Below are positions 1 to 46,974 of a stretch of 46,974 nt of DNA, piece by piece; positions within the stretch are counted from its first letter, which is position 1, and each line of letters opens with the position of its first letter. The stretch is from Candidatus Micrarchaeota archaeon. Lineage in GTDB: Archaea > Micrarchaeota > Micrarchaeia > Micrarchaeales > CABMGC01. Made by a program: the position numbers and the translations under genes. The stretch covers positions 1-46,974 of the forward strand of contig JAJZMZ010000036.1 in assembly GCA_021848095.1 (NCBI GenBank). Direction: 5' to 3'. The notes under the pieces are model-generated. The model was given only the letters and a program-made list of their open reading frames with translations. It had not been told where the DNA came from and searched no databases.

Positions 1-303
1 ATTAAAAGAAGATACCGAAGGTGTTGAGTTCGTAGTACATGTAACTCCAGATACTGTTATTGTAGTTCCATAATTGCTTCCTACATCTGCAGAAAGAATT
101 CCATTTGTCGATAATGAAACTGAGCTACATAGATATCCTGTTTGTACAATACATGTACTAGTTCCCGAAAGTCCAGTGGTATTAAATAAGCCCAACTCAA
201 AAAGAGTTACAAGTGCAATAGCAATAATTAGAATTGACCATCCATAAGTCATCAAGTACTCCATTGCACTTTGAGCTTTAAATGATTGGCTTTTCATTTC
301 CAT
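1..303 (-). CDS. Archaeal type IV pilin-like protein, N-terminal part (gene runs off the left edge)
   Basis: This gene is not in the ORF track because it is truncated. Minus-strand translation from the ATG (complement of 301-303) gives MEMKSQSFKAQSAMEYLMTYGWSILIIAIALVTLFELGLF... A short basic leader, KA/QSAMEYL and a hydrophobic helix form the class III (prepilin peptidase) signal peptide typical of archaeal pilins. The downstream part is S/T/G/C-rich. Confidence 0.7.
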   Translation of the reverse strand, partial: MEMKSQSFKAQSAMEYLMTYGWSILIIAIALVTLFELGLFNTTGLSGTSTCIVQTGYLCSSVSLSTNGILSADVGSNYGTTITVSGVTCTTNSTPSVSSFN

Positions 304-364
304 ATGTTATCTACTTTTATAATACAAATAATTAATCATACAATCATACTTTATTAAATGTAAC

Positions 365-394
365 GATTTTAATATACTATGATTTTAATATACT
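365..394. repeat. Tandem direct repeat GATTTTAATATACT x2 (2-nt spacer) in the divergent pilin/rnp1 intergenic region
   Basis: Perfect 14-mers lie at 365-378 and 381-394, read directly from the sequence. The repeat is AT-rich and TATA-like. Confidence 0.8.
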
Positions 395-456
395 AATAAA
401 TAAAGAAAGGATTAAATACTTTACAGCTCTAAATCATATTCACATTTGATATAGTT

Positions 457-750
457 ATGGACTATGATAATAAGAATATAGTCCTCAATGAGCTCATAGG
501 TTTAAAAGTATTGGTTCTGAGCTGCATCGACAAAAATCAAAAAGGAATAAGTGGAGTAGTAATTGACGAAACAAAGAACCTAATAAAAATAAGAACAGGA
601 AAAGATGTACTTTCCTTGATAAAGAAAAATACAAAGTTTAGATTTTATCACGGAAAGAAGTACTTCGATGTAGAAGGAAAAGAAATAAACTTCAGACCTG
701 ATGAACGCATTGAGAAAGGACTAAAGTATTATAAAAGAAGAAAGATTTAA
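457..750 (+). CDS. rnp1: RNase P protein component 1 (Rpp29/Pop4)
   Basis: The 97-aa product contains LIGLKVLVLSCIDKNQKGISGVVIDETKNLIKIRT..., which fits the Rpp29 Sm-like fold pattern. It sits directly upstream of S17, as in archaeal ribosomal operons. Confidence 0.8.
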   Translation: MDYDNKNIVLNELIGLKVLVLSCIDKNQKGISGVVIDETKNLIKIRTGKDVLSLIKKNTKFRFYHGKKYFDVEGKEINFRPDERIEKGLKYYKRRKI

Positions 751-753
751 AAT

Positions 754-1062
754 TTGTTAAAACATACGGTGTATATATTGGAATGCAATGATTTAAAATG
801 TCCGATTCACGGAAATCTCTCAACAAGAGGTACTAGATTGTCAGGAAAGGTAGTTAGCGCTAAAACAAAGAAAACAGCAATAGTTGAGATAGACTATACA
901 AAATATATTTACAAATATGAACGTTACTTGAGAAAAAGATCAAGAATACCTGCTTATAATCCAGATTGTATAGCAGCAAAAGAAGGAGATGTAGTAAATA
1001 TAGACGAAACAAGAAGACTTAGTAAGACTAAATCTTTTGTTGTAACTGAAATTGTAAAATGA
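754..1062 (+). CDS. rps17: 30S ribosomal protein S17 (uS17)
   Basis: Contains the CPIHG zinc-knuckle-like N-terminus, GKVVSAKTKKTAIVEIDY and RLSKTKSFVV. The operon position is canonical. The start is TTG in the track and the exact start is uncertain. Confidence 0.9.
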   Translation: MLKHTVYILECNDLKCPIHGNLSTRGTRLSGKVVSAKTKKTAIVEIDYTKYIYKYERYLRKRSRIPAYNPDCIAAKEGDVVNIDETRRLSKTKSFVVTEIVK

Positions 1063-1479
1063 TTGGTGTCAATAATGAGAGGAGTATCATCGAAAGTAAT
1101 TAAAACGCTTATTCCAGGAAGTGTTCTTACCTGTGCAGACAATAGTGGTGCATACGAGTTCAGAATAATTCATATTATAGGAAAAGGAGGAGGCGGAAGA
1201 CATGGAAAACTTGCATCAGCAGGAATAGGAGATATAGTTTCAGCAAGCGTAAGAAAAGGCACTCCAACTTATATTAAAAAACCAGTAAGAGTTGTAATAG
1301 TTAGACAAAAAGCAACATTAAGAAGATCAAATGGTCTTCATATAAGATTTGAAGACAATGCAGGAGTTATGGTAAACGAAGAAAACATGCCAATAGGTAC
1401 TGAAATAAAAGGAGCAATAGCTCGTGAAGTAGCTGAAAGATTTACTAACATAAAAGGAGTGGCATCAAGAATTGTGTGA
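1063..1479 (+). CDS. rpl14: 50S ribosomal protein L14 (uL14)
   Basis: LTCADNSGAYEFRIIHIIG...GDIVSASVRKG...IRFEDNAGVMVN is a classic uL14 sequence. The real start may be the ATG at 1075. Confidence 0.95.
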   Translation: MVSIMRGVSSKVIKTLIPGSVLTCADNSGAYEFRIIHIIGKGGGGRHGKLASAGIGDIVSASVRKGTPTYIKKPVRVVIVRQKATLRRSNGLHIRFEDNAGVMVNEENMPIGTEIKGAIAREVAERFTNIKGVASRIV

Positions 1480-1853
1480 TATTTATGAATATTAAAAGTA
1501 GTAAACCTAGAAAGCAAAGATTGTTCAGAATAGAAGCACCTGCACATGCTAGAAAAGTATTTGCAAATTCAAGAATATCAAAAGATTTAGCTAAGAAATT
1601 AAGTATTAAAAAGAGATCAATTCAAGTAAGAAAAGGAGATACTGTAAAAGTAATGACAGGTTCAAATAAAGGAAAAACAGGAAAGGTAAATAAAGTAGAA
1701 ACAAAACATGGAGTTATCTTAATAGAAAACTTAACAAGAAGAAATGCAAAAGGAAAAGAATTATTAATACCTATAAAAGCATCAAATGTATATATTACTG
1801 ATCTAGATCTTAATGACAAATTAAGAAAACAAAAACTAGGTCTAAAAGAATAA
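1476..1853 (+). CDS. rpl24: 50S ribosomal protein L24 (uL24)
   Basis: Contains the KOW motif VRKGDTVKVMTGSNKGKTGKV. It overlaps the L14 stop, and the gene order is canonical. Confidence 0.9.
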   Translation: MIFMNIKSSKPRKQRLFRIEAPAHARKVFANSRISKDLAKKLSIKKRSIQVRKGDTVKVMTGSNKGKTGKVNKVETKHGVILIENLTRRNAKGKELLIPIKASNVYITDLDLNDKLRKQKLGLKE

Positions 1854-1868
1854 TTATAATGTGATACG

Positions 1869-2555
1869 ATGGGCGTAAAGGCAAACAGAAGGCATATTAA
1901 AAGACTTGCATCAAGCAAATATATTGGCGTAAGCAGAAAGAGCTCAGCTTATGTAGCTAAGCCACTTCCAGGAAGACACAATAAAACTTCAAACGTAGCA
2001 CTCAAGACTGTATTAACTGAAAAATTAGCATTAACAACTACTGGAAAAGAAGCAGAAAAAATCATAAAAGGTAAAAATATAAAAGTAAATGGCAATACAA
2101 TAATAAATCCTTTATATCCAGTCGGTTTTGGAGATATAATAGAGATACATGTATTAGGAGAAAACTTCTTTATCAATAATACTAAAAATGGTTCATTTGC
2201 ATTAGAGAAAATAAAGGAACCAAAACAACAATTATTCAAGGTCGTAGGTAAGTACAAAGCAAAAGGAAACAAAGTAATGCTTCGTTTACACGATGGTAGA
2301 ATAATAAGTGCAGATAAATTTAAAGATACAAATGTTAACGATTCAGTCGATGTGAAAAACAAAGAAATATCCTCTGTAGTAAAATTAGAAGAAGGTGGAA
2401 AATGCCTTGTTATAAAAGGAAATCACACTTCACAATCCGGAATCATAAGGAAAATAATAACCGGAACAGCAACAAGATCTTCTTTGGTTTCAATTTCTTC
2501 CGGTAAGGAAAATTTTGAAACAACATTAGACAATATTATTGCAATAGCTGAGTAA
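1869..2555 (+). CDS. rps4e: 30S ribosomal protein S4e (eS4)
   Basis: The 228-aa product has RHIKRLASSKY...PLPGRHNK at the N-terminus and a KOW-like segment. It lies between L24 and L5. Confidence 0.9.
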   Translation: MGVKANRRHIKRLASSKYIGVSRKSSAYVAKPLPGRHNKTSNVALKTVLTEKLALTTTGKEAEKIIKGKNIKVNGNTIINPLYPVGFGDIIEIHVLGENFFINNTKNGSFALEKIKEPKQQLFKVVGKYKAKGNKVMLRLHDGRIISADKFKDTNVNDSVDVKNKEISSVVKLEEGGKCLVIKGNHTSQSGIIRKIITGTATRSSLVSISSGKENFETTLDNIIAIAE

Positions 2556-2556
2556 A

Positions 2557-3072
2557 ATGACACAGAATCCAATGGAAAATATATATCTTGAAAAAGTAGT
2601 AATAAACATAGGTGTAGGTCTAAATGAAAACATGATAGACAACGCCAAAGCATTAATTAAAAAATTAACTGGACATAATGCGGGAACAACAGTTTCAAAA
2701 AGAAGAGATCCAGAGTTAAAACTTAAAAAAGGTCAACATATAGGAACTGTATCGACTATCAGAGGACCAGAAGCTTTTGACTTCTTAAAAAGAGCATTAG
2801 ATGCAAATAACAATGTATTAAATAAAAATGCAATAGCTCATAATTCATTAAATTTCGGTGTTAAAGAATATATTTACTTCTCTGGAGTAAAGTATGATCC
2901 TAAAATAGGAATATTAGGTATGAATGTTAATGCTGCATTCGCAAGAAAAGGTTCTCGTGTAGCAAAAAGAAAAAGAAAGACAACAAAACCAGGAACAAAA
3001 CACAGCAGAATAACAAAAGAAGAGATTACAAAATATTTAGAAGACACATTAAAAATAAAGATACAAGAATAA
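2557..3072 (+). CDS. rpl5: 50S ribosomal protein L5 (uL5)
   Basis: Contains MENIYLEKVVINIGVG and NFGVKEYIYF...GILGMNV, both typical of uL5. Confidence 0.9.
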   Translation: MTQNPMENIYLEKVVINIGVGLNENMIDNAKALIKKLTGHNAGTTVSKRRDPELKLKKGQHIGTVSTIRGPEAFDFLKRALDANNNVLNKNAIAHNSLNFGVKEYIYFSGVKYDPKIGILGMNVNAAFARKGSRVAKRKRKTTKPGTKHSRITKEEITKYLEDTLKIKIQE

Positions 3073-3087
3073 AGAGGATATGGTTAA

Positions 3088-3243
3088 ATGAAGATTAATT
3101 TCGAACAAAAACTGAAAGGCAAAGGAGTTAGAAAGTGCAGATTATGCGGAAACTCAAGAGGTATAATAAGAAATTATAATCTCAGAATTTGCAGAAGGTG
3201 CTTTAGAGAGTACGGAAAACAATTAGGTTTCGAAAAGTATTAG
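3088..3243 (+). CDS. rps14: 30S ribosomal protein S14 type Z (uS14, zinc-binding)
   Basis: Below the ORF-track size cutoff, so translated by hand as MKINFEQKLKGKGVRKCRLCGNSRGIIRNYNLRICRRCFREYGKQLGFEKY. It has CxxC...CxxC and lies between L5 and S8. Confidence 0.85.
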   Translation: MKINFEQKLKGKGVRKCRLCGNSRGIIRNYNLRICRRCFREYGKQLGFEKY

Positions 3244-3632
3244 TGAGTATTATGGACGTTCTTGCAGATGTTTTAAATAAAATAAAGGTTTGTGAAAATA
3301 CAGGTAATTTAGGATGTACAGTTCCATCTACAAAGTTAGTAAAGGCTGTATTAGAAACAATAAAGAAAAATAATTACATAGAAGACTTTGAGGAAGTAAC
3401 AGAAGGAAAATTCAAAGTAATAAAAATAAAGTTATCAAAAAGAATAAATGACATAGGTGTAATAAAGCCTAGACACGCGGTTTCAATTAAAGAGTATCAG
3501 ACTTATGAAAAAAGATACATTCCAAGTAAAGATTTTGGAATATTAATACTTTCCACACCACAAGGAATAATGACAAACAGAGATGCAAAGCAAAAGAACA
3601 CAGGCGGAAGATTATTGGCATACTTATATTAG
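3243..3632 (+). CDS. rps8: 30S ribosomal protein S8 (uS8)
   Basis: Contains DVLADVLNKIKVCE and ILSTPQGIMTNRDAKQKNTGGRLLAYLY, a uS8 hallmark C-terminus. Confidence 0.9.
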   Translation: MSIMDVLADVLNKIKVCENTGNLGCTVPSTKLVKAVLETIKKNNYIEDFEEVTEGKFKVIKIKLSKRINDIGVIKPRHAVSIKEYQTYEKRYIPSKDFGILILSTPQGIMTNRDAKQKNTGGRLLAYLY

Positions 3633-3648
3633 TTTAGTGTTGATTTAA

Positions 3649-4170
3649 ATGCAGGAAATAGAGATAGAAAACGGAGTAACTGTTTCAATTGAAGGAGAAC
3701 GAGTCCAAATAAAGGGCAAGTTAGGTTCTACTTCAAAGAAATTTAATAGTAGATTACTCTCACTTTCACAAGAAGGTAAAAATATAAAAATAAATATAAC
3801 TCAAAATAAAAAACTTGAGAAGAAAGCTAAATTAGCAGAGCAAGCATTTTCATCAGAGTTGGAAAACTCTATAAAAACAGTTCAAGAAGGAATAGAAACA
3901 AAAATGACTGTGCTATTTGCACACTTTCCTATGACAATTGAAGTAAAAGGAAAAGCAGTTTTTGTAAAGAACATCTTTGGAGAAAGAGTTCCTAGGGAAA
4001 CTACTATTGTAGGAGATACAAAAGTAGAAGTTAAAGGTCAATCAGTAACTGTAAAAGGTGTAGATGCTTATGACGTAGGTCAAACAGTTGCAAACTTAAG
4101 AAAAATATGTTTTGCAAGAGGTTTTGACACTAGAGTATTCCAAGATGGGATATACAAAATAAAAGAGTAA
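3649..4170 (+). CDS. rpl6: 50S ribosomal protein L6 (uL6)
   Basis: The 173-aa product has a two-domain uL6 pattern (VTVSIEGERVQIKGKLG..., VKGQSVTVKGVD) and the canonical position. Confidence 0.9.
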   Translation: MQEIEIENGVTVSIEGERVQIKGKLGSTSKKFNSRLLSLSQEGKNIKINITQNKKLEKKAKLAEQAFSSELENSIKTVQEGIETKMTVLFAHFPMTIEVKGKAVFVKNIFGERVPRETTIVGDTKVEVKGQSVTVKGVDAYDVGQTVANLRKICFARGFDTRVFQDGIYKIKE

Positions 4171-4179
4171 TATCGTTGT

Positions 4180-4542
4180 GTGTATATGAATATTAAAAAG
4201 AAATCAAAATTTGTAGTTCCTAACTACGGTGCAAAGAGCAGAAAAGGAGTAAAGAATAGATGGCGCCATCAAAGAGGTATAGACAACAAAAAAAGAATAA
4301 TGAGAAGCGGTTATGGAGCAATACCTAAAATAGGGTACAAAAATGATGTTATTAAAAATGGACTTGGTGCTGATGGAAAACAAAAAGCATTAGTAAGAAA
4401 TACTACTGAGTTAAAAGATGCAATGTTGATTCCTGATGTTTCAATAGTTTTGCACCATGCATTATCAAAAAGAAAAAAATTAGAACTGCAAAAAATTGCA
4501 GAAAAAGAGGGCCTAAAGGTCGCAAATAAGGTGAAAGCATGA
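4180..4542 (+). CDS. rpl32e: 50S ribosomal protein L32e (eL32)
   Basis: Contains NRWRHQRGIDNKKR...GYGAIPKIGY...ALVRNTTEL...ALSKRKKLEL, which is an eL32 pattern. Confidence 0.85.
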   Translation: MYMNIKKKSKFVVPNYGAKSRKGVKNRWRHQRGIDNKKRIMRSGYGAIPKIGYKNDVIKNGLGADGKQKALVRNTTELKDAMLIPDVSIVLHHALSKRKKLELQKIAEKEGLKVANKVKA

Positions 4543-5030
4543 CTATAAAATTTGCTAGAAGAGTAGCCTCTGAAATATTAAAGAGAGGAGAAAGTTCAAT
4601 AAGGATGAATCCTTCAGGTTTAGAAGACGCAAAGAAAGCAATGACAAGAGAAGATGTAAGAACACTTGTAAAAAATGGAGGAATATATGCAATAAAAGCA
4701 AAACACAATCAAAGTGCTAACTCAAAGTTATTAAAAATCAGAAGAAGTAAGGGAAGAGGAAGAGGACAAGGAAGAAGAAAAGGAACATTGAAGGCAAGAA
4801 GAGGAGAGCTATGGATAAAGAAAGTAAGATCACAAAGACTTTTACTATTACGATTAAAAATAATGGGCAAATTAGACAATGCAAAATACAATAAGTATTA
4901 CATGCTTATAAAAGGTAACAGCTTTTCTGATAAAGCTTCATTAGTATTGCACTTAAGAGAAGGCGGTGTAAAAATATCTGATGAAGAGTTAAAGAACATA
5001 AAAGACTTCATGAAAGCTCAGTATAAATAG
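4539..5030 (+). CDS. rpl19e: 50S ribosomal protein L19e (eL19)
   Basis: Contains RRVASEILKRGESSIRMNP and a basic RRSKGRGRGQGRRKG tract, an eL19 pattern. Confidence 0.9.
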   Translation: MTIKFARRVASEILKRGESSIRMNPSGLEDAKKAMTREDVRTLVKNGGIYAIKAKHNQSANSKLLKIRRSKGRGRGQGRRKGTLKARRGELWIKKVRSQRLLLLRLKIMGKLDNAKYNKYYMLIKGNSFSDKASLVLHLREGGVKISDEELKNIKDFMKAQYK

Positions 5031-5038
5031 ATGATATT

Positions 5039-5605
5039 ATGGCAAAGATTTTCAAAATAGGTTTCAAAAGAAAAAGAACACATGTGACTAATTACAAGAA
5101 GAGATTATCTCTTGTAAAAAGCAATTTAAAAAGAGTAGTTATACGAAGATCAAATAAAAGTATAATATCACAAATAGTTAAGTACTCAGAAGCAGGAGAT
5201 GAAGTTTTAGTAACAGCATACTCAAAAGAGTTATCAAAGTATGGATGGCCTGCAAGAAGCAATAGAATGACTGCATTTTTAACAGGATTGTTATTGGCTA
5301 AAAAAGCAGCTTCAAAAAAATTAGAGAATGATGAATACATTCTTGACATTGGCCTAAGCGCTTCTGTGAAGAACTCAACACCATTTATATTTGCACAAGG
5401 ATGTATCGAAGGAGGTTTAAAGCTTCGTTCAGGTTTATCAATGGACAAATCATTATTTGAAAAACAAAGTACACATGTAACTAAACTAAAAGAAGATAAA
5501 GAAGTTTATGAAAAAACATATAGCGCATACTTAAAATCAAAGATAACTCCAGAAGAGCTTTCTTCGTTATTTGAAAAAGTAAAAACAAAGATTCTTAATG
5601 AGTGA
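5039..5605 (+). CDS. rpl18: 50S ribosomal protein L18 (uL18)
   Basis: Contains RLSLVKSNLKRVVIRRSNKSIISQIV...AFLTGLLLAKKA, a uL18 pattern, in the canonical position. Confidence 0.9.
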   Translation: MAKIFKIGFKRKRTHVTNYKKRLSLVKSNLKRVVIRRSNKSIISQIVKYSEAGDEVLVTAYSKELSKYGWPARSNRMTAFLTGLLLAKKAASKKLENDEYILDIGLSASVKNSTPFIFAQGCIEGGLKLRSGLSMDKSLFEKQSTHVTKLKEDKEVYEKTYSAYLKSKITPEELSSLFEKVKTKILNE

Positions 5606-5609
5606 TTAA

Positions 5610-6263
5610 TTGGAAAAGAGAGAAAGAGAAATTAATACTGTTTCAGAGTTTACATGGACCCCAAAAACAAAATTGGGTATAATGGTAAGCGAAGGAAAAA
5701 TAAAAAATATTGACGAAATATTTGCTATGGGAAAACCAATAAAAGAAGTAGGCATAGTAGATGCATTAATTCCTAACCTTGAAGATAAAGTTCTTGAAAT
5801 AGCATCTGTACAGAGAATGACCAAAAACAACAGAAGACAAAAGTTTAGAGTTACTGTTGTAGTTGGAGATAGAGCTGGACATGTAGGGATAGGTGTAGGT
5901 AAAGATGTAGAGGTTAGACCTGCAATTGATACAGCAATAAGAACTGCAAAAAAGAATATAGTTTCAGTAAAGTTCGGTTGTGGTTCATGGGAATGTAATT
6001 GTGGTACTCCTCATTCACTTCCATTAACAATAAGATCAAAAGTAGGTAGCTCTGAAGTAATACTTAAACCTGCTCCAAGAGGAGTCGGAATAGTAGCTGC
6101 AGAAACTATGTACTCCGTTATTGATTTGGCAGGATTAAAAGATGTATGGACTTACTCGCGTGGTAGAACAAGAGACATTTACAATGTAGCAACAGCAACA
6201 CAAAAAGCACTTAAAAAAATAAGCGAGATAAGAAATCCAGAAATAGTCAAAGCCTTACAATAA
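5610..6263 (+). CDS. rps5: 30S ribosomal protein S5 (uS5)
   Basis: Contains VQRMTKNNRRQKFRVTVVVGDRAGHVGIGVGK and AAETMYSVIDLAGLKDV, a uS5 pattern. Confidence 0.9.
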   Translation: MEKREREINTVSEFTWTPKTKLGIMVSEGKIKNIDEIFAMGKPIKEVGIVDALIPNLEDKVLEIASVQRMTKNNRRQKFRVTVVVGDRAGHVGIGVGKDVEVRPAIDTAIRTAKKNIVSVKFGCGSWECNCGTPHSLPLTIRSKVGSSEVILKPAPRGVGIVAAETMYSVIDLAGLKDVWTYSRGRTRDIYNVATATQKALKKISEIRNPEIVKALQ

Positions 6264-6270
6264 TCTTATC

Positions 6271-6289
6271 TTTTTCTATTTTATTTTTA
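6271..6289 (+). terminator. Oligo-T tracts after S5 (likely archaeal transcription termination of the r-protein operon)
   Basis: T5 at 6271-6275, T4 at 6279-6282 and T5 at 6285-6289 follow the S5 stop immediately. Archaeal RNAP terminates at oligo-T. Confidence 0.4.
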
Positions 6290-6370
6290 TAAACATTTTA
6301 TTATTTTTATTTAATTCTATTATATTTTATAAATACTTTTATAAATGAGTTTATTCTAAATTACTTCATC

Positions 6371-6441
6371 GCCTTGATGGTGTAGCGGCAGCATAAGGGA
6401 CTGTGGATCCCTAGGTCCGGGTCCGACCCCCGGTCAAGGCC
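6371..6441 (+). tRNA. tRNA-His (anticodon GUG)
   Basis: Hand-folded cloverleaf: acceptor GCCTTGA/TCAAGGC, D arm GTGT-AGCGGCA-GCAT, anticodon arm AGGGA-CTGTGGA-TCCCT (GTG at 6403-6405), T arm CCGGG-TCCGACC-CCCGG, discriminator C. A TATA-like CTTTTATAAATG lies about 28 nt upstream and a T6 run follows immediately downstream. Confidence 0.85.
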
Positions 6442-6447
6442 TTTTTT
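6442..6447 (+). terminator. T6 run directly after tRNA-His
   Basis: TTTTTT starts at the first nucleotide after the discriminator base. Confidence 0.45.
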
Positions 6448-6469
6448 CTCGAAATAACGTTAAACGCTA

Positions 6470-6483
6470 TTAATATATATTTA
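6470..6483 (+). promoter_or_regulatory. TATA-box-like element upstream of the membrane/ATPase cluster
   Basis: TTAATATATATTTA is centred about 30 nt upstream of the ATG at 6507. This is compatible with a near-leaderless transcript. It has not been tested. Confidence 0.3.
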
Positions 6484-6506
6484 CGTTGTATTGTATACCT
6501 GTTTAA

Positions 6507-7607
6507 ATGCTTGTAGAAATACTCTCTGTAGGTGCCATAGATGCACTAGTTCCTGTTTTGATAATAGTTGTATTTATAGGCGCAGCTGCAGGGATAAGCA
6601 GAGGATTCAGTTTTTTTAATTTATTCGGAATAGGCACATTAATGGGTATGGGTCCAAAAACCAAAGGAACACTGGCTCAAAAAACATTCAAAAAATCCTA
6701 TACAAAACCTTCTCAAAAGCCATTAAAAGTAACAAAGAAAAAATTTGAAGACAAGGAAAAGGATAAGCAAATCAAAAATGATTTCGATAGATACTTCAAC
6801 AAAGGAACAACAGCAGCAACAATAAATACCGGAGATGCAGAATCAAAAGGAACTGGTCAAATAACTGAAAACGATAAAAAGTCCCCTAATAAAGCTTTAG
6901 CTGCTTTTGAAAAATCACTAATTTTAACATCACCTCTAGTCAGGGGTGCATACGGCGCTGGAAAGGGCTTTGTAAATTTAGTAGCTAAAAAAGGCAGACT
7001 TAAAAAAATGGCAGGCGTGTTTTACAAGTATGAAGAAGAGGAGTTCAAAATAGGTAAAGGAGAGGAACAGAAAAACTTTGCAAGATATGCTAATAGAGGA
7101 AACAACACTATTCTAGAAGAAAATATATTTGGTTTAGCTGTAGCAAGAAGAGAAGTTCAAAAAGAAAAACAAAAAATAATGAATGACAAAAAACTTTCAG
7201 ATATAAAAAAGAAATTATTACTTGCAAATCTTGCAGGTCTTGATCGTGTCTTTTCAAAAAGACTTGAAAAATTAGAAGACTCTTTTGATAAAATAAATAA
7301 ATTAAAAGATTCTTATGATAAAAAATTATTAAAACTAAGGGAGATTGATGATAAAGACGCTAAAGAAAAAGAAAGACAAAAAATATCAGATGAAACATAC
7401 AAAGATTTTGCAAAAACATATACAAAATTATTCAATACTGTTGACGACTATCAAGCAGAAGAGTTAAAATCTAAAATTGAACAGCTTAGTAATGATAGAT
7501 ATGGAAAGTTTGAATTTAAATTTAATTTTGGTGGAAAAGAGAAATCAGCTGAAAAAACAAAAGGCCGTTCATTAATAGACTTTAATTTAAAAAGAAAAAA
7601 AGAATGA
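6507..7607 (+). CDS. Cluster protein 1: N-terminal hydrophobic two-helix hairpin plus long Lys/Glu-rich coiled-coil region; function unknown
   Basis: The 366-aa product starts with AIDALVPVLIIVVFIGAAAGI-SRG-FSFFNLFGIGTLMGMG. About 300 aa of K/E/D-rich, heptad-like sequence follow (LEKLEDSFDKINKLKDSYDKKLLKLREID...). I recognise no family. Confidence 0.75.
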   Translation: MLVEILSVGAIDALVPVLIIVVFIGAAAGISRGFSFFNLFGIGTLMGMGPKTKGTLAQKTFKKSYTKPSQKPLKVTKKKFEDKEKDKQIKNDFDRYFNKGTTAATINTGDAESKGTGQITENDKKSPNKALAAFEKSLILTSPLVRGAYGAGKGFVNLVAKKGRLKKMAGVFYKYEEEEFKIGKGEEQKNFARYANRGNNTILEENIFGLAVARREVQKEKQKIMNDKKLSDIKKKLLLANLAGLDRVFSKRLEKLEDSFDKINKLKDSYDKKLLKLREIDDKDAKEKERQKISDETYKDFAKTYTKLFNTVDDYQAEELKSKIEQLSNDRYGKFEFKFNFGGKEKSAEKTKGRSLIDFNLKRKKE

Positions 7608-7614
7608 ATATGAT

Positions 7615-8877
7615 GTGAAATACTTTATGCAAAAAACAAAAACATTCAGAATATCAATTATATTGACATTATTGTTATTTGGAATGACATATGCAACAAC
7701 TCCGTTTTTATGCAACTCAAAATTATTAAATAATAATCTTTACTCTGAAGTTGCATACTTTTCAAAGTACTCAATTAATAATGCAATTTCATTTTCATTA
7801 TTGGCAATATTGGCATCATTTTTCTTTGTAGCTGTTATCTATGCGATAAATAAAGTATTTCCGGAAGCTCGTTTAGGTTCATTTATAAGTAATGAGTACA
7901 AAGAAATAGTAAAATCAATATTAATAATAATCATAATTTATGGTTCATTAGCATTTTTCAGTGGTATTGCAGTTTCATTAACTGGTGCTTCAGCAGGTAC
8001 ATTCTCCACAAATCTAGGAAACCTTCTTTATAATAGTGAAGTTTACTTATGTGGTACTAATAATATTTTAACAACAGGTACTGAAAATCTTATAAGCGTT
8101 GCTTTAGCTGATGGATTGTTAAAAACATTAACAATAAGTTGGGGAGGGCTTCCGATACCTCCTGTTCCGATTCCTGGATTCGGCGCATTTCTTCCTGTAG
8201 TAAAATCAGGGGTTCAGTTTAACATACTTACTAATAATATATTCCAAACAGATTTTGTTTCAGGAACGCAGTTTGTAACCTCTGTCATGAATGATATTTT
8301 TAACAATGTCATATTCCCTGCTGTTAATTTAATAACCGTTCAAATAAGCATTCTTCCTTTATTTGAGATTATAGGTTTATGGATCTTAATACCGATTGGT
8401 TTGATATTCCGTGCACTTCCATTTATACGAGGAACAGGAGGAACATTAATTGCTTTAGGGATAGGTATTGCAATAATCTGGCCAGCAACTCTTGTGTTAT
8501 TTAATATTCCTGTATCTAACTTTTTCTATGGTTACCTGTCAGTTCACGGAGAAACTCCAACCTCTTCTTGCGCATCACTAGGTTTACTTTCTACAATATG
8601 TTCTGGATTGTCTGAGTATTCATACTACTCTCCATCAATTGCCTTAGCAAGCGCAGGAGTTTCTAGTATAGCTCCTTTCTCAATAGCACTTTCTTCGTTA
8701 TCTTCTATATATCCTGGATTGAATTACATATTGCAAAATACCCTATACATTATACTGCAAGTTTTCATACTTTTCATATTTGATTTAATAATAGCATATA
8801 CAATAACAGAAAACATAGCAAAAACATTAGGAGGATCATTAGATCTCTCATTAACTAATAAATTAAAGTTGTTTTAA
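7615..8877 (+). CDS. Cluster paralog A: polytopic membrane protein (signature-motif family)
   Basis: The 420-aa product has a signal-like N-terminus (FRISIILTLLLFGMTYATTP) and multiple TM helices. The family motif IFRALPFIRGTGGTLIALGIGIAIIWP maps to nt 8404-8484. Confidence 0.85.
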   Translation: MKYFMQKTKTFRISIILTLLLFGMTYATTPFLCNSKLLNNNLYSEVAYFSKYSINNAISFSLLAILASFFFVAVIYAINKVFPEARLGSFISNEYKEIVKSILIIIIIYGSLAFFSGIAVSLTGASAGTFSTNLGNLLYNSEVYLCGTNNILTTGTENLISVALADGLLKTLTISWGGLPIPPVPIPGFGAFLPVVKSGVQFNILTNNIFQTDFVSGTQFVTSVMNDIFNNVIFPAVNLITVQISILPLFEIIGLWILIPIGLIFRALPFIRGTGGTLIALGIGIAIIWPATLVLFNIPVSNFFYGYLSVHGETPTSSCASLGLLSTICSGLSEYSYYSPSIALASAGVSSIAPFSIALSSLSSIYPGLNYILQNTLYIILQVFILFIFDLIIAYTITENIAKTLGGSLDLSLTNKLKLF

Positions 8878-10127
8878 TGATACCATTTTTATTCGCAGTA
8901 CAGTCAACGGCATGCAACTTAGGTAATATTAATGCTAACAACTGGATTGGAATAAATGGATTAGTAATAATAGCAATGTTTTGTATCGGGGCTTTAATCT
9001 ACAGTTTAAGTTCTCTATTTCCTATACAAATTGGAAAGAAGATAAAAGGAAATGTTATTTATGAATTAAGTGAAGGAATAATTAGTCTAATAATTTTCCT
9101 TTCTTTACTTTCATTAGTATATGCGTCATGTTCTGTGGGCTCAACACTCTCAGGTCAAAGTAATTATAAAAATATCTTCCAAGCTGATGAGTATTATGTA
9201 GGCAACTTACTTTTTGTGAAAGGAACTTCTTTAGTTACACAACTTAGTTTTCAGGGAATAGCAGTAGCAATTGATGGAAATATTGTTACCTTATTATTAG
9301 GCAAGGTAACTAGCGCATTAAATAACAACTTAGGTAGTAAAAGTAGTATTTTCAATTTAGGAAGCTCCGGTTCAAGTTCTTCTGGTTCTACTGGAGCAGC
9401 TCAAATAGGTTCTGGAACAAGCAGTACAAATCCTACTGTCGGTTTTGGAGTAACTCTTGCTATGACCTCTGATGTCGAGGGATTATTCGATAGCTATGCA
9501 GGAACGTATGCGGTTTATGGATCTGGAATAGTTATAACATTTGGATTATTATTTGTTCTTTATCTTTTATTACCTATAATAACTGCATTGGCATTCACTC
9601 TTGTAGTTCCAATATCATTGATATTGAGATCATTTGGATTTTTAGGTCATGGAATAAGATCAGTATCAAATACCTTACTCGCTCTAGCAATTGCCTTTTA
9701 TATTATTTTTCCATTAACGATAAGTATGAACGCATTCATAGTTAACTGGATGTACTGTAGTAATGGCGTTACTGCTTGTAATCCTTATACGACATACACT
9801 GGAAATTATAAAATTGCAACCATACCTGTTGGTTCACTCTTTAAACAAAACACAGTTAACTTTTTGAATTACGGAGGAGTTTCTTTATCATTACCAACAA
9901 ACTTTTACGGTTCTTTAATTACTAACGGTGGAGGAGTAGGACAATCAGTTCAAAATCTTTTAGAAGGAATAATCACACTACCTAATCAAGTTGCAAGTTT
10001 TTCAACAGAGATTGCCGAGTACTTTTTTGAAGGCGTTTTATTAGTTGCAATTGATTTAATGATAACTCTTGCATTCGCACAAGGACTTACAAAAGCATTT
10101 GAACAAATACCACATTTAATAACTTAA
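8877..10127 (+). CDS. Cluster paralog B: polytopic membrane protein (divergent member)
   Basis: The 416-aa product starts in an ATGA overlap with the previous stop. It has a Gly/Ser-rich loop (GSSGSSSSGSTGAAQIGSGTSS). The motif variant ILRSFGFLGHGIRSVSNTLLALAIAFYIIFP maps to nt 9621-9713. Confidence 0.85.
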   Translation: MIPFLFAVQSTACNLGNINANNWIGINGLVIIAMFCIGALIYSLSSLFPIQIGKKIKGNVIYELSEGIISLIIFLSLLSLVYASCSVGSTLSGQSNYKNIFQADEYYVGNLLFVKGTSLVTQLSFQGIAVAIDGNIVTLLLGKVTSALNNNLGSKSSIFNLGSSGSSSSGSTGAAQIGSGTSSTNPTVGFGVTLAMTSDVEGLFDSYAGTYAVYGSGIVITFGLLFVLYLLLPIITALAFTLVVPISLILRSFGFLGHGIRSVSNTLLALAIAFYIIFPLTISMNAFIVNWMYCSNGVTACNPYTTYTGNYKIATIPVGSLFKQNTVNFLNYGGVSLSLPTNFYGSLITNGGGVGQSVQNLLEGIITLPNQVASFSTEIAEYFFEGVLLVAIDLMITLAFAQGLTKAFEQIPHLIT

Positions 10128-10145
10128 ATGAAATAAGAAGATATT

Positions 10146-11588
10146 ATGGATAAAAAAATTAACTTAAAAATTTCAAAAATTCTGTTAAGTTTATTTTTAA
10201 TCTTTTTAATATTAAATGTAAGTTCAGCTTCAACAACTACCAATTATAATTTAGAAACTCCTATCTCACAATTCCAAGCATGGTTTCCTATAATAACACT
10301 TGCAGTTATAGCAAGTTTTTCAGTAGTAATACTTTATTTTGTGTTGGGTTATGTCCTTAATAATAAGAACATGATTGGAGGAGCAAAATTAGAGATGCAA
10401 AAGGTTTTGTTTACAATAGTTGTAATGGTTATAATTATTTTATTATTAAATTATGTAGGGACGGCAGAGTACTCTACATCTTTAATATCAAAAAGTTCTA
10501 TACAAACAATCTGTAATCAATTAAATAATCCAAACACTGATAACTCTCTTGCATTTGTTAGTTCTGCAGAAAGTGTCAACTCTCCAACTTATAACATCTG
10601 TTCGGGATTGATAGCTAATGCAGGAGGTAAAAGTATTACCTCAAATCTAGATTATGGCCTTGCTTCTACTTATGTGATATTATCAAATCTCACGAATCAA
10701 GCAGCTAATAATCTGAATGCAATTTACGTTTATAGGACTTACATAGGATTTTTATCAAACTTTAAAGCTACTGATGGTCTATGTTTTCCACAAGAGACGT
10801 GCTTAGCTGGCGGAGAAGCTGCATCATTCAGTGTTGATTATGGTTACAGTCCTTTTGCAGGATATAATCCATTAGTTACTCGTTCTACAGAGTTTGTTTC
10901 AAACCAATCAACATTGATATTTTATCTTTTCATAATGCAATTACTTTTTGTATTATTAGTTATTTATGGTTGGCCATACATTCTTGCTGGGGGTTTAATA
11001 TTAAGCGCATCTACACTAACTAGAAAAGCAGGAGGTTTCTTAATTGCATTTGTTGTTTCAGCTCTTATAATATTTCCAATGATTTATCTTATGGAGTACA
11101 CTGCATTTACTTCAAACACATTATCTCCAATAGGTACAACATCATTACCTTCTCTTCAATTAACTGGAAAAACATTTAATTCAAAGATCATAACTTATGA
11201 TGGTACAAGTGCAAATTTCTTTGTATTTCCAAACGCTGCTTACGTGCTTAATTATGATGGTTGTTGGCCTCATGGCGGGTTAGTTGCACAAGAGTTACTT
11301 GTAGTTGGTGCTTATAGTGTGCCAATATACGGACTTGTTCTTGGACTTGTAAATGTATTTGGTTCATTTGGAAGTAATCAGATTAATATTCCAATACCTT
11401 TCTTTAGTTGTAATCCATCTAATGCTATAAACTCAATATTTGATTTGATGAATCTTTACGGAATCATGTCTGTTGTAGGTTTCATATTCCCATTATTGAA
11501 CATATTCATAGGCATCACTGCTACTATAGGAATATCGCAATTATTAGGCGGAACAACAAGCATACTAGGATTAAATAAATTATTATAG
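10146..11588 (+). CDS. Cluster paralog C: polytopic membrane protein
   Basis: The 480-aa product has a signal-like N-terminus and the conserved early TM WFPIITLAVIASF. It also has a Cys-containing ectoloop. The motif ILSASTLTRKAGGFLIAFVVSALIIFP maps to nt 10998-11078. Confidence 0.85.
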   Translation: MDKKINLKISKILLSLFLIFLILNVSSASTTTNYNLETPISQFQAWFPIITLAVIASFSVVILYFVLGYVLNNKNMIGGAKLEMQKVLFTIVVMVIIILLLNYVGTAEYSTSLISKSSIQTICNQLNNPNTDNSLAFVSSAESVNSPTYNICSGLIANAGGKSITSNLDYGLASTYVILSNLTNQAANNLNAIYVYRTYIGFLSNFKATDGLCFPQETCLAGGEAASFSVDYGYSPFAGYNPLVTRSTEFVSNQSTLIFYLFIMQLLFVLLVIYGWPYILAGGLILSASTLTRKAGGFLIAFVVSALIIFPMIYLMEYTAFTSNTLSPIGTTSLPSLQLTGKTFNSKIITYDGTSANFFVFPNAAYVLNYDGCWPHGGLVAQELLVVGAYSVPIYGLVLGLVNVFGSFGSNQINIPIPFFSCNPSNAINSIFDLMNLYGIMSVVGFIFPLLNIFIGITATIGISQLLGGTTSILGLNKLL

Positions 11589-11598
11589 TTGAAATATT

Positions 11599-12840
11599 AT
11601 GTTGAAAAAAAAGATTTTATTGTTTCTTTTCATTTCAATGTTATTCGTAAGTTTATCTGGAGCATCACAAACATATTGTAGTGACCTTTTCAATAATGTA
11701 CACGGAATTGTTAGTAATACGGTTTATAATTTATCTACATTTAATGCGTTAATCTCTTTTACTGGATTAATAATAATTGCAGTATTGCTTGTTATGTCCT
11801 TAATTTACGGTTTAGGGGTGGCTTTAGGTTTAGATAGTTTTAAACAATTTGCAAAAACAGAGTATGTAGAATCGTTTGTTAATTTATTAATTTTAATGTT
11901 TGTTGTAGGATCTATTTTTACATCAAGCAATGCTGTTTTATTTTTTTCTAATGTTGTTTCCTCTGCAATACCTTCTCAAACTCAATCGGGAACTGCTCAA
12001 TTAGGATCATCACAGTCATCTTCATTAGGTATAAAGGGAGTATATTTAACTATCTGTAATAATATCCTTGATGTACAGGTATTGACTGGAATCTCTATTT
12101 TGATAGGTACTTACTTACAGCTTATCTTCTATCAAATCCTTTCAGGTTTAGAAATAAGCTTTAGTTTTTCAGGCACGCACTCATTTTCACTAGGAAATCT
12201 TATACCTAGTTTTTCAATATCTCCTTTTGCTGGTTTAGGAATAACACAGGCATTTATTTATAACGAGTTTTCAGCTTTAAGTGCATTCATAGGAGTAAGT
12301 ATTGGAACAATAATCTTACTCTTCGTAATTTATTTCCTATTTCCAATTCTTTTCTTTGTCGGAGTTCTTTTTAGGTCATTTCCTTGGACACGAGCTGCAG
12401 GAGGTTCTTTAATAGCATTATTTATAGCATTTTTCATAATATTCCCTTCAATACTTTCTGCATTTACATTTTCAACAGCGTCTAATATTTTATCAAATAT
12501 AAATTCACTATGTTCTTCTTCAAATGGCGTTGGTTCAAGCGCTAGTAATCCATGTTTTTCATCAAAAGGTCTTGATTTAGTTTCATTTGCGCAAGAGTAT
12601 GGTTTAGGTTATTTATCTGGAGGTTCTACTGGATCATTTATTACTGGATTTTTATTCAAAAATGGTTTTTACTTTGATTCTAATATTGCATTGTATTCAG
12701 AAGAAGTTTCATTTTATGTAATCATGCTTATAGGTTTATTTATATCATTTCTTATATCGTATGATTTACTTGGAATATTGACAAGAATTTTAGGTTCGCC
12801 ATCATTTAAGGCGAAAAGTATATTTGGAAAGATTGTATGA
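11599..12840 (+). CDS. Cluster paralog D: polytopic membrane protein
   Basis: The 413-aa product has the signal-like N-terminus MLKKKILLFLFISMLFVSLSGAS. The motif LFRSFPWTRAAGGSLIALFIAFFIIFP maps to nt 12367-12447. Confidence 0.85.
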   Translation: MLKKKILLFLFISMLFVSLSGASQTYCSDLFNNVHGIVSNTVYNLSTFNALISFTGLIIIAVLLVMSLIYGLGVALGLDSFKQFAKTEYVESFVNLLILMFVVGSIFTSSNAVLFFSNVVSSAIPSQTQSGTAQLGSSQSSSLGIKGVYLTICNNILDVQVLTGISILIGTYLQLIFYQILSGLEISFSFSGTHSFSLGNLIPSFSISPFAGLGITQAFIYNEFSALSAFIGVSIGTIILLFVIYFLFPILFFVGVLFRSFPWTRAAGGSLIALFIAFFIIFPSILSAFTFSTASNILSNINSLCSSSNGVGSSASNPCFSSKGLDLVSFAQEYGLGYLSGGSTGSFITGFLFKNGFYFDSNIALYSEEVSFYVIMLIGLFISFLISYDLLGILTRILGSPSFKAKSIFGKIV

Positions 12841-13949
12841 GTTTATTGCCTCAAAGTTTAATGGTATTTGTTGTAAACAGCTGCATAAGTAGTGTAAACT
12901 ACTTTTTGACATCACCTTATACTACATGGTTTCCAGTTGTAACATTAGCCGTTCTAGCAAGCTTTACAATTTTAATAATAATTTACTCATTATCTACTAT
13001 TATAAATGCAGGAAAAGTTAGAAGCTGGATAAAAAATAAATTCCTTGATTTATTCATAACACTTATTCTCATAATGTCATTTGGAACTGTATCTACTTTG
13101 ATATGTGCAAGTAATCCTACTCCTTATTTTTCAAAAGCAGGTTTACTTCCTACTGCTTGTAATATCTCATCGGTAAATGACATATATGCACTTTCTCTAT
13201 GTGATTTAAATCAATTTAATACATACACTCTTCAGTTCAATCAATATCTTTACTTTTTACTTTTGATGTTTTCAATAACTCCTAAAGTTTCAGGTTCTTT
13301 ATCAATAGGTCTGAATGGTAACGCAGGTATTGCTGGAATAAATCCAAAGTTAACTGCAAATACAGGGGCGGTAGATCTTGATCCTTTTGGAAAAATAAAT
13401 AAGTTTGACGGATTCATAATGCCTGCTCTTTACTCATTAGCTTTACTTAATGAAGTAGAGCTTCTTTTGCTTTCTGCATCTCCATTACTTTTTGCTATAT
13501 TCATTGCAATAGGTTTAATCGCACGCTCATTTGAGATTACTAGAACATTTGGTAATGGCATGATAGCCTTTGCGATAGGAGTCGGATTTATATTTCCAAT
13601 AATAATTAGTCTTAATTATGGATTTATGGATTACAGCGTACAAAATTCCTTGACATTAGGTTTTGGAAACGCAGCTTCTGGAATAACACCTGCACTACTT
13701 CCTATAGCTAATCCTGTTGTTGTATTTTTATCTGCAGCTGTTGGATTTGCAACAGGTAGTGGTTCACCATTAGGCCAAGCAGCTACATTAATACCAGAAT
13801 ATTTATTTGCCTATTTGGGTTTAATAGTTATTGGGATAACGATAATACCTTTATTGACATTTACCATAGTTACTTCATTTGTTTCTGATTTCTCAGGAGC
13901 TCTAGGAGAAAGATTTGATTTAGGTAACTTATTGATAAATTTATTGTGA
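12837..13949 (+). CDS. Cluster paralog E: polytopic membrane protein
   Basis: The 370-aa product starts in an ATGA overlap with the previous gene. It has the early TM WFPVVTLAVLASF. The motif LIARSFEITRTFGNGMIAFAIGVGFIFP maps to nt 13515-13598. Confidence 0.85.
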   Translation: MSLLPQSLMVFVVNSCISSVNYFLTSPYTTWFPVVTLAVLASFTILIIIYSLSTIINAGKVRSWIKNKFLDLFITLILIMSFGTVSTLICASNPTPYFSKAGLLPTACNISSVNDIYALSLCDLNQFNTYTLQFNQYLYFLLLMFSITPKVSGSLSIGLNGNAGIAGINPKLTANTGAVDLDPFGKINKFDGFIMPALYSLALLNEVELLLLSASPLLFAIFIAIGLIARSFEITRTFGNGMIAFAIGVGFIFPIIISLNYGFMDYSVQNSLTLGFGNAASGITPALLPIANPVVVFLSAAVGFATGSGSPLGQAATLIPEYLFAYLGLIVIGITIIPLLTFTIVTSFVSDFSGALGERFDLGNLLINLL

Positions 13950-13953
13950 TTTA

Positions 13954-15042
13954 ATGAAGAAACAATTAATACTTGTAATTTCAATCCTTGTTTTGTTACT
14001 ACAAGTAAGTTTTGTTTATTCAGCAACAACACCTTCGCAACAATACTGTAGTTCACAAAGCATAACTAATCAAAACGCTCCATGGTACTGTAATCAAATA
14101 AATCAAGCTATGGTTTCTTATTGGGAGAAATGGAGTCCGATAGCGTATCTTGCGCTTTTTGTATCATTTGACATTGCATTAGTTATTTACCTGGCAAGTG
14201 TTTTACTAGGAAATGACCAACTTAAAAATATCGCTTACTCTGAGTTTTATGAAGCAATAGCAACTGGACTTATAGTTATAGGTTTTCTTTCTTTAAGCGC
14301 AACAATTCTAGGTTTAGGTCCATCACTAATTGTAAATGCTAATCCTTATACAACATCATTATCTTACATAAGTAGTACTATAGCTTCTACAAAAACAGTG
14401 GTACTTCAACTCTTCACTATATCACAAAAGGATTACATATATACTACATCTTCAGTTGACTTTTGTATCTCAACATCTGTGTCTTCATATTGTATATCTA
14501 ATGTTTTGGGCGTGTTTAGTTTTGCCATAACTTATTTATTCATAATTCCTGCTTCAACATTAATTTCATTCCTTATGGACGGTTTAACTCTACTATATGG
14601 TGAGTTTTACTTAATACTTTTGTTCATGTATGCTGCAATACCTGTGTTCTTAATTCCTGGAATAATTCTGAGAGCTATTTTGCCTACAAGGGCATTAGGC
14701 GGTTTAATGATAGCGATAGCAATTGGATTTTATCTTATAATACCTACTTTATTCTCTGTTGCATTTTACTTTACTAATACAAATCTGTTAAATCAACTTA
14801 ACTCTCAAAGTTCATTTTTAGCAACACACTCATCAGGAGGAAATGCACAAGCAAATGCTGCTTACCAAACATCTCCTTTAGTTATTGAGTTACACTTAGC
14901 CCAACAAGGATTAGGTTCATTTTGGTTATCTGTATTATTTTATCCAATACTGATATTTGCTATGACTTACGCAATAATTACTCAATTAGCGCAGTTCATA
15001 GGAGGGGCAATACAATCATCTTCAAGATTAAAGATAATATGA
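13954..15042 (+). CDS. Cluster paralog F: polytopic membrane protein
   Basis: The 362-aa product has the signal-like N-terminus MKKQLILVISILVLLLQVSFVYSA. The motif IILRAILPTRALGGLMIAIAIGFYLIIP maps to nt 14662-14745. Confidence 0.85.
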   Translation: MKKQLILVISILVLLLQVSFVYSATTPSQQYCSSQSITNQNAPWYCNQINQAMVSYWEKWSPIAYLALFVSFDIALVIYLASVLLGNDQLKNIAYSEFYEAIATGLIVIGFLSLSATILGLGPSLIVNANPYTTSLSYISSTIASTKTVVLQLFTISQKDYIYTTSSVDFCISTSVSSYCISNVLGVFSFAITYLFIIPASTLISFLMDGLTLLYGEFYLILLFMYAAIPVFLIPGIILRAILPTRALGGLMIAIAIGFYLIIPTLFSVAFYFTNTNLLNQLNSQSSFLATHSSGGNAQANAAYQTSPLVIELHLAQQGLGSFWLSVLFYPILIFAMTYAIITQLAQFIGGAIQSSSRLKII

Positions 15043-15142
15043 TATTTTTTATTTCTTATAATTAAGTTTACCTCTAAAATAGATATATTTATATTTGCGT
15101 GTTTTATTTATATTATTACATAATGAGTTGTTAAATTTGGCT

Positions 15143-15967
15143 ATGAAAACTAATATGCTTATATTCACAATTTTTATTGCAATCAGTGTTCTGTTTGCAG
15201 TGGGCACATTAGTAAGTACAAATGCAATTTTAACGATTTTATTTTCAATAATTGCGTTATTCTTCTCAGTACTTGGTTTTTCAACAAGATTTTATACTTA
15301 TTTATACATTCCATTATTCAAATCTAGAAAAAGAAATATTGTTTTAAGTAATAATGAAGCATTTTTATTGTCTCCTTCGGGGAATACAATAATTGTAAAT
15401 GACTCTGCAGGAACTTACGCTACTGCTTTTGTTAAAATACCTATTTACAGATCTTCTACAGAAATGACAGAATCTGAAAAGTTAGATTTGGGTAGAACAT
15501 TTAGTAGAGTTTTAACACTTACAAAAGAAACAACTAAGTTTTCATCAGAGATGTATGTTGTAAATAAAGATGAATACATAAATAGAGTAAGATCAAAGTT
15601 ACAAGATACCTCTGAAAAATTAAGAGAAGAGCAAGCTTCAGAATCTCCTAGTCCTGAAAAATTAGGTCGTTTAAAAGGAGAGTTAACTATGTGGGAAAAC
15701 TTAATATCAAACATTAGTAGTTCTAGGTCTGAGTCATTAGTTACTTATAATATGATAAGTGCATTCGGTCTAAATGAAGAAGAAGCATCTAGTATAGCTT
15801 ATCAAAAAGCAGAAGAAATTGCGGCAGGAATAAGTGCCGCTTTAGGCGTTACTGCTTACATTGCAGAAGGAGAGGAGTTGTTGTCTTTAATAGAACCAAA
15901 TTACATGATACCTGTAGAAACAGTCAATGAAATAATAAGACAAAAGAGCATAAAAGAGGGAATATAG
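15143..15967 (+). CDS. Cluster protein 8: two N-terminal TM helices plus cytoplasmic domain (possible VirB3/VirB4-N-like)
   Basis: I prefer the ATG at 15143 (MKTNMLIFTIFIAISVLFAVG...) over the track's upstream TTG at 15095. Two TM helices are followed by a soluble domain of about 210 aa that is homologous by eye to the next gene. Confidence 0.75.
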   Translation: MKTNMLIFTIFIAISVLFAVGTLVSTNAILTILFSIIALFFSVLGFSTRFYTYLYIPLFKSRKRNIVLSNNEAFLLSPSGNTIIVNDSAGTYATAFVKIPIYRSSTEMTESEKLDLGRTFSRVLTLTKETTKFSSEMYVVNKDEYINRVRSKLQDTSEKLREEQASESPSPEKLGRLKGELTMWENLISNISSSRSESLVTYNMISAFGLNEEEASSIAYQKAEEIAAGISAALGVTAYIAEGEELLSLIEPNYMIPVETVNEIIRQKSIKEGI

Positions 15968-15975
15968 GGGATAAA

Positions 15976-16803
15976 ATGGATGAACAAACAATAATGTATT
16001 TAGGAGTATCGGCAATAACTCCATTTGTATTGTTAGTTTCTGCATCTAGTCTGGGTTCTTTAGGTATAATTATCGATTTATTTGCAGTTATTGCAGTTGC
16101 ACTTATATTAATGTTAAATTATGCAGATTTTCTTATATTTCCTGCAGTGACAAAACTTTTAGGAATAAGAATACAGTTATCAAAAGAACATTACTGTTTA
16201 AAAGAACAAAACGCTATACTGAAGTACACTGGTGGAATTTACTATGCAACTGGATATCTCACAGCTAATATATACAATTACGTTTTCAATGCAGAGTCTT
16301 CTAATCCTAACTCAGATGACGATCAAATTTCATTAGCTCCTGAAAAATGGGAAAGAATACTAATGAATGTTGATTTTCCATTTAAATTTAATGTAATAAC
16401 TGATGCAAAAGATGTTCAAAAATACAGAGAAGATTTAGAAGGAGAAAGAGGTTTCTTAGAGTTTCAATTATCTAGAGAATCTAATTCATCAAATCCAAAT
16501 CAAATGACACTTACAGAGTTAGAACGAAAAATAAATGTTACACAAGCAAAAATAGATAAGATGTCTTCTGGAGAACTGCCTTTGAATACAATAATGTATA
16601 TAGAAACAACAGCAGTTGGTATAAGTGAAAAAGATGCAGTTGACGCACTAACGAATCAATTAAATAGATTAGAAACAGTTTTTCATACATTTGATGTAAA
16701 TATTTTAAGAGTAGTTGGAAGAGAGATACACACATTGTATAAATTAAATTATCTTTTATACGAACCTCAATTAATTGAAAAGTTATTCAACCATCAAAAA
16801 TAA
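15976..16803 (+). CDS. Cluster protein 9: paralog of protein 8 (two TM helices plus cytoplasmic domain)
   Basis: The 275-aa product has an SD-like GGGGAT 4 nt upstream. Its layout matches protein 8: G-x-Y-x-A-T/G block, F-x-F/V block, charged helical segment and C-terminal hydrophobic-acidic segment. Confidence 0.75.
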   Translation: MDEQTIMYLGVSAITPFVLLVSASSLGSLGIIIDLFAVIAVALILMLNYADFLIFPAVTKLLGIRIQLSKEHYCLKEQNAILKYTGGIYYATGYLTANIYNYVFNAESSNPNSDDDQISLAPEKWERILMNVDFPFKFNVITDAKDVQKYREDLEGERGFLEFQLSRESNSSNPNQMTLTELERKINVTQAKIDKMSSGELPLNTIMYIETTAVGISEKDAVDALTNQLNRLETVFHTFDVNILRVVGREIHTLYKLNYLLYEPQLIEKLFNHQK

Positions 16804-16849
16804 TTTTATAAAATACTACTAATTTAAATAATATTATTGTTAATGATAA

Positions 16850-18367
16850 TTGATAATCATGACGCTTTTACGTATTCAAACACTAATGAGCAATGAGATA
16901 TCAAAGCGTATATTTATCACTAGACCTCCAGAACCTCCTTCAGAATTTTTATTTAATGATCCTACAAATTCAATCTTTATAGGAACAAGTAAAATTTTCA
17001 AAGTTCCTTTTACATGGACATTCTCAAATATAACTAATCCGCACATATCAGTTGTAGGTATAACCGGAGCAGGAAAGAGTTTTTTTGTAAAAACATTCAT
17101 AACGAGGGCTAGTTATGTTTGGAATACAAATGCAATAATAATCGATTGGGCGGGGGAGTACATTTCATGGGTAAAACAAAGTGGCGGAAAGGTAATTGCT
17201 TTATCTAAAGGGGATTACCTAAATATAATGGACCTTTCAGGAATGAAGCCTTTAGATAGAACAAAACAAATAATGAACTCACTAGATATACTTACTGATA
17301 TTTCAGCATATCCTGAACAAAGAAGGCTTACATCAGAAGCTATTGAGCAAGCTTACTTGAATATGGGCTTTCCACTAGCATCACCACCTCCTCCAGGAAA
17401 AGAACCACCAACATTAAAGGATGTATCAAAACTTCTAGATGAAAAGCTACAAGAAGGTACTTATGAGTATCCAGCCGAGCTTGAAAATGCCATATATCGT
17501 TTAAGACAGTTCTCGCGTGAAGGAGAGGATTACTTCGCTAATAAAAGCACAATAGACATAGGCAAGCTTACTACATCAGGTTTAGTTGATCTAGATTTAT
17601 CTAGCCTTCCTGATGAAAGATTCAGAGCAATGGCGGCTTTATTCATACTTCAAACCTTAAAAGAAAAGATGCGTCTCGAGAGCTGGAGCTCATCAGCAGG
17701 ACTAAAAACACTAGTTGTTTTAGATGAAGCATGGAAGGTAGCTAGCGATGAAAGAAGCGATGCTGTTACTATAATAAGAGAAGGTAGAAAGTATAGCTTT
17801 GGTTTAATTGTCGCATCACAAAATCCTACTGACGTTAATGAAGCAATATTTTCAAATGTAGGGACTACGTTTATGTTAAGAATTCGTTTTGAAAAGTTCA
17901 TGAATTACTTACAAGGTTCATTAAACTTTTCAGATTTCATAAGAAATGAGATAAGCAAGTTGGGAGTAGGTCAAGCTGCAATAGATATGGCATTCAATAC
18001 TGGTGTAAGATTTCCAAATATATTTTTAGTTGACAAAATAGTTGGTGAGTTACCTTTAGATACCTACTCAATATTTCTTTCAGATATTTTATCAGAAAAA
18101 GAACTTTCAGATACACAAATTAAAAAGGAATACACATTTGATAAAATGTCAATAAACTCTCGTTTAATTGAGTTAGGCTTCGGTTCAGATGTAATAAATA
18201 AATTAATTAAGTATATGAATCAACAAGGAAGAACAGTTGACATTAGAGACTTTATTAAAACATCTATGTCTTATGGTGTAAATAAAGATGCAATAATATC
18301 TTTTATGCGTTCTATGGGAATAAGTGACTCGATAATATTGAAGATAATGTCCTACATAGTTGTGTGA
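16850..18367 (+). CDS. HerA/VirB4-clade (FtsK-HerA superfamily, DUF87/AAA_10-like) P-loop ATPase with helical-repeat C-terminal tail
   Basis: Walker A is VVGITGAGKSFFVK (GITGAGKS at nt 17057-17080), followed by IIIDWAGEY. Also present are DLDLSSLPDE, Walker B TLVVLDEAWKV and REGRKYSFGLIVASQNPTDV. All are typical of HerA/VirB4-type ATPases. The true start may be an internal ATG (MTLL... or MSNE...). Confidence 0.85.
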   Translation: MIIMTLLRIQTLMSNEISKRIFITRPPEPPSEFLFNDPTNSIFIGTSKIFKVPFTWTFSNITNPHISVVGITGAGKSFFVKTFITRASYVWNTNAIIIDWAGEYISWVKQSGGKVIALSKGDYLNIMDLSGMKPLDRTKQIMNSLDILTDISAYPEQRRLTSEAIEQAYLNMGFPLASPPPPGKEPPTLKDVSKLLDEKLQEGTYEYPAELENAIYRLRQFSREGEDYFANKSTIDIGKLTTSGLVDLDLSSLPDERFRAMAALFILQTLKEKMRLESWSSSAGLKTLVVLDEAWKVASDERSDAVTIIREGRKYSFGLIVASQNPTDVNEAIFSNVGTTFMLRIRFEKFMNYLQGSLNFSDFIRNEISKLGVGQAAIDMAFNTGVRFPNIFLVDKIVGELPLDTYSIFLSDILSEKELSDTQIKKEYTFDKMSINSRLIELGFGSDVINKLIKYMNQQGRTVDIRDFIKTSMSYGVNKDAIISFMRSMGISDSIILKIMSYIVV

Positions 18368-18668
18368 TTATTTGCAAAGTACATTTGTCGTTAGTAAAAT
18401 AGATATAAAAAAGATGCTTTCTCCATTAGGAGTTAGTCCTGGAAGTATAGAAGCGATGCTAAGCATAATGGACAAATCACACAAACATATAGATGCAATT
18501 GCATTTGTTGGAATGCTGCAAAAATTAGGAATAACATTAAATAAAATTGAAAATATTCTTAGAAGAATAGGAATTGATGATACTAGAATAGTTGAGATTT
18601 TTAACTCATTAGACGAGGAAAAAATAGAAGCAACATTCGGAAAAGTTGTAGACTTAAAAATCGAATAA
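18360..18668 (+). CDS. Small helical-repeat protein related to the ATPase C-terminal tail
   Basis: This gene overlaps the ATPase stop. The likely real start is the ATG at 18414 (MLSPLGVSPGSIEAMLSIM...). It repeats the G-[IV]-x4-I-x3-[LMI] modules seen in ATPase residues from about 433 to 505. Confidence 0.6.
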   Translation: MCDYLQSTFVVSKIDIKKMLSPLGVSPGSIEAMLSIMDKSHKHIDAIAFVGMLQKLGITLNKIENILRRIGIDDTRIVEIFNSLDEEKIEATFGKVVDLKIE

Positions 18669-18694
18669 CAATATGATTTATCAGGTAGAATAAA

Positions 18695-19141
18695 ATGGCA
18701 AAATCAAAATCAAGTTCAAAATCAAGTGATAGAAAAACATACTGTATAATGTGTGGAAAAGAAAAAAATGGAATAGAGATTAAAATCGACAATGTAATAA
18801 ATACGATACGATACATAAAGAAAAAAATATTTCACACTGAAAGGAACAACCGTTTAGTTGTTTGTGAAGAATGTTACCCATCATACTCGAAAAATAGGAA
18901 AAGATTTGTTTCAAGACAACGTCTTTACATAGGTCTAGGAGTTGTATTCCTTATTTTTTCAGTATTTCTTGCTCCTAATGTGGGTTCATTTTTAATAGGT
19001 CTTGCAATTTTATTACTTCTTTATGCATTATCATTCCTTAATTACACTCCTGAGCTATCAATATCAATTACAAAAGACAAAAAAATGCTCTCGAGGTTCC
19101 TAAATACGCATAATAAAAAGGAATTGAAAAATAATACCTGA
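18695..19141 (+). CDS. Zinc-ribbon (CxxC...CxxC) protein with two C-terminal TM helices
   Basis: The 148-aa product contains YCIMCGKEK...VVCEECYPSY, then LYIGLGVVFLIFSVFLAP and SFLIGLAILLLLYALSFL. Confidence 0.7.
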   Translation: MAKSKSSSKSSDRKTYCIMCGKEKNGIEIKIDNVINTIRYIKKKIFHTERNNRLVVCEECYPSYSKNRKRFVSRQRLYIGLGVVFLIFSVFLAPNVGSFLIGLAILLLLYALSFLNYTPELSISITKDKKMLSRFLNTHNKKELKNNT

Positions 19142-19188
19142 AACGTAACCAATAAATACGTTTTAGCATTAGTATTATTTGTGGTTTT

Positions 19189-19914
19189 TTGGCCGACGAA
19201 GTTATAATCACTCCAAAAGTTGAAAAAATAGAGATTACTGCTAAACTTAGTGGTACACTTGACGAGATAGCAGCTAAGGCATCAAAACTACCTTTTTATT
19301 CGGTATCTATGGCACAAGACTCATTATCAATAGGCATGGTAGAAAGTAGAAATATACGAAAACAACCATATCTTTTCTACATCTTCGAAATAAGAGCTGA
19401 TAAAGTTTCAATAATTTACTCAATACCTAATGACATAAGCGAAAGTATGCGTCGTGCATTTGTTCTAAGGAACTTTTCGTCATTTATTGCTGGAATATCT
19501 GATGTATACGAAGTATCACAACAAGAGTTTATGCAGTATGTAGATTCAACTACAGATAAACTACTCTCGGGATTATCTCAAAATTACAGCACACTATTTA
19601 ACAAATATGAATCATTACTTACTGAATACAGAGCTGTAAAAAGATTAAATATTGAGATCTCTGCATCTAATAGAAACCTTACTTTAGATTCATCTCAGTT
19701 AACTGAAGACAATAAAAAACTAAGATTAGAACTTGACAGATTACAAAAATACTCTGATGAATCATTGATGTCAATGATAGAAGACTGGATAACAGTTCAT
19801 GGAAGTAGTATAGATGTTGATGAGTTTGCAAAAACATACAATCTAACATCTCCTAGAGTAGAAGATGTATTGAATAAAATGGTTTCTAAAGGTTATATTG
19901 AGTTGAGGGGTTAA
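19189..19914 (+). CDS. Coiled-coil protein with C-terminal winged-helix-like domain
   Basis: The 241-aa product uses a TTG start. It has a central heptad-rich region (LTEDNKKLRLELDRLQKYSDE) and a C-terminal IDVDEFAKTYNLTSPRVEDVLNKMVSKGYIELRG wHTH-like segment. Confidence 0.65.
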   Translation: MADEVIITPKVEKIEITAKLSGTLDEIAAKASKLPFYSVSMAQDSLSIGMVESRNIRKQPYLFYIFEIRADKVSIIYSIPNDISESMRRAFVLRNFSSFIAGISDVYEVSQQEFMQYVDSTTDKLLSGLSQNYSTLFNKYESLLTEYRAVKRLNIEISASNRNLTLDSSQLTEDNKKLRLELDRLQKYSDESLMSMIEDWITVHGSSIDVDEFAKTYNLTSPRVEDVLNKMVSKGYIELRG

Positions 19915-20080
19915 GGTTGAAATATAATGTTTACATAAATACTCATTTCAAATACATTAAATCATATAAAATATTAAAAAGTGTCAAAAACAATACAAAT
20001 TTCTTATCAAAGTTAGTTATGTCATTTATAGAGAAAAAAGTAATGAAAAAAGAGAGTATTTAGTTTAAATGTGTATATAA

Positions 20081-22441
20081 ATGGTTTCAAAAAAAAAGAT
20101 AATAATTGCCGGGGTGATAATAGCAGTAGCAATAATCTTGATGTTTGTATTTATTTTTGCTTATATAAACAATCTTCTTCTAAACTTAAAACCTACATAT
20201 CTAGAAAATGGTAATATATCTACTTCATTATCTGTATTTTCATCAGGTCTCGCTTCATATAATAACTCATTATCCGCAGTTGCTTATGCTTACGTAAATT
20301 ATAATATTAAAAATGCAACTAACTCTACATTAGGATTATATTTATTTGAAAAGAATCCATTAGAAAAAATATACCTTATAAATCCATCTAACTCTTGTTA
20401 CAACTGTTTCAACTTTGGAGCTTTAAAAAATAATTTGACAACAGATTTGGCTAAATATGGTTTAATAAAAAATTCAAGCAGCTTTCAAACAATAGGTCTT
20501 CTCAATACTTCAGATGTCGCTCCTGGATCAATAGTTATAATTCCTAGCGGATTACTTCCTGCAAGCTTGCTTCCAAACACTGGTTTTTCTTCGTTAAGTA
20601 CTGTTAAAAATCTAATAACATTATTTAAGGAAAATGACACTATAATTTACGTAGGGGAAAACTTTTCAAGATTAGAAGAAGACGGTCAAATTTTACTTAC
20701 CTCTAATACAACCTCATCAATACTTAATCAGTATGGGATTGGGACTTATCCATTTTCAAATACAACTTTAACAAAGCCTTACAACTTCTCAAATCCTACA
20801 TTTAGATTTAGCAATGGTTCTTCCGTAGGTAGCATCTCTTACATAAATTTGACTGATGGTTCAATAGTGGCATTAAGCAATGCTCCTAAATTTGGTTGGA
20901 ATACTTCATCTTCATTATCTGAAGATATCTCCAGAGTAATATCTCAAAGATTTTGGATACCGATTCTTGCAGAAGGTTTTCTAAACATATCAAAAACACC
21001 AAGTTCTTCTCCATTATCTGGAAAGAACTTCATAATAACTCTTAAAAAAACAATAAACGCAACTGGAAATTACTTACAAACAGTAAACAATTCATATCCA
21101 TTAATAATATCTAAAAGTACTAACGGTTACAGAACTCAAATATTCCAAGAACTTTTTAAGTTAACGTATCTGAACAAAGCTACAATCGGTTTACCTTCAA
21201 TAATTGGTTATGGCCAATTAGTTCCTGCTCAAATAAGTATAAGCCCTTACTCTACAAACAAAGCGTTTAGTCTTATTGCTTACAACTCTTCATTAAAATA
21301 CATATACAGTTTCCCACTTAATTTTTTCAATACTTCTTATTCAGTTTTGAAGTACAGTACCTTTGATGTACCAACCGGTCAGTACTACATAGCTTCACTT
21401 GTTGATATAAACAATAAATCATATGGAAATGCAGCGTTTTATGTTCCTTTCTTAAATATAACAACATCATCATCGGATTTCAAGAATGCAAGTTTTGTAC
21501 TTAATATAATGAGTGGAAGTATACCTCTTTCAAATATGCCCTATACTATAAGTATAAACAATCAATTCAAAGAACAAGGAATAATCCATAATGGAGTTAT
21601 AAACTATACTCTTCCAAAAGGAAGCGTTTTGAATTATGGTTATCAAACAATTAAATTAAGTTTAATTAATGTTAACTACTCTGTCCTTGAGTATTATCAA
21701 GCTCCTCCAGGAATTCCTCCTTTGTATATAGAGTTCGGAGTAGCAGCATTCATAATTCTTTTATTAAATGTAGTATTAAGACCTCCTAACACTGAAAACT
21801 ACTTCATAGATGTTCCAGAGATGCTTCCAATAAAAAAAGAAGAAGTAACTATAAAGTCCGATCAGATAATTAACTTGTTTGATACGCTTAACTTTAAATA
21901 TAACTGGAAGTATATGCCATTAACTTCAGAAGAGATAAAGCTTGGAATAAGCAGTAATATAAGAAAAGACAATATGCCAATATCAATAACACTTCAAAAT
22001 ACAAAACGTATTTTGTATAAGCTTTCATCTCAAGGGAAGATATACTCAACAAATAATTACTATCTTCCAACAGATTGGGTTAAAAAATCAGGACATGATT
22101 CAGAGTATTTAATAGCGTTTAGAAAGCTTAGAGACTTTTTTGTTTCTCATGCAATTCCATTTACTGATATAGACAAAGCATCAGATTGCGATATGATAGC
22201 AAACGTGCGTCAAAAAACATACAAGATATTTATTTTTTCAAAAACTTCAGGAGTAAGACCTATGAAAATAAGTAAGGAAAATAAAAATATTATAATATTT
22301 TTAAGTAATGAAGAAAAACTTAACTTTATTGATTCGCTATACTCCGTTTACGACGCAGAAATGAATGAGTTAAGATTAGCTATGTATTCTGGATATTTAG
22401 AATTAGGTGATGTACAAAATCTAATGTCTGTGTTCTCTTAA
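20081..22441 (+). CDS. Large bitopic surface protein: N-terminal anchor, sequon-rich ectodomain, second TM, cytoplasmic wHTH-like/possible nuclease-like domain
   Basis: The 786-aa product starts with the anchor KKKIIIAGVIIAVAIILMFVFIFAY. An ectodomain of about 520 aa carries dozens of N-x-S/T sequons. A second TM helix, FGVAAFIILLLNVVL, is followed by a soluble C-terminal region of about 230 aa. Confidence 0.8.
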   Translation: MVSKKKIIIAGVIIAVAIILMFVFIFAYINNLLLNLKPTYLENGNISTSLSVFSSGLASYNNSLSAVAYAYVNYNIKNATNSTLGLYLFEKNPLEKIYLINPSNSCYNCFNFGALKNNLTTDLAKYGLIKNSSSFQTIGLLNTSDVAPGSIVIIPSGLLPASLLPNTGFSSLSTVKNLITLFKENDTIIYVGENFSRLEEDGQILLTSNTTSSILNQYGIGTYPFSNTTLTKPYNFSNPTFRFSNGSSVGSISYINLTDGSIVALSNAPKFGWNTSSSLSEDISRVISQRFWIPILAEGFLNISKTPSSSPLSGKNFIITLKKTINATGNYLQTVNNSYPLIISKSTNGYRTQIFQELFKLTYLNKATIGLPSIIGYGQLVPAQISISPYSTNKAFSLIAYNSSLKYIYSFPLNFFNTSYSVLKYSTFDVPTGQYYIASLVDINNKSYGNAAFYVPFLNITTSSSDFKNASFVLNIMSGSIPLSNMPYTISINNQFKEQGIIHNGVINYTLPKGSVLNYGYQTIKLSLINVNYSVLEYYQAPPGIPPLYIEFGVAAFIILLLNVVLRPPNTENYFIDVPEMLPIKKEEVTIKSDQIINLFDTLNFKYNWKYMPLTSEEIKLGISSNIRKDNMPISITLQNTKRILYKLSSQGKIYSTNNYYLPTDWVKKSGHDSEYLIAFRKLRDFFVSHAIPFTDIDKASDCDMIANVRQKTYKIFIFSKTSGVRPMKISKENKNIIIFLSNEEKLNFIDSLYSVYDAEMNELRLAMYSGYLELGDVQNLMSVFS

Positions 22442-22495
22442 ACTGATTTTAATTCTTTTTAATCTAAATAGTTTTATTGTTTTATTATTTGCTGT

Positions 22496-24151
22496 TTACT
22501 CATCATATTTTTCTTCTTGTTCCTCTTCTTCTGATTTGCCATCTTTTTCTTCTTCAGATTTACTTTCGCTTTCACCAAACAATTTGCTGTACTTTTTTTC
22601 AATAAGTGTTTTAAGTGAAGCTTCGATATCTTTTTGATCAGTTTCTGTTATCTCTGAAAGATCGCTAGACAACTGTTTAATATAACGCATGATTGTTTTG
22701 TATCTAGTTTCTTGGAGCTCCATTTTTCTAACTCCACTTAAGTATCTTTGAAGTATTCTTCCACAGTCCATTACTGCAAGTTTTATCTCTTCAATTATGT
22801 CGTCTTCTTTTGCAACTGCTTGTTTACCAACTCCAGAGTATGGGACATAAACACTGGAAACATTTATTAAAACACTAACTGGTTCTTCATCAAATCTTCC
22901 GATTCCATATCTCTTCCATTGTATTCCTTTTACTGCTTCTGTTATTGCACAGTTTGAACCATCAAACAAAAGAGGAACTTTATTTGCAAATCGTAAAACA
23001 TTACCTTCAGCTTCAATAGAATTTCCATCTTTATCTACTTCGTTGCTTTTCTTTCCAGAGTCTCCTCCATAAGATATTCCGGCTTCTACTACAAATGGAA
23101 TACCCCCTCTGAATACTTTCGGTTTTCTCTCTACTACACTTTGAAACTTCGGATTAAGTATATTCTTCATTGCTATGTCTATTTGTTTTTCTCCTATTGT
23201 AGACAATGAATCAAGTTCGGGGGCCATCCACTTTATTTGCTTAAAAACCTTTACTAACTTTTCAGCATCAGACCATTGAAGTTTGTTAGGTTCAATATCA
23301 AAGAAAATATCTGGTGCTATTGCCTTTATCTCAGCTATTTTTCCTTGAGAAACTCTTGAAAAACTTTCAACAAGAAAATCTGAAATTGTTTTCTCGTGAC
23401 TTCTATGTGCAAACTCTATCAAATCATTGGTATCTATACCTAATGGGTGTGGTTTAACCTCTTTAGGTTTCTTTGGCATTTCATTAACTGCTCTTAAAAA
23501 CACTACCTCTTTTCCATCGGGGTCGTTTAACTTTATCGTTGCGTGAGGATTTGACAAAACAGTTCTTTTAAGATACTCCTCGACACCGTGATCACTTCGT
23601 TCATATTTTATCTCACCGAACTCTCCAAAGACCTCTGTACCTCTTGCCATTCCTTCTATTTTTTTCATATCGGTTATCAATGGTTTGTTTGTTTTAATCT
23701 CTAAATCAACATTACATTCATAGCCTTCCTTTTCATTAGAAGATCTAATTGTTATTGGTTTACCTGTTGTTATCTTTGAAAATAATGTACAACCCGAAGC
23801 GCCTATACCTTGCTGACCTCTTTGCTGAACATACCTGTGAAACTTAGTTCCTGCTAAAACAGTTGCAAATACTTTTCCGACAAGCTTCGAAGGTATACCC
23901 GGGCCATTATCTCTTACACTTATGGAGTACTTTCCTTCATCTATTGTTTTTATAGTTACATCTATGTCTGGTAAAATTCCTGCTTCTTCACACGCATCTA
24001 ATGAGTTAGTAACATATTCGTGAATTATTGTAGTCATTGATCGAGTTTTTCCAGAGTAACCCAACATCTGACTATTTTTTCTAAAGAACTCTGATATTGA
24101 GTGTTCCTTAAACTCCTTAAAAATTTCCTCTGATTTAACATGTTCTGCCAT
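22496..24151 (-). CDS. top6B: DNA topoisomerase VI subunit B
   Basis: GHKL ATPase motifs are present (EYVTNSLDACEEAG, DNGPGIP, GQQGIGASG). The size (551 aa) and an acidic C-terminal tail also fit. Confidence 0.9.
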   Translation of the reverse strand: MAEHVKSEEIFKEFKEHSISEFFRKNSQMLGYSGKTRSMTTIIHEYVTNSLDACEEAGILPDIDVTIKTIDEGKYSISVRDNGPGIPSKLVGKVFATVLAGTKFHRYVQQRGQQGIGASGCTLFSKITTGKPITIRSSNEKEGYECNVDLEIKTNKPLITDMKKIEGMARGTEVFGEFGEIKYERSDHGVEEYLKRTVLSNPHATIKLNDPDGKEVVFLRAVNEMPKKPKEVKPHPLGIDTNDLIEFAHRSHEKTISDFLVESFSRVSQGKIAEIKAIAPDIFFDIEPNKLQWSDAEKLVKVFKQIKWMAPELDSLSTIGEKQIDIAMKNILNPKFQSVVERKPKVFRGGIPFVVEAGISYGGDSGKKSNEVDKDGNSIEAEGNVLRFANKVPLLFDGSNCAITEAVKGIQWKRYGIGRFDEEPVSVLINVSSVYVPYSGVGKQAVAKEDDIIEEIKLAVMDCGRILQRYLSGVRKMELQETRYKTIMRYIKQLSSDLSEITETDQKDIEASLKTLIEKKYSKLFGESESKSEEEKDGKSEEEEQEEKYDE

Positions 24152-24155
24152 AATA

Positions 24156-24686
24156 TCATCTATACTTTTTCCTAAGGCTCTCCATAATTCTGTAAGCTTT
24201 TTTATGAGTTCCTCCTTCTACTATGACTTGAAGCGCAGCTGTAGCTATGTTTAATTGCTCTGTAGTGCCTATCATTCCTAGGGTGTTGTCTTGTAAAGCA
24301 ATTACAGCACCGCTAACATCTTCTATGTAATTTTTAGTCTTTCCAGCTGTGCCTATTACTCTAGCCTTTATTCTGAGTAGCTCGGAATCCTTTTTAATCA
24401 GGTCCTTTAAGTCAACATACTTGAAGTAGTAATCATCATTTAATAATTTGTAAGCGTGATTAAGCGAGAATCCCATCGATATTGCGATAAGTATATTTTT
24501 TAAGTTATATTCGTCATAAGGCTTTCCATCTATCTCTATCCTAGCTTCATCTAGTATATCTATTTTGCACTCTAGCCTTTTTTCAAGTTTATCTATTACT
24601 TTTGAGATTCCTGATATCTTTTTGTTCGGTATAAACACTATCTCCATTAAACTCTCCATCTTTGGTACATAAATTGAGTTAAACAA
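24156..24686 (-). CDS. KH-domain RNA-binding protein (archaeal Dim2/Pno1-like)
   Basis: The 176-aa product has a two-KH-like layout, with the GxxG-type segment VIGTAGKTKNYIED. This is a common archaeal family. Confidence 0.7.
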   Translation of the reverse strand: MFNSIYVPKMESLMEIVFIPNKKISGISKVIDKLEKRLECKIDILDEARIEIDGKPYDEYNLKNILIAISMGFSLNHAYKLLNDDYYFKYVDLKDLIKKDSELLRIKARVIGTAGKTKNYIEDVSGAVIALQDNTLGMIGTTEQLNIATAALQVIVEGGTHKKAYRIMESLRKKYR

Positions 24687-24856
24687 TTTAGATGTACCTT
24701 CGCCTTAGGTATATAGTAGTTATTGTTAATTATTAATAAATCTTTCCTGTATTTAAGGTATTTTCTTTACATCTGCATTTATGTGAAGTACTCTATATTT
24801 TTATAAATTATCCATAACTATCAATATGAAAAACATATAACTAACTAGGTAATTCT

Positions 24857-25176
24857 ATGGTAGAAAAATCAACCTCTATTTAGAATTAGGACTGAAAAAC
24901 CTAAAGCCATTTCTAATTCAAGCATTTAATACTGAAACACACATACTTCTAATACATAGATTTGATGAAAACACTCCATTTACATTTAAACAAGCTAGGG
25001 AATACCACTTCGATAAACATACAATGTTATCTACAGTTGGTGTTAAATCAATTTTATTAATTACTGAAAACAATACAGTTCAAGTTCAAACATCGAACGA
25101 TCAAACTCTAAGTTCTCATATATTAATCTTAGAGGCACACCGTAAACATGCCTTTGATGTCATTAAAAAGACTTAA
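24857..25176 (+). pseudogene. Possible frameshifted small ORF (ATG at 24857 is one frame off a 107-codon open frame at 24853-25176)
   Basis: The open frame has no canonical start before the ATG at 25024. An upstream ATG at 24857, with SD-like AGGT, reads MVEK and stops after 8 codons. One extra A in the A5 run (24865-24869) would fuse it to ...INLYLELGLKNLKPFLIQAFNTETHILLIHRFDENTPFTFKQAREYHFDKH... The product is protein-like in composition. Confidence 0.35.
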
Positions 25177-25438
25177 ATCACTAAGAAGACATAGACATTA
25201 AAAGAACCACAGTTAATGAATCATTCATGATTCTTCTTTTTTACCATTTTTTAACAATAAATTTTAACATATTTTCTTTTTGTCCTCTAAGACCTCTGTG
25301 TTTCATGTATATTATATTGTGATTCTTTTACGATACCTTTATATATCTTTCTTTATTATAATATGATTGAATCGTGATTGTTTCAAGATAACTCTGTATA
25401 AGGTTCATGAACTTCATGGTTTTCAAAGATGCATTAAC

Positions 25439-25960
25439 ATGGCAAAAACTCAAAAAAGAATGGAAAAGGAGCTTTTATCACTAAAGCACGAGTTAGCCAT
25501 GCTTTCAAATAAGGGAAAGACAGTTCCTTCAGAAACAGATGTTAATGCTTTATTAAAATACATATTAGAAGAAAGAGAAAAAACAAACAAACTTTTATAC
25601 TCACTAACTGAAAAAATTAAAAAACTTGAAGAAGAAATTGGAGAAGAGTATGAAGCAGAGGATATGCCATATGACCAAATGATGGCAGGTAAATCTGCAT
25701 CTGCTCCGTTGTTAAACAGAGAAATAGCATTGTCAACATTAGATGTTAAAATATTGAACTTCGCACAATCGAAAGGAATGATCTGCGCAGAGGACTTAAA
25801 GACAGAGATGAAGTATAAAGGAAGAAATGCAGCGTGTGCAAGACTCAATAAATTATTCAAGCAGGGTCTATTAGACAGATTCCAGCTTGGTCACAAAGTT
25901 TATTACAAATTTGATGCTGGCAAGGCGACCAATACACTTATTATATCACCTCCACGGTAG
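25439..25960 (+). CDS. Coiled-coil plus C-terminal winged-helix DNA-binding protein
   Basis: I prefer the ATG at 25439 (MAKTQKRMEKELLSLKHELAML...) over the track's longer form. The C-terminus is LDVKILNFAQSKGMICAEDLKTEMKYKGRNAACARLNKLFKQGLLDRFQLGHKVYYKF, which is wHTH-like. Confidence 0.7.
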   Translation: MAKTQKRMEKELLSLKHELAMLSNKGKTVPSETDVNALLKYILEEREKTNKLLYSLTEKIKKLEEEIGEEYEAEDMPYDQMMAGKSASAPLLNREIALSTLDVKILNFAQSKGMICAEDLKTEMKYKGRNAACARLNKLFKQGLLDRFQLGHKVYYKFDAGKATNTLIISPPR

Positions 25961-26001
25961 ATGGTAAGGCCTGCCTCCACAGCGGGCTTGCCATCCTTTT
26001 T
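25960..26001 (+). terminator. GC-rich hairpin followed by T5 (intrinsic-terminator-like)
   Basis: GATGGTAAGGCC (25960-25971) pairs with GGGCTTGCCATC (25984-25995), with one G.U pair and one mismatch. The run C-TTTTT follows. It overlaps the stop codon of the preceding gene. Confidence 0.4.
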
Positions 26002-26058
26002 CTAACTTGCCACTAAATTATCTTTAAATTACTTTGCGTGTTATAAAGTTATGATTAT

Positions 26059-27024
26059 ATGAAAGCACTTGTAATAACGCATATAGCAGATTTAGATGGA
26101 ATTTTAAGCGGAGCATTAATAATGCGTAAATATAACTTAAATAAAAATGATATTTTATTTGCCGATTACAACAAAGAAAAACTTTTAGAAATAGAAAAGA
26201 TGTTTAATAAAAAAATAAAAAAAGGAATGTCTCTTTTTATAACTGATATAGGTGTTAATACCTCTACAAGTGATATCTTCAAACGAATGATTTTAAAGGT
26301 CAAAAAAAATAAAGGAAAGGTTTTTTGGTTTGATCATCATACATGGAGTGATGAAATGGTTAAAAAACTTGCATCTCTTTGTGATATAGCAGTTGTAAAT
26401 GAAAATAAATTATTTTGCGCAGCAGAGATAACAGCTAAAGAGTTAGCGTTAAAAGATAACTTCACAGAAAAACTTTTGAAGATAGTTCACATGTCTGATT
26501 TTAACATTAAACCTAAGGACAAAAAAATAAAAACATTCATCGGTTCTTATGTTTTAAGCACTACTTATTATGCATCTTTTAACGACAAAAAAAGACAACA
26601 AATAACAAGAGATATAGCTGAACAGTTAAGCAATGAGGTTCCATTACCTGTGTTCCTTGTAAAAGACGCAAAGAGGTTTGAAAGAATAAATAAAGAGTGT
26701 TTAAAGGAGTTGCCAAAAACAATTAAAAAATCAGGAATCTCTGCTATTGGTTTTACTAAATATGTATCGACAAATCAAGCTTGTGAAGCAATACAAAGTT
26801 TTGCAAATGTTGATATAGGAATTTATGTAAATACAGAAACTTACAAAGCTCATTTAAGAAGTAAAACTGCTGATTGTTCTGTACTCTCACGTTCTTTCGG
26901 TGGTGGAGGACATCCACATGCTTCAGCATTTGAGATAAATAGAAAACAATATAACTTAAAGTTAAAACAAGACAGAGAAAAAGTTTCTAATGCAATACTA
27001 AAAAGAGCTTCAGAGTTATTGTAA
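26059..27024 (+). CDS. DHH/DHHA1-family phosphoesterase (NrnA/RecJ-like)
   Basis: Contains HIADLDGILSGAL, FWFDHHTW and C-terminal GGGGHPHASAF, which are DHH and DHHA1 signatures. Confidence 0.8.
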   Translation: MKALVITHIADLDGILSGALIMRKYNLNKNDILFADYNKEKLLEIEKMFNKKIKKGMSLFITDIGVNTSTSDIFKRMILKVKKNKGKVFWFDHHTWSDEMVKKLASLCDIAVVNENKLFCAAEITAKELALKDNFTEKLLKIVHMSDFNIKPKDKKIKTFIGSYVLSTTYYASFNDKKRQQITRDIAEQLSNEVPLPVFLVKDAKRFERINKECLKELPKTIKKSGISAIGFTKYVSTNQACEAIQSFANVDIGIYVNTETYKAHLRSKTADCSVLSRSFGGGGHPHASAFEINRKQYNLKLKQDREKVSNAILKRASELL

Positions 27025-28215
27025 TACGCCAAATCCAGATAACTTCCATCTCTGGCTAAAGTTTCTTAATACTGAGATCTTTGCTGATTCATCAATACAT
27101 GCTACTCTGTTTAATCTAATCTCTAATGTATTTCTTTTTAGTTTTGTAATATATCCGACAAATGTTCCTGTACCTATTCCTAATAATAACTGTTCATTTT
27201 CTTTGAACGCTTGTTTTGGTATATCTGATCTGTTTAATGAAGTATAATTTATTGTTATTTTATTTACTACATCCGGAAGTGTTCCTGCCTTTCCTATTAT
27301 CTGTCCTACTAATCCGTCTGCTTTTGTAATCGAAGGATCACACTCTGTACCTACAGCAATCAAACCTCCTGCTATTGCTGAACTTAACTTTTCACTACCC
27401 GCTGATAATGAATCTATTTTTGTAATTATTGGAGAGTAGTTATCTTTTTTCTGAGGATTAAGATTAACTCCAGGACGCATCTCTACCTCATCTCCTTCTT
27501 TAAATATACCTCTTATTATTGAACCTCCGACAACTCCCCCTACTATGTTATCTATTTTTGTACCTGGTTTATTAATATCAAAAGATCTAGCAACATTCAT
27601 CACTGGATTAGATGTAGTGTCTCTTTCCGGAACCTTTATCTTTGCCAACTCTTCTAATAAAGAATCTACATTTATTCCCTTGTTTGCCATTATTGGTATT
27701 ATTGGAGCATCTTCAGCTGTACTTCCCTTTAAGAATGCTTTTATCTGATTATAACTTTTTTCAGCCTTCTCCCTTCCTACAATATCTATCTTTGTTTGTG
27801 CTACAATCACATTCTTAATTCCTAAAGCATTTATTATCATTAAGTGTTCTTTAGTCTGAGGCATTGGACAAGGTTCAGCAGCTGATATTACAAAAAGAGC
27901 ACCATCAATAATGCTTGAGCTAGCTATTGCTGTAGCCATAAGTGTTTCGTGTCCAGGCGCATCTAGTAGTGAAATCTTTCTAAAAGGAGAAGCTACCTTA
28001 CCATCTACGCATGTCTCTTCTACAGTGAATTTATCCCCCGCTCCACACTTTCTTATTAGCATATCGGCGTAGCCTAGCTTTATTGTCATACTTCTTTTCA
28101 AGCTTTCGCTATGTACATCTGTCCATGTGTGAGTCAATGCGGAAACTAGCGTTGTTTTACCATGGTCTACATGGCCTAATGTTCCTATATTGAGCTCACT
28201 TTGGTTATTCATCAA
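27016..28215 (-). CDS. eif2g: Translation initiation factor aIF2 gamma subunit
   Basis: Contains GTPase motifs GHVDHGKTTL, DAPGH and QTKID, plus a zinc-knuckle-region remnant. It is 399 aa and lies downstream of S6e, as in many archaea. Confidence 0.9.
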   Translation of the reverse strand: MMNNQSELNIGTLGHVDHGKTTLVSALTHTWTDVHSESLKRSMTIKLGYADMLIRKCGAGDKFTVEETCVDGKVASPFRKISLLDAPGHETLMATAIASSSIIDGALFVISAAEPCPMPQTKEHLMIINALGIKNVIVAQTKIDIVGREKAEKSYNQIKAFLKGSTAEDAPIIPIMANKGINVDSLLEELAKIKVPERDTTSNPVMNVARSFDINKPGTKIDNIVGGVVGGSIIRGIFKEGDEVEMRPGVNLNPQKKDNYSPIITKIDSLSAGSEKLSSAIAGGLIAVGTECDPSITKADGLVGQIIGKAGTLPDVVNKITINYTSLNRSDIPKQAFKENEQLLLGIGTGTFVGYITKLKRNTLEIRLNRVACIDESAKISVLRNFSQRWKLSGFGVLQ

Positions 28216-28223
28216 TTCAACTA

Positions 28224-28610
28224 TTACTCACTTTTCTCCTTTGGTTTGAAAAGCTCTTCGTGTGGCTTTGAGCCAAACTGTTCTATAACTGTGTTTATCT
28301 GAACTGTGTCTGGACCTATTGTGTTTCCTCTTACTAGCTTTCTAGCTCTGTAGCCTTTCTCTTTTACTCTCATTCCTACTCCAAAGTTTATCAAAGCCTT
28401 TGTTTTTCTTATTCCGTCTATTTCTTTTCTTGATGGAGCTCCTGAAGAATCGCTTAAACCAGTTATCTTTAATTTAAAGCCATCTAATCCTGCAGAAGCG
28501 CCTTCTATCTCCTCTCCAATCATCTTTCCTATTAATTGGCCTTCTCTTTCCTTTGGAATTTGGGCGTGTCCTGTTTTTCCTGTCTTTCTATCTGAATAAA
28601 CAATTTGCAT
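28224..28610 (-). CDS. rps6e: 30S ribosomal protein S6e (eS6)
   Basis: Contains MQIVYSDRKTGKTGHAQIPKE...KITGLSDSSGAPSRKEIDG...RKLVRGNTI, an eS6 pattern. Confidence 0.85.
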   Translation of the reverse strand: MQIVYSDRKTGKTGHAQIPKEREGQLIGKMIGEEIEGASAGLDGFKLKITGLSDSSGAPSRKEIDGIRKTKALINFGVGMRVKEKGYRARKLVRGNTIGPDTVQINTVIEQFGSKPHEELFKPKEKSE

Positions 28611-28686
28611 TTTTTCACCTAAATTAATATTATCTGTATTTTATTTACACTTCTCTATTATTTAACTCTATTTGAATACTGAAGTG

Positions 28687-30843
28687 TTATCTATACATGC
28701 TATCTGGTTCTTCCTTGAATCTTTTAATTCTATCACTTACTTCTTTAGGTACTGCTGGTCTTACTTCTTTCAATGCTTTTATGAAGTCTTCGCCCTTTAC
28801 AATATCCCTATTATTTCTTATTGCATTCATTCCTGCTTCTCTACATATATTCTCTAACTCAGCTCCTGTATAATTTTCTGTATTTTCTGATATTTTCTCT
28901 AAATTAACATCTTTATCTAAAGGCATCTTTTTTGTATGCACCTTTAATATCTCAAATCTTGCTTTTGAATCTGGCATTGGTATCTCTATTATTTTATCGA
29001 ATCTTCCTGGACGTAAAAGTGCAGGGTCTACCTCTTCAGGACGATTTGTTGCTCCTAAAACTACGACATTTTTCAACTCTTGTAAACCGTCCATCTCTGT
29101 CAACATTGTATCTACTACTCTTTCTGTAACTCTTGTGTCATCTTCTCCTGAACCTCTTGAGTGCGCTATCGCATCTATCTCGTCAATGAAAATAATACAA
29201 GGTGCAGCTAATCTTGCCTTTCTAAATATCTCTCTTACTGTTTTTTCACTTTCTCCTACGTATTTACTTAATACTTCGGGTCCTTTTATCGATATGAAGT
29301 TTGCCTCTCTTTCTGTTGCTACTGCTCTTGCAAGCATTGTCTTTCCAGTACCTGGAGAACCTACCAACAAAACACCTTTTATTGCTCTTATTCCTAACTT
29401 TTCAAACTTTTGTGGTTCTTTAAGAGGCATCTCAACAGCTTCTTTTATCTCTTCTTTTACGTTTTCAATACCTCCTATATCTTTCCAATGTACATTTGGT
29501 CTCTCGACAAATACCTCTCTAAGTGCACTTGGTTGAATATTTTTCAAACCTTCCATGAAGTTGTCTCTTGTAACAGTTAAGTTTGCTAAAACATCTGCAG
29601 GTATACTTTGTTTATCTACTATGTTTGGAAGTATTGTTCTTAATGTTGCCATAGCCGCTTCTTTAACTAACGCATTCATATCCGCTCCTGTGTATCCGTG
29701 AGTTACATTTGCTAACTCATCTAAATCTACATCTTTTGCAACAGGCATGTTTCTAGTATGTATTTGTAATATTGTTTTTCTTGAGTTTCTATTTGGTACT
29801 CCTATCTCAATTTCACGATCGAATCTTCCCGGTCTTCTTAAAGCAGGGTCTATTGCGTCAGGACGATTTGTTGCCGCTATTATTATTACTTGACCTCGTG
29901 GTGGCATTCCATCCATAAGTGTCAATAACTGTGAAACCATTCTTCTTTCTACTTCATTTGTTGCGTCTTCTCTTTTAGGTGCAATGGCATCTATCTCGTC
30001 CATAAAAATAATTGTCGGTGCTTTTTCATTTGCACTCTTAAATATCTCTCTTAATTTTTCTTCACTTTCTCCTACGAACTTACTTACTAACTCTGGTCCT
30101 GATATTGTTATAAAGTTTGCATCGCTTTCATTAGCAACAGCTTTAGCTAATAATGTCTTTCCAGTACCTGGTGGTCCGTATAACAAAACTCCTTTTGGCG
30201 GATCAATTCCTAATCTTTCGAATAACTCAGGATATCTTATTGGTAACTCTACCATTTCTCGTATCTTTTGTTTTGCGTCGTCTAATCCACCTATGTCTTC
30301 ATAGTGCACATCAGCTATCTTAACTAATGACTCTGAGACTGGTTCATCCTTTACGACTAAATTTGTATTACTTGTTATCTTTACTATTCCATGCGGGATT
30401 ACTTGAACCACTAAAAAGTTGAAAACTAAACCGAACATAGGTATTGGTATTGAGTCTCCTTTTGCCAATGGTCTTCCTTCCAATCGTCTTTTTGCATACT
30501 CTGGGAAATCTGGTGAAAGTGGAGGTCTTTGACTAGGAGGTGGTGCTAATGTTACCTTTTCTGCATCTTTAACTTCTCCTTTTGATACAAATATTTTATC
30601 TCCTATACCTACTCCTAAATTTTGTCTTAAATAACCATCAATTCTTATAAAACCTAAACCTTCATCACTTGGGTGTGCTGGTCCAACTATTGCTGCTGTT
30701 GATTTTATCTTACCTTTTAACTCAACTATGTCTCCTGAGTTTATATCTAAAGCTCTGCGTGATTTGCCATCTACTCTTGCTATGCTCTTCCCTGAGTCTG
30801 TAACAAGTGCGTCTGCAACTGTAAGCTCTATTATATTAACCAT
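28687..30843 (-). CDS. cdc48: Cdc48/VCP-type AAA+ ATPase (two AAA domains)
   Basis: The N-domain is LTVADALVTDSGKSIARVD. There are two Walker A motifs (GPPGTGKTLLAKA and GSPGTGKTMLARA), two DEID Walker B motifs and the SRH element RPGRFD twice. Length is 718 aa. Confidence 0.95.
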   Translation of the reverse strand: MVNIIELTVADALVTDSGKSIARVDGKSRRALDINSGDIVELKGKIKSTAAIVGPAHPSDEGLGFIRIDGYLRQNLGVGIGDKIFVSKGEVKDAEKVTLAPPPSQRPPLSPDFPEYAKRRLEGRPLAKGDSIPIPMFGLVFNFLVVQVIPHGIVKITSNTNLVVKDEPVSESLVKIADVHYEDIGGLDDAKQKIREMVELPIRYPELFERLGIDPPKGVLLYGPPGTGKTLLAKAVANESDANFITISGPELVSKFVGESEEKLREIFKSANEKAPTIIFMDEIDAIAPKREDATNEVERRMVSQLLTLMDGMPPRGQVIIIAATNRPDAIDPALRRPGRFDREIEIGVPNRNSRKTILQIHTRNMPVAKDVDLDELANVTHGYTGADMNALVKEAAMATLRTILPNIVDKQSIPADVLANLTVTRDNFMEGLKNIQPSALREVFVERPNVHWKDIGGIENVKEEIKEAVEMPLKEPQKFEKLGIRAIKGVLLVGSPGTGKTMLARAVATEREANFISIKGPEVLSKYVGESEKTVREIFRKARLAAPCIIFIDEIDAIAHSRGSGEDDTRVTERVVDTMLTEMDGLQELKNVVVLGATNRPEEVDPALLRPGRFDKIIEIPMPDSKARFEILKVHTKKMPLDKDVNLEKISENTENYTGAELENICREAGMNAIRNNRDIVKGEDFIKALKEVRPAVPKEVSDRIKRFKEEPDSMYR

Positions 30844-31019
30844 ATTTTCGGCACCAAAGTAATAGTTATAAATATTTGTTAAAAAACTTATATATACTTT
30901 TGCTTACAAATTTACGTTAACAAGAAAGTGTTTAATTTAATTGAAAAGTCAACCTTAAATTCGAATAAATTATATATCTTTCCTTATAATAATATATAAA
31001 GTATTAATTTGTGTTAGTT

Positions 31020-31172
31020 ATGGGAAAATTTCCACTGGCAGATGAAGCCTTGACAAACATTTGGCTATGCAGAAAGTGCAAAGCAAGAAATAAAGCAGGA
31101 ACCTTAAAGTGCAGAAAGTGCGGAAGCACGTACATGCGTGTTAAGAGAAAAGATAAGATGGCTAAGAAGTAA
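31020..31172 (+). CDS. rpl40e: 50S ribosomal protein L40e (eL40)
   Basis: Below the ORF-track cutoff, so translated by hand as MGKFPLADEALTNIWLCRKCKARNKAGTLKCRKCGSTYMRVKRKDKMAKK. It has the C4 zinc ribbon and N-terminal pattern of archaeal eL40. Confidence 0.8.
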   Translation: MGKFPLADEALTNIWLCRKCKARNKAGTLKCRKCGSTYMRVKRKDKMAKK

Positions 31173-31205
31173 GCCTATTTAATATTTAAGATAATAAGTG
31201 ATTTT

Positions 31206-31421
31206 ATGGCAGAATTAACACCTATAGAAAGTATGATTTTAGAAGCAATGAATGAACTAGGAGCGGTTAGCGATGAAAAGAAGAAAACAGCAGATGACAT
31301 AGCAAAGAAATGTAATAGACCAAAAAGTATGGTAACAAATGCATTAGTTACAATGTCACAGAAAGGAGCAATAAAGAGAGTAGTAAGAGAAAAAGCATCA
31401 GGCTATTACGTATTAAAATAA
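31206..31421 (+). CDS. Small winged-helix DNA-binding protein
   Basis: The 71-aa product contains IESMILEAMNELG...TADDIAKKCNRPKSMVTNALVTMSQKGAIKRV..., a wHTH pattern. An SD-like GTGAT lies upstream. Confidence 0.65.
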   Translation: MAELTPIESMILEAMNELGAVSDEKKKTADDIAKKCNRPKSMVTNALVTMSQKGAIKRVVREKASGYYVLK

Positions 31422-31453
31422 TAAGTAATTAGAGATAATTAACTGATGATATT

Positions 31454-31900
31454 ATGGAATCTGATAGTATAGAGTTTTCAGCGAAATACAAAAACTGGGT
31501 AGCTATAAGAAAGATGACTATACATCCCGATACAAAAGCAGAAGAGATAGCATTTTCTTTGTCTGGTATAAGACAATCTATAGATAAAAAAACCTTTGAG
31601 TTTTTGGATATAGACACAGCTTCTTTAGACGCATACTCTGAGAAACTAGCAGGATCAGTTAAAAAAAGTATCGGAGGTTTTTCTGAAGCTTTACTTAAGT
31701 TTTCATCACCAGAAGCAAAAGCAGCAATTGAAAAAGCATGCGAAAAGAAACCTGAACATATGGCATTTGCTCGCGTATACTTAATAAGAAAAATAGCACA
31801 ACTTCTTAATCTTGATTTTGATGTAAGTCAAGAGGCATTATCAAAAATATATCCAAAGTTGAAGGTTCCAAAACCAAAAGGAAGAATGCCAAAAGCATAA
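31454..31900 (+). CDS. Hypothetical protein (helical, basic C-terminal tail)
   Basis: The 148-aa product has coding-like composition and codon usage. I recognise no family. Confidence 0.6.
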   Translation: MESDSIEFSAKYKNWVAIRKMTIHPDTKAEEIAFSLSGIRQSIDKKTFEFLDIDTASLDAYSEKLAGSVKKSIGGFSEALLKFSSPEAKAAIEKACEKKPEHMAFARVYLIRKIAQLLNLDFDVSQEALSKIYPKLKVPKPKGRMPKA

Positions 31901-31956
31901 TTAAGCTTAAATCAATCTATAAATATCATAAATGAAAACATATTATACATCTTAAC

Positions 31957-32029
31957 GGGGAGTTAGGCTAGCTTGGTAGGCTTTCAGGTTTGGGACCTGA
32001 CGACAGGAGTTCAAATCTCCTACTCCCCA
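31957..32029 (+). tRNA. tRNA-Pro (anticodon UGG)
   Basis: Hand fold: acceptor GGGGAGT/ACTCCCC, anticodon arm TCAGG-TTTGGGA-CCTGA, T arm AGGAG-TTCAAAT-CTCCT, discriminator A. Length is 73 nt and no insertion is seen. Confidence 0.85.
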
Positions 32030-32089
32030 AATCTTATGTGGGGTATAGGTATCTGAGAGAAATGTTACAATTTAAAGGAAATAAACTTC

Positions 32090-32578
32090 TTACTCTCTTT
32101 TCAAAGATATTACTTCTGTGTCTGTTTTTATTCCAACGACTAACTGTGCAACTGTTGACTGATCATAAACTGCACGCATTGTGTATCGTGCGCGATTTGT
32201 ATTTGCGTTGTTGTCATTTTCTACTCTGAGCATTAATGGCACATCTCCAATTATTTTATTCCAAACTAAAGCTGTGTTTTCTACATCTCCTTTTCCAGAA
32301 GTTAAAGTACCATCTTCATTTACTGTATAAAGTCCAGCTTCTAATGTATTTTTATCCTTTAAGTAGAATCCTCCCTTACCTAATAACCTTTCTTTTAATT
32401 CTGGAGTTTTAATAACTTCTTTTAAGATTTCATTATGTGTTACTGATCTTAAATCATGTACATCAAGTAATCTGTCTGAGCCTTTGTAATTTGCTTTTGT
32501 TTCAGCTACAAATACTCCTGTGTTTTCTATATTAGAAAACTTTGCTATGTGATTAATCACAATTGTTTTAATTGGCAT
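32090..32578 (-). CDS. Hypothetical protein
   Basis: The 162-aa product has normal composition and no TM helix. I recognise no family. Confidence 0.55.
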   Translation of the reverse strand: MPIKTIVINHIAKFSNIENTGVFVAETKANYKGSDRLLDVHDLRSVTHNEILKEVIKTPELKERLLGKGGFYLKDKNTLEAGLYTVNEDGTLTSGKGDVENTALVWNKIIGDVPLMLRVENDNNANTNRARYTMRAVYDQSTVAQLVVGIKTDTEVISLKRE

Positions 32579-32689
32579 ATTATCAAAGTATTTATTTGCA
32601 TTTCTTAATATTTAACTCTATCTATTTTTTGGGCTTTGTAGATTTATATGATAAGGATTAAGAAAGAATTTTTGAGACTTATTTATTAC

Positions 32690-33193
32690 TTATATCTCAG
32701 CAGCAACTTCATTTCTTCTTAGGAAAGGAAGAGTCCATGGTGGATTATACCGCATTAAGAAAATTCGTTTTGATTTTATCTTATTTTCTTTTAATATCTT
32801 CTTTAACTCTTGTGTTTTATTTGATGTTACATTATCATTTATTCTTCCTGAAAATCTTAAGACAACTAACTTCATTACTTTTTTCTCTTCAAAAGATATA
32901 TTATTTTTCAGTGGTTTTGGTAAGGTTTCAATTTTATACTTTTTAGGCATTATGAAACTCATTGAAAATGTTTCTTTATTGTTCTTTTCATTTTTTGATG
33001 TTAATACCGGAGCTGTCATCTTTATTTTTTTACCTTCTTGATTGCCACCAAAAATATACTTGGCCAATAAACCAAATACACTGTACTCATCTTCTTTATT
33101 TTTTGTAGCTGTTATAAGAATAAGATTTTTATACTGTCTAAGCTCAGCATTACCATATCTTTTTAAAATTAAATAATCTGGAGCTTCTACCAT
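32690..33193 (-). CDS. SOUL/HEBP-family heme-binding-like protein
   Basis: Contains APDYLILKRYGNAELRQY, KIKMTAPV and the C-terminal MRYNPPWTLPFLRRNEV, which is a hallmark of the SOUL family. Confidence 0.75.
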   Translation of the reverse strand: MVEAPDYLILKRYGNAELRQYKNLILITATKNKEDEYSVFGLLAKYIFGGNQEGKKIKMTAPVLTSKNEKNNKETFSMSFIMPKKYKIETLPKPLKNNISFEEKKVMKLVVLRFSGRINDNVTSNKTQELKKILKENKIKSKRIFLMRYNPPWTLPFLRRNEVAAEI

Positions 33194-33273
33194 TTAATCA
33201 ATTTTCAATGTTCACTTCTCCAAATCAATCAATAAATTATTTACTTATTTTCAAATGAAGTTCAGTCCGTATC

Positions 33274-34536
33274 TTAATACCAACCACGAACCTTCATCGA
33301 AGCTGCAACTCTACCTACTGCGATTATATATGCTGCCATTCTGGGACTTATCTTTTTACCATATGATTTGTATTCTGTTTGCGTTTTAATTACATCCTTA
33401 AATGACTTTGTTATTATTGCATCTAATCGTTTGTAAACATCTTGTTCAGTCCAGTAGAAGCTTTGGAGGTTTTGAACCCACTCGAAGTAAGAAACTATAA
33501 CGCCTCCGGAGTTTACTAAAAAGTCTGGAAGATCAAATATTCCTTTATCGAATAGAATTTCATCCGCTCCTGGTGTTACCGGACCATTTGCAAGCTCTAA
33601 AAGTATCTTTGTGTTTATTTTATCAGCGTTCTTTTCAGTTATTTGATTTTCTATTGCAGCTGGGATTAATACATCAACATCTAACTCTAAAAGTTCCTCG
33701 TTTGTTAACTTCTGTGCTCCTTTATAACCATCAATACTTCCAGTTTCTTTTTTAGCTAACTTTAACTTTTGATAATCTAATCCTTTTTCACTATATATTG
33801 CTCCAGAAGAGTCACTTATTGCAACAATTTTAGAACCAAACAATCGTTTTGACAAATCAAATGCGAAGTTTCCTGCATTTCCAAAACCTTGTATGGCTAT
33901 TCTTGCTTTTTTAAGATTTATTTTTTTAAGCTTAGCAGCTTCTCTTAAAACATACATTCCTCCCATAGCTGTGGAATCGAAACGTCCAGCTGAACCGCCT
34001 ACTTCCAATGGCTTTCCTGTTATTACTCCGAACTCATTATGTCCTACTAGATTACTATATTCGTCCATCATCCAGGCCATCTCTTGAGGAGTTGTGTACA
34101 CATCAGGAGCTGGAACATCTACCTTAGGTCCTATGAACTCTCCTATAGCACGTATATAACTTCTACAAAGGTTTTCTAGCTCTACGTCGTTTAGCTCCTT
34201 AGGGTTGCATATAACTCCTCCTTTTCCTCCACCATAGGGAATATCGGCTAGTGAGCACTTCCATGTCATCCAAGCCGAGAGAGCCTTTACTGTATCTATA
34301 GTTTCTTCAGGGTGAAATCGTATACCTCCTTTAGCCGGACCTCTAGCTGTATTGTAATGCACTCTAAAACCTTTGAACACCTTTGTTTTACCATCACGCA
34401 TCTTTACAGGAATATTTACAACTAATGTACGCATAGGTTCGCTAAGTATAGCATACGCTTCTTTATCTAATTTCATTATATCTGCAGCTTTTTTAAGTTG
34501 CTGCTGAGTTATTCTAAAAGGGTTTAGTTCTTCCAT
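33274..34536 (-). CDS. gdhA: Glutamate dehydrogenase
   Basis: Contains GPAKGGIRFHP and KCSLADIPYGGGKGG, a GFGNAGN dinucleotide-binding motif, and C-terminal GGVIVSYFEWVQN. Length is 420 aa. Confidence 0.95.
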   Translation of the reverse strand: MEELNPFRITQQQLKKAADIMKLDKEAYAILSEPMRTLVVNIPVKMRDGKTKVFKGFRVHYNTARGPAKGGIRFHPEETIDTVKALSAWMTWKCSLADIPYGGGKGGVICNPKELNDVELENLCRSYIRAIGEFIGPKVDVPAPDVYTTPQEMAWMMDEYSNLVGHNEFGVITGKPLEVGGSAGRFDSTAMGGMYVLREAAKLKKINLKKARIAIQGFGNAGNFAFDLSKRLFGSKIVAISDSSGAIYSEKGLDYQKLKLAKKETGSIDGYKGAQKLTNEELLELDVDVLIPAAIENQITEKNADKINTKILLELANGPVTPGADEILFDKGIFDLPDFLVNSGGVIVSYFEWVQNLQSFYWTEQDVYKRLDAIITKSFKDVIKTQTEYKSYGKKISPRMAAYIIAVGRVAASMKVRGWY

Positions 34537-34851
34537 TTATCTCACCATCTCATTCATAATATCAACACAAACAGAGTCTATAATTGTTGCTATTTCTTTC
34601 GGTGTTTTTTCACTCATCAACTCATTTGCAATTGTTTTATCAATTCCTTTATTTTTTATATCTTCTACAATCTTCTGAACATCTTTAGAGTACTTTTTGT
34701 TAAGATATTTACTAACAGCAACCTGCACTACTCCTAATTCTTTTGCTATTTTTTCTTGAGTCCAGCCATACTCACTGTTCATGGTTTGTGCTACAGTTGC
34801 CCTTACTGCTGGGAGTATAAACTTTATTATTGTAGCACATTCTTGGTCCAT
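34537..34851 (-). CDS. HTH-domain protein (predicted transcriptional regulator)
   Basis: The 104-aa product contains GWTQEKIAKELGVVQVAVSKYLNKK, a helix-turn-helix. It abuts gdhA with no intergenic gap (its stop at 34537-34539 lies directly next to the gdhA start at 34534-34536). Confidence 0.6.
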   Translation of the reverse strand: MDQECATIIKFILPAVRATVAQTMNSEYGWTQEKIAKELGVVQVAVSKYLNKKYSKDVQKIVEDIKNKGIDKTIANELMSEKTPKEIATIIDSVCVDIMNEMVR

Positions 34852-35426
34852 TACTCATCAACAATTCCTAATGAATCTTTTATACCTTTGAAAAATCCTT
34901 TTTTACCTCTATGCATATGTTCAGGTACTTCTTCTTGATCTTCATCTTCTTCTACTTCCTCATTTTTTAACGTTCTTTCTACTCGTTGTGTTCGAATTTC
35001 TCCACTTTCGTGAGGCTTTACTGTATGTCTATATTCTTCTTTATTCTTTTTCAAATGCGTTTCTATAACTCTACCTGTATGAGTTTCCTTTAATGGTCTT
35101 AACATACTTGTATGGACATTAGCTTCAGTGCTCAAAAGAATTACATTTACATTATTCTTTTTTGCTAACTCAACATCTAACTCTGTACTACACGATGCAG
35201 CTCTTATTCTTTTATCTCTATTCAATGAAATACTCGCTCCTATTCCATCATTGACATAAGCGACTACTAAACCATAACCTTTTTCTAAACTATCGGTTAT
35301 TGTTTTGGTAATTCCTGAAACGTCATCATGATTTAATGACTTTCCAACAACTCCAAAATTTAACTCTGAAAAGAAATCAATTGTATCTTCTAGTTGTTCC
35401 CCATTCCCTATCACTAGTAATTTCAT
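34851..35426 (-). CDS. RpiB/LacAB-like fold protein with acidic/basic C-terminal extension
   Basis: GLVVAYVNDGIGASISLNRDKRIRAASCSTELDVELAKKNNVNVILLSTE resembles the RpiB core GTGxGxSIAANKxxGIRAAxC...NVL. The catalytic Cys position reads YVND. Confidence 0.5.
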   Translation of the reverse strand: MKLLVIGNGEQLEDTIDFFSELNFGVVGKSLNHDDVSGITKTITDSLEKGYGLVVAYVNDGIGASISLNRDKRIRAASCSTELDVELAKKNNVNVILLSTEANVHTSMLRPLKETHTGRVIETHLKKNKEEYRHTVKPHESGEIRTQRVERTLKNEEVEEDEDQEEVPEHMHRGKKGFFKGIKDSLGIVDE

Positions 35427-35564
35427 TTTATCACTTATTTATTAGATTTATTAGAATTATAACTTTTTAAAGGTTTTTTAAAAATGCATATTTTAGTTAT
35501 AAATAAGAATTTTACCTATACTTATTAATATTATGCTGTATCATAAATATAATAAGGTGTTTAT

Positions 35565-35801
35565 TTGAGAGGAAAAGAACCACTTGTAACATGCGACAGT
35601 TGCGGTAGAAAGATGCCAAGAAACAAAGGCGTAGTATTTGAAAAAGTTATACGTTTCGGAGGAGATCCTGCAGCACAAATAACTGCAAAGTTCATGTCAA
35701 CTAGAAAACTTTATTACTGTATAAGTTGCGCAAAGCACAGAGGAATATTCGAAAAGAAAAAAGAAGCAGCTGAAAGAGAAGCACGAAGAAGAATGCAATA
35801 G
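35565..35801 (+). CDS. rps26e: 30S ribosomal protein S26e (eS26)
   Basis: The 78-aa product uses a TTG start with AGGTG 8 nt upstream. CDSCGRKMPRNKGV...KLYYCISCAKHRGI matches the eS26 pattern C-x2-C-x3-VPKDKA...KL-x-YC-x-SCA-x-H. Confidence 0.75.
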   Translation: MRGKEPLVTCDSCGRKMPRNKGVVFEKVIRFGGDPAAQITAKFMSTRKLYYCISCAKHRGIFEKKKEAAEREARRRMQ

Positions 35802-35811
35802 GGGTTAAAGC

Positions 35812-37056
35812 TTGACAATAAATCCTGATGATCTTCTAATATTCAAAAAAAGAAAAGCATCAGGGTCAAGCAAGGACAAAGAAGAAGCTAAAGATAATAA
35901 AGAACAACAAAAGGATAATAACAATACAACAGAAATAAAACAGCAAACTCCTAATAATGCAGTAACTACTCCTAATGTTGATGCTAAACCAACACAAACA
36001 ACTCAATCTGTAGAATCCTCACAACAAACTTCTACTACTAATACTCAAACCACTGTAAATAATGAAAATAATCCAGTAAGTACAGCTCCAAAACAAGAGT
36101 CACAGGTACAAAGTAAAAACATTAAACCTGCAAAACCTCCAAAGCCTATGAAAAAAGGTAAAGCAGAAAAGAACAAAGTTCAAACTACTCCTTCTAAACC
36201 AAAAACACAAGAAGAAGTATTAAGTGAAAAGTTATTCCAAAATAAATCACAGTCTTTAGATAATGGTATTAATCAAAAATTAAGTAAGGAATCAAACTCA
36301 CTTAATTTAGGAAAAACAAATGAGTACAGTGATTTAGAAAAGAATCTATTGACTGAAAAAGACCTGATGACTACTGGAACTATTTCAACATCAAACTTAG
36401 AAACAGTTAAAGAAGACATTAATAAAACACATTCTGTAAATGGTTTATCTTGTATAAATCACCCATGGAGAAGTGCATATGCACTTTGTAATTACTGTCA
36501 TAGACCTTTTTGTTATGCTGATCTTGCAAAAGAAAATAATAAGAATTATTGTTTAGAAGACTTGGATCAAATAACTAAAACGCAAACAGTTCTAGTTAAA
36601 AAAGATTTTATTTATGATTATGTTGCATCGATATTTCTCTTTGCAGTGGCTGGAATATTTCTTTTCTATGCTTATCAACAAATCCATTATACTACATTAA
36701 ACTTTTTCAATAGTTTGTTCTCTTTAGGTTTAATTCCATTTATAAAAACATTAAGTTTAAGTTATATTTATCAATTGCAAAATCCTCTGATAGTTTTATT
36801 CAGTGTAATTGCAGGAATATTGCTTTTAGTTAAAAGAGAAAAAGCAACTATAACATCTGCATTAATTTTAGTTATAATCTCGATGGTTTTGAGTTATACA
36901 TTCTTAATAAGCAATACTTATTACTTCTTATATTCATTCATATCTTGTGTAGTTTGTATGTCTATAATAGCATTGGGCAAGATGAATAATATAGGTAGCT
37001 TACACGTCGCAGAAGTAACTGAAGGAATAGAGTGGCCAAGAGTAGAAACATTCTAA
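35812..37056 (+). CDS. Membrane protein with low-complexity N-terminal region and B-box-like zinc finger
   Basis: The 414-aa product begins with about 200 aa of Q/T/N/K/S-rich low-complexity sequence. CINHPWRSAYALCNYCHRPFCYADL...YCLEDL follows, then 4-5 TM helices. Confidence 0.7.
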   Translation: MTINPDDLLIFKKRKASGSSKDKEEAKDNKEQQKDNNNTTEIKQQTPNNAVTTPNVDAKPTQTTQSVESSQQTSTTNTQTTVNNENNPVSTAPKQESQVQSKNIKPAKPPKPMKKGKAEKNKVQTTPSKPKTQEEVLSEKLFQNKSQSLDNGINQKLSKESNSLNLGKTNEYSDLEKNLLTEKDLMTTGTISTSNLETVKEDINKTHSVNGLSCINHPWRSAYALCNYCHRPFCYADLAKENNKNYCLEDLDQITKTQTVLVKKDFIYDYVASIFLFAVAGIFLFYAYQQIHYTTLNFFNSLFSLGLIPFIKTLSLSYIYQLQNPLIVLFSVIAGILLLVKREKATITSALILVIISMVLSYTFLISNTYYFLYSFISCVVCMSIIALGKMNNIGSLHVAEVTEGIEWPRVETF

Positions 37057-37177
37057 TTTTATTAATGTTTTTTTATTTTAAAATTATTTTATTACTTTTA
37101 TAATTTTATTAATTAGATTATTAATGTAAAAATAGTAAAAATAAAAGAAAGATCAAAAGACACAATCAACAAGAAAC

Positions 37178-37432
37178 TTATCTTCTCTTCTTTCTGCTTA
37201 TTCTTCCTTTTCTATTCATTTTTGTTCTTGCTATGTATCCATTCTTGTCAACGAAGTACAAGTAGCCGTCTACTCTTGAGACCTTTTCTGATCCAACCTT
37301 TGACTTTTTACCTCTTGGGTTGTTCTTCATTGGAGTTCTCCATGCGTATCCGTCTTTTCCTACAAAGTAGAGATAACCGTCCTGTCTTTCTACTTTTTCC
37401 TTCGTCATTCTTTCATTCATTATTTTCACCAT
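37178..37432 (-). CDS. Small basic protein with internal tandem repeat (V-x-R-x-DGYLYFV-x-K-[DN]-GY-x-[AW]-RT-x-M)
   Basis: The 84-aa product has two copies of a repeat of about 36 aa (KVERQDGYLYFVGKDGYAWRTPMKNNPRGKK and KVSRVDGYLYFVDKNGYIARTKMNRKGRISRKKRR). A TATA-like ATATATATAAAAAG lies upstream on the minus strand. The antisense ORF looks like a shadow. Confidence 0.65.
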   Translation of the reverse strand: MVKIMNERMTKEKVERQDGYLYFVGKDGYAWRTPMKNNPRGKKSKVGSEKVSRVDGYLYFVDKNGYIARTKMNRKGRISRKKRR

Positions 37433-37546
37433 TATCTAATATAACATATATCTTTTTATATATATCGTCGTATTTACGTCATTAAAATATAAAGTCAATA
37501 TTATAACAGTTTTTTAAATCTTCTTTATTATTATATAATTGATTTT

Positions 37547-38287
37547 ATGATAGAAATAACTCTCAATAAGCAACAAAGCATCTCAGGATACAATATAATA
37601 GAAGCATTTCCAGGTATTGGATTAGTAGGACCAATGGCAGGAAGCTATATGATAGAAAAATTAAACCTAGAATATGTAGGTAGAATAGAAAGCGAGTTGT
37701 TTCCTCCTATAGCAGCTATACACAAAAACACTCCTATGTTTCCTGCAAGAATATACAAATCAGAAAAATATAAATTATTACTATTTATCTCAGAGTTTAC
37801 AATACCTCCCACATTAGTTCACCAATTATCAGATGAGCTACTTGCATTTGCTAGAAAGTACTCTATAAAACAGATAATCTCCGTTGGAGGTATGCCTTCA
37901 CAAAAACCTTCACAAGAGATATACATAACATCTAGTGACAAGGACATTATGAAAAAAGCAGTAAAAACAGGATTAAAATCAATTCCTGAAGGTGTAGTTG
38001 CTGGAGTAAGCGCTGGACTTCTAGTAAAAGCTCCACAGTTTGGAATATCAACATTAAATATTTTAGTAGAGGTAGACCCTTCCTTGATGGACCCTATAAA
38101 TGCCGAAAAAGCAATAAAAGGTTTAAATAAGATACTAGACATAAATATAGACTTAACGGAACTTGATAAAGAAGCTAAAGAAGTAGAGTCAAACATCAAA
38201 GAGATGCTTAAAAAAGTAAAGGACTCACACGATAACTACGCAGCTAGCGACAATGTTTCTGAACAAGGACCCTCAATGTACGCATAA
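37547..38287 (+). CDS. PAC2-family proteasome assembly chaperone-like protein
   Basis: Contains IIEAFPGIGLVGPMAGSYMIEKLNLEYVGRIES..FPP.A and a helical acidic C-terminus, an archaeal PAC2/PbaA-B pattern. Confidence 0.75.
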   Translation: MIEITLNKQQSISGYNIIEAFPGIGLVGPMAGSYMIEKLNLEYVGRIESELFPPIAAIHKNTPMFPARIYKSEKYKLLLFISEFTIPPTLVHQLSDELLAFARKYSIKQIISVGGMPSQKPSQEIYITSSDKDIMKKAVKTGLKSIPEGVVAGVSAGLLVKAPQFGISTLNILVEVDPSLMDPINAEKAIKGLNKILDINIDLTELDKEAKEVESNIKEMLKKVKDSHDNYAASDNVSEQGPSMYA

Positions 38288-38299
38288 ACTAACCTTTAT

Positions 38300-38406
38300 G
38301 CAGGGGTGGCAGAGTCTGGTCTGGCTCTTAAAAGCCACGGAAAAACGCGCAGGACTTAAGATCCTGTGGCTTAGCGCCTTCGTGAGTTCAAATCTCACCC
38401 CCTGCA
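38300..38406 (+). tRNA. tRNA-Leu (anticodon UAA) with an insertion of about 20 nt in the D-loop region (probable non-canonical intron)
   Basis: Acceptor GCAGGGG/CCCCTGC with discriminator A. Anticodon arm CAGGA-CTTAAGA-TCCTG (TAA at 38357-38359). Long variable arm, and T arm GTGAG-TTCAAAT-CTCAC. Total length is 107 nt against about 85-88 expected. The extra segment (about 38322-38341) contains the hairpin TGGCT-CTTAAA-AGCCA. Confidence 0.75.
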
Positions 38407-38487
38407 ATTTCTATTTTTTAATTAAACTTCGGATACTTTGCAAAAGCAATACTTTAAATATTTTTTAGAGTATTTCTTATTGATTAT

Positions 38488-39846
38488 ATGGTTAAAAAAG
38501 CTACTGTCTCTATAATAGTAATAATACTTATTGCAGCTGTTATCCTATTCACTACATACTCTCCAAAAACAACCACATCATTTAACTCTTCCCATAAAAC
38601 AATTTCAATATACGCAAATTACCTCTTCTCTCTTCCTTATGGGACAAATGCTCTTGAACTAAATTATACTAACTTTGAGGTTTACTCAAACAACTCTGGT
38701 AAAATAATTCCTGTGAATGTTGTTTCAAAAGGAACTTTAATATTTTCAAATGTTCCAAACTCAAGTACTTTAATATCATCAATATACATTCCACAAAATG
38801 CATCAATAGCATCAATCTCAATGAATATTTCAAATGAAACAATAGAGATTAACAATACAAAATACGCTGTAAATATTCTTAATAAAACGCTTTATTCAAA
38901 AACAATAAACACTGGAAATAATGGTGGAAATCAAAGTGTAATACTGCAAATATCTGGCTCAATAATACCTGTATTTTCACAAAACAAGATAAACTTCTTT
39001 TCCTATCAATCTTCAGTATCGTATGAAAATTACTCAATGTACAAAAAAGAATTTCCTAAAACTATCTCTACTCTTTCTTTAATAAAGTATAATTTATCAA
39101 GCGCTAATAATTATACAACATTTAGTTTAACATTAAAAAATAATGCATCTAATATTATTAAAATAAAAAGTATTCAGTTATTAGGTAAATTAAACTTAGT
39201 AAATAAATATAAAAATCTTAATATAAATTTATCTGATATTAAAAAATTATCAAATATAATTAATTATACATTTTTAAACTCAAGCATAAACAAGGTTAGT
39301 AATAATGTAACGTCTCCTACAATAACAGCAGAGCTTTCTAGTTTTCTTAATTATCTTAAACCAATAACGTCTCAAGTTTCATCAACAACTACAAAGAGTA
39401 TCCTTTCAGGAATAAGTGGTTATATAAATAAAAATACAACTTCATATTTAATATCGCAATTAGAAAGTATCAACTACTCTAAATTATCAACAAAAATTGG
39501 TTTGAACACAACAAATGTTTCTAAATTAAGTAACAATATAAGTACAACTATTTCTAACATCAAAAATGATTATTTATCTTCTTTAGATCAAAAAGAAGCG
39601 CAGTTAAATTACACAACGTTTATTCCATTAAATAATGATACATTAATTTTAATTAATTCAAATGGATCTAAACTAAGTTCTAATACATTAACATTATTGC
39701 CTAACGAAACAATCACATTAAAGTATTACGGAGAAATAACATTTGCAAGCAATAATATATTTATACCCATAACTAATAATAATTATAAAATATGGCTAAT
39801 TGGCGATAATGGTCTTGTTTACAATTATAATGTTTCTGCTTCATAA
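38488..39846 (+). CDS. Secreted/anchored sequon-rich surface protein (paralog of the ectodomain of the 41725-43446 protein)
   Basis: The 452-aa product has the N-terminal anchor VSIIVIILIAAVILFTTY and, by eye, two dozen or more N-x-S/T sequons. It shares the blocks TLKNN[AG][SN]xxIxIKxIxLxG and C-terminal LxPxxTxTLxYxGxIT...YKIxxI with the 573-aa protein. Confidence 0.8.
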   Translation: MVKKATVSIIVIILIAAVILFTTYSPKTTTSFNSSHKTISIYANYLFSLPYGTNALELNYTNFEVYSNNSGKIIPVNVVSKGTLIFSNVPNSSTLISSIYIPQNASIASISMNISNETIEINNTKYAVNILNKTLYSKTINTGNNGGNQSVILQISGSIIPVFSQNKINFFSYQSSVSYENYSMYKKEFPKTISTLSLIKYNLSSANNYTTFSLTLKNNASNIIKIKSIQLLGKLNLVNKYKNLNINLSDIKKLSNIINYTFLNSSINKVSNNVTSPTITAELSSFLNYLKPITSQVSSTTTKSILSGISGYINKNTTSYLISQLESINYSKLSTKIGLNTTNVSKLSNNISTTISNIKNDYLSSLDQKEAQLNYTTFIPLNNDTLILINSNGSKLSSNTLTLLPNETITLKYYGEITFASNNIFIPITNNNYKIWLIGDNGLVYNYNVSAS

Positions 39847-39854
39847 GTGATAAT

Positions 39855-40268
39855 ATGGGTTTATTCGATCTGTTTGGAAAAAAAGATGTGTCTGAAGATA
39901 TAAGTAAAAAACTTCCATTTATTCTCGTAACTGAGTTTGTTCCTTATAGGTTAAAATCTAAGGAAAAAAATAACTGTACCTTAAATGTAAGAATAAAGAA
40001 CTTAACAAAAGAACCAGTTTTAAGTTCTATTGTTATTGAGGTTCCTAAACAATTAAGTTTTGATGCTATGGGAATTTCAAAACAAAAAGAAGTAAAGATT
40101 GGAAACCTAGCTCCTAACGAAGAGAAGTTTAGCTCAATAGATATTCATGGCGGTGTAGGAACAGATAAAGGTAGCTACACAATAACAATGACTGCTTTTG
40201 TTCATTACAGAGATTACGCACATGTAATAAATGAAATGAGAAAGAGAGCTGTACTAGAAGTAATATAA
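39855..40268 (+). CDS. Hypothetical protein (probably beta-rich)
   Basis: The 137-aa product has an SD-like GTGAT upstream. I recognise no family. Confidence 0.55.
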   Translation: MGLFDLFGKKDVSEDISKKLPFILVTEFVPYRLKSKEKNNCTLNVRIKNLTKEPVLSSIVIEVPKQLSFDAMGISKQKEVKIGNLAPNEEKFSSIDIHGGVGTDKGSYTITMTAFVHYRDYAHVINEMRKRAVLEVI

Positions 40269-40275
40269 CTTTAGC

Positions 40276-40569
40276 TTACTCTTCCTTTTCTTTTTCTTCT
40301 ACTTTTAATTTTTCTATTATGTCTTGTATTTGTAAGGCTATGCCTTTTCCTTTAGGTGTTAAAGAAATAGTTTTAATTTTTCCATGTCTTTCGTAAGAAA
40401 TCAATCCTAACTTTTCACATGACGCTAAAAACCTACTAGTATGTACATAAGTAACTCCTGTGATCTTAGCTAAATCAGATATATATGGTTGTTTTTCTTG
40501 TTTTAAAATGGCTAAAAGTATTCTAATTTGTTTATCTTTGAACAATAAAATACCATTTTTTGAGTCCAT
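40276..40569 (-). CDS. Winged-helix transcriptional regulator (ArsR/MarR-like)
   Basis: Contains ILLAILKQEKQPYISDLAKITGVTYVHTSRFLASCEKLGLISYERHGKIKTISLTPKG, a wHTH, followed by an acidic tail. Confidence 0.7.
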   Translation of the reverse strand: MDSKNGILLFKDKQIRILLAILKQEKQPYISDLAKITGVTYVHTSRFLASCEKLGLISYERHGKIKTISLTPKGKGIALQIQDIIEKLKVEEKEKEE

Positions 40570-40671
40570 CTAATCAATCTTTCAATTTTTATAAGGGTAA
40601 TTAAATAACATTTATTTCTTAGATAAGTATATAAATATAAGTCATTATATATTTTTAGATATTCCAACTCG

Positions 40672-40935
40672 GTGTATAGTATGGTAAAATATATGATAGC
40701 AGAACAGCTCGTAGGTAAGGAAGTGGTAACCAGTGATGGTTTTGATTTGGGCAAGTTTGTAGATGCTGAAATTAATGAAGGCAGCGGCAAATTAAATCTA
40801 TTAATAATAGAGCCTAATGTTGATAGCGAACTAGTAAGTAAGATGTCAGTTAAGAGCGGAAAGTTAAGCGTTCCTTACTCTAGTGTATTAGCAGTAAATG
40901 ACTTTATAGTAGTCGAAAGAAAAGGCTTAGTATAA
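40672..40935 (+). CDS. PRC-barrel domain protein
   Basis: Contains AEQLVGKEVVTSDGFDLGKFVDAEINEGSGKLNLLIIEP...LSVPYSSVLAVNDFIVV, a PRC-barrel pattern. The true start is probably a downstream ATG (40681 or 40693). Confidence 0.7.
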   Translation: MYSMVKYMIAEQLVGKEVVTSDGFDLGKFVDAEINEGSGKLNLLIIEPNVDSELVSKMSVKSGKLSVPYSSVLAVNDFIVVERKGLV

Positions 40936-40945
40936 AGGTGATCGA

Positions 40946-41659
40946 ATTCTTATTGCCGGCGGCGATGAAGCAGGCCGCGGCGCCGTTCTTGGCCCGTTAG
41001 TTATAAGCATTGTAAGTATCTCTAAAGGCAAGGAAAGTAAGTTAGCAAAGATAGGAGTTAGAGATTCTAAGATGCTTACTAAACGCAAGCGAGAGTTTCT
41101 TTTTGATGAAATATACTCAATTGCAGATGAGATAAATATATATCAAATAACTAACGGAGAAATAAATACTGCGATGTCTAATAAAATATCTTTAAATGAG
41201 TTAGAAGCACTTAACTTTGCAAAGTTAATAGACTCTATTAAAAAAACACCTGAAAAAATATTTCTTGACTCTCCTGATGTTATATCAGAAAGATTCGGGG
41301 TTCGTGTAGGTTTCTTTTCTAAAAATAAAATAATAGTTGACGGAGTTAAGTACACTCAAGAAGAACGTAAAACAAAAGACAAAATAAAAATTATATCACA
41401 ACATAAAGCAGACTCAAGATATCCAGTTGTTTCAGCTGCAAGTATAATCTCAAAAGTAACTAGGGATAGAGAAATAGAAAATATAATTGATGAAACTGGA
41501 ATTGCAATAGGCTCAGGATATCCCTCAGATTCTTACACTATTTCTGCAATAAGAGAAAACTTGGGTACAGGTTCATTGATGCCTTATTTAAGACACGAAT
41601 GGCACACAGTTAAAAACATACGCCAATTAAAAATAGAAGACTTTTTATTTAAAAAATAG
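40946..41659 (+). CDS. rnhB: Ribonuclease HII (start codon unresolved; probably non-canonical ATT at 40946)
   Basis: The frame is open from 40931 and encodes ...RILIAGGDEAGRGAVLGPLVISIV..., the catalytic N-terminal motif. This lies upstream of the first in-frame ATG at 41072. There is no in-frame ATG, GTG or TTG in 40931-41071. The SD-like AGGTGATC lies at 40936-40943. C-terminal motifs HKADSRYPVVSAASIISKV and GSGYPSD are present. Confidence 0.8.
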   Translation: MLIAGGDEAGRGAVLGPLVISIVSISKGKESKLAKIGVRDSKMLTKRKREFLFDEIYSIADEINIYQITNGEINTAMSNKISLNELEALNFAKLIDSIKKTPEKIFLDSPDVISERFGVRVGFFSKNKIIVDGVKYTQEERKTKDKIKIISQHKADSRYPVVSAASIISKVTRDREIENIIDETGIAIGSGYPSDSYTISAIRENLGTGSLMPYLRHEWHTVKNIRQLKIEDFLFKK

Positions 41660-41724
41660 TTTTGTTCTCTTAAAACCGAATTAAAACCTAATCATAACCT
41701 AATCGAATGGATACGTATTTATAA

Positions 41725-43446
41725 ATGGTATGTCATACTTTAAAAGATTCAATGAGCAAGATAGGTAAGACAAAGAAGGACATCCTTAAGATTCTCTCAA
41801 AGAAGCAACAGACCATAACTGATGTTAGCCACATTTTGAATCTTTCTCCATCTACTGTGAAGCAACACTTCGATGAGTTAGTCCGTATGGGTGCGATAGT
41901 ACAGGTTGAAAATGAGTTTATCAAAAGATGGAAATACTACAAAACAACGCCATCATTCAATATAGATAATTTCAAAAAAGAAAAAACAATGGCAAATGTT
42001 ATACCTTATGCAATAGGCTCGATAATAGTCATCGCATTAATTGGATTTTTATTTTATTCAAATATGGGTATTAATACAAACGGTTCAGTCATATCGAATC
42101 CTTCTGCATATTCATTAACTGTTCAACTTACAGATCCTCCACATGTTCCTGCAAATACTACGGCATTGATACTTAATTACACATCAATTTCAGTTAATAC
42201 GTTATCACCTAATGATACTCAAAGTTGGGTAAATATTTCAAGCTCAGGAAGTGTAGATCTGATGTCACTTATAAATACAAGTGAAATATTGGGAAATATC
42301 AAACTTAAATCTGGTTACAAATTAGAGGGAGTTGTACTTAATGCTAAAAATGCAAATATTATAATTGGAAATCAAACATACCCGGTTATCATGTTAAATA
42401 ATAAAGTGTATGCAACTGTTCCTCAAAACTCATTTATAAACTCAAACTCAAGTGTCTTAATTGACTTCTCTCCAACAGTTTCAAATATCTATACAAACAA
42501 CGCAACTGTCTTTATAATGACTCCTTCAGTGAAAGCAGTATTTTATAACAACTATAAAGACTCAACTGATGTAAAAAATGGAGTAAGACAAACTTTAACT
42601 CCTGTAGAATCTAAATCTCTATTGACACAAAACTTAAATTTATCTATACTGTCATCAAACATACTGCAAAACAATAACTCAACATCAATACAAATAACAC
42701 TTAAAAATAATGGAAATAAAACTATTGATATAAAACAAATTATGCTATCTGGGCAAATAACATCTCACATACTGTTGAATAATAAAAGCGAAATATTTAT
42801 TCATGATGTAGGTTTGAACAATAACATAAATGTAACAATACATAAACTAAACTTCAATAATAATGGACAAGATCAAATTATAGTAAAAACAATAAAAACA
42901 AAAGGAATAAACTCAAGCATAACTCAAAATACAAGTATTGAAAGTATGCCGGTTCAAGTTTTAGGAATTAAACAGTACTCATTTAGTCAAATGGAAATTC
43001 CAAATAACGTTCAAATTAACGTACCTACCGTTGTATCAGATATGCACTCAAAAATCATTCAACAAAGATACATCAATAATGACGTAAGTGAGGTAGTAAT
43101 ATCTAGATTCAATCTTTCAAATTCAGAGAGGGAAAATGCAAACATGGGACTTAATATGGTTTTCTTAAGACAATTAGTATTTTTTGTAAATAAAAATGCA
43201 TCATTAGAGATACCACAATTTTCATCCTATGCAAATGGTAATGAAGCATCTATAGGAAACTTCATAAAAAATAATACAGGATACGAACTCTCACCAGGAA
43301 GTACTGTTACATTAACATTTAATGGAAATATTACATGTGGTAATAACTTCATAAAAGGAGAGTTATTTGATAATAGCTCTTATAAAATTACTGTAATCGC
43401 TTCAAACGACATCTCATCACAAGCAAGCGTCGTTGCTAATGGTTAA
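41725..43446 (+). CDS. Membrane-anchored ArsR-type wHTH protein with large sequon-rich ectodomain (DUF4382-like N-terminal ecto-module by eye)
   Basis: The 573-aa product contains KKDILKILSKKQQTITDVSHILNLSPSTVKQHFDELVRMGAIV, a wHTH. One TM helix follows (VIPYAIGSIIVIALIGFLFY). An extracellular region of about 460 aa starts with LTVQLTDPPHVPANTTALILNYTSISV...VDLMSL. Confidence 0.8.
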   Translation: MVCHTLKDSMSKIGKTKKDILKILSKKQQTITDVSHILNLSPSTVKQHFDELVRMGAIVQVENEFIKRWKYYKTTPSFNIDNFKKEKTMANVIPYAIGSIIVIALIGFLFYSNMGINTNGSVISNPSAYSLTVQLTDPPHVPANTTALILNYTSISVNTLSPNDTQSWVNISSSGSVDLMSLINTSEILGNIKLKSGYKLEGVVLNAKNANIIIGNQTYPVIMLNNKVYATVPQNSFINSNSSVLIDFSPTVSNIYTNNATVFIMTPSVKAVFYNNYKDSTDVKNGVRQTLTPVESKSLLTQNLNLSILSSNILQNNNSTSIQITLKNNGNKTIDIKQIMLSGQITSHILLNNKSEIFIHDVGLNNNINVTIHKLNFNNNGQDQIIVKTIKTKGINSSITQNTSIESMPVQVLGIKQYSFSQMEIPNNVQINVPTVVSDMHSKIIQQRYINNDVSEVVISRFNLSNSERENANMGLNMVFLRQLVFFVNKNASLEIPQFSSYANGNEASIGNFIKNNTGYELSPGSTVTLTFNGNITCGNNFIKGELFDNSSYKITVIASNDISSQASVVANG

Positions 43447-43447
43447 T

Positions 43448-43476
43448 CCCGGTTAAACCTTTGTAGTTTAACTGGG
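43448..43476 (+). terminator. 11-bp hairpin immediately after the stop codon
   Basis: CCCGGTTAAAC (43448-43458) pairs with GTTTAACTGGG (43466-43476), with one G.U pair and a 7-nt loop. No strong T-run follows, so a role in termination is uncertain. Confidence 0.3.
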
Positions 43477-43512
43477 ACTAATCAATGTAGTTAAAAACTT
43501 ATAAGAAGAATT

Positions 43513-43603
43513 AGCCTCCGGCGAGAATCGGACTCGCGACCTTCTGCTTACCATGCAGACGCTCTCTAGTGTAAATAATTATATACCACTGAGCTACAGA
43601 GGC
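43513..43603 (-). tRNA. tRNA-Thr (anticodon GGU) with a 17-nt AT-rich insertion in the D-loop (probable non-canonical intron)
   Basis: Minus strand reads GCCTCTG-TA-GCTC-AGTGGTATATAATTATTTACACTAGA-GAGC-G-TCTGC-ATGGTAA-GCAGA-AGGTC-GCGAG-TCCGATT-CTCGC-CGGAGGC-T. The D-loop is 26 nt against the usual 8-10 nt. The anticodon corresponds to plus-strand ACC at 43550-43552. Confidence 0.8.
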
Positions 43604-43736
43604 ATGTGTTTAGTATTATGATTTAAACTTTAAATAACCTCTGTTGTTATTTCTAAAATAATATATAATTTAAGTAAATAAATAAAACATAAATACTACT
43701 TATTTTAAAGTATAAATATATTCAAGTGAGTAAAGA

Positions 43737-44774
43737 ATGAAAATTATAAGCTTTAATCAAATTTCAAAAATAATCAAGTTAGTTCCAGAATCGTATGATG
43801 ATTTGTATCTTCTTGCAATAATATTAAATCAAAATGATAAGATTGGTGCACATACTTATAGGCGATTTAAATCTTCAGAAACCGATACGGGCGAACAAAA
43901 AGAGGTTTTTATTAAATTACAACTTGAAAAAGCAGAGATAGACAAAAGTGCATGGAGATTAAGATTAACTGGGAAAATTCTTGAAGGAAAACCATTGGAG
44001 TTTGTCCGTTTAAATACTTATCATACGTTGAATATAGCTACATCTGATTTAATAGAGGTAGAAAAACCAGAGTGGAAAGATTACATCTTAAAAAGACTAA
44101 AGCAAGCAGTTGCAGATGCTAAAAAATCTAAGTTAGCTATAATTGCTTTTGATGATGAGAAGGCAACATTAGCATATGTGCGTGGTTATGGAATCGATAT
44201 AATCACTGAGCTTTACAGTAAACTTAGTAAAAAATTAAGTGAAAAAGAATTTGAAAAATTAAAGACACTGTATTTTGACAGTATTATAAAATTAATTCAA
44301 GGTTTAGATGTTAATATAGTAATATTGGCAGGACCTGGATTTACAAAAGACGATTTGAAGAAGTACATTGAAAAAAATAGTATTAAATTAGAAAAGAAGT
44401 TATTTTTTGAGTCGTGTAGCGACTCTGAGAGATCAGGAATAAGAGAGGTGCTTCAAAGTGAAACAATCTCTAAAATATTTGAAAATGAACATGTGAAAAA
44501 AGAGTTCGAGTACTTAAACATATTTTTAAGCTCGCTTCGTGTTGGCGAGTCAATTTCAGGAGTAAAAAAGGTATCCGAAGCTCTAAACTCATACTCGATA
44601 GGGGTTATTCTTGTTAATGACTCTGTAATTTGGGATAATGAAATAAAGGAATTACTAGAAATGGCTGACAAACAAGGTATTTTGATAGAAATATTTAATT
44701 CTGAAGACGAAGCAGGTAAACAACTACAGTCATTTAAGAATATAGTTGGGTTATCAAAATACTTATTGAAATAA
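43737..44774 (+). CDS. pelA: Pelota (Dom34-type mRNA surveillance / ribosome rescue factor)
   Basis: The 345-aa product has the N-terminus KLVPESYDDLYLLAIIL, central AGPGFTKDD, and an eRF1-like domain 3 at the C-terminus. Confidence 0.85.
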   Translation: MKIISFNQISKIIKLVPESYDDLYLLAIILNQNDKIGAHTYRRFKSSETDTGEQKEVFIKLQLEKAEIDKSAWRLRLTGKILEGKPLEFVRLNTYHTLNIATSDLIEVEKPEWKDYILKRLKQAVADAKKSKLAIIAFDDEKATLAYVRGYGIDIITELYSKLSKKLSEKEFEKLKTLYFDSIIKLIQGLDVNIVILAGPGFTKDDLKKYIEKNSIKLEKKLFFESCSDSERSGIREVLQSETISKIFENEHVKKEFEYLNIFLSSLRVGESISGVKKVSEALNSYSIGVILVNDSVIWDNEIKELLEMADKQGILIEIFNSEDEAGKQLQSFKNIVGLSKYLLK

Positions 44775-44790
44775 ATAATAAATTATTTAA

Positions 44791-45888
44791 TTAGGAATAA
44801 ATTCCACTTATCCGCAAAGCCTGAACACTACTTCCACAACTATTTTCTTGTACTACTGCTAATTGATAACTTCCTTGCGGTATTAAGTTACTAGATGTGT
44901 ATTCAGTAACTCCTGAAGTACTACTCCAACTAGAAGAAAAAGCAGGAACCCAACTCTGCCACTTTGAATTTTTGTAGTATACTTGTATGGCATTATTTGT
45001 ATATGTATCTATTGTTATTGTATTTGATTCATACATGTAAAATGATGTGTAGCTCATAGACAATAATGAGTTATATGGTGAAGAACATGCAATATTTTCA
45101 TTATTCAATGATGAGAGTATTCCTGGATAAGAAACAGTTGTCAATCCAAAGTAAGTATTTCCTAAATAAGCGCCATTACCAAGTGCGTATGAAAGTGTAT
45201 TTCCACTCCCAAAACCTACAAAATCACCATTTTGGACTACTGTGTAATTATAAGGCAGTAGCGGTTCTGATAACTCACTAATTGTTTGTTTATTTGAAGG
45301 TAGCTGTCCAACTATGCTTACAAATGGTGTTATCTCTTGGTTTGCCGGATAAACACTAAAAGATCCACCATAAATGCTACTATTATACATACAAGATGTT
45401 TTGTTTAAACTTGTAACTCCAGAGTTACAATAACCTAAATTTATGCTGTATACTCCAGAAGTAACCTGCGATCCGAAGTTACTGTTATTAAAAATAATTT
45501 TACACAATGATTCCTGTGCAGGATATAAGAATGAAGGAGCACAACTTCCAAATCCATTTGTTCCACTTACATTACTACTTATTTGAGTTATATTTATTGG
45601 AGTACTCTGTCCATTTTCAATTGAAAGTTGTAAAACTCCATATCCATATGTTGTATTTGGATAATACTCAACAAAGTTACATGCTACATTACTGAATGTA
45701 TTACATGTTGTATCTTGTATTGAGTTAGTATATGTTGTTAAAATAAATATCGCAAATATAGCTATTCCTAAAACTAAGAACATAAAGCCGTAAGTACTCA
45801 TAAACTCTACAGTCGCTTGGCCTTTCATGCTTCTATGTTCATTTTTTAGTTTTTTAAACGATATCTGCATTAATTTTCCTCTTAACAC
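44791..45888 (-). CDS. Archaeal type IV pilin-like / class III signal peptide surface protein
   Basis: Contains ...RSMKGQATVEFMSTYGFMFLVLGIAIFAIFIL..., that is KG/Q plus a hydrophobic helix, which is a prepilin-type signal. The remainder is S/T/N/G/Y-rich with sequons and several Cys. The real start is probably an internal Met (MQIS... or MKGQ...). Confidence 0.75.
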   Translation of the reverse strand: MLRGKLMQISFKKLKNEHRSMKGQATVEFMSTYGFMFLVLGIAIFAIFILTTYTNSIQDTTCNTFSNVACNFVEYYPNTTYGYGVLQLSIENGQSTPINITQISSNVSGTNGFGSCAPSFLYPAQESLCKIIFNNSNFGSQVTSGVYSINLGYCNSGVTSLNKTSCMYNSSIYGGSFSVYPANQEITPFVSIVGQLPSNKQTISELSEPLLPYNYTVVQNGDFVGFGSGNTLSYALGNGAYLGNTYFGLTTVSYPGILSSLNNENIACSSPYNSLLSMSYTSFYMYESNTITIDTYTNNAIQVYYKNSKWQSWVPAFSSSWSSTSGVTEYTSSNLIPQGSYQLAVVQENSCGSSVQALRISGIYS

Positions 45889-45921
45889 TTATTAGTAAGA
45901 TATATGTCTTATTATTTTTTA

Positions 45922-46971
45922 CTATTTTCTTGTAATCTTAAAATCTAAAACTATCTCTATTACTTCTGGTGAGTAGGGCCTTACTGTTCTTGAAAATACT
46001 TTTTTAAATTTAAATCCATTTTTTTCAAAGTATGTTTTTAATTCCTTTGTTAACTTCTCCAAACCTTTATTTATATCTACAAATGCATAATAATGGACAA
46101 TACAGTTATCCGAAGCTACTTTACAAACTGCATCTAAAAATGATATTGAGTCTTTAGGAAGTGGCATTATTATTCTATCCGCAAAGTTTTTGTAAAGCAA
46201 AGCTTTTTTCTTAACATCTCCACTTACCGGTGTTATATTTTTAACTTTATTCAAAGAAATATTTTCTTTCATATAGACTGCAGCTTTCTTGTTTATCTCT
46301 ATTGCTACAACAGCTGCATTTTTATTATGTATTCCTAACTCAATTGCAAAAGGACCTACCCCTGCAAACATTACCATTACATTTTCAGGTTTTTTTGAAA
46401 GCTCAGAGATTCTTTTTCTTTCATAAGCTAAACGTGTAGAAAAAAAGGTATCTCTGATATCGAACTTAAGAGTAACTCCATTTTCCTTATAATTTACAAT
46501 ATATGTCTTAATCCCAGAAACGTACTCATACTCGCGTTTTCTATACCTTCCTTTTACTGCCCCTACTTTCCTAATAACTGTTTTAATATTTGGGTTTACC
46601 TTCATTATTGAAGAAGCTATGCTTTTAGAGATACTCTTTTCACAATCTATAATTGCAATATTGCCTAAAATTTCAAAGCCTCTCGGTGCTTTTTCATACC
46701 TTTCTCCTAATTGTTTCTTTAAAAGCTCTTTATAACTTTTTTTAGAGTTCATACTCTCAAATGTCTTTTCTACCAGTTTAGCTTCAAAGTTTTTCTCTAA
46801 AATACGCAGTTCATCATTGTTCAAGGTCTTTATAGGAAAATATATAAAGTAATTACTACTAATTACATTATGATTATTGTTAAGTAGCGTACGCGCTGAA
46901 AGGTAATTTTTAACCTTTTGCGCATATTGTTTTTTTACCTTTATTCCAAGCATCAAATCAAGTGTAAACAT
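45922..46971 (-). CDS. trm5: tRNA (guanine37-N1)-methyltransferase Trm5 family (Met-10+ like; Trm5/Taw22)
   Basis: Contains FEILGNIAII and the SAM-binding MFAGVGPFAIELG, plus DRIIMPLP. The 349-aa product has the Trm5-type domain order. Confidence 0.8.
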   Translation of the reverse strand: MFTLDLMLGIKVKKQYAQKVKNYLSARTLLNNNHNVISSNYFIYFPIKTLNNDELRILEKNFEAKLVEKTFESMNSKKSYKELLKKQLGERYEKAPRGFEILGNIAIIDCEKSISKSIASSIMKVNPNIKTVIRKVGAVKGRYRKREYEYVSGIKTYIVNYKENGVTLKFDIRDTFFSTRLAYERKRISELSKKPENVMVMFAGVGPFAIELGIHNKNAAVVAIEINKKAAVYMKENISLNKVKNITPVSGDVKKKALLYKNFADRIIMPLPKDSISFLDAVCKVASDNCIVHYYAFVDINKGLEKLTKELKTYFEKNGFKFKKVFSRTVRPYSPEVIEIVLDFKITRK

Positions 46972-46974
46972 AAT

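Follow-up and report, generated by a model that had tools for sequence, protein, structure and literature searches.

A conserved gene cluster of Micrarchaeota specifies a previously undescribed ATP-driven membrane machine with a distant resemblance to bacterial type IV secretion machines

Introduction

The locus reported here is compared with the bacterial DNA-transfer (type IV secretion, T4SS) machines and the Ced/Ted systems. CedB and CedD share out the VirB4 N-terminal domain between them, providing a precedent for its division. VirB6 reportedly has its N terminus outside, its C terminus inside and five transmembrane (TM) helices, of which TM2 and TM3 are separated by a large loop. Within Micrarchaeota, cryo-electron tomography of Micrarchaeote ARM-1 has revealed an unassigned 21-nm barrel within the envelope.

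Here, we analysed a cluster of 14 genes in a window of 46,974 nucleotides from a Micrarchaeota chromosome, for which our literature search found no published description. The cluster encodes an ATP-driven membrane machine that distantly resembles type IV secretion machines.

Results

Gene layout and families

All 14 open reading frames proposed by an earlier, sequence-only reading of this DNA were confirmed, tightly packed on the plus strand between positions 6507 and 22441 (Table 1). As anticipated, the source is a small-genome archaeon; it belongs to the DPANN archaea. The cluster lies between a ribosomal-protein operon with tRNA-His on one side and topoisomerase VI-B on the other; tRNA-His ends 66 nt before the cluster and is directly followed by a TATA-like box upstream of gene 1. 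Two ATGA overlaps had been described, of which the one at 12837 (genes 5/6, 4 nt) stands, while the junction at 8877 (genes 2/3) is a 1-nt TAATG overlap. The overlap of genes 10 and 11 at 18360–18367 is real provided that gene 11 starts at TTG. Larger gaps were found where previously placed, at 15043–15142, with a promoter-like T-run and TATA-like box upstream of gene 8, and at 16804–16849/16858, 18669–18694, 19142–19188 and 19915–20080. Ortholog lengths favour the later starts already preferred for gene 8 (ortholog median, 277 aa) and gene 10 (502 aa from the later ATG, versus 501–502 aa in orthologs).

Only the ATPase encoded by gene 10 had been thought to resemble a nameable family, and it is the sole protein of the 14 to reach any Pfam gathering score; the other 13 fall in no known family. 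The analysis supports the proposal of a membrane system that has several subunits, among them an ATPase of the HerA/VirB4 superfamily, and that lacks a housekeeping identity.

Table 1. Genes of the cluster, with positions in the window
Gene	Coordinates	Strand	Product
1	6507..7607	+	N-terminal membrane anchor and 343-aa Lys/Arg-rich coiled-coil region
2	7615..8877	+	Polytopic membrane protein, paralog 1 of 6
3	8877..10127	+	Polytopic membrane protein, paralog 2 of 6
4	10146..11588	+	Polytopic membrane protein, paralog 3 of 6
5	11599..12840	+	Polytopic membrane protein, paralog 4 of 6
6	12837..13949	+	Polytopic membrane protein, paralog 5 of 6
7	13954..15042	+	Polytopic membrane protein, paralog 6 of 6, best conserved
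8	15095..15967 (probable start ATG 15143)	+	N-terminal TM hairpin and ~228-aa cytoplasmic alpha/beta domain
9	15976..16803	+	N-terminal TM hairpin and cytoplasmic alpha/beta domain
10	16850..18367 (probable start ATG 16859)	+	Soluble P-loop ATPase, HerA/VirB4 assemblage
11	18360..18668	+	99-102-aa helical-hairpin-repeat protein, homologous to ATPase tail
12	18695..19141	+	Cytoplasmic zinc ribbon (CxxC...CxxC), then TM hairpin
13	19189..19914	+	Soluble; N-terminal alpha/beta domain, coiled coil (~125-190), C-terminal winged helix
14	20081..22441	+	786-aa membrane protein, N-terminal signal or anchor

The cluster is conserved across the phylum

Relatives of the ATPase are encoded in 354 species-level genomes. 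The ATPase has more than 1100 homologs; the top 120 measure ~501 aa, and among these the organism labels, where given, are Micrarchaeota, bar two bacterial ones. The order of genes 2–14 is kept in the 80 best loci wherever the contig allows: it is collinear in 39 of them, and most of the others end at contig ends. Genes 8–9 adjoin the ATPase in 53/56 loci with enough upstream DNA, and genes 11–14 follow it in 56/63 loci with enough downstream DNA. Moreover, the neighbours Top6B, KH and eIF2-gamma are kept in 55 loci. Gene order among the ATPase, genes 8–9 and genes 2–7 is conserved across the phylum, a pattern of protein conservation and collinearity that exceeds chance. The sequence-only reading had named an unconserved neighbourhood as grounds for abandoning its proposal; instead, the order is strongly kept among related loci.

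The proximity of tRNA-His raises the idea of a domesticated or resident mobile element (an integrated conjugative element or provirus), and matches of the ATPase to HerA models of defence systems and of a phage family (E ~1e-20, covering part of the P-loop domain only) that of a HerA-based anti-phage defence island. We regard both as highly improbable and already largely refuted. As had been claimed, family searches of the cluster proteins found no integrase, relaxase or replication gene; nor did we find a repeat of the tRNA 3' end or flanking direct repeats. Base composition is the same as in the flanks, the housekeeping genes beside the cluster reappear throughout the phylum, and one complete chromosome retains both halves of the cluster although they lie ~130 kb apart. 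PADLOC and PHROGs searches returned no match for the partner proteins; no relative was found in IMG/VR, and among phages there were just three weak matches. We judge the cluster not to be mobile: its housekeeping neighbours are conserved, and neither an integrase nor an attachment repeat, nor any sign of a virus or defence system, was found.

The motor is related to VirB4-type conjugation ATPases

The gene 10 product comprises a motor (residues ~40–380) and a helical-repeat tail (~425–502), with no TM segment. The motifs previously read from it (GITGAGKS, VVLDEAW and REGRK) were confirmed, and across 81 ATPase sequences they vary little or not at all; judged from these motifs, it is a catalytically intact ATPase. 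Its Pfam matches to DUF87 (54 bits), AAA_10 (44.7) and the TraG P-loop (33.1) all exceed the gathering scores. NCBIfam returned CedD (2.5e-20), VirB4-like CD1110 (1e-17, residues 41–366), HerA (2.6e-16), CedB (3e-16) and TraC (5e-14), all far short of their curated cut-offs, so that no curated VirB4, CedB or HerA cut-off is reached. By score alone, the protein is about equidistant from HerA, CedB, CedD and VirB4. VirB4-like CD1110, VirB4_plasma and TraC match along the full length of the motor domain, while HerA matches mainly the C-terminal half.

This placement with VirB4/TraC-type conjugation ATPases agrees with the sequence-only reading, and the HerA–NurA or viral-packaging context that would have argued against it was not found. 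Matches to gene 10 occur on 500 plasmids, including 243 conjugative ones, and many are annotated TraC; the best plasmid relatives lie in a PrgI(VirB3)–VirB4–hydrolase context. Comparison with clostridial VirB4-like ATPases among these relatives (hhalign, 98.2% and 97.6%) aligned their C-terminal domains only, and the gene 10 protein has no VirB4 N-terminal domain. These profile comparisons show homology between its entire motor domain and the C-terminal domain of conjugation ATPases of the VirB4 type.

The tail is homologous to gene 11 (ATPase residues 425–502 versus gene 11 residues 6–83; hhalign, 97.3%, E 2.6e-11), which always lies directly behind the ATPase gene and is the helical-repeat mini-protein previously described. 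The resemblance of gene 11 to PPR-like repeats comes solely from summed weak stretches.

Genes 1 and 12–14

Gene 12, always directly behind gene 11, matches no family at cut-off in profile searches; its four conserved Cys and TM hairpin (residues 76–114) fit the zinc-ribbon membrane protein proposed. Gene 13 (orthologs, 41–91% identity) likewise has the expected coiled coil and winged helix, the latter with weak matches to CdvB (NCBIfam, 1.8e-4), EAP30/PCI (Pfam, ~1e-3) and PDB 2xvc (E 0.46). The surface protein foreseen for gene 14 has a predicted external part of ~520 aa, which holds most of its 25 N-x-S/T sequons, followed by a TM segment (548–566) and a 220-aa cytoplasmic tail. This tail is conserved, with 17 invariant positions, and its profile matched nothing in the PDB. 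Gene 1 encodes one hydrophobic segment and 79 Lys plus Arg residues, and belongs to no Pfam or NCBIfam family. Its ortholog heads the cluster in close relatives and lies between genes 7 and 8 in loci L057, L059, L061, L062, L064, L065 and L077.

The resemblance of the gene 13 winged helix to that of the division protein CdvB could hint at a DNA pump with a housekeeping role in cell division or the segregation of chromosomes, in which a HerA-type motor and lineage-specific membrane partners would form a membrane-anchored functional analogue of FtsK/SpoIIIE. The ATPase does belong to the FtsK–HerA superfamily, the cluster holds a conserved position among housekeeping genes beside topoisomerase VI, and across the same 19 loci the ATPase is better conserved (mean identity 69.5%) than eIF2-gamma and Top6B (63.3%). 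Such extreme conservation would also be compatible with a housekeeping function that has nothing to do with cell–cell exchange. However, the CdvB resemblance is non-significant, the FtsK_SpoIIIE match of the ATPase is marginal (E 0.0065, below the cut-off) and VirB4/TraC give its best matches over the full domain. Nor would one expect a DNA pump at the division site to include six polytopic paralogs and a surface protein with heavy glycosylation. We consider this explanation unlikely.

Six paralogous membrane proteins parallel VirB6 in predicted topology and conservation pattern

Genes 2–7, proposed to be six paralogous polytopic membrane proteins, are all mutually homologous (hhalign, 95.5–99.6%), each with five predicted TM helices. 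Scores against the other paralogs were 98.6–99.6% for gene 2, 95.5–98.6% for gene 3, 95.5–99.3% for gene 4, 98.4–99.6% for gene 5 and 97.5–98.9% for gene 6, and BLASTP also links genes 5 and 7 (E 1.6e-10). Orthologs of genes 2–6 are collinear. Those of gene 2, which matches no Pfam family and bears a motif common to the paralogs, FRALPFIRGTGGTLIALGIGIAIIWP, share 27–89% identity. Gene 4 has the largest predicted external loop of the paralogs (149 aa, 4 Cys). Conservation among genes 2–7 is limited to a TM–cytoplasmic loop–TM segment, as it also is among the five VirB6 paralogs of Rickettsia.

The gene 7 family comprises 1170 representative sequences, and all nine organism-named ones are from Micrarchaeota. 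Its AlphaFold2 model (pLDDT 90.3, pTM 0.80) predicts a signal peptide and five TM helices reaching well past the bilayer. The predicted topology (N-out and C-in, with five TM helices and a large external loop joining TM2 to TM3) matches that recounted above for VirB6. A conserved R-x3-P-x-R-x2-GG loop is predicted to face the cytoplasm, and C32, W44, C46, R240, P244, R246, G249 and G250 are invariant. Homology to VirB6/TrbL or CedA, however, was not established: a Pfam search of 115 orthologs of the polytopic proteins and hhalign against TrwI returned nothing, and Foldseek found nothing at E<=1e-3 among solved and viral structures for the gene 7 model. The best TM-score in its Foldseek list was that of R388 VirB6, a non-significant match (E 0.44, TM 0.26/0.32).

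A candidate membrane anchor for the ATPase

The claimed paralogy of the two proteins with two TM segments and a soluble domain was borne out for genes 8 and 9 (hhalign, 97.7%, E 1.9e-12, 226 columns). In gene 8, the two TM segments are adjacent; orthologs of gene 9 (46–97% identity) are almost invariant in length, at 274 +/- 1 aa. The six best PDB matches of the gene 9 model (pLDDT 81.6) in Foldseek are all TrwK/VirB4 of the R388 T4SS, the best having probability 0.97 over 202 columns, with the VirB4 region not given and an E value (0.03) below significance. Sequence profiles did not confirm this link. One weak hhalign match lies N-terminally in a clostridial VirB4. A link of genes 8/9 to VirB3/VirB4 is not established on this one sub-threshold structural match; gene 9 is a candidate for anchoring the ATPase in the membrane and for serving as its counterpart of the VirB4 N-terminal domain.

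Discussion

T4SS homology is demonstrable, by sequence comparison, for the motor alone. One could propose a lineage-specific envelope machine whose sole T4SS ancestry is a recruited HerA-superfamily ATPase, and which builds or anchors a surface structure (such as the S-layer, or a receptor or docking platform for contact with a host) or exports surface proteins instead of moving nucleic acid. The lack of a known family for 13 of the 14 proteins, the gene 7 fold without a match among solved structures and the large, sequon-rich predicted surface protein of gene 14 would all suit this proposal, as would the envelope barrel of ARM-1, which encodes a gene 7 homolog. Nor could we recognise in the cluster a pilin of the VirB2 type, a VirB8, a VirD4, a relaxase or a cell-wall hydrolase. 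Yet the whole-domain relatives of the ATPase are conjugation ATPases in VirB3–VirB4 contexts, VirB4 is the top structural match of gene 9, and genes 2–7 parallel VirB6 in predicted topology and in their pattern of paralog conservation. We hold this proposal to be possible but doubtful.

Our favoured interpretation, to which we assign a probability of roughly 55%, is that the cluster encodes a vertically inherited core membrane and cell-surface machine of Micrarchaeota, driven by a VirB4/HerA-type ATPase and constituting a strongly derived relative of the T4SS and Ced/Ted systems. Of the T4SS/Ced-like translocation machine first proposed, the homology of the motor stands, but neither that of the polytopic proteins to VirB6/CedA nor the VirB3/VirB4 link of genes 8/9 was established. 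'T4SS/Ced-like' is a reasonable functional analogy, homology being shown solely for the motor.

In such a derived T4SS relative, the ATPase would form a hexamer, like its superfamily, and genes 8 and 9 may dock it at the membrane, acting as VirB3 plus the VirB4 N-terminal domain. This arrangement would amount to a 'split VirB4', comparable to the division between CedB and CedD. The six paralogs could assemble into a hetro-oligomeric stalk or channel that takes the position of VirB6/CedA, the gene 14 glycoprotein would be the exposed part, signalling to the cytoplasm via its conserved tail, and genes 1, 11, 12 and 13 may be accessory or regulatory. ATP hydrolysis would then drive a macromolecule across the envelope; judging from Ced/Ted, this would most likely be nucleic acid. 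The sequence-only reading had suggested DNA, lipid or cytoplasm as possible cargo. The machine is a good candidate for the exchange of material between Micrarchaeota, which are tiny, host-dependent archaea, and their hosts.

Layout and chromosomal setting of the cluster

The 14 co-directional genes form a conserved, non-mobile membrane machine with a motor related to VirB4. ORF calling recovered exactly the plus-strand genes listed in the sequence-only reading, here numbered gene 1 to gene 14 in order, and the features described at their junctions are present in the sequence (the ATGA and 8-nt overlaps, all five intergenic gaps, and the T-run and TATA-like box upstream of gene 8), with one correction: the overlap at the first tabulated junction, reported as ATGA, is a 1-nt TAATG overlap. 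Ortholog lengths favour the shorter of the candidate starts for gene 8 and for the ATPase (gene 10); the latter start yields a protein of 502 amino acids, and orthologs have 501-502. A scan with bacterial sigma-70 promoter and terminator models, which are not applicable to archaeal promoters, gave matches at chance level.

Features of the window and mean identity of the encoded proteins in 19 distant loci
Feature	Position	Strand	Description	Mean identity
Ribosomal-protein operon with tRNA-His	457-6441		Archaeal S4e, L6, L18 and S5, upstream of the cluster	
tRNA-His	6371-6441		Between the ribosomal genes and the cluster	
Cluster	6507-22441	+	Genes 1-14	
Gene 1		+	Membrane-anchored, very basic coiled-coil protein	
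Genes 2-6		+	Polytopic paralogs	30-35%
Gene 7		+	Polytopic paralog	45%
Gene 8	ATG 15143	+	TM hairpin and soluble domain	43%
Gene 9		+	TM hairpin and soluble domain	50%
Gene 10	ATG 16859	+	ATPase	69.5%
Gene 11		+	Mini-protein	46%
Gene 12		+	Conserved zinc ribbon and TM hairpin	47%
Gene 13	19189-19914	+	Coiled coil and winged helix	53%
Gene 14		+	Signal/anchor, ~520-aa predicted outside part with most of 25 sequons, one TM, 220-aa cytoplasmic tail	36%
TAATG overlap (1 nt)	8877		Gene junction	
ATGA overlap	12837		Gene junction	
Overlap (8 nt)	18360-18367		Gene junction	
Intergenic gaps	15043-15142, 16804-16858, 18669-18694, 19142-19188, 19915-20080			
Topoisomerase VI-B (Top6B)		-	Downstream of the cluster	63.3%
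KH protein, S6e ribosomal protein, CDC48		-	Downstream of the cluster	
eIF2-gamma		-	Downstream of the cluster	63.3%
tRNA-Val(TAC)	43513-43603	-	Called at 91 nt	

Housekeeping genes flank the cluster and also make up the remainder of the window, GC content stays at ~31% and does not shift where the cluster begins and ends, and nearly all organism-named entries among the best ATPase homologs are labelled Micrarchaeota; these features place the window on the chromosome of a micrarchaeote (DPANN). The ribosomal-protein operon ends after S5; next come tRNA-His and the cluster. L30, L15 and SecY, which usually come after S5 in archaea, are absent there. Elsewhere in the window, tRNA-Val(TAC) is ~15-20 nt over standard tRNA length, which suggests an archaeal tRNA intron.

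A mobile-element origin of the cluster was rejected. Pfam scans found no integrase, relaxase or replication gene in it, as the sequence-only reading had stated; the 3' end of tRNA-His is repeated nowhere in the window, flanking direct repeats are absent, composition is uniform and the chromosomal position is fixed across the phylum.

Conservation across Micrarchaeota

Database searches retrieved more than 1100 homologs of the ATPase; the 120 best share 67-96% identity with it and are ~501 amino acids long. With each GTDB species represented by a single genome, 354 genomes contain an ATPase relative. Organism-named entries among the best 120 are Candidatus Micrarchaeota, Micrarchaeia or Micrarchaeaceae, except for two bacterial labels. 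Likewise, the best 80 ATPase loci come nearly all from Micrarchaeota MAGs, with one complete 853-kb chromosome and a few contigs otherwise labelled. The cluster also occurs, at 70-74% ATPase identity, on contigs under the names 'Saccharimonadales bacterium', 'bacterium', 'Aquilonibacter' or 'Marsarchaeota' (loci L009, L015 and L021; proteins P0018, P0072, P0134 and P0176), which look like mis-binned or mislabelled Micrarchaeota.

Using tblastn of the 14 proteins against the best 80 loci, we found that genes 2-14 are collinear on a single strand in 39, while contig ends truncate most of the others. The gene neighbourhood, whose conservation in related genomes the sequence-only reading had singled out as a check, is thus kept in order phylum-wide. 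Among loci with 9 kb of DNA before the ATPase, 53/56 have genes 8 and 9 immediately upstream of it; genes 11-14 follow it in 56/63 loci with sufficient downstream DNA, and genes 10, 11 and 12 stay together in all loci reaching past the ATPase. Top6B, KH and eIF2-gamma adjoin gene 14 in 55 loci. Rearrangements occur: on the complete chromosome the system is split, with the six paralogs (genes 2-7) and genes 8 and 9 at ~383-393 kb and the ATPase module at ~254 kb; genes 13 and 14 are inverted and upstream in two loci; and an ortholog of gene 1 sits between genes 7 and 8 in seven. Locus L038 has an insertion of ~1.3 kb (~11500-12800) separating the ATPase from gene 11; these two genes overlap in the window and adjoin directly in the other loci.

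Mean identity to the window proteins in the distant loci is higher for the ATPase than for eIF2-gamma, and the motor is thus slower-evolving than a core translation factor; the exposed parts of the machine are fast-evolving. In the databases, the ATPase is named 'ATP-binding protein' or 'HerA-like ATPase' and its partners 'hypothetical protein'.

Gene 10 resembles the C-terminal domain of VirB4

Gene 10 scores above the gathering thresholds of three Pfam P-loop families, and its catalytic motifs are intact (GITGxGKS, LDEAW, REGRK and ASQNPTD are invariant across 81 sequences), which bears out its description as a HerA/VirB4-type ATPase. Closer placement by the VirB4, CedB/CedD and HerA models failed, every curated cut-off being missed widely; gene 10 lies outside every curated VirB4, CedB, CedD and HerA family.

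Matches of gene 10 to Pfam and NCBIfam models
Model	Score (bits)	E value	Gene 10 residues	Gathering score or cut-off
Pfam DUF87 / HerA central domain	54			23.2
Pfam AAA_10	44.7			27.5
Pfam TraG P-loop	33.1			25.8
NCBIfam CedD	72.6	2.5e-20	partial	600
NCBIfam VirB4-like CD1110	64	1e-17	41-366	325
NCBIfam HerA_Thermprot (Thermoproteota model)	59	2.6e-16	partial, ~239-401	800
NCBIfam CedB	59.1	3e-16	partial	700
NCBIfam VirB4 of mycoplasma ICEs		3e-15	47-330	score far below cut-off
NCBIfam TraC	51	5e-14	58-372	567
helicase_HerA	52		~239-401	970
TIGR00929 VirB4_CagE	37.2			643
TrbE	10.8			1020

The matches that span the motor are of VirB4 type, and those to HerA fall mainly at residues ~240-400; HerA structures or models match gene 10 at E 1e-10 to 1e-20. 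Of 72,556 plasmids searched, 500 carry a gene 10 relative at 22-27% identity, many annotated TraC, and 243 of the plasmids are typed conjugative. On plasmids, the top matches follow a PrgI (VirB3-like) gene and precede cell-wall hydrolases, the classic monoderm T4SS order. Profile alignment with hhalign paired gene 10 with these VirB4-like proteins at 98.2% and 97.6%, and residues 39-381 align only with their C-terminal domains. Gene 10 contains no match to the VirB4 N-terminal domain (Pfam CagE_TrbE_VirB, PF03135) and no TM segment. The motor-wide VirB4-type matches, the alignment with C-terminal domains only and the invariant motifs argue from sequence that gene 10 is an active motor equivalent to the VirB4 C-terminal domain, with a lineage-specific tail. 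The ~80 C-terminal residues that make up this tail are homologous to the entire gene 11 (97.3%, E 2.6e-11). The shared domain is a PPR-like helical-hairpin repeat, recognised through summed weak stretches alone: its profile gave repeat-summed matches to designed PPR proteins and nothing else in the PDB, and Pfam scans of each of the 76 alignment members gave no recurrent meaningful family.

A motor of HerA-NurA repair or HerA-based defence would share with gene 10 its passing of the DUF87 threshold, but here the HerA matches fall mostly within the motor's C-terminal half, and ~69 residues precede Walker A. HerA has an N-terminal barrel, which a stretch of this length looks too short to hold. 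The HerA equivalog models are missed, the partners are membrane proteins, and no NurA, Mre11 or Rad50 was found among the 14 proteins or the scanned flanking genes, which places the ATPase outside a HerA-NurA context. As for anti-phage defence, the generic HerA, DndH and mad8 models of PADLOC match gene 10 alone and none of its partners, the cluster contains no Sir2 or other defence partner, and its genomic context is fixed. A viral packaging ATPase, the other placement that would have spoken against the sequence-only reading, is represented by a PHROG terminase match (1.4e-12) confined to residues 279-364. The PHROGs otherwise gave generic HerA-type matches for gene 10 and nothing for its partners; IMG/VR contained no relative and phage records gave 3 weak matches only, which places the ATPase outside a viral-packaging context as well.

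Genes 8 and 9 are membrane-anchored paralogs

Directly upstream of this VirB4-related motor, genes 8 and 9 each encode a TM hairpin at the N-terminus, which anchors them in the membrane, followed by a soluble domain of ~228 residues. Their paralogy, proposed in the sequence-only reading, was supported by profile comparison (97.7%, E 1.9e-12). Gene 9 orthologs are 274 +/- 1 amino acids long, and an AlphaFold2 model of gene 9 (pLDDT 81.6) has an alpha/beta fold. Foldseek comparison of this model with the PDB gave no match at E<=1e-3; its six top matches, below significance, were all R388 T4SS TrwK/VirB4 chains, the best with E 0.03, probability 0.97, 202 columns, RMSD 6.4 A and TM 0.37, in an alignment whose VirB4 part is not reported. 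Sequence profiles for gene 9 did not confirm the VirB4 link: its profile gave nothing significant against PDB sequences, a Pfam scan of 121 alignment members gave no recurrent meaningful family, and the sole sequence-level hint is a weak hhalign match in which a clostridial VirB4-like protein aligns through its N-terminal region (E 0.005, probability 7%). Comparison of genes 8 and 9 with the VirB3-type proteins TrwM and PrgI, a weak test with single-sequence targets, was not significant.

According to a 2024 preprint, CedB and CedD both have TM helices as well as a domain that corresponds to part of the VirB4 N-terminal domain, the part being different in the two proteins. On the basis of this precedent and the gene 9 matches to VirB4, we infer with moderate support that genes 8 and 9 are detached modules, each a VirB3 hairpin with a VirB4 N-terminal-like domain, serving an ATPase that lacks them. 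On the Clostridium perfringens plasmid pJFP838A (locus L084, 6218-9212), a separate 312-aa hypothetical gene lies between PrgI and a shortened 641-aa DUF87 ATPase, and the pair may be a bacterial VirB4 split into N- and C-terminal genes; hhalign of the 312-aa protein with genes 8 and 9 was not significant.

Genes 2-7 are six paralogs

The six-fold paralogy of genes 2-7 held in profile comparisons, with 15/15 pairs homologous (95.5-99.6%). Pairwise BLASTP gave collinear matches around the motif R-x-[FL]-P-x-x-R-x-x-G-G-x-[LM]-I-A ... I-I-[FW]-P, and conservation among the paralogs is concentrated in one TM-cytoplasmic-loop-TM segment. Each paralog has its own ortholog in unchanged order across the phylum, and the six-fold duplication is therefore older than the sampled diversity; exactly six are present in 39/57 loci having any. 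A profile built from gene 7 orthologs retrieves 1170 representative sequences (50% clustering). All nine gene 7 relatives with an organism name are from Micrarchaeota, including the cultured ARM-1 (ARM1_0375), Anstonellales and Gugararchaeum. Some family members have long N-terminal extensions, for a total of 470-1457 amino acids against ~360 (P0247-P0250, P0258-P0260, P0267, P0347 and P0365, one of them from Anstonellaceae), and recall the enlarged VirB6 paralogs of Rickettsia.

The gene 7 model (pLDDT 90.3, pTM 0.80) is all-helical, with helices of 35-57 residues, too long not to project beyond the bilayer. Topology was predicted from the model together with hydrophobicity and charge. The predicted protein begins with a cleavable signal peptide and an outside N-terminus bearing a conserved Cys pair, followed by TM1-TM2 and an outside domain of ~80 residues; it would continue with TM3, a conserved Arg/Pro/Gly-Gly cytoplasmic loop, TM4, an outside segment, TM5 and an inside C-terminus. 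Agrobacterium tumefaciens VirB6 is reported to share this topology, with the N-terminus outside, five TM helices, a large loop behind TM2 and the C-terminus inside. Pfam TrbL/VirB6 (PF04610) matched neither genes 2-7 nor 115 gene 7 orthologs, Pfam scans of these 115 alignment members gave no recurrent meaningful family, and hhalign against TrwI (R388 VirB6), a weak single-sequence test, gave nothing. Searched with Foldseek, neither the PDB nor BFVD returned a match to the gene 7 model at E<=1e-3; R388 VirB6 ranks 11th in the PDB list (E 0.44, probability 0.41, TM 0.26/0.32) with the best TM-score listed. VirB6 homology of genes 2-7 is therefore not shown, and in this respect the T4SS/Ced-like translocation machine of the sequence-only reading goes beyond the evidence; the membrane system with a VirB4-related motor that it also proposed stands.

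N-glycosylation sequons number 0-3 in each of these paralogs despite large predicted external loops, against 25 N-x-S/T (3.2 per 100 amino acids) in gene 14. This scarcity suggests that the outside parts of genes 2-7 are buried in a complex or lie beneath a glycosylated layer.

Remaining components

None of the non-ATPase cluster proteins scored above any cut-off in Pfam, NCBIfam, PADLOC or PHROGs. The cytoplasmic tail of gene 14 is conserved, with 17 invariant positions; gene 14 has no detectable relatives, and the tail profile gave nothing significant against PDB sequences. A PD-(D/E)xK nuclease motif suspected in the tail was rejected, the motif not being conserved. The gene 13 profile likewise gave nothing significant against PDB sequences. 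The best matches of its C-terminal winged helix (residues ~195-240), none significant, are to the CdvB/ESCRT-III winged helix (NCBIfam CdvB 1.8e-4; PDB 2xvc E 0.46) and also to ESCRT-II EAP30. The winged helix of CdvB serves protein-protein contact, not DNA binding.

Pfam and NCBIfam gave no match in the cluster to a VirB2-type pilin, VirD4 or a relaxase, and gene 12 is the only small two-helix secreted ORF in the window. On the complete chromosome (OY969902), a gene just upstream of the six-paralog module (L081:506-895, +) encodes a protein of 129 residues that combines a signal peptide with two hydrophobic helices. Its two top Pfam matches, T4SS_pilin (E 0.12) and TrbC/VirB2 pilin (E 0.47), cover near-whole profiles and fall far short of the cut-offs. 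Locus L007 encodes a homolog at 39% identity (14710-15165, +), located 3 kb downstream of its ATPase module; ~240-aa and ~620-aa polytopic proteins accompany the protein in both genomes, and neither the window nor the other 78 loci contain a homolog.

Comparison with known systems

The Ced/Ted systems (CedA/CedE, CedA1, CedA2, CedB, CedD; TedA-C) are, like the cluster, chromosomal, 'domesticated' and relaxase-less. The systems also agree in having a HerA/VirB4-type ATPase, CedD and CedB being among the top NCBIfam matches of gene 10, together with polytopic 5-TM partners in the membrane. The paralogs CedB and CedD share the function of the VirB4 N-terminal domain in Ced, as genes 8 and 9 may do here. 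However, the cluster ATPase has neither a TM segment nor an N-terminal domain of its own; the modules that putatively supply this domain are encoded separately and contain no ATPase domain. The cluster has six channel-candidate paralogs where Ced/Ted have one or two, and the VirB2-like pilin (CedA1/TedC) is absent. Finally, Ced is UV-inducible and restricted to Crenarchaeota, whereas the cluster system looks constitutive and phylum-specific.

The monoderm MPF-FATA T4SS (PrgI/VirB3, PrgJ/VirB4, PrgH/VirB6 and the PrgK hydrolase) holds the closest plasmid relatives of the ATPase, the VirB4-like proteins behind PrgI. The likeness extends over the motor domain (~98% in hhalign) and to a common gene order, in which one or more small or medium membrane proteins precede the ATPase. 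In contrast, the cluster is not on a plasmid, lacks a relaxase, coupling protein and hydrolase, and has an ATPase only 22-27% identical; hhalign detected no sequence similarity between its membrane components and those of MPF-FATA. Alignments of cluster orthologs with R388 VirB2, B3, B4, B5, B6 and B8 and with clostridial PrgI and its neighbours, again a weak test against single sequences, were negative save for gene 10 with the VirB4 C-terminal domain.

The Rickettsiales vir homolog (rvh) T4SS has five VirB6 paralogs in Rickettsia, described as 'extraordinarily duplicated' and conserved in a short TM-cytoplasmic region alone. It too belongs to a reduced, host-dependent genome and is chromosomal, vertically inherited and splittable into islets, and its five paralogs parallel the six tandem ones here, which have mainly one TM-loop-TM segment in common. 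The Rickettsia paralogs are, however, recognisable TrbL/VirB6 proteins (PF04610) accompanied by the remaining VirB set, whereas the cluster paralogs match PF04610 nowhere. A relaxase-less, VirB4-centred chromosomal T4SS is also present in most genomes of the Patescibacteria (CPR), where its presumed role is in host interaction or the transfer of macromolecules. The biological setting, that of ultra-small episymbionts, is parallel; yet the CPR proteins are bona fide VirB4 within the MPF-FATA clade, with recognisable VirB6, VirB3 and VirB2, and the cluster is far more divergent. Beyond the motor, a T4SS/Ced ancestry of the parts is plausible but unproven, and there is a real chance that most of the machine is new.

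Proposed mechanism and implications

The components suggest a working model in which gene 10 would act as a hexameric motor that genes 8 and 9 tether to the membrane. Genes 2-7 could form a hetero-oligomeric channel or stalk above it, six distinct subunits being suited to a six-fold motor. The gene 14 glycoprotein would be surface-exposed and coupled to the cytoplasm through its tail, with genes 1, 11, 12 and 13 as possible adaptors or regulators, and ATP hydrolysis would push a macromolecule across the envelope. By analogy with Ced/Ted, the default cargo would be nucleic acid, which would suit cells needing host nucleotides.

Cryo-ET of DPANN-host contacts has revealed bridges, nanotubes and a docking barrel; in the cultured micrarchaeote ARM-1, host nanotubes dock on a 21-nm envelope barrel. 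ARM-1 encodes a gene 7 homolog. The accessions sought were not found in the ARM-1 proteomics supplements, and we found no published description of the cluster, including in papers on Mia14, A_DKE / Ca. Micrarchaeum harzensis and ARM-1. The boldest reading is that the cluster encodes the symbiont side of a Micrarchaeota-host exchange apparatus, a new class of archaeal cell-cell transport, to which we give a probability of roughly one in five. The six different paralogous subunits (genes 2-7) would be arranged as a ring in keeping with the six-fold symmetry of a VirB4-like motor, the membrane-anchoring N-terminal half of this motor would have been split off as genes 8 and 9, and gene 14 would form a glycoprotein cap. 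Such a machine could be, or nucleate, the barrel that docks host nanotubes in the ARM-1 envelope, and could bring in nucleic acid or other cytoplasmic contents of the host that these reduced cells need; that the cluster builds this barrel is speculation.

For the question of how DPANN archaea draw material from their hosts, the cluster provides a defined 14-gene candidate, with relatives in every Micrarchaeota lineage sampled here and a motor that tops a translation initiation factor in conservation. Should the T4SS relationship be true, the conjugation-machine family would reach a DPANN phylum, VirB4 would be divided into a separate motor and membrane-anchored N-terminal modules, and a second massive VirB6-type paralog expansion would have occurred in a host-dependent reduced genome, after that of Rickettsiales. 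Should it be false, 13 of the 14 proteins would be new families building an unknown machine. The cluster offers DPANN biology a concrete, testable candidate for host interaction.
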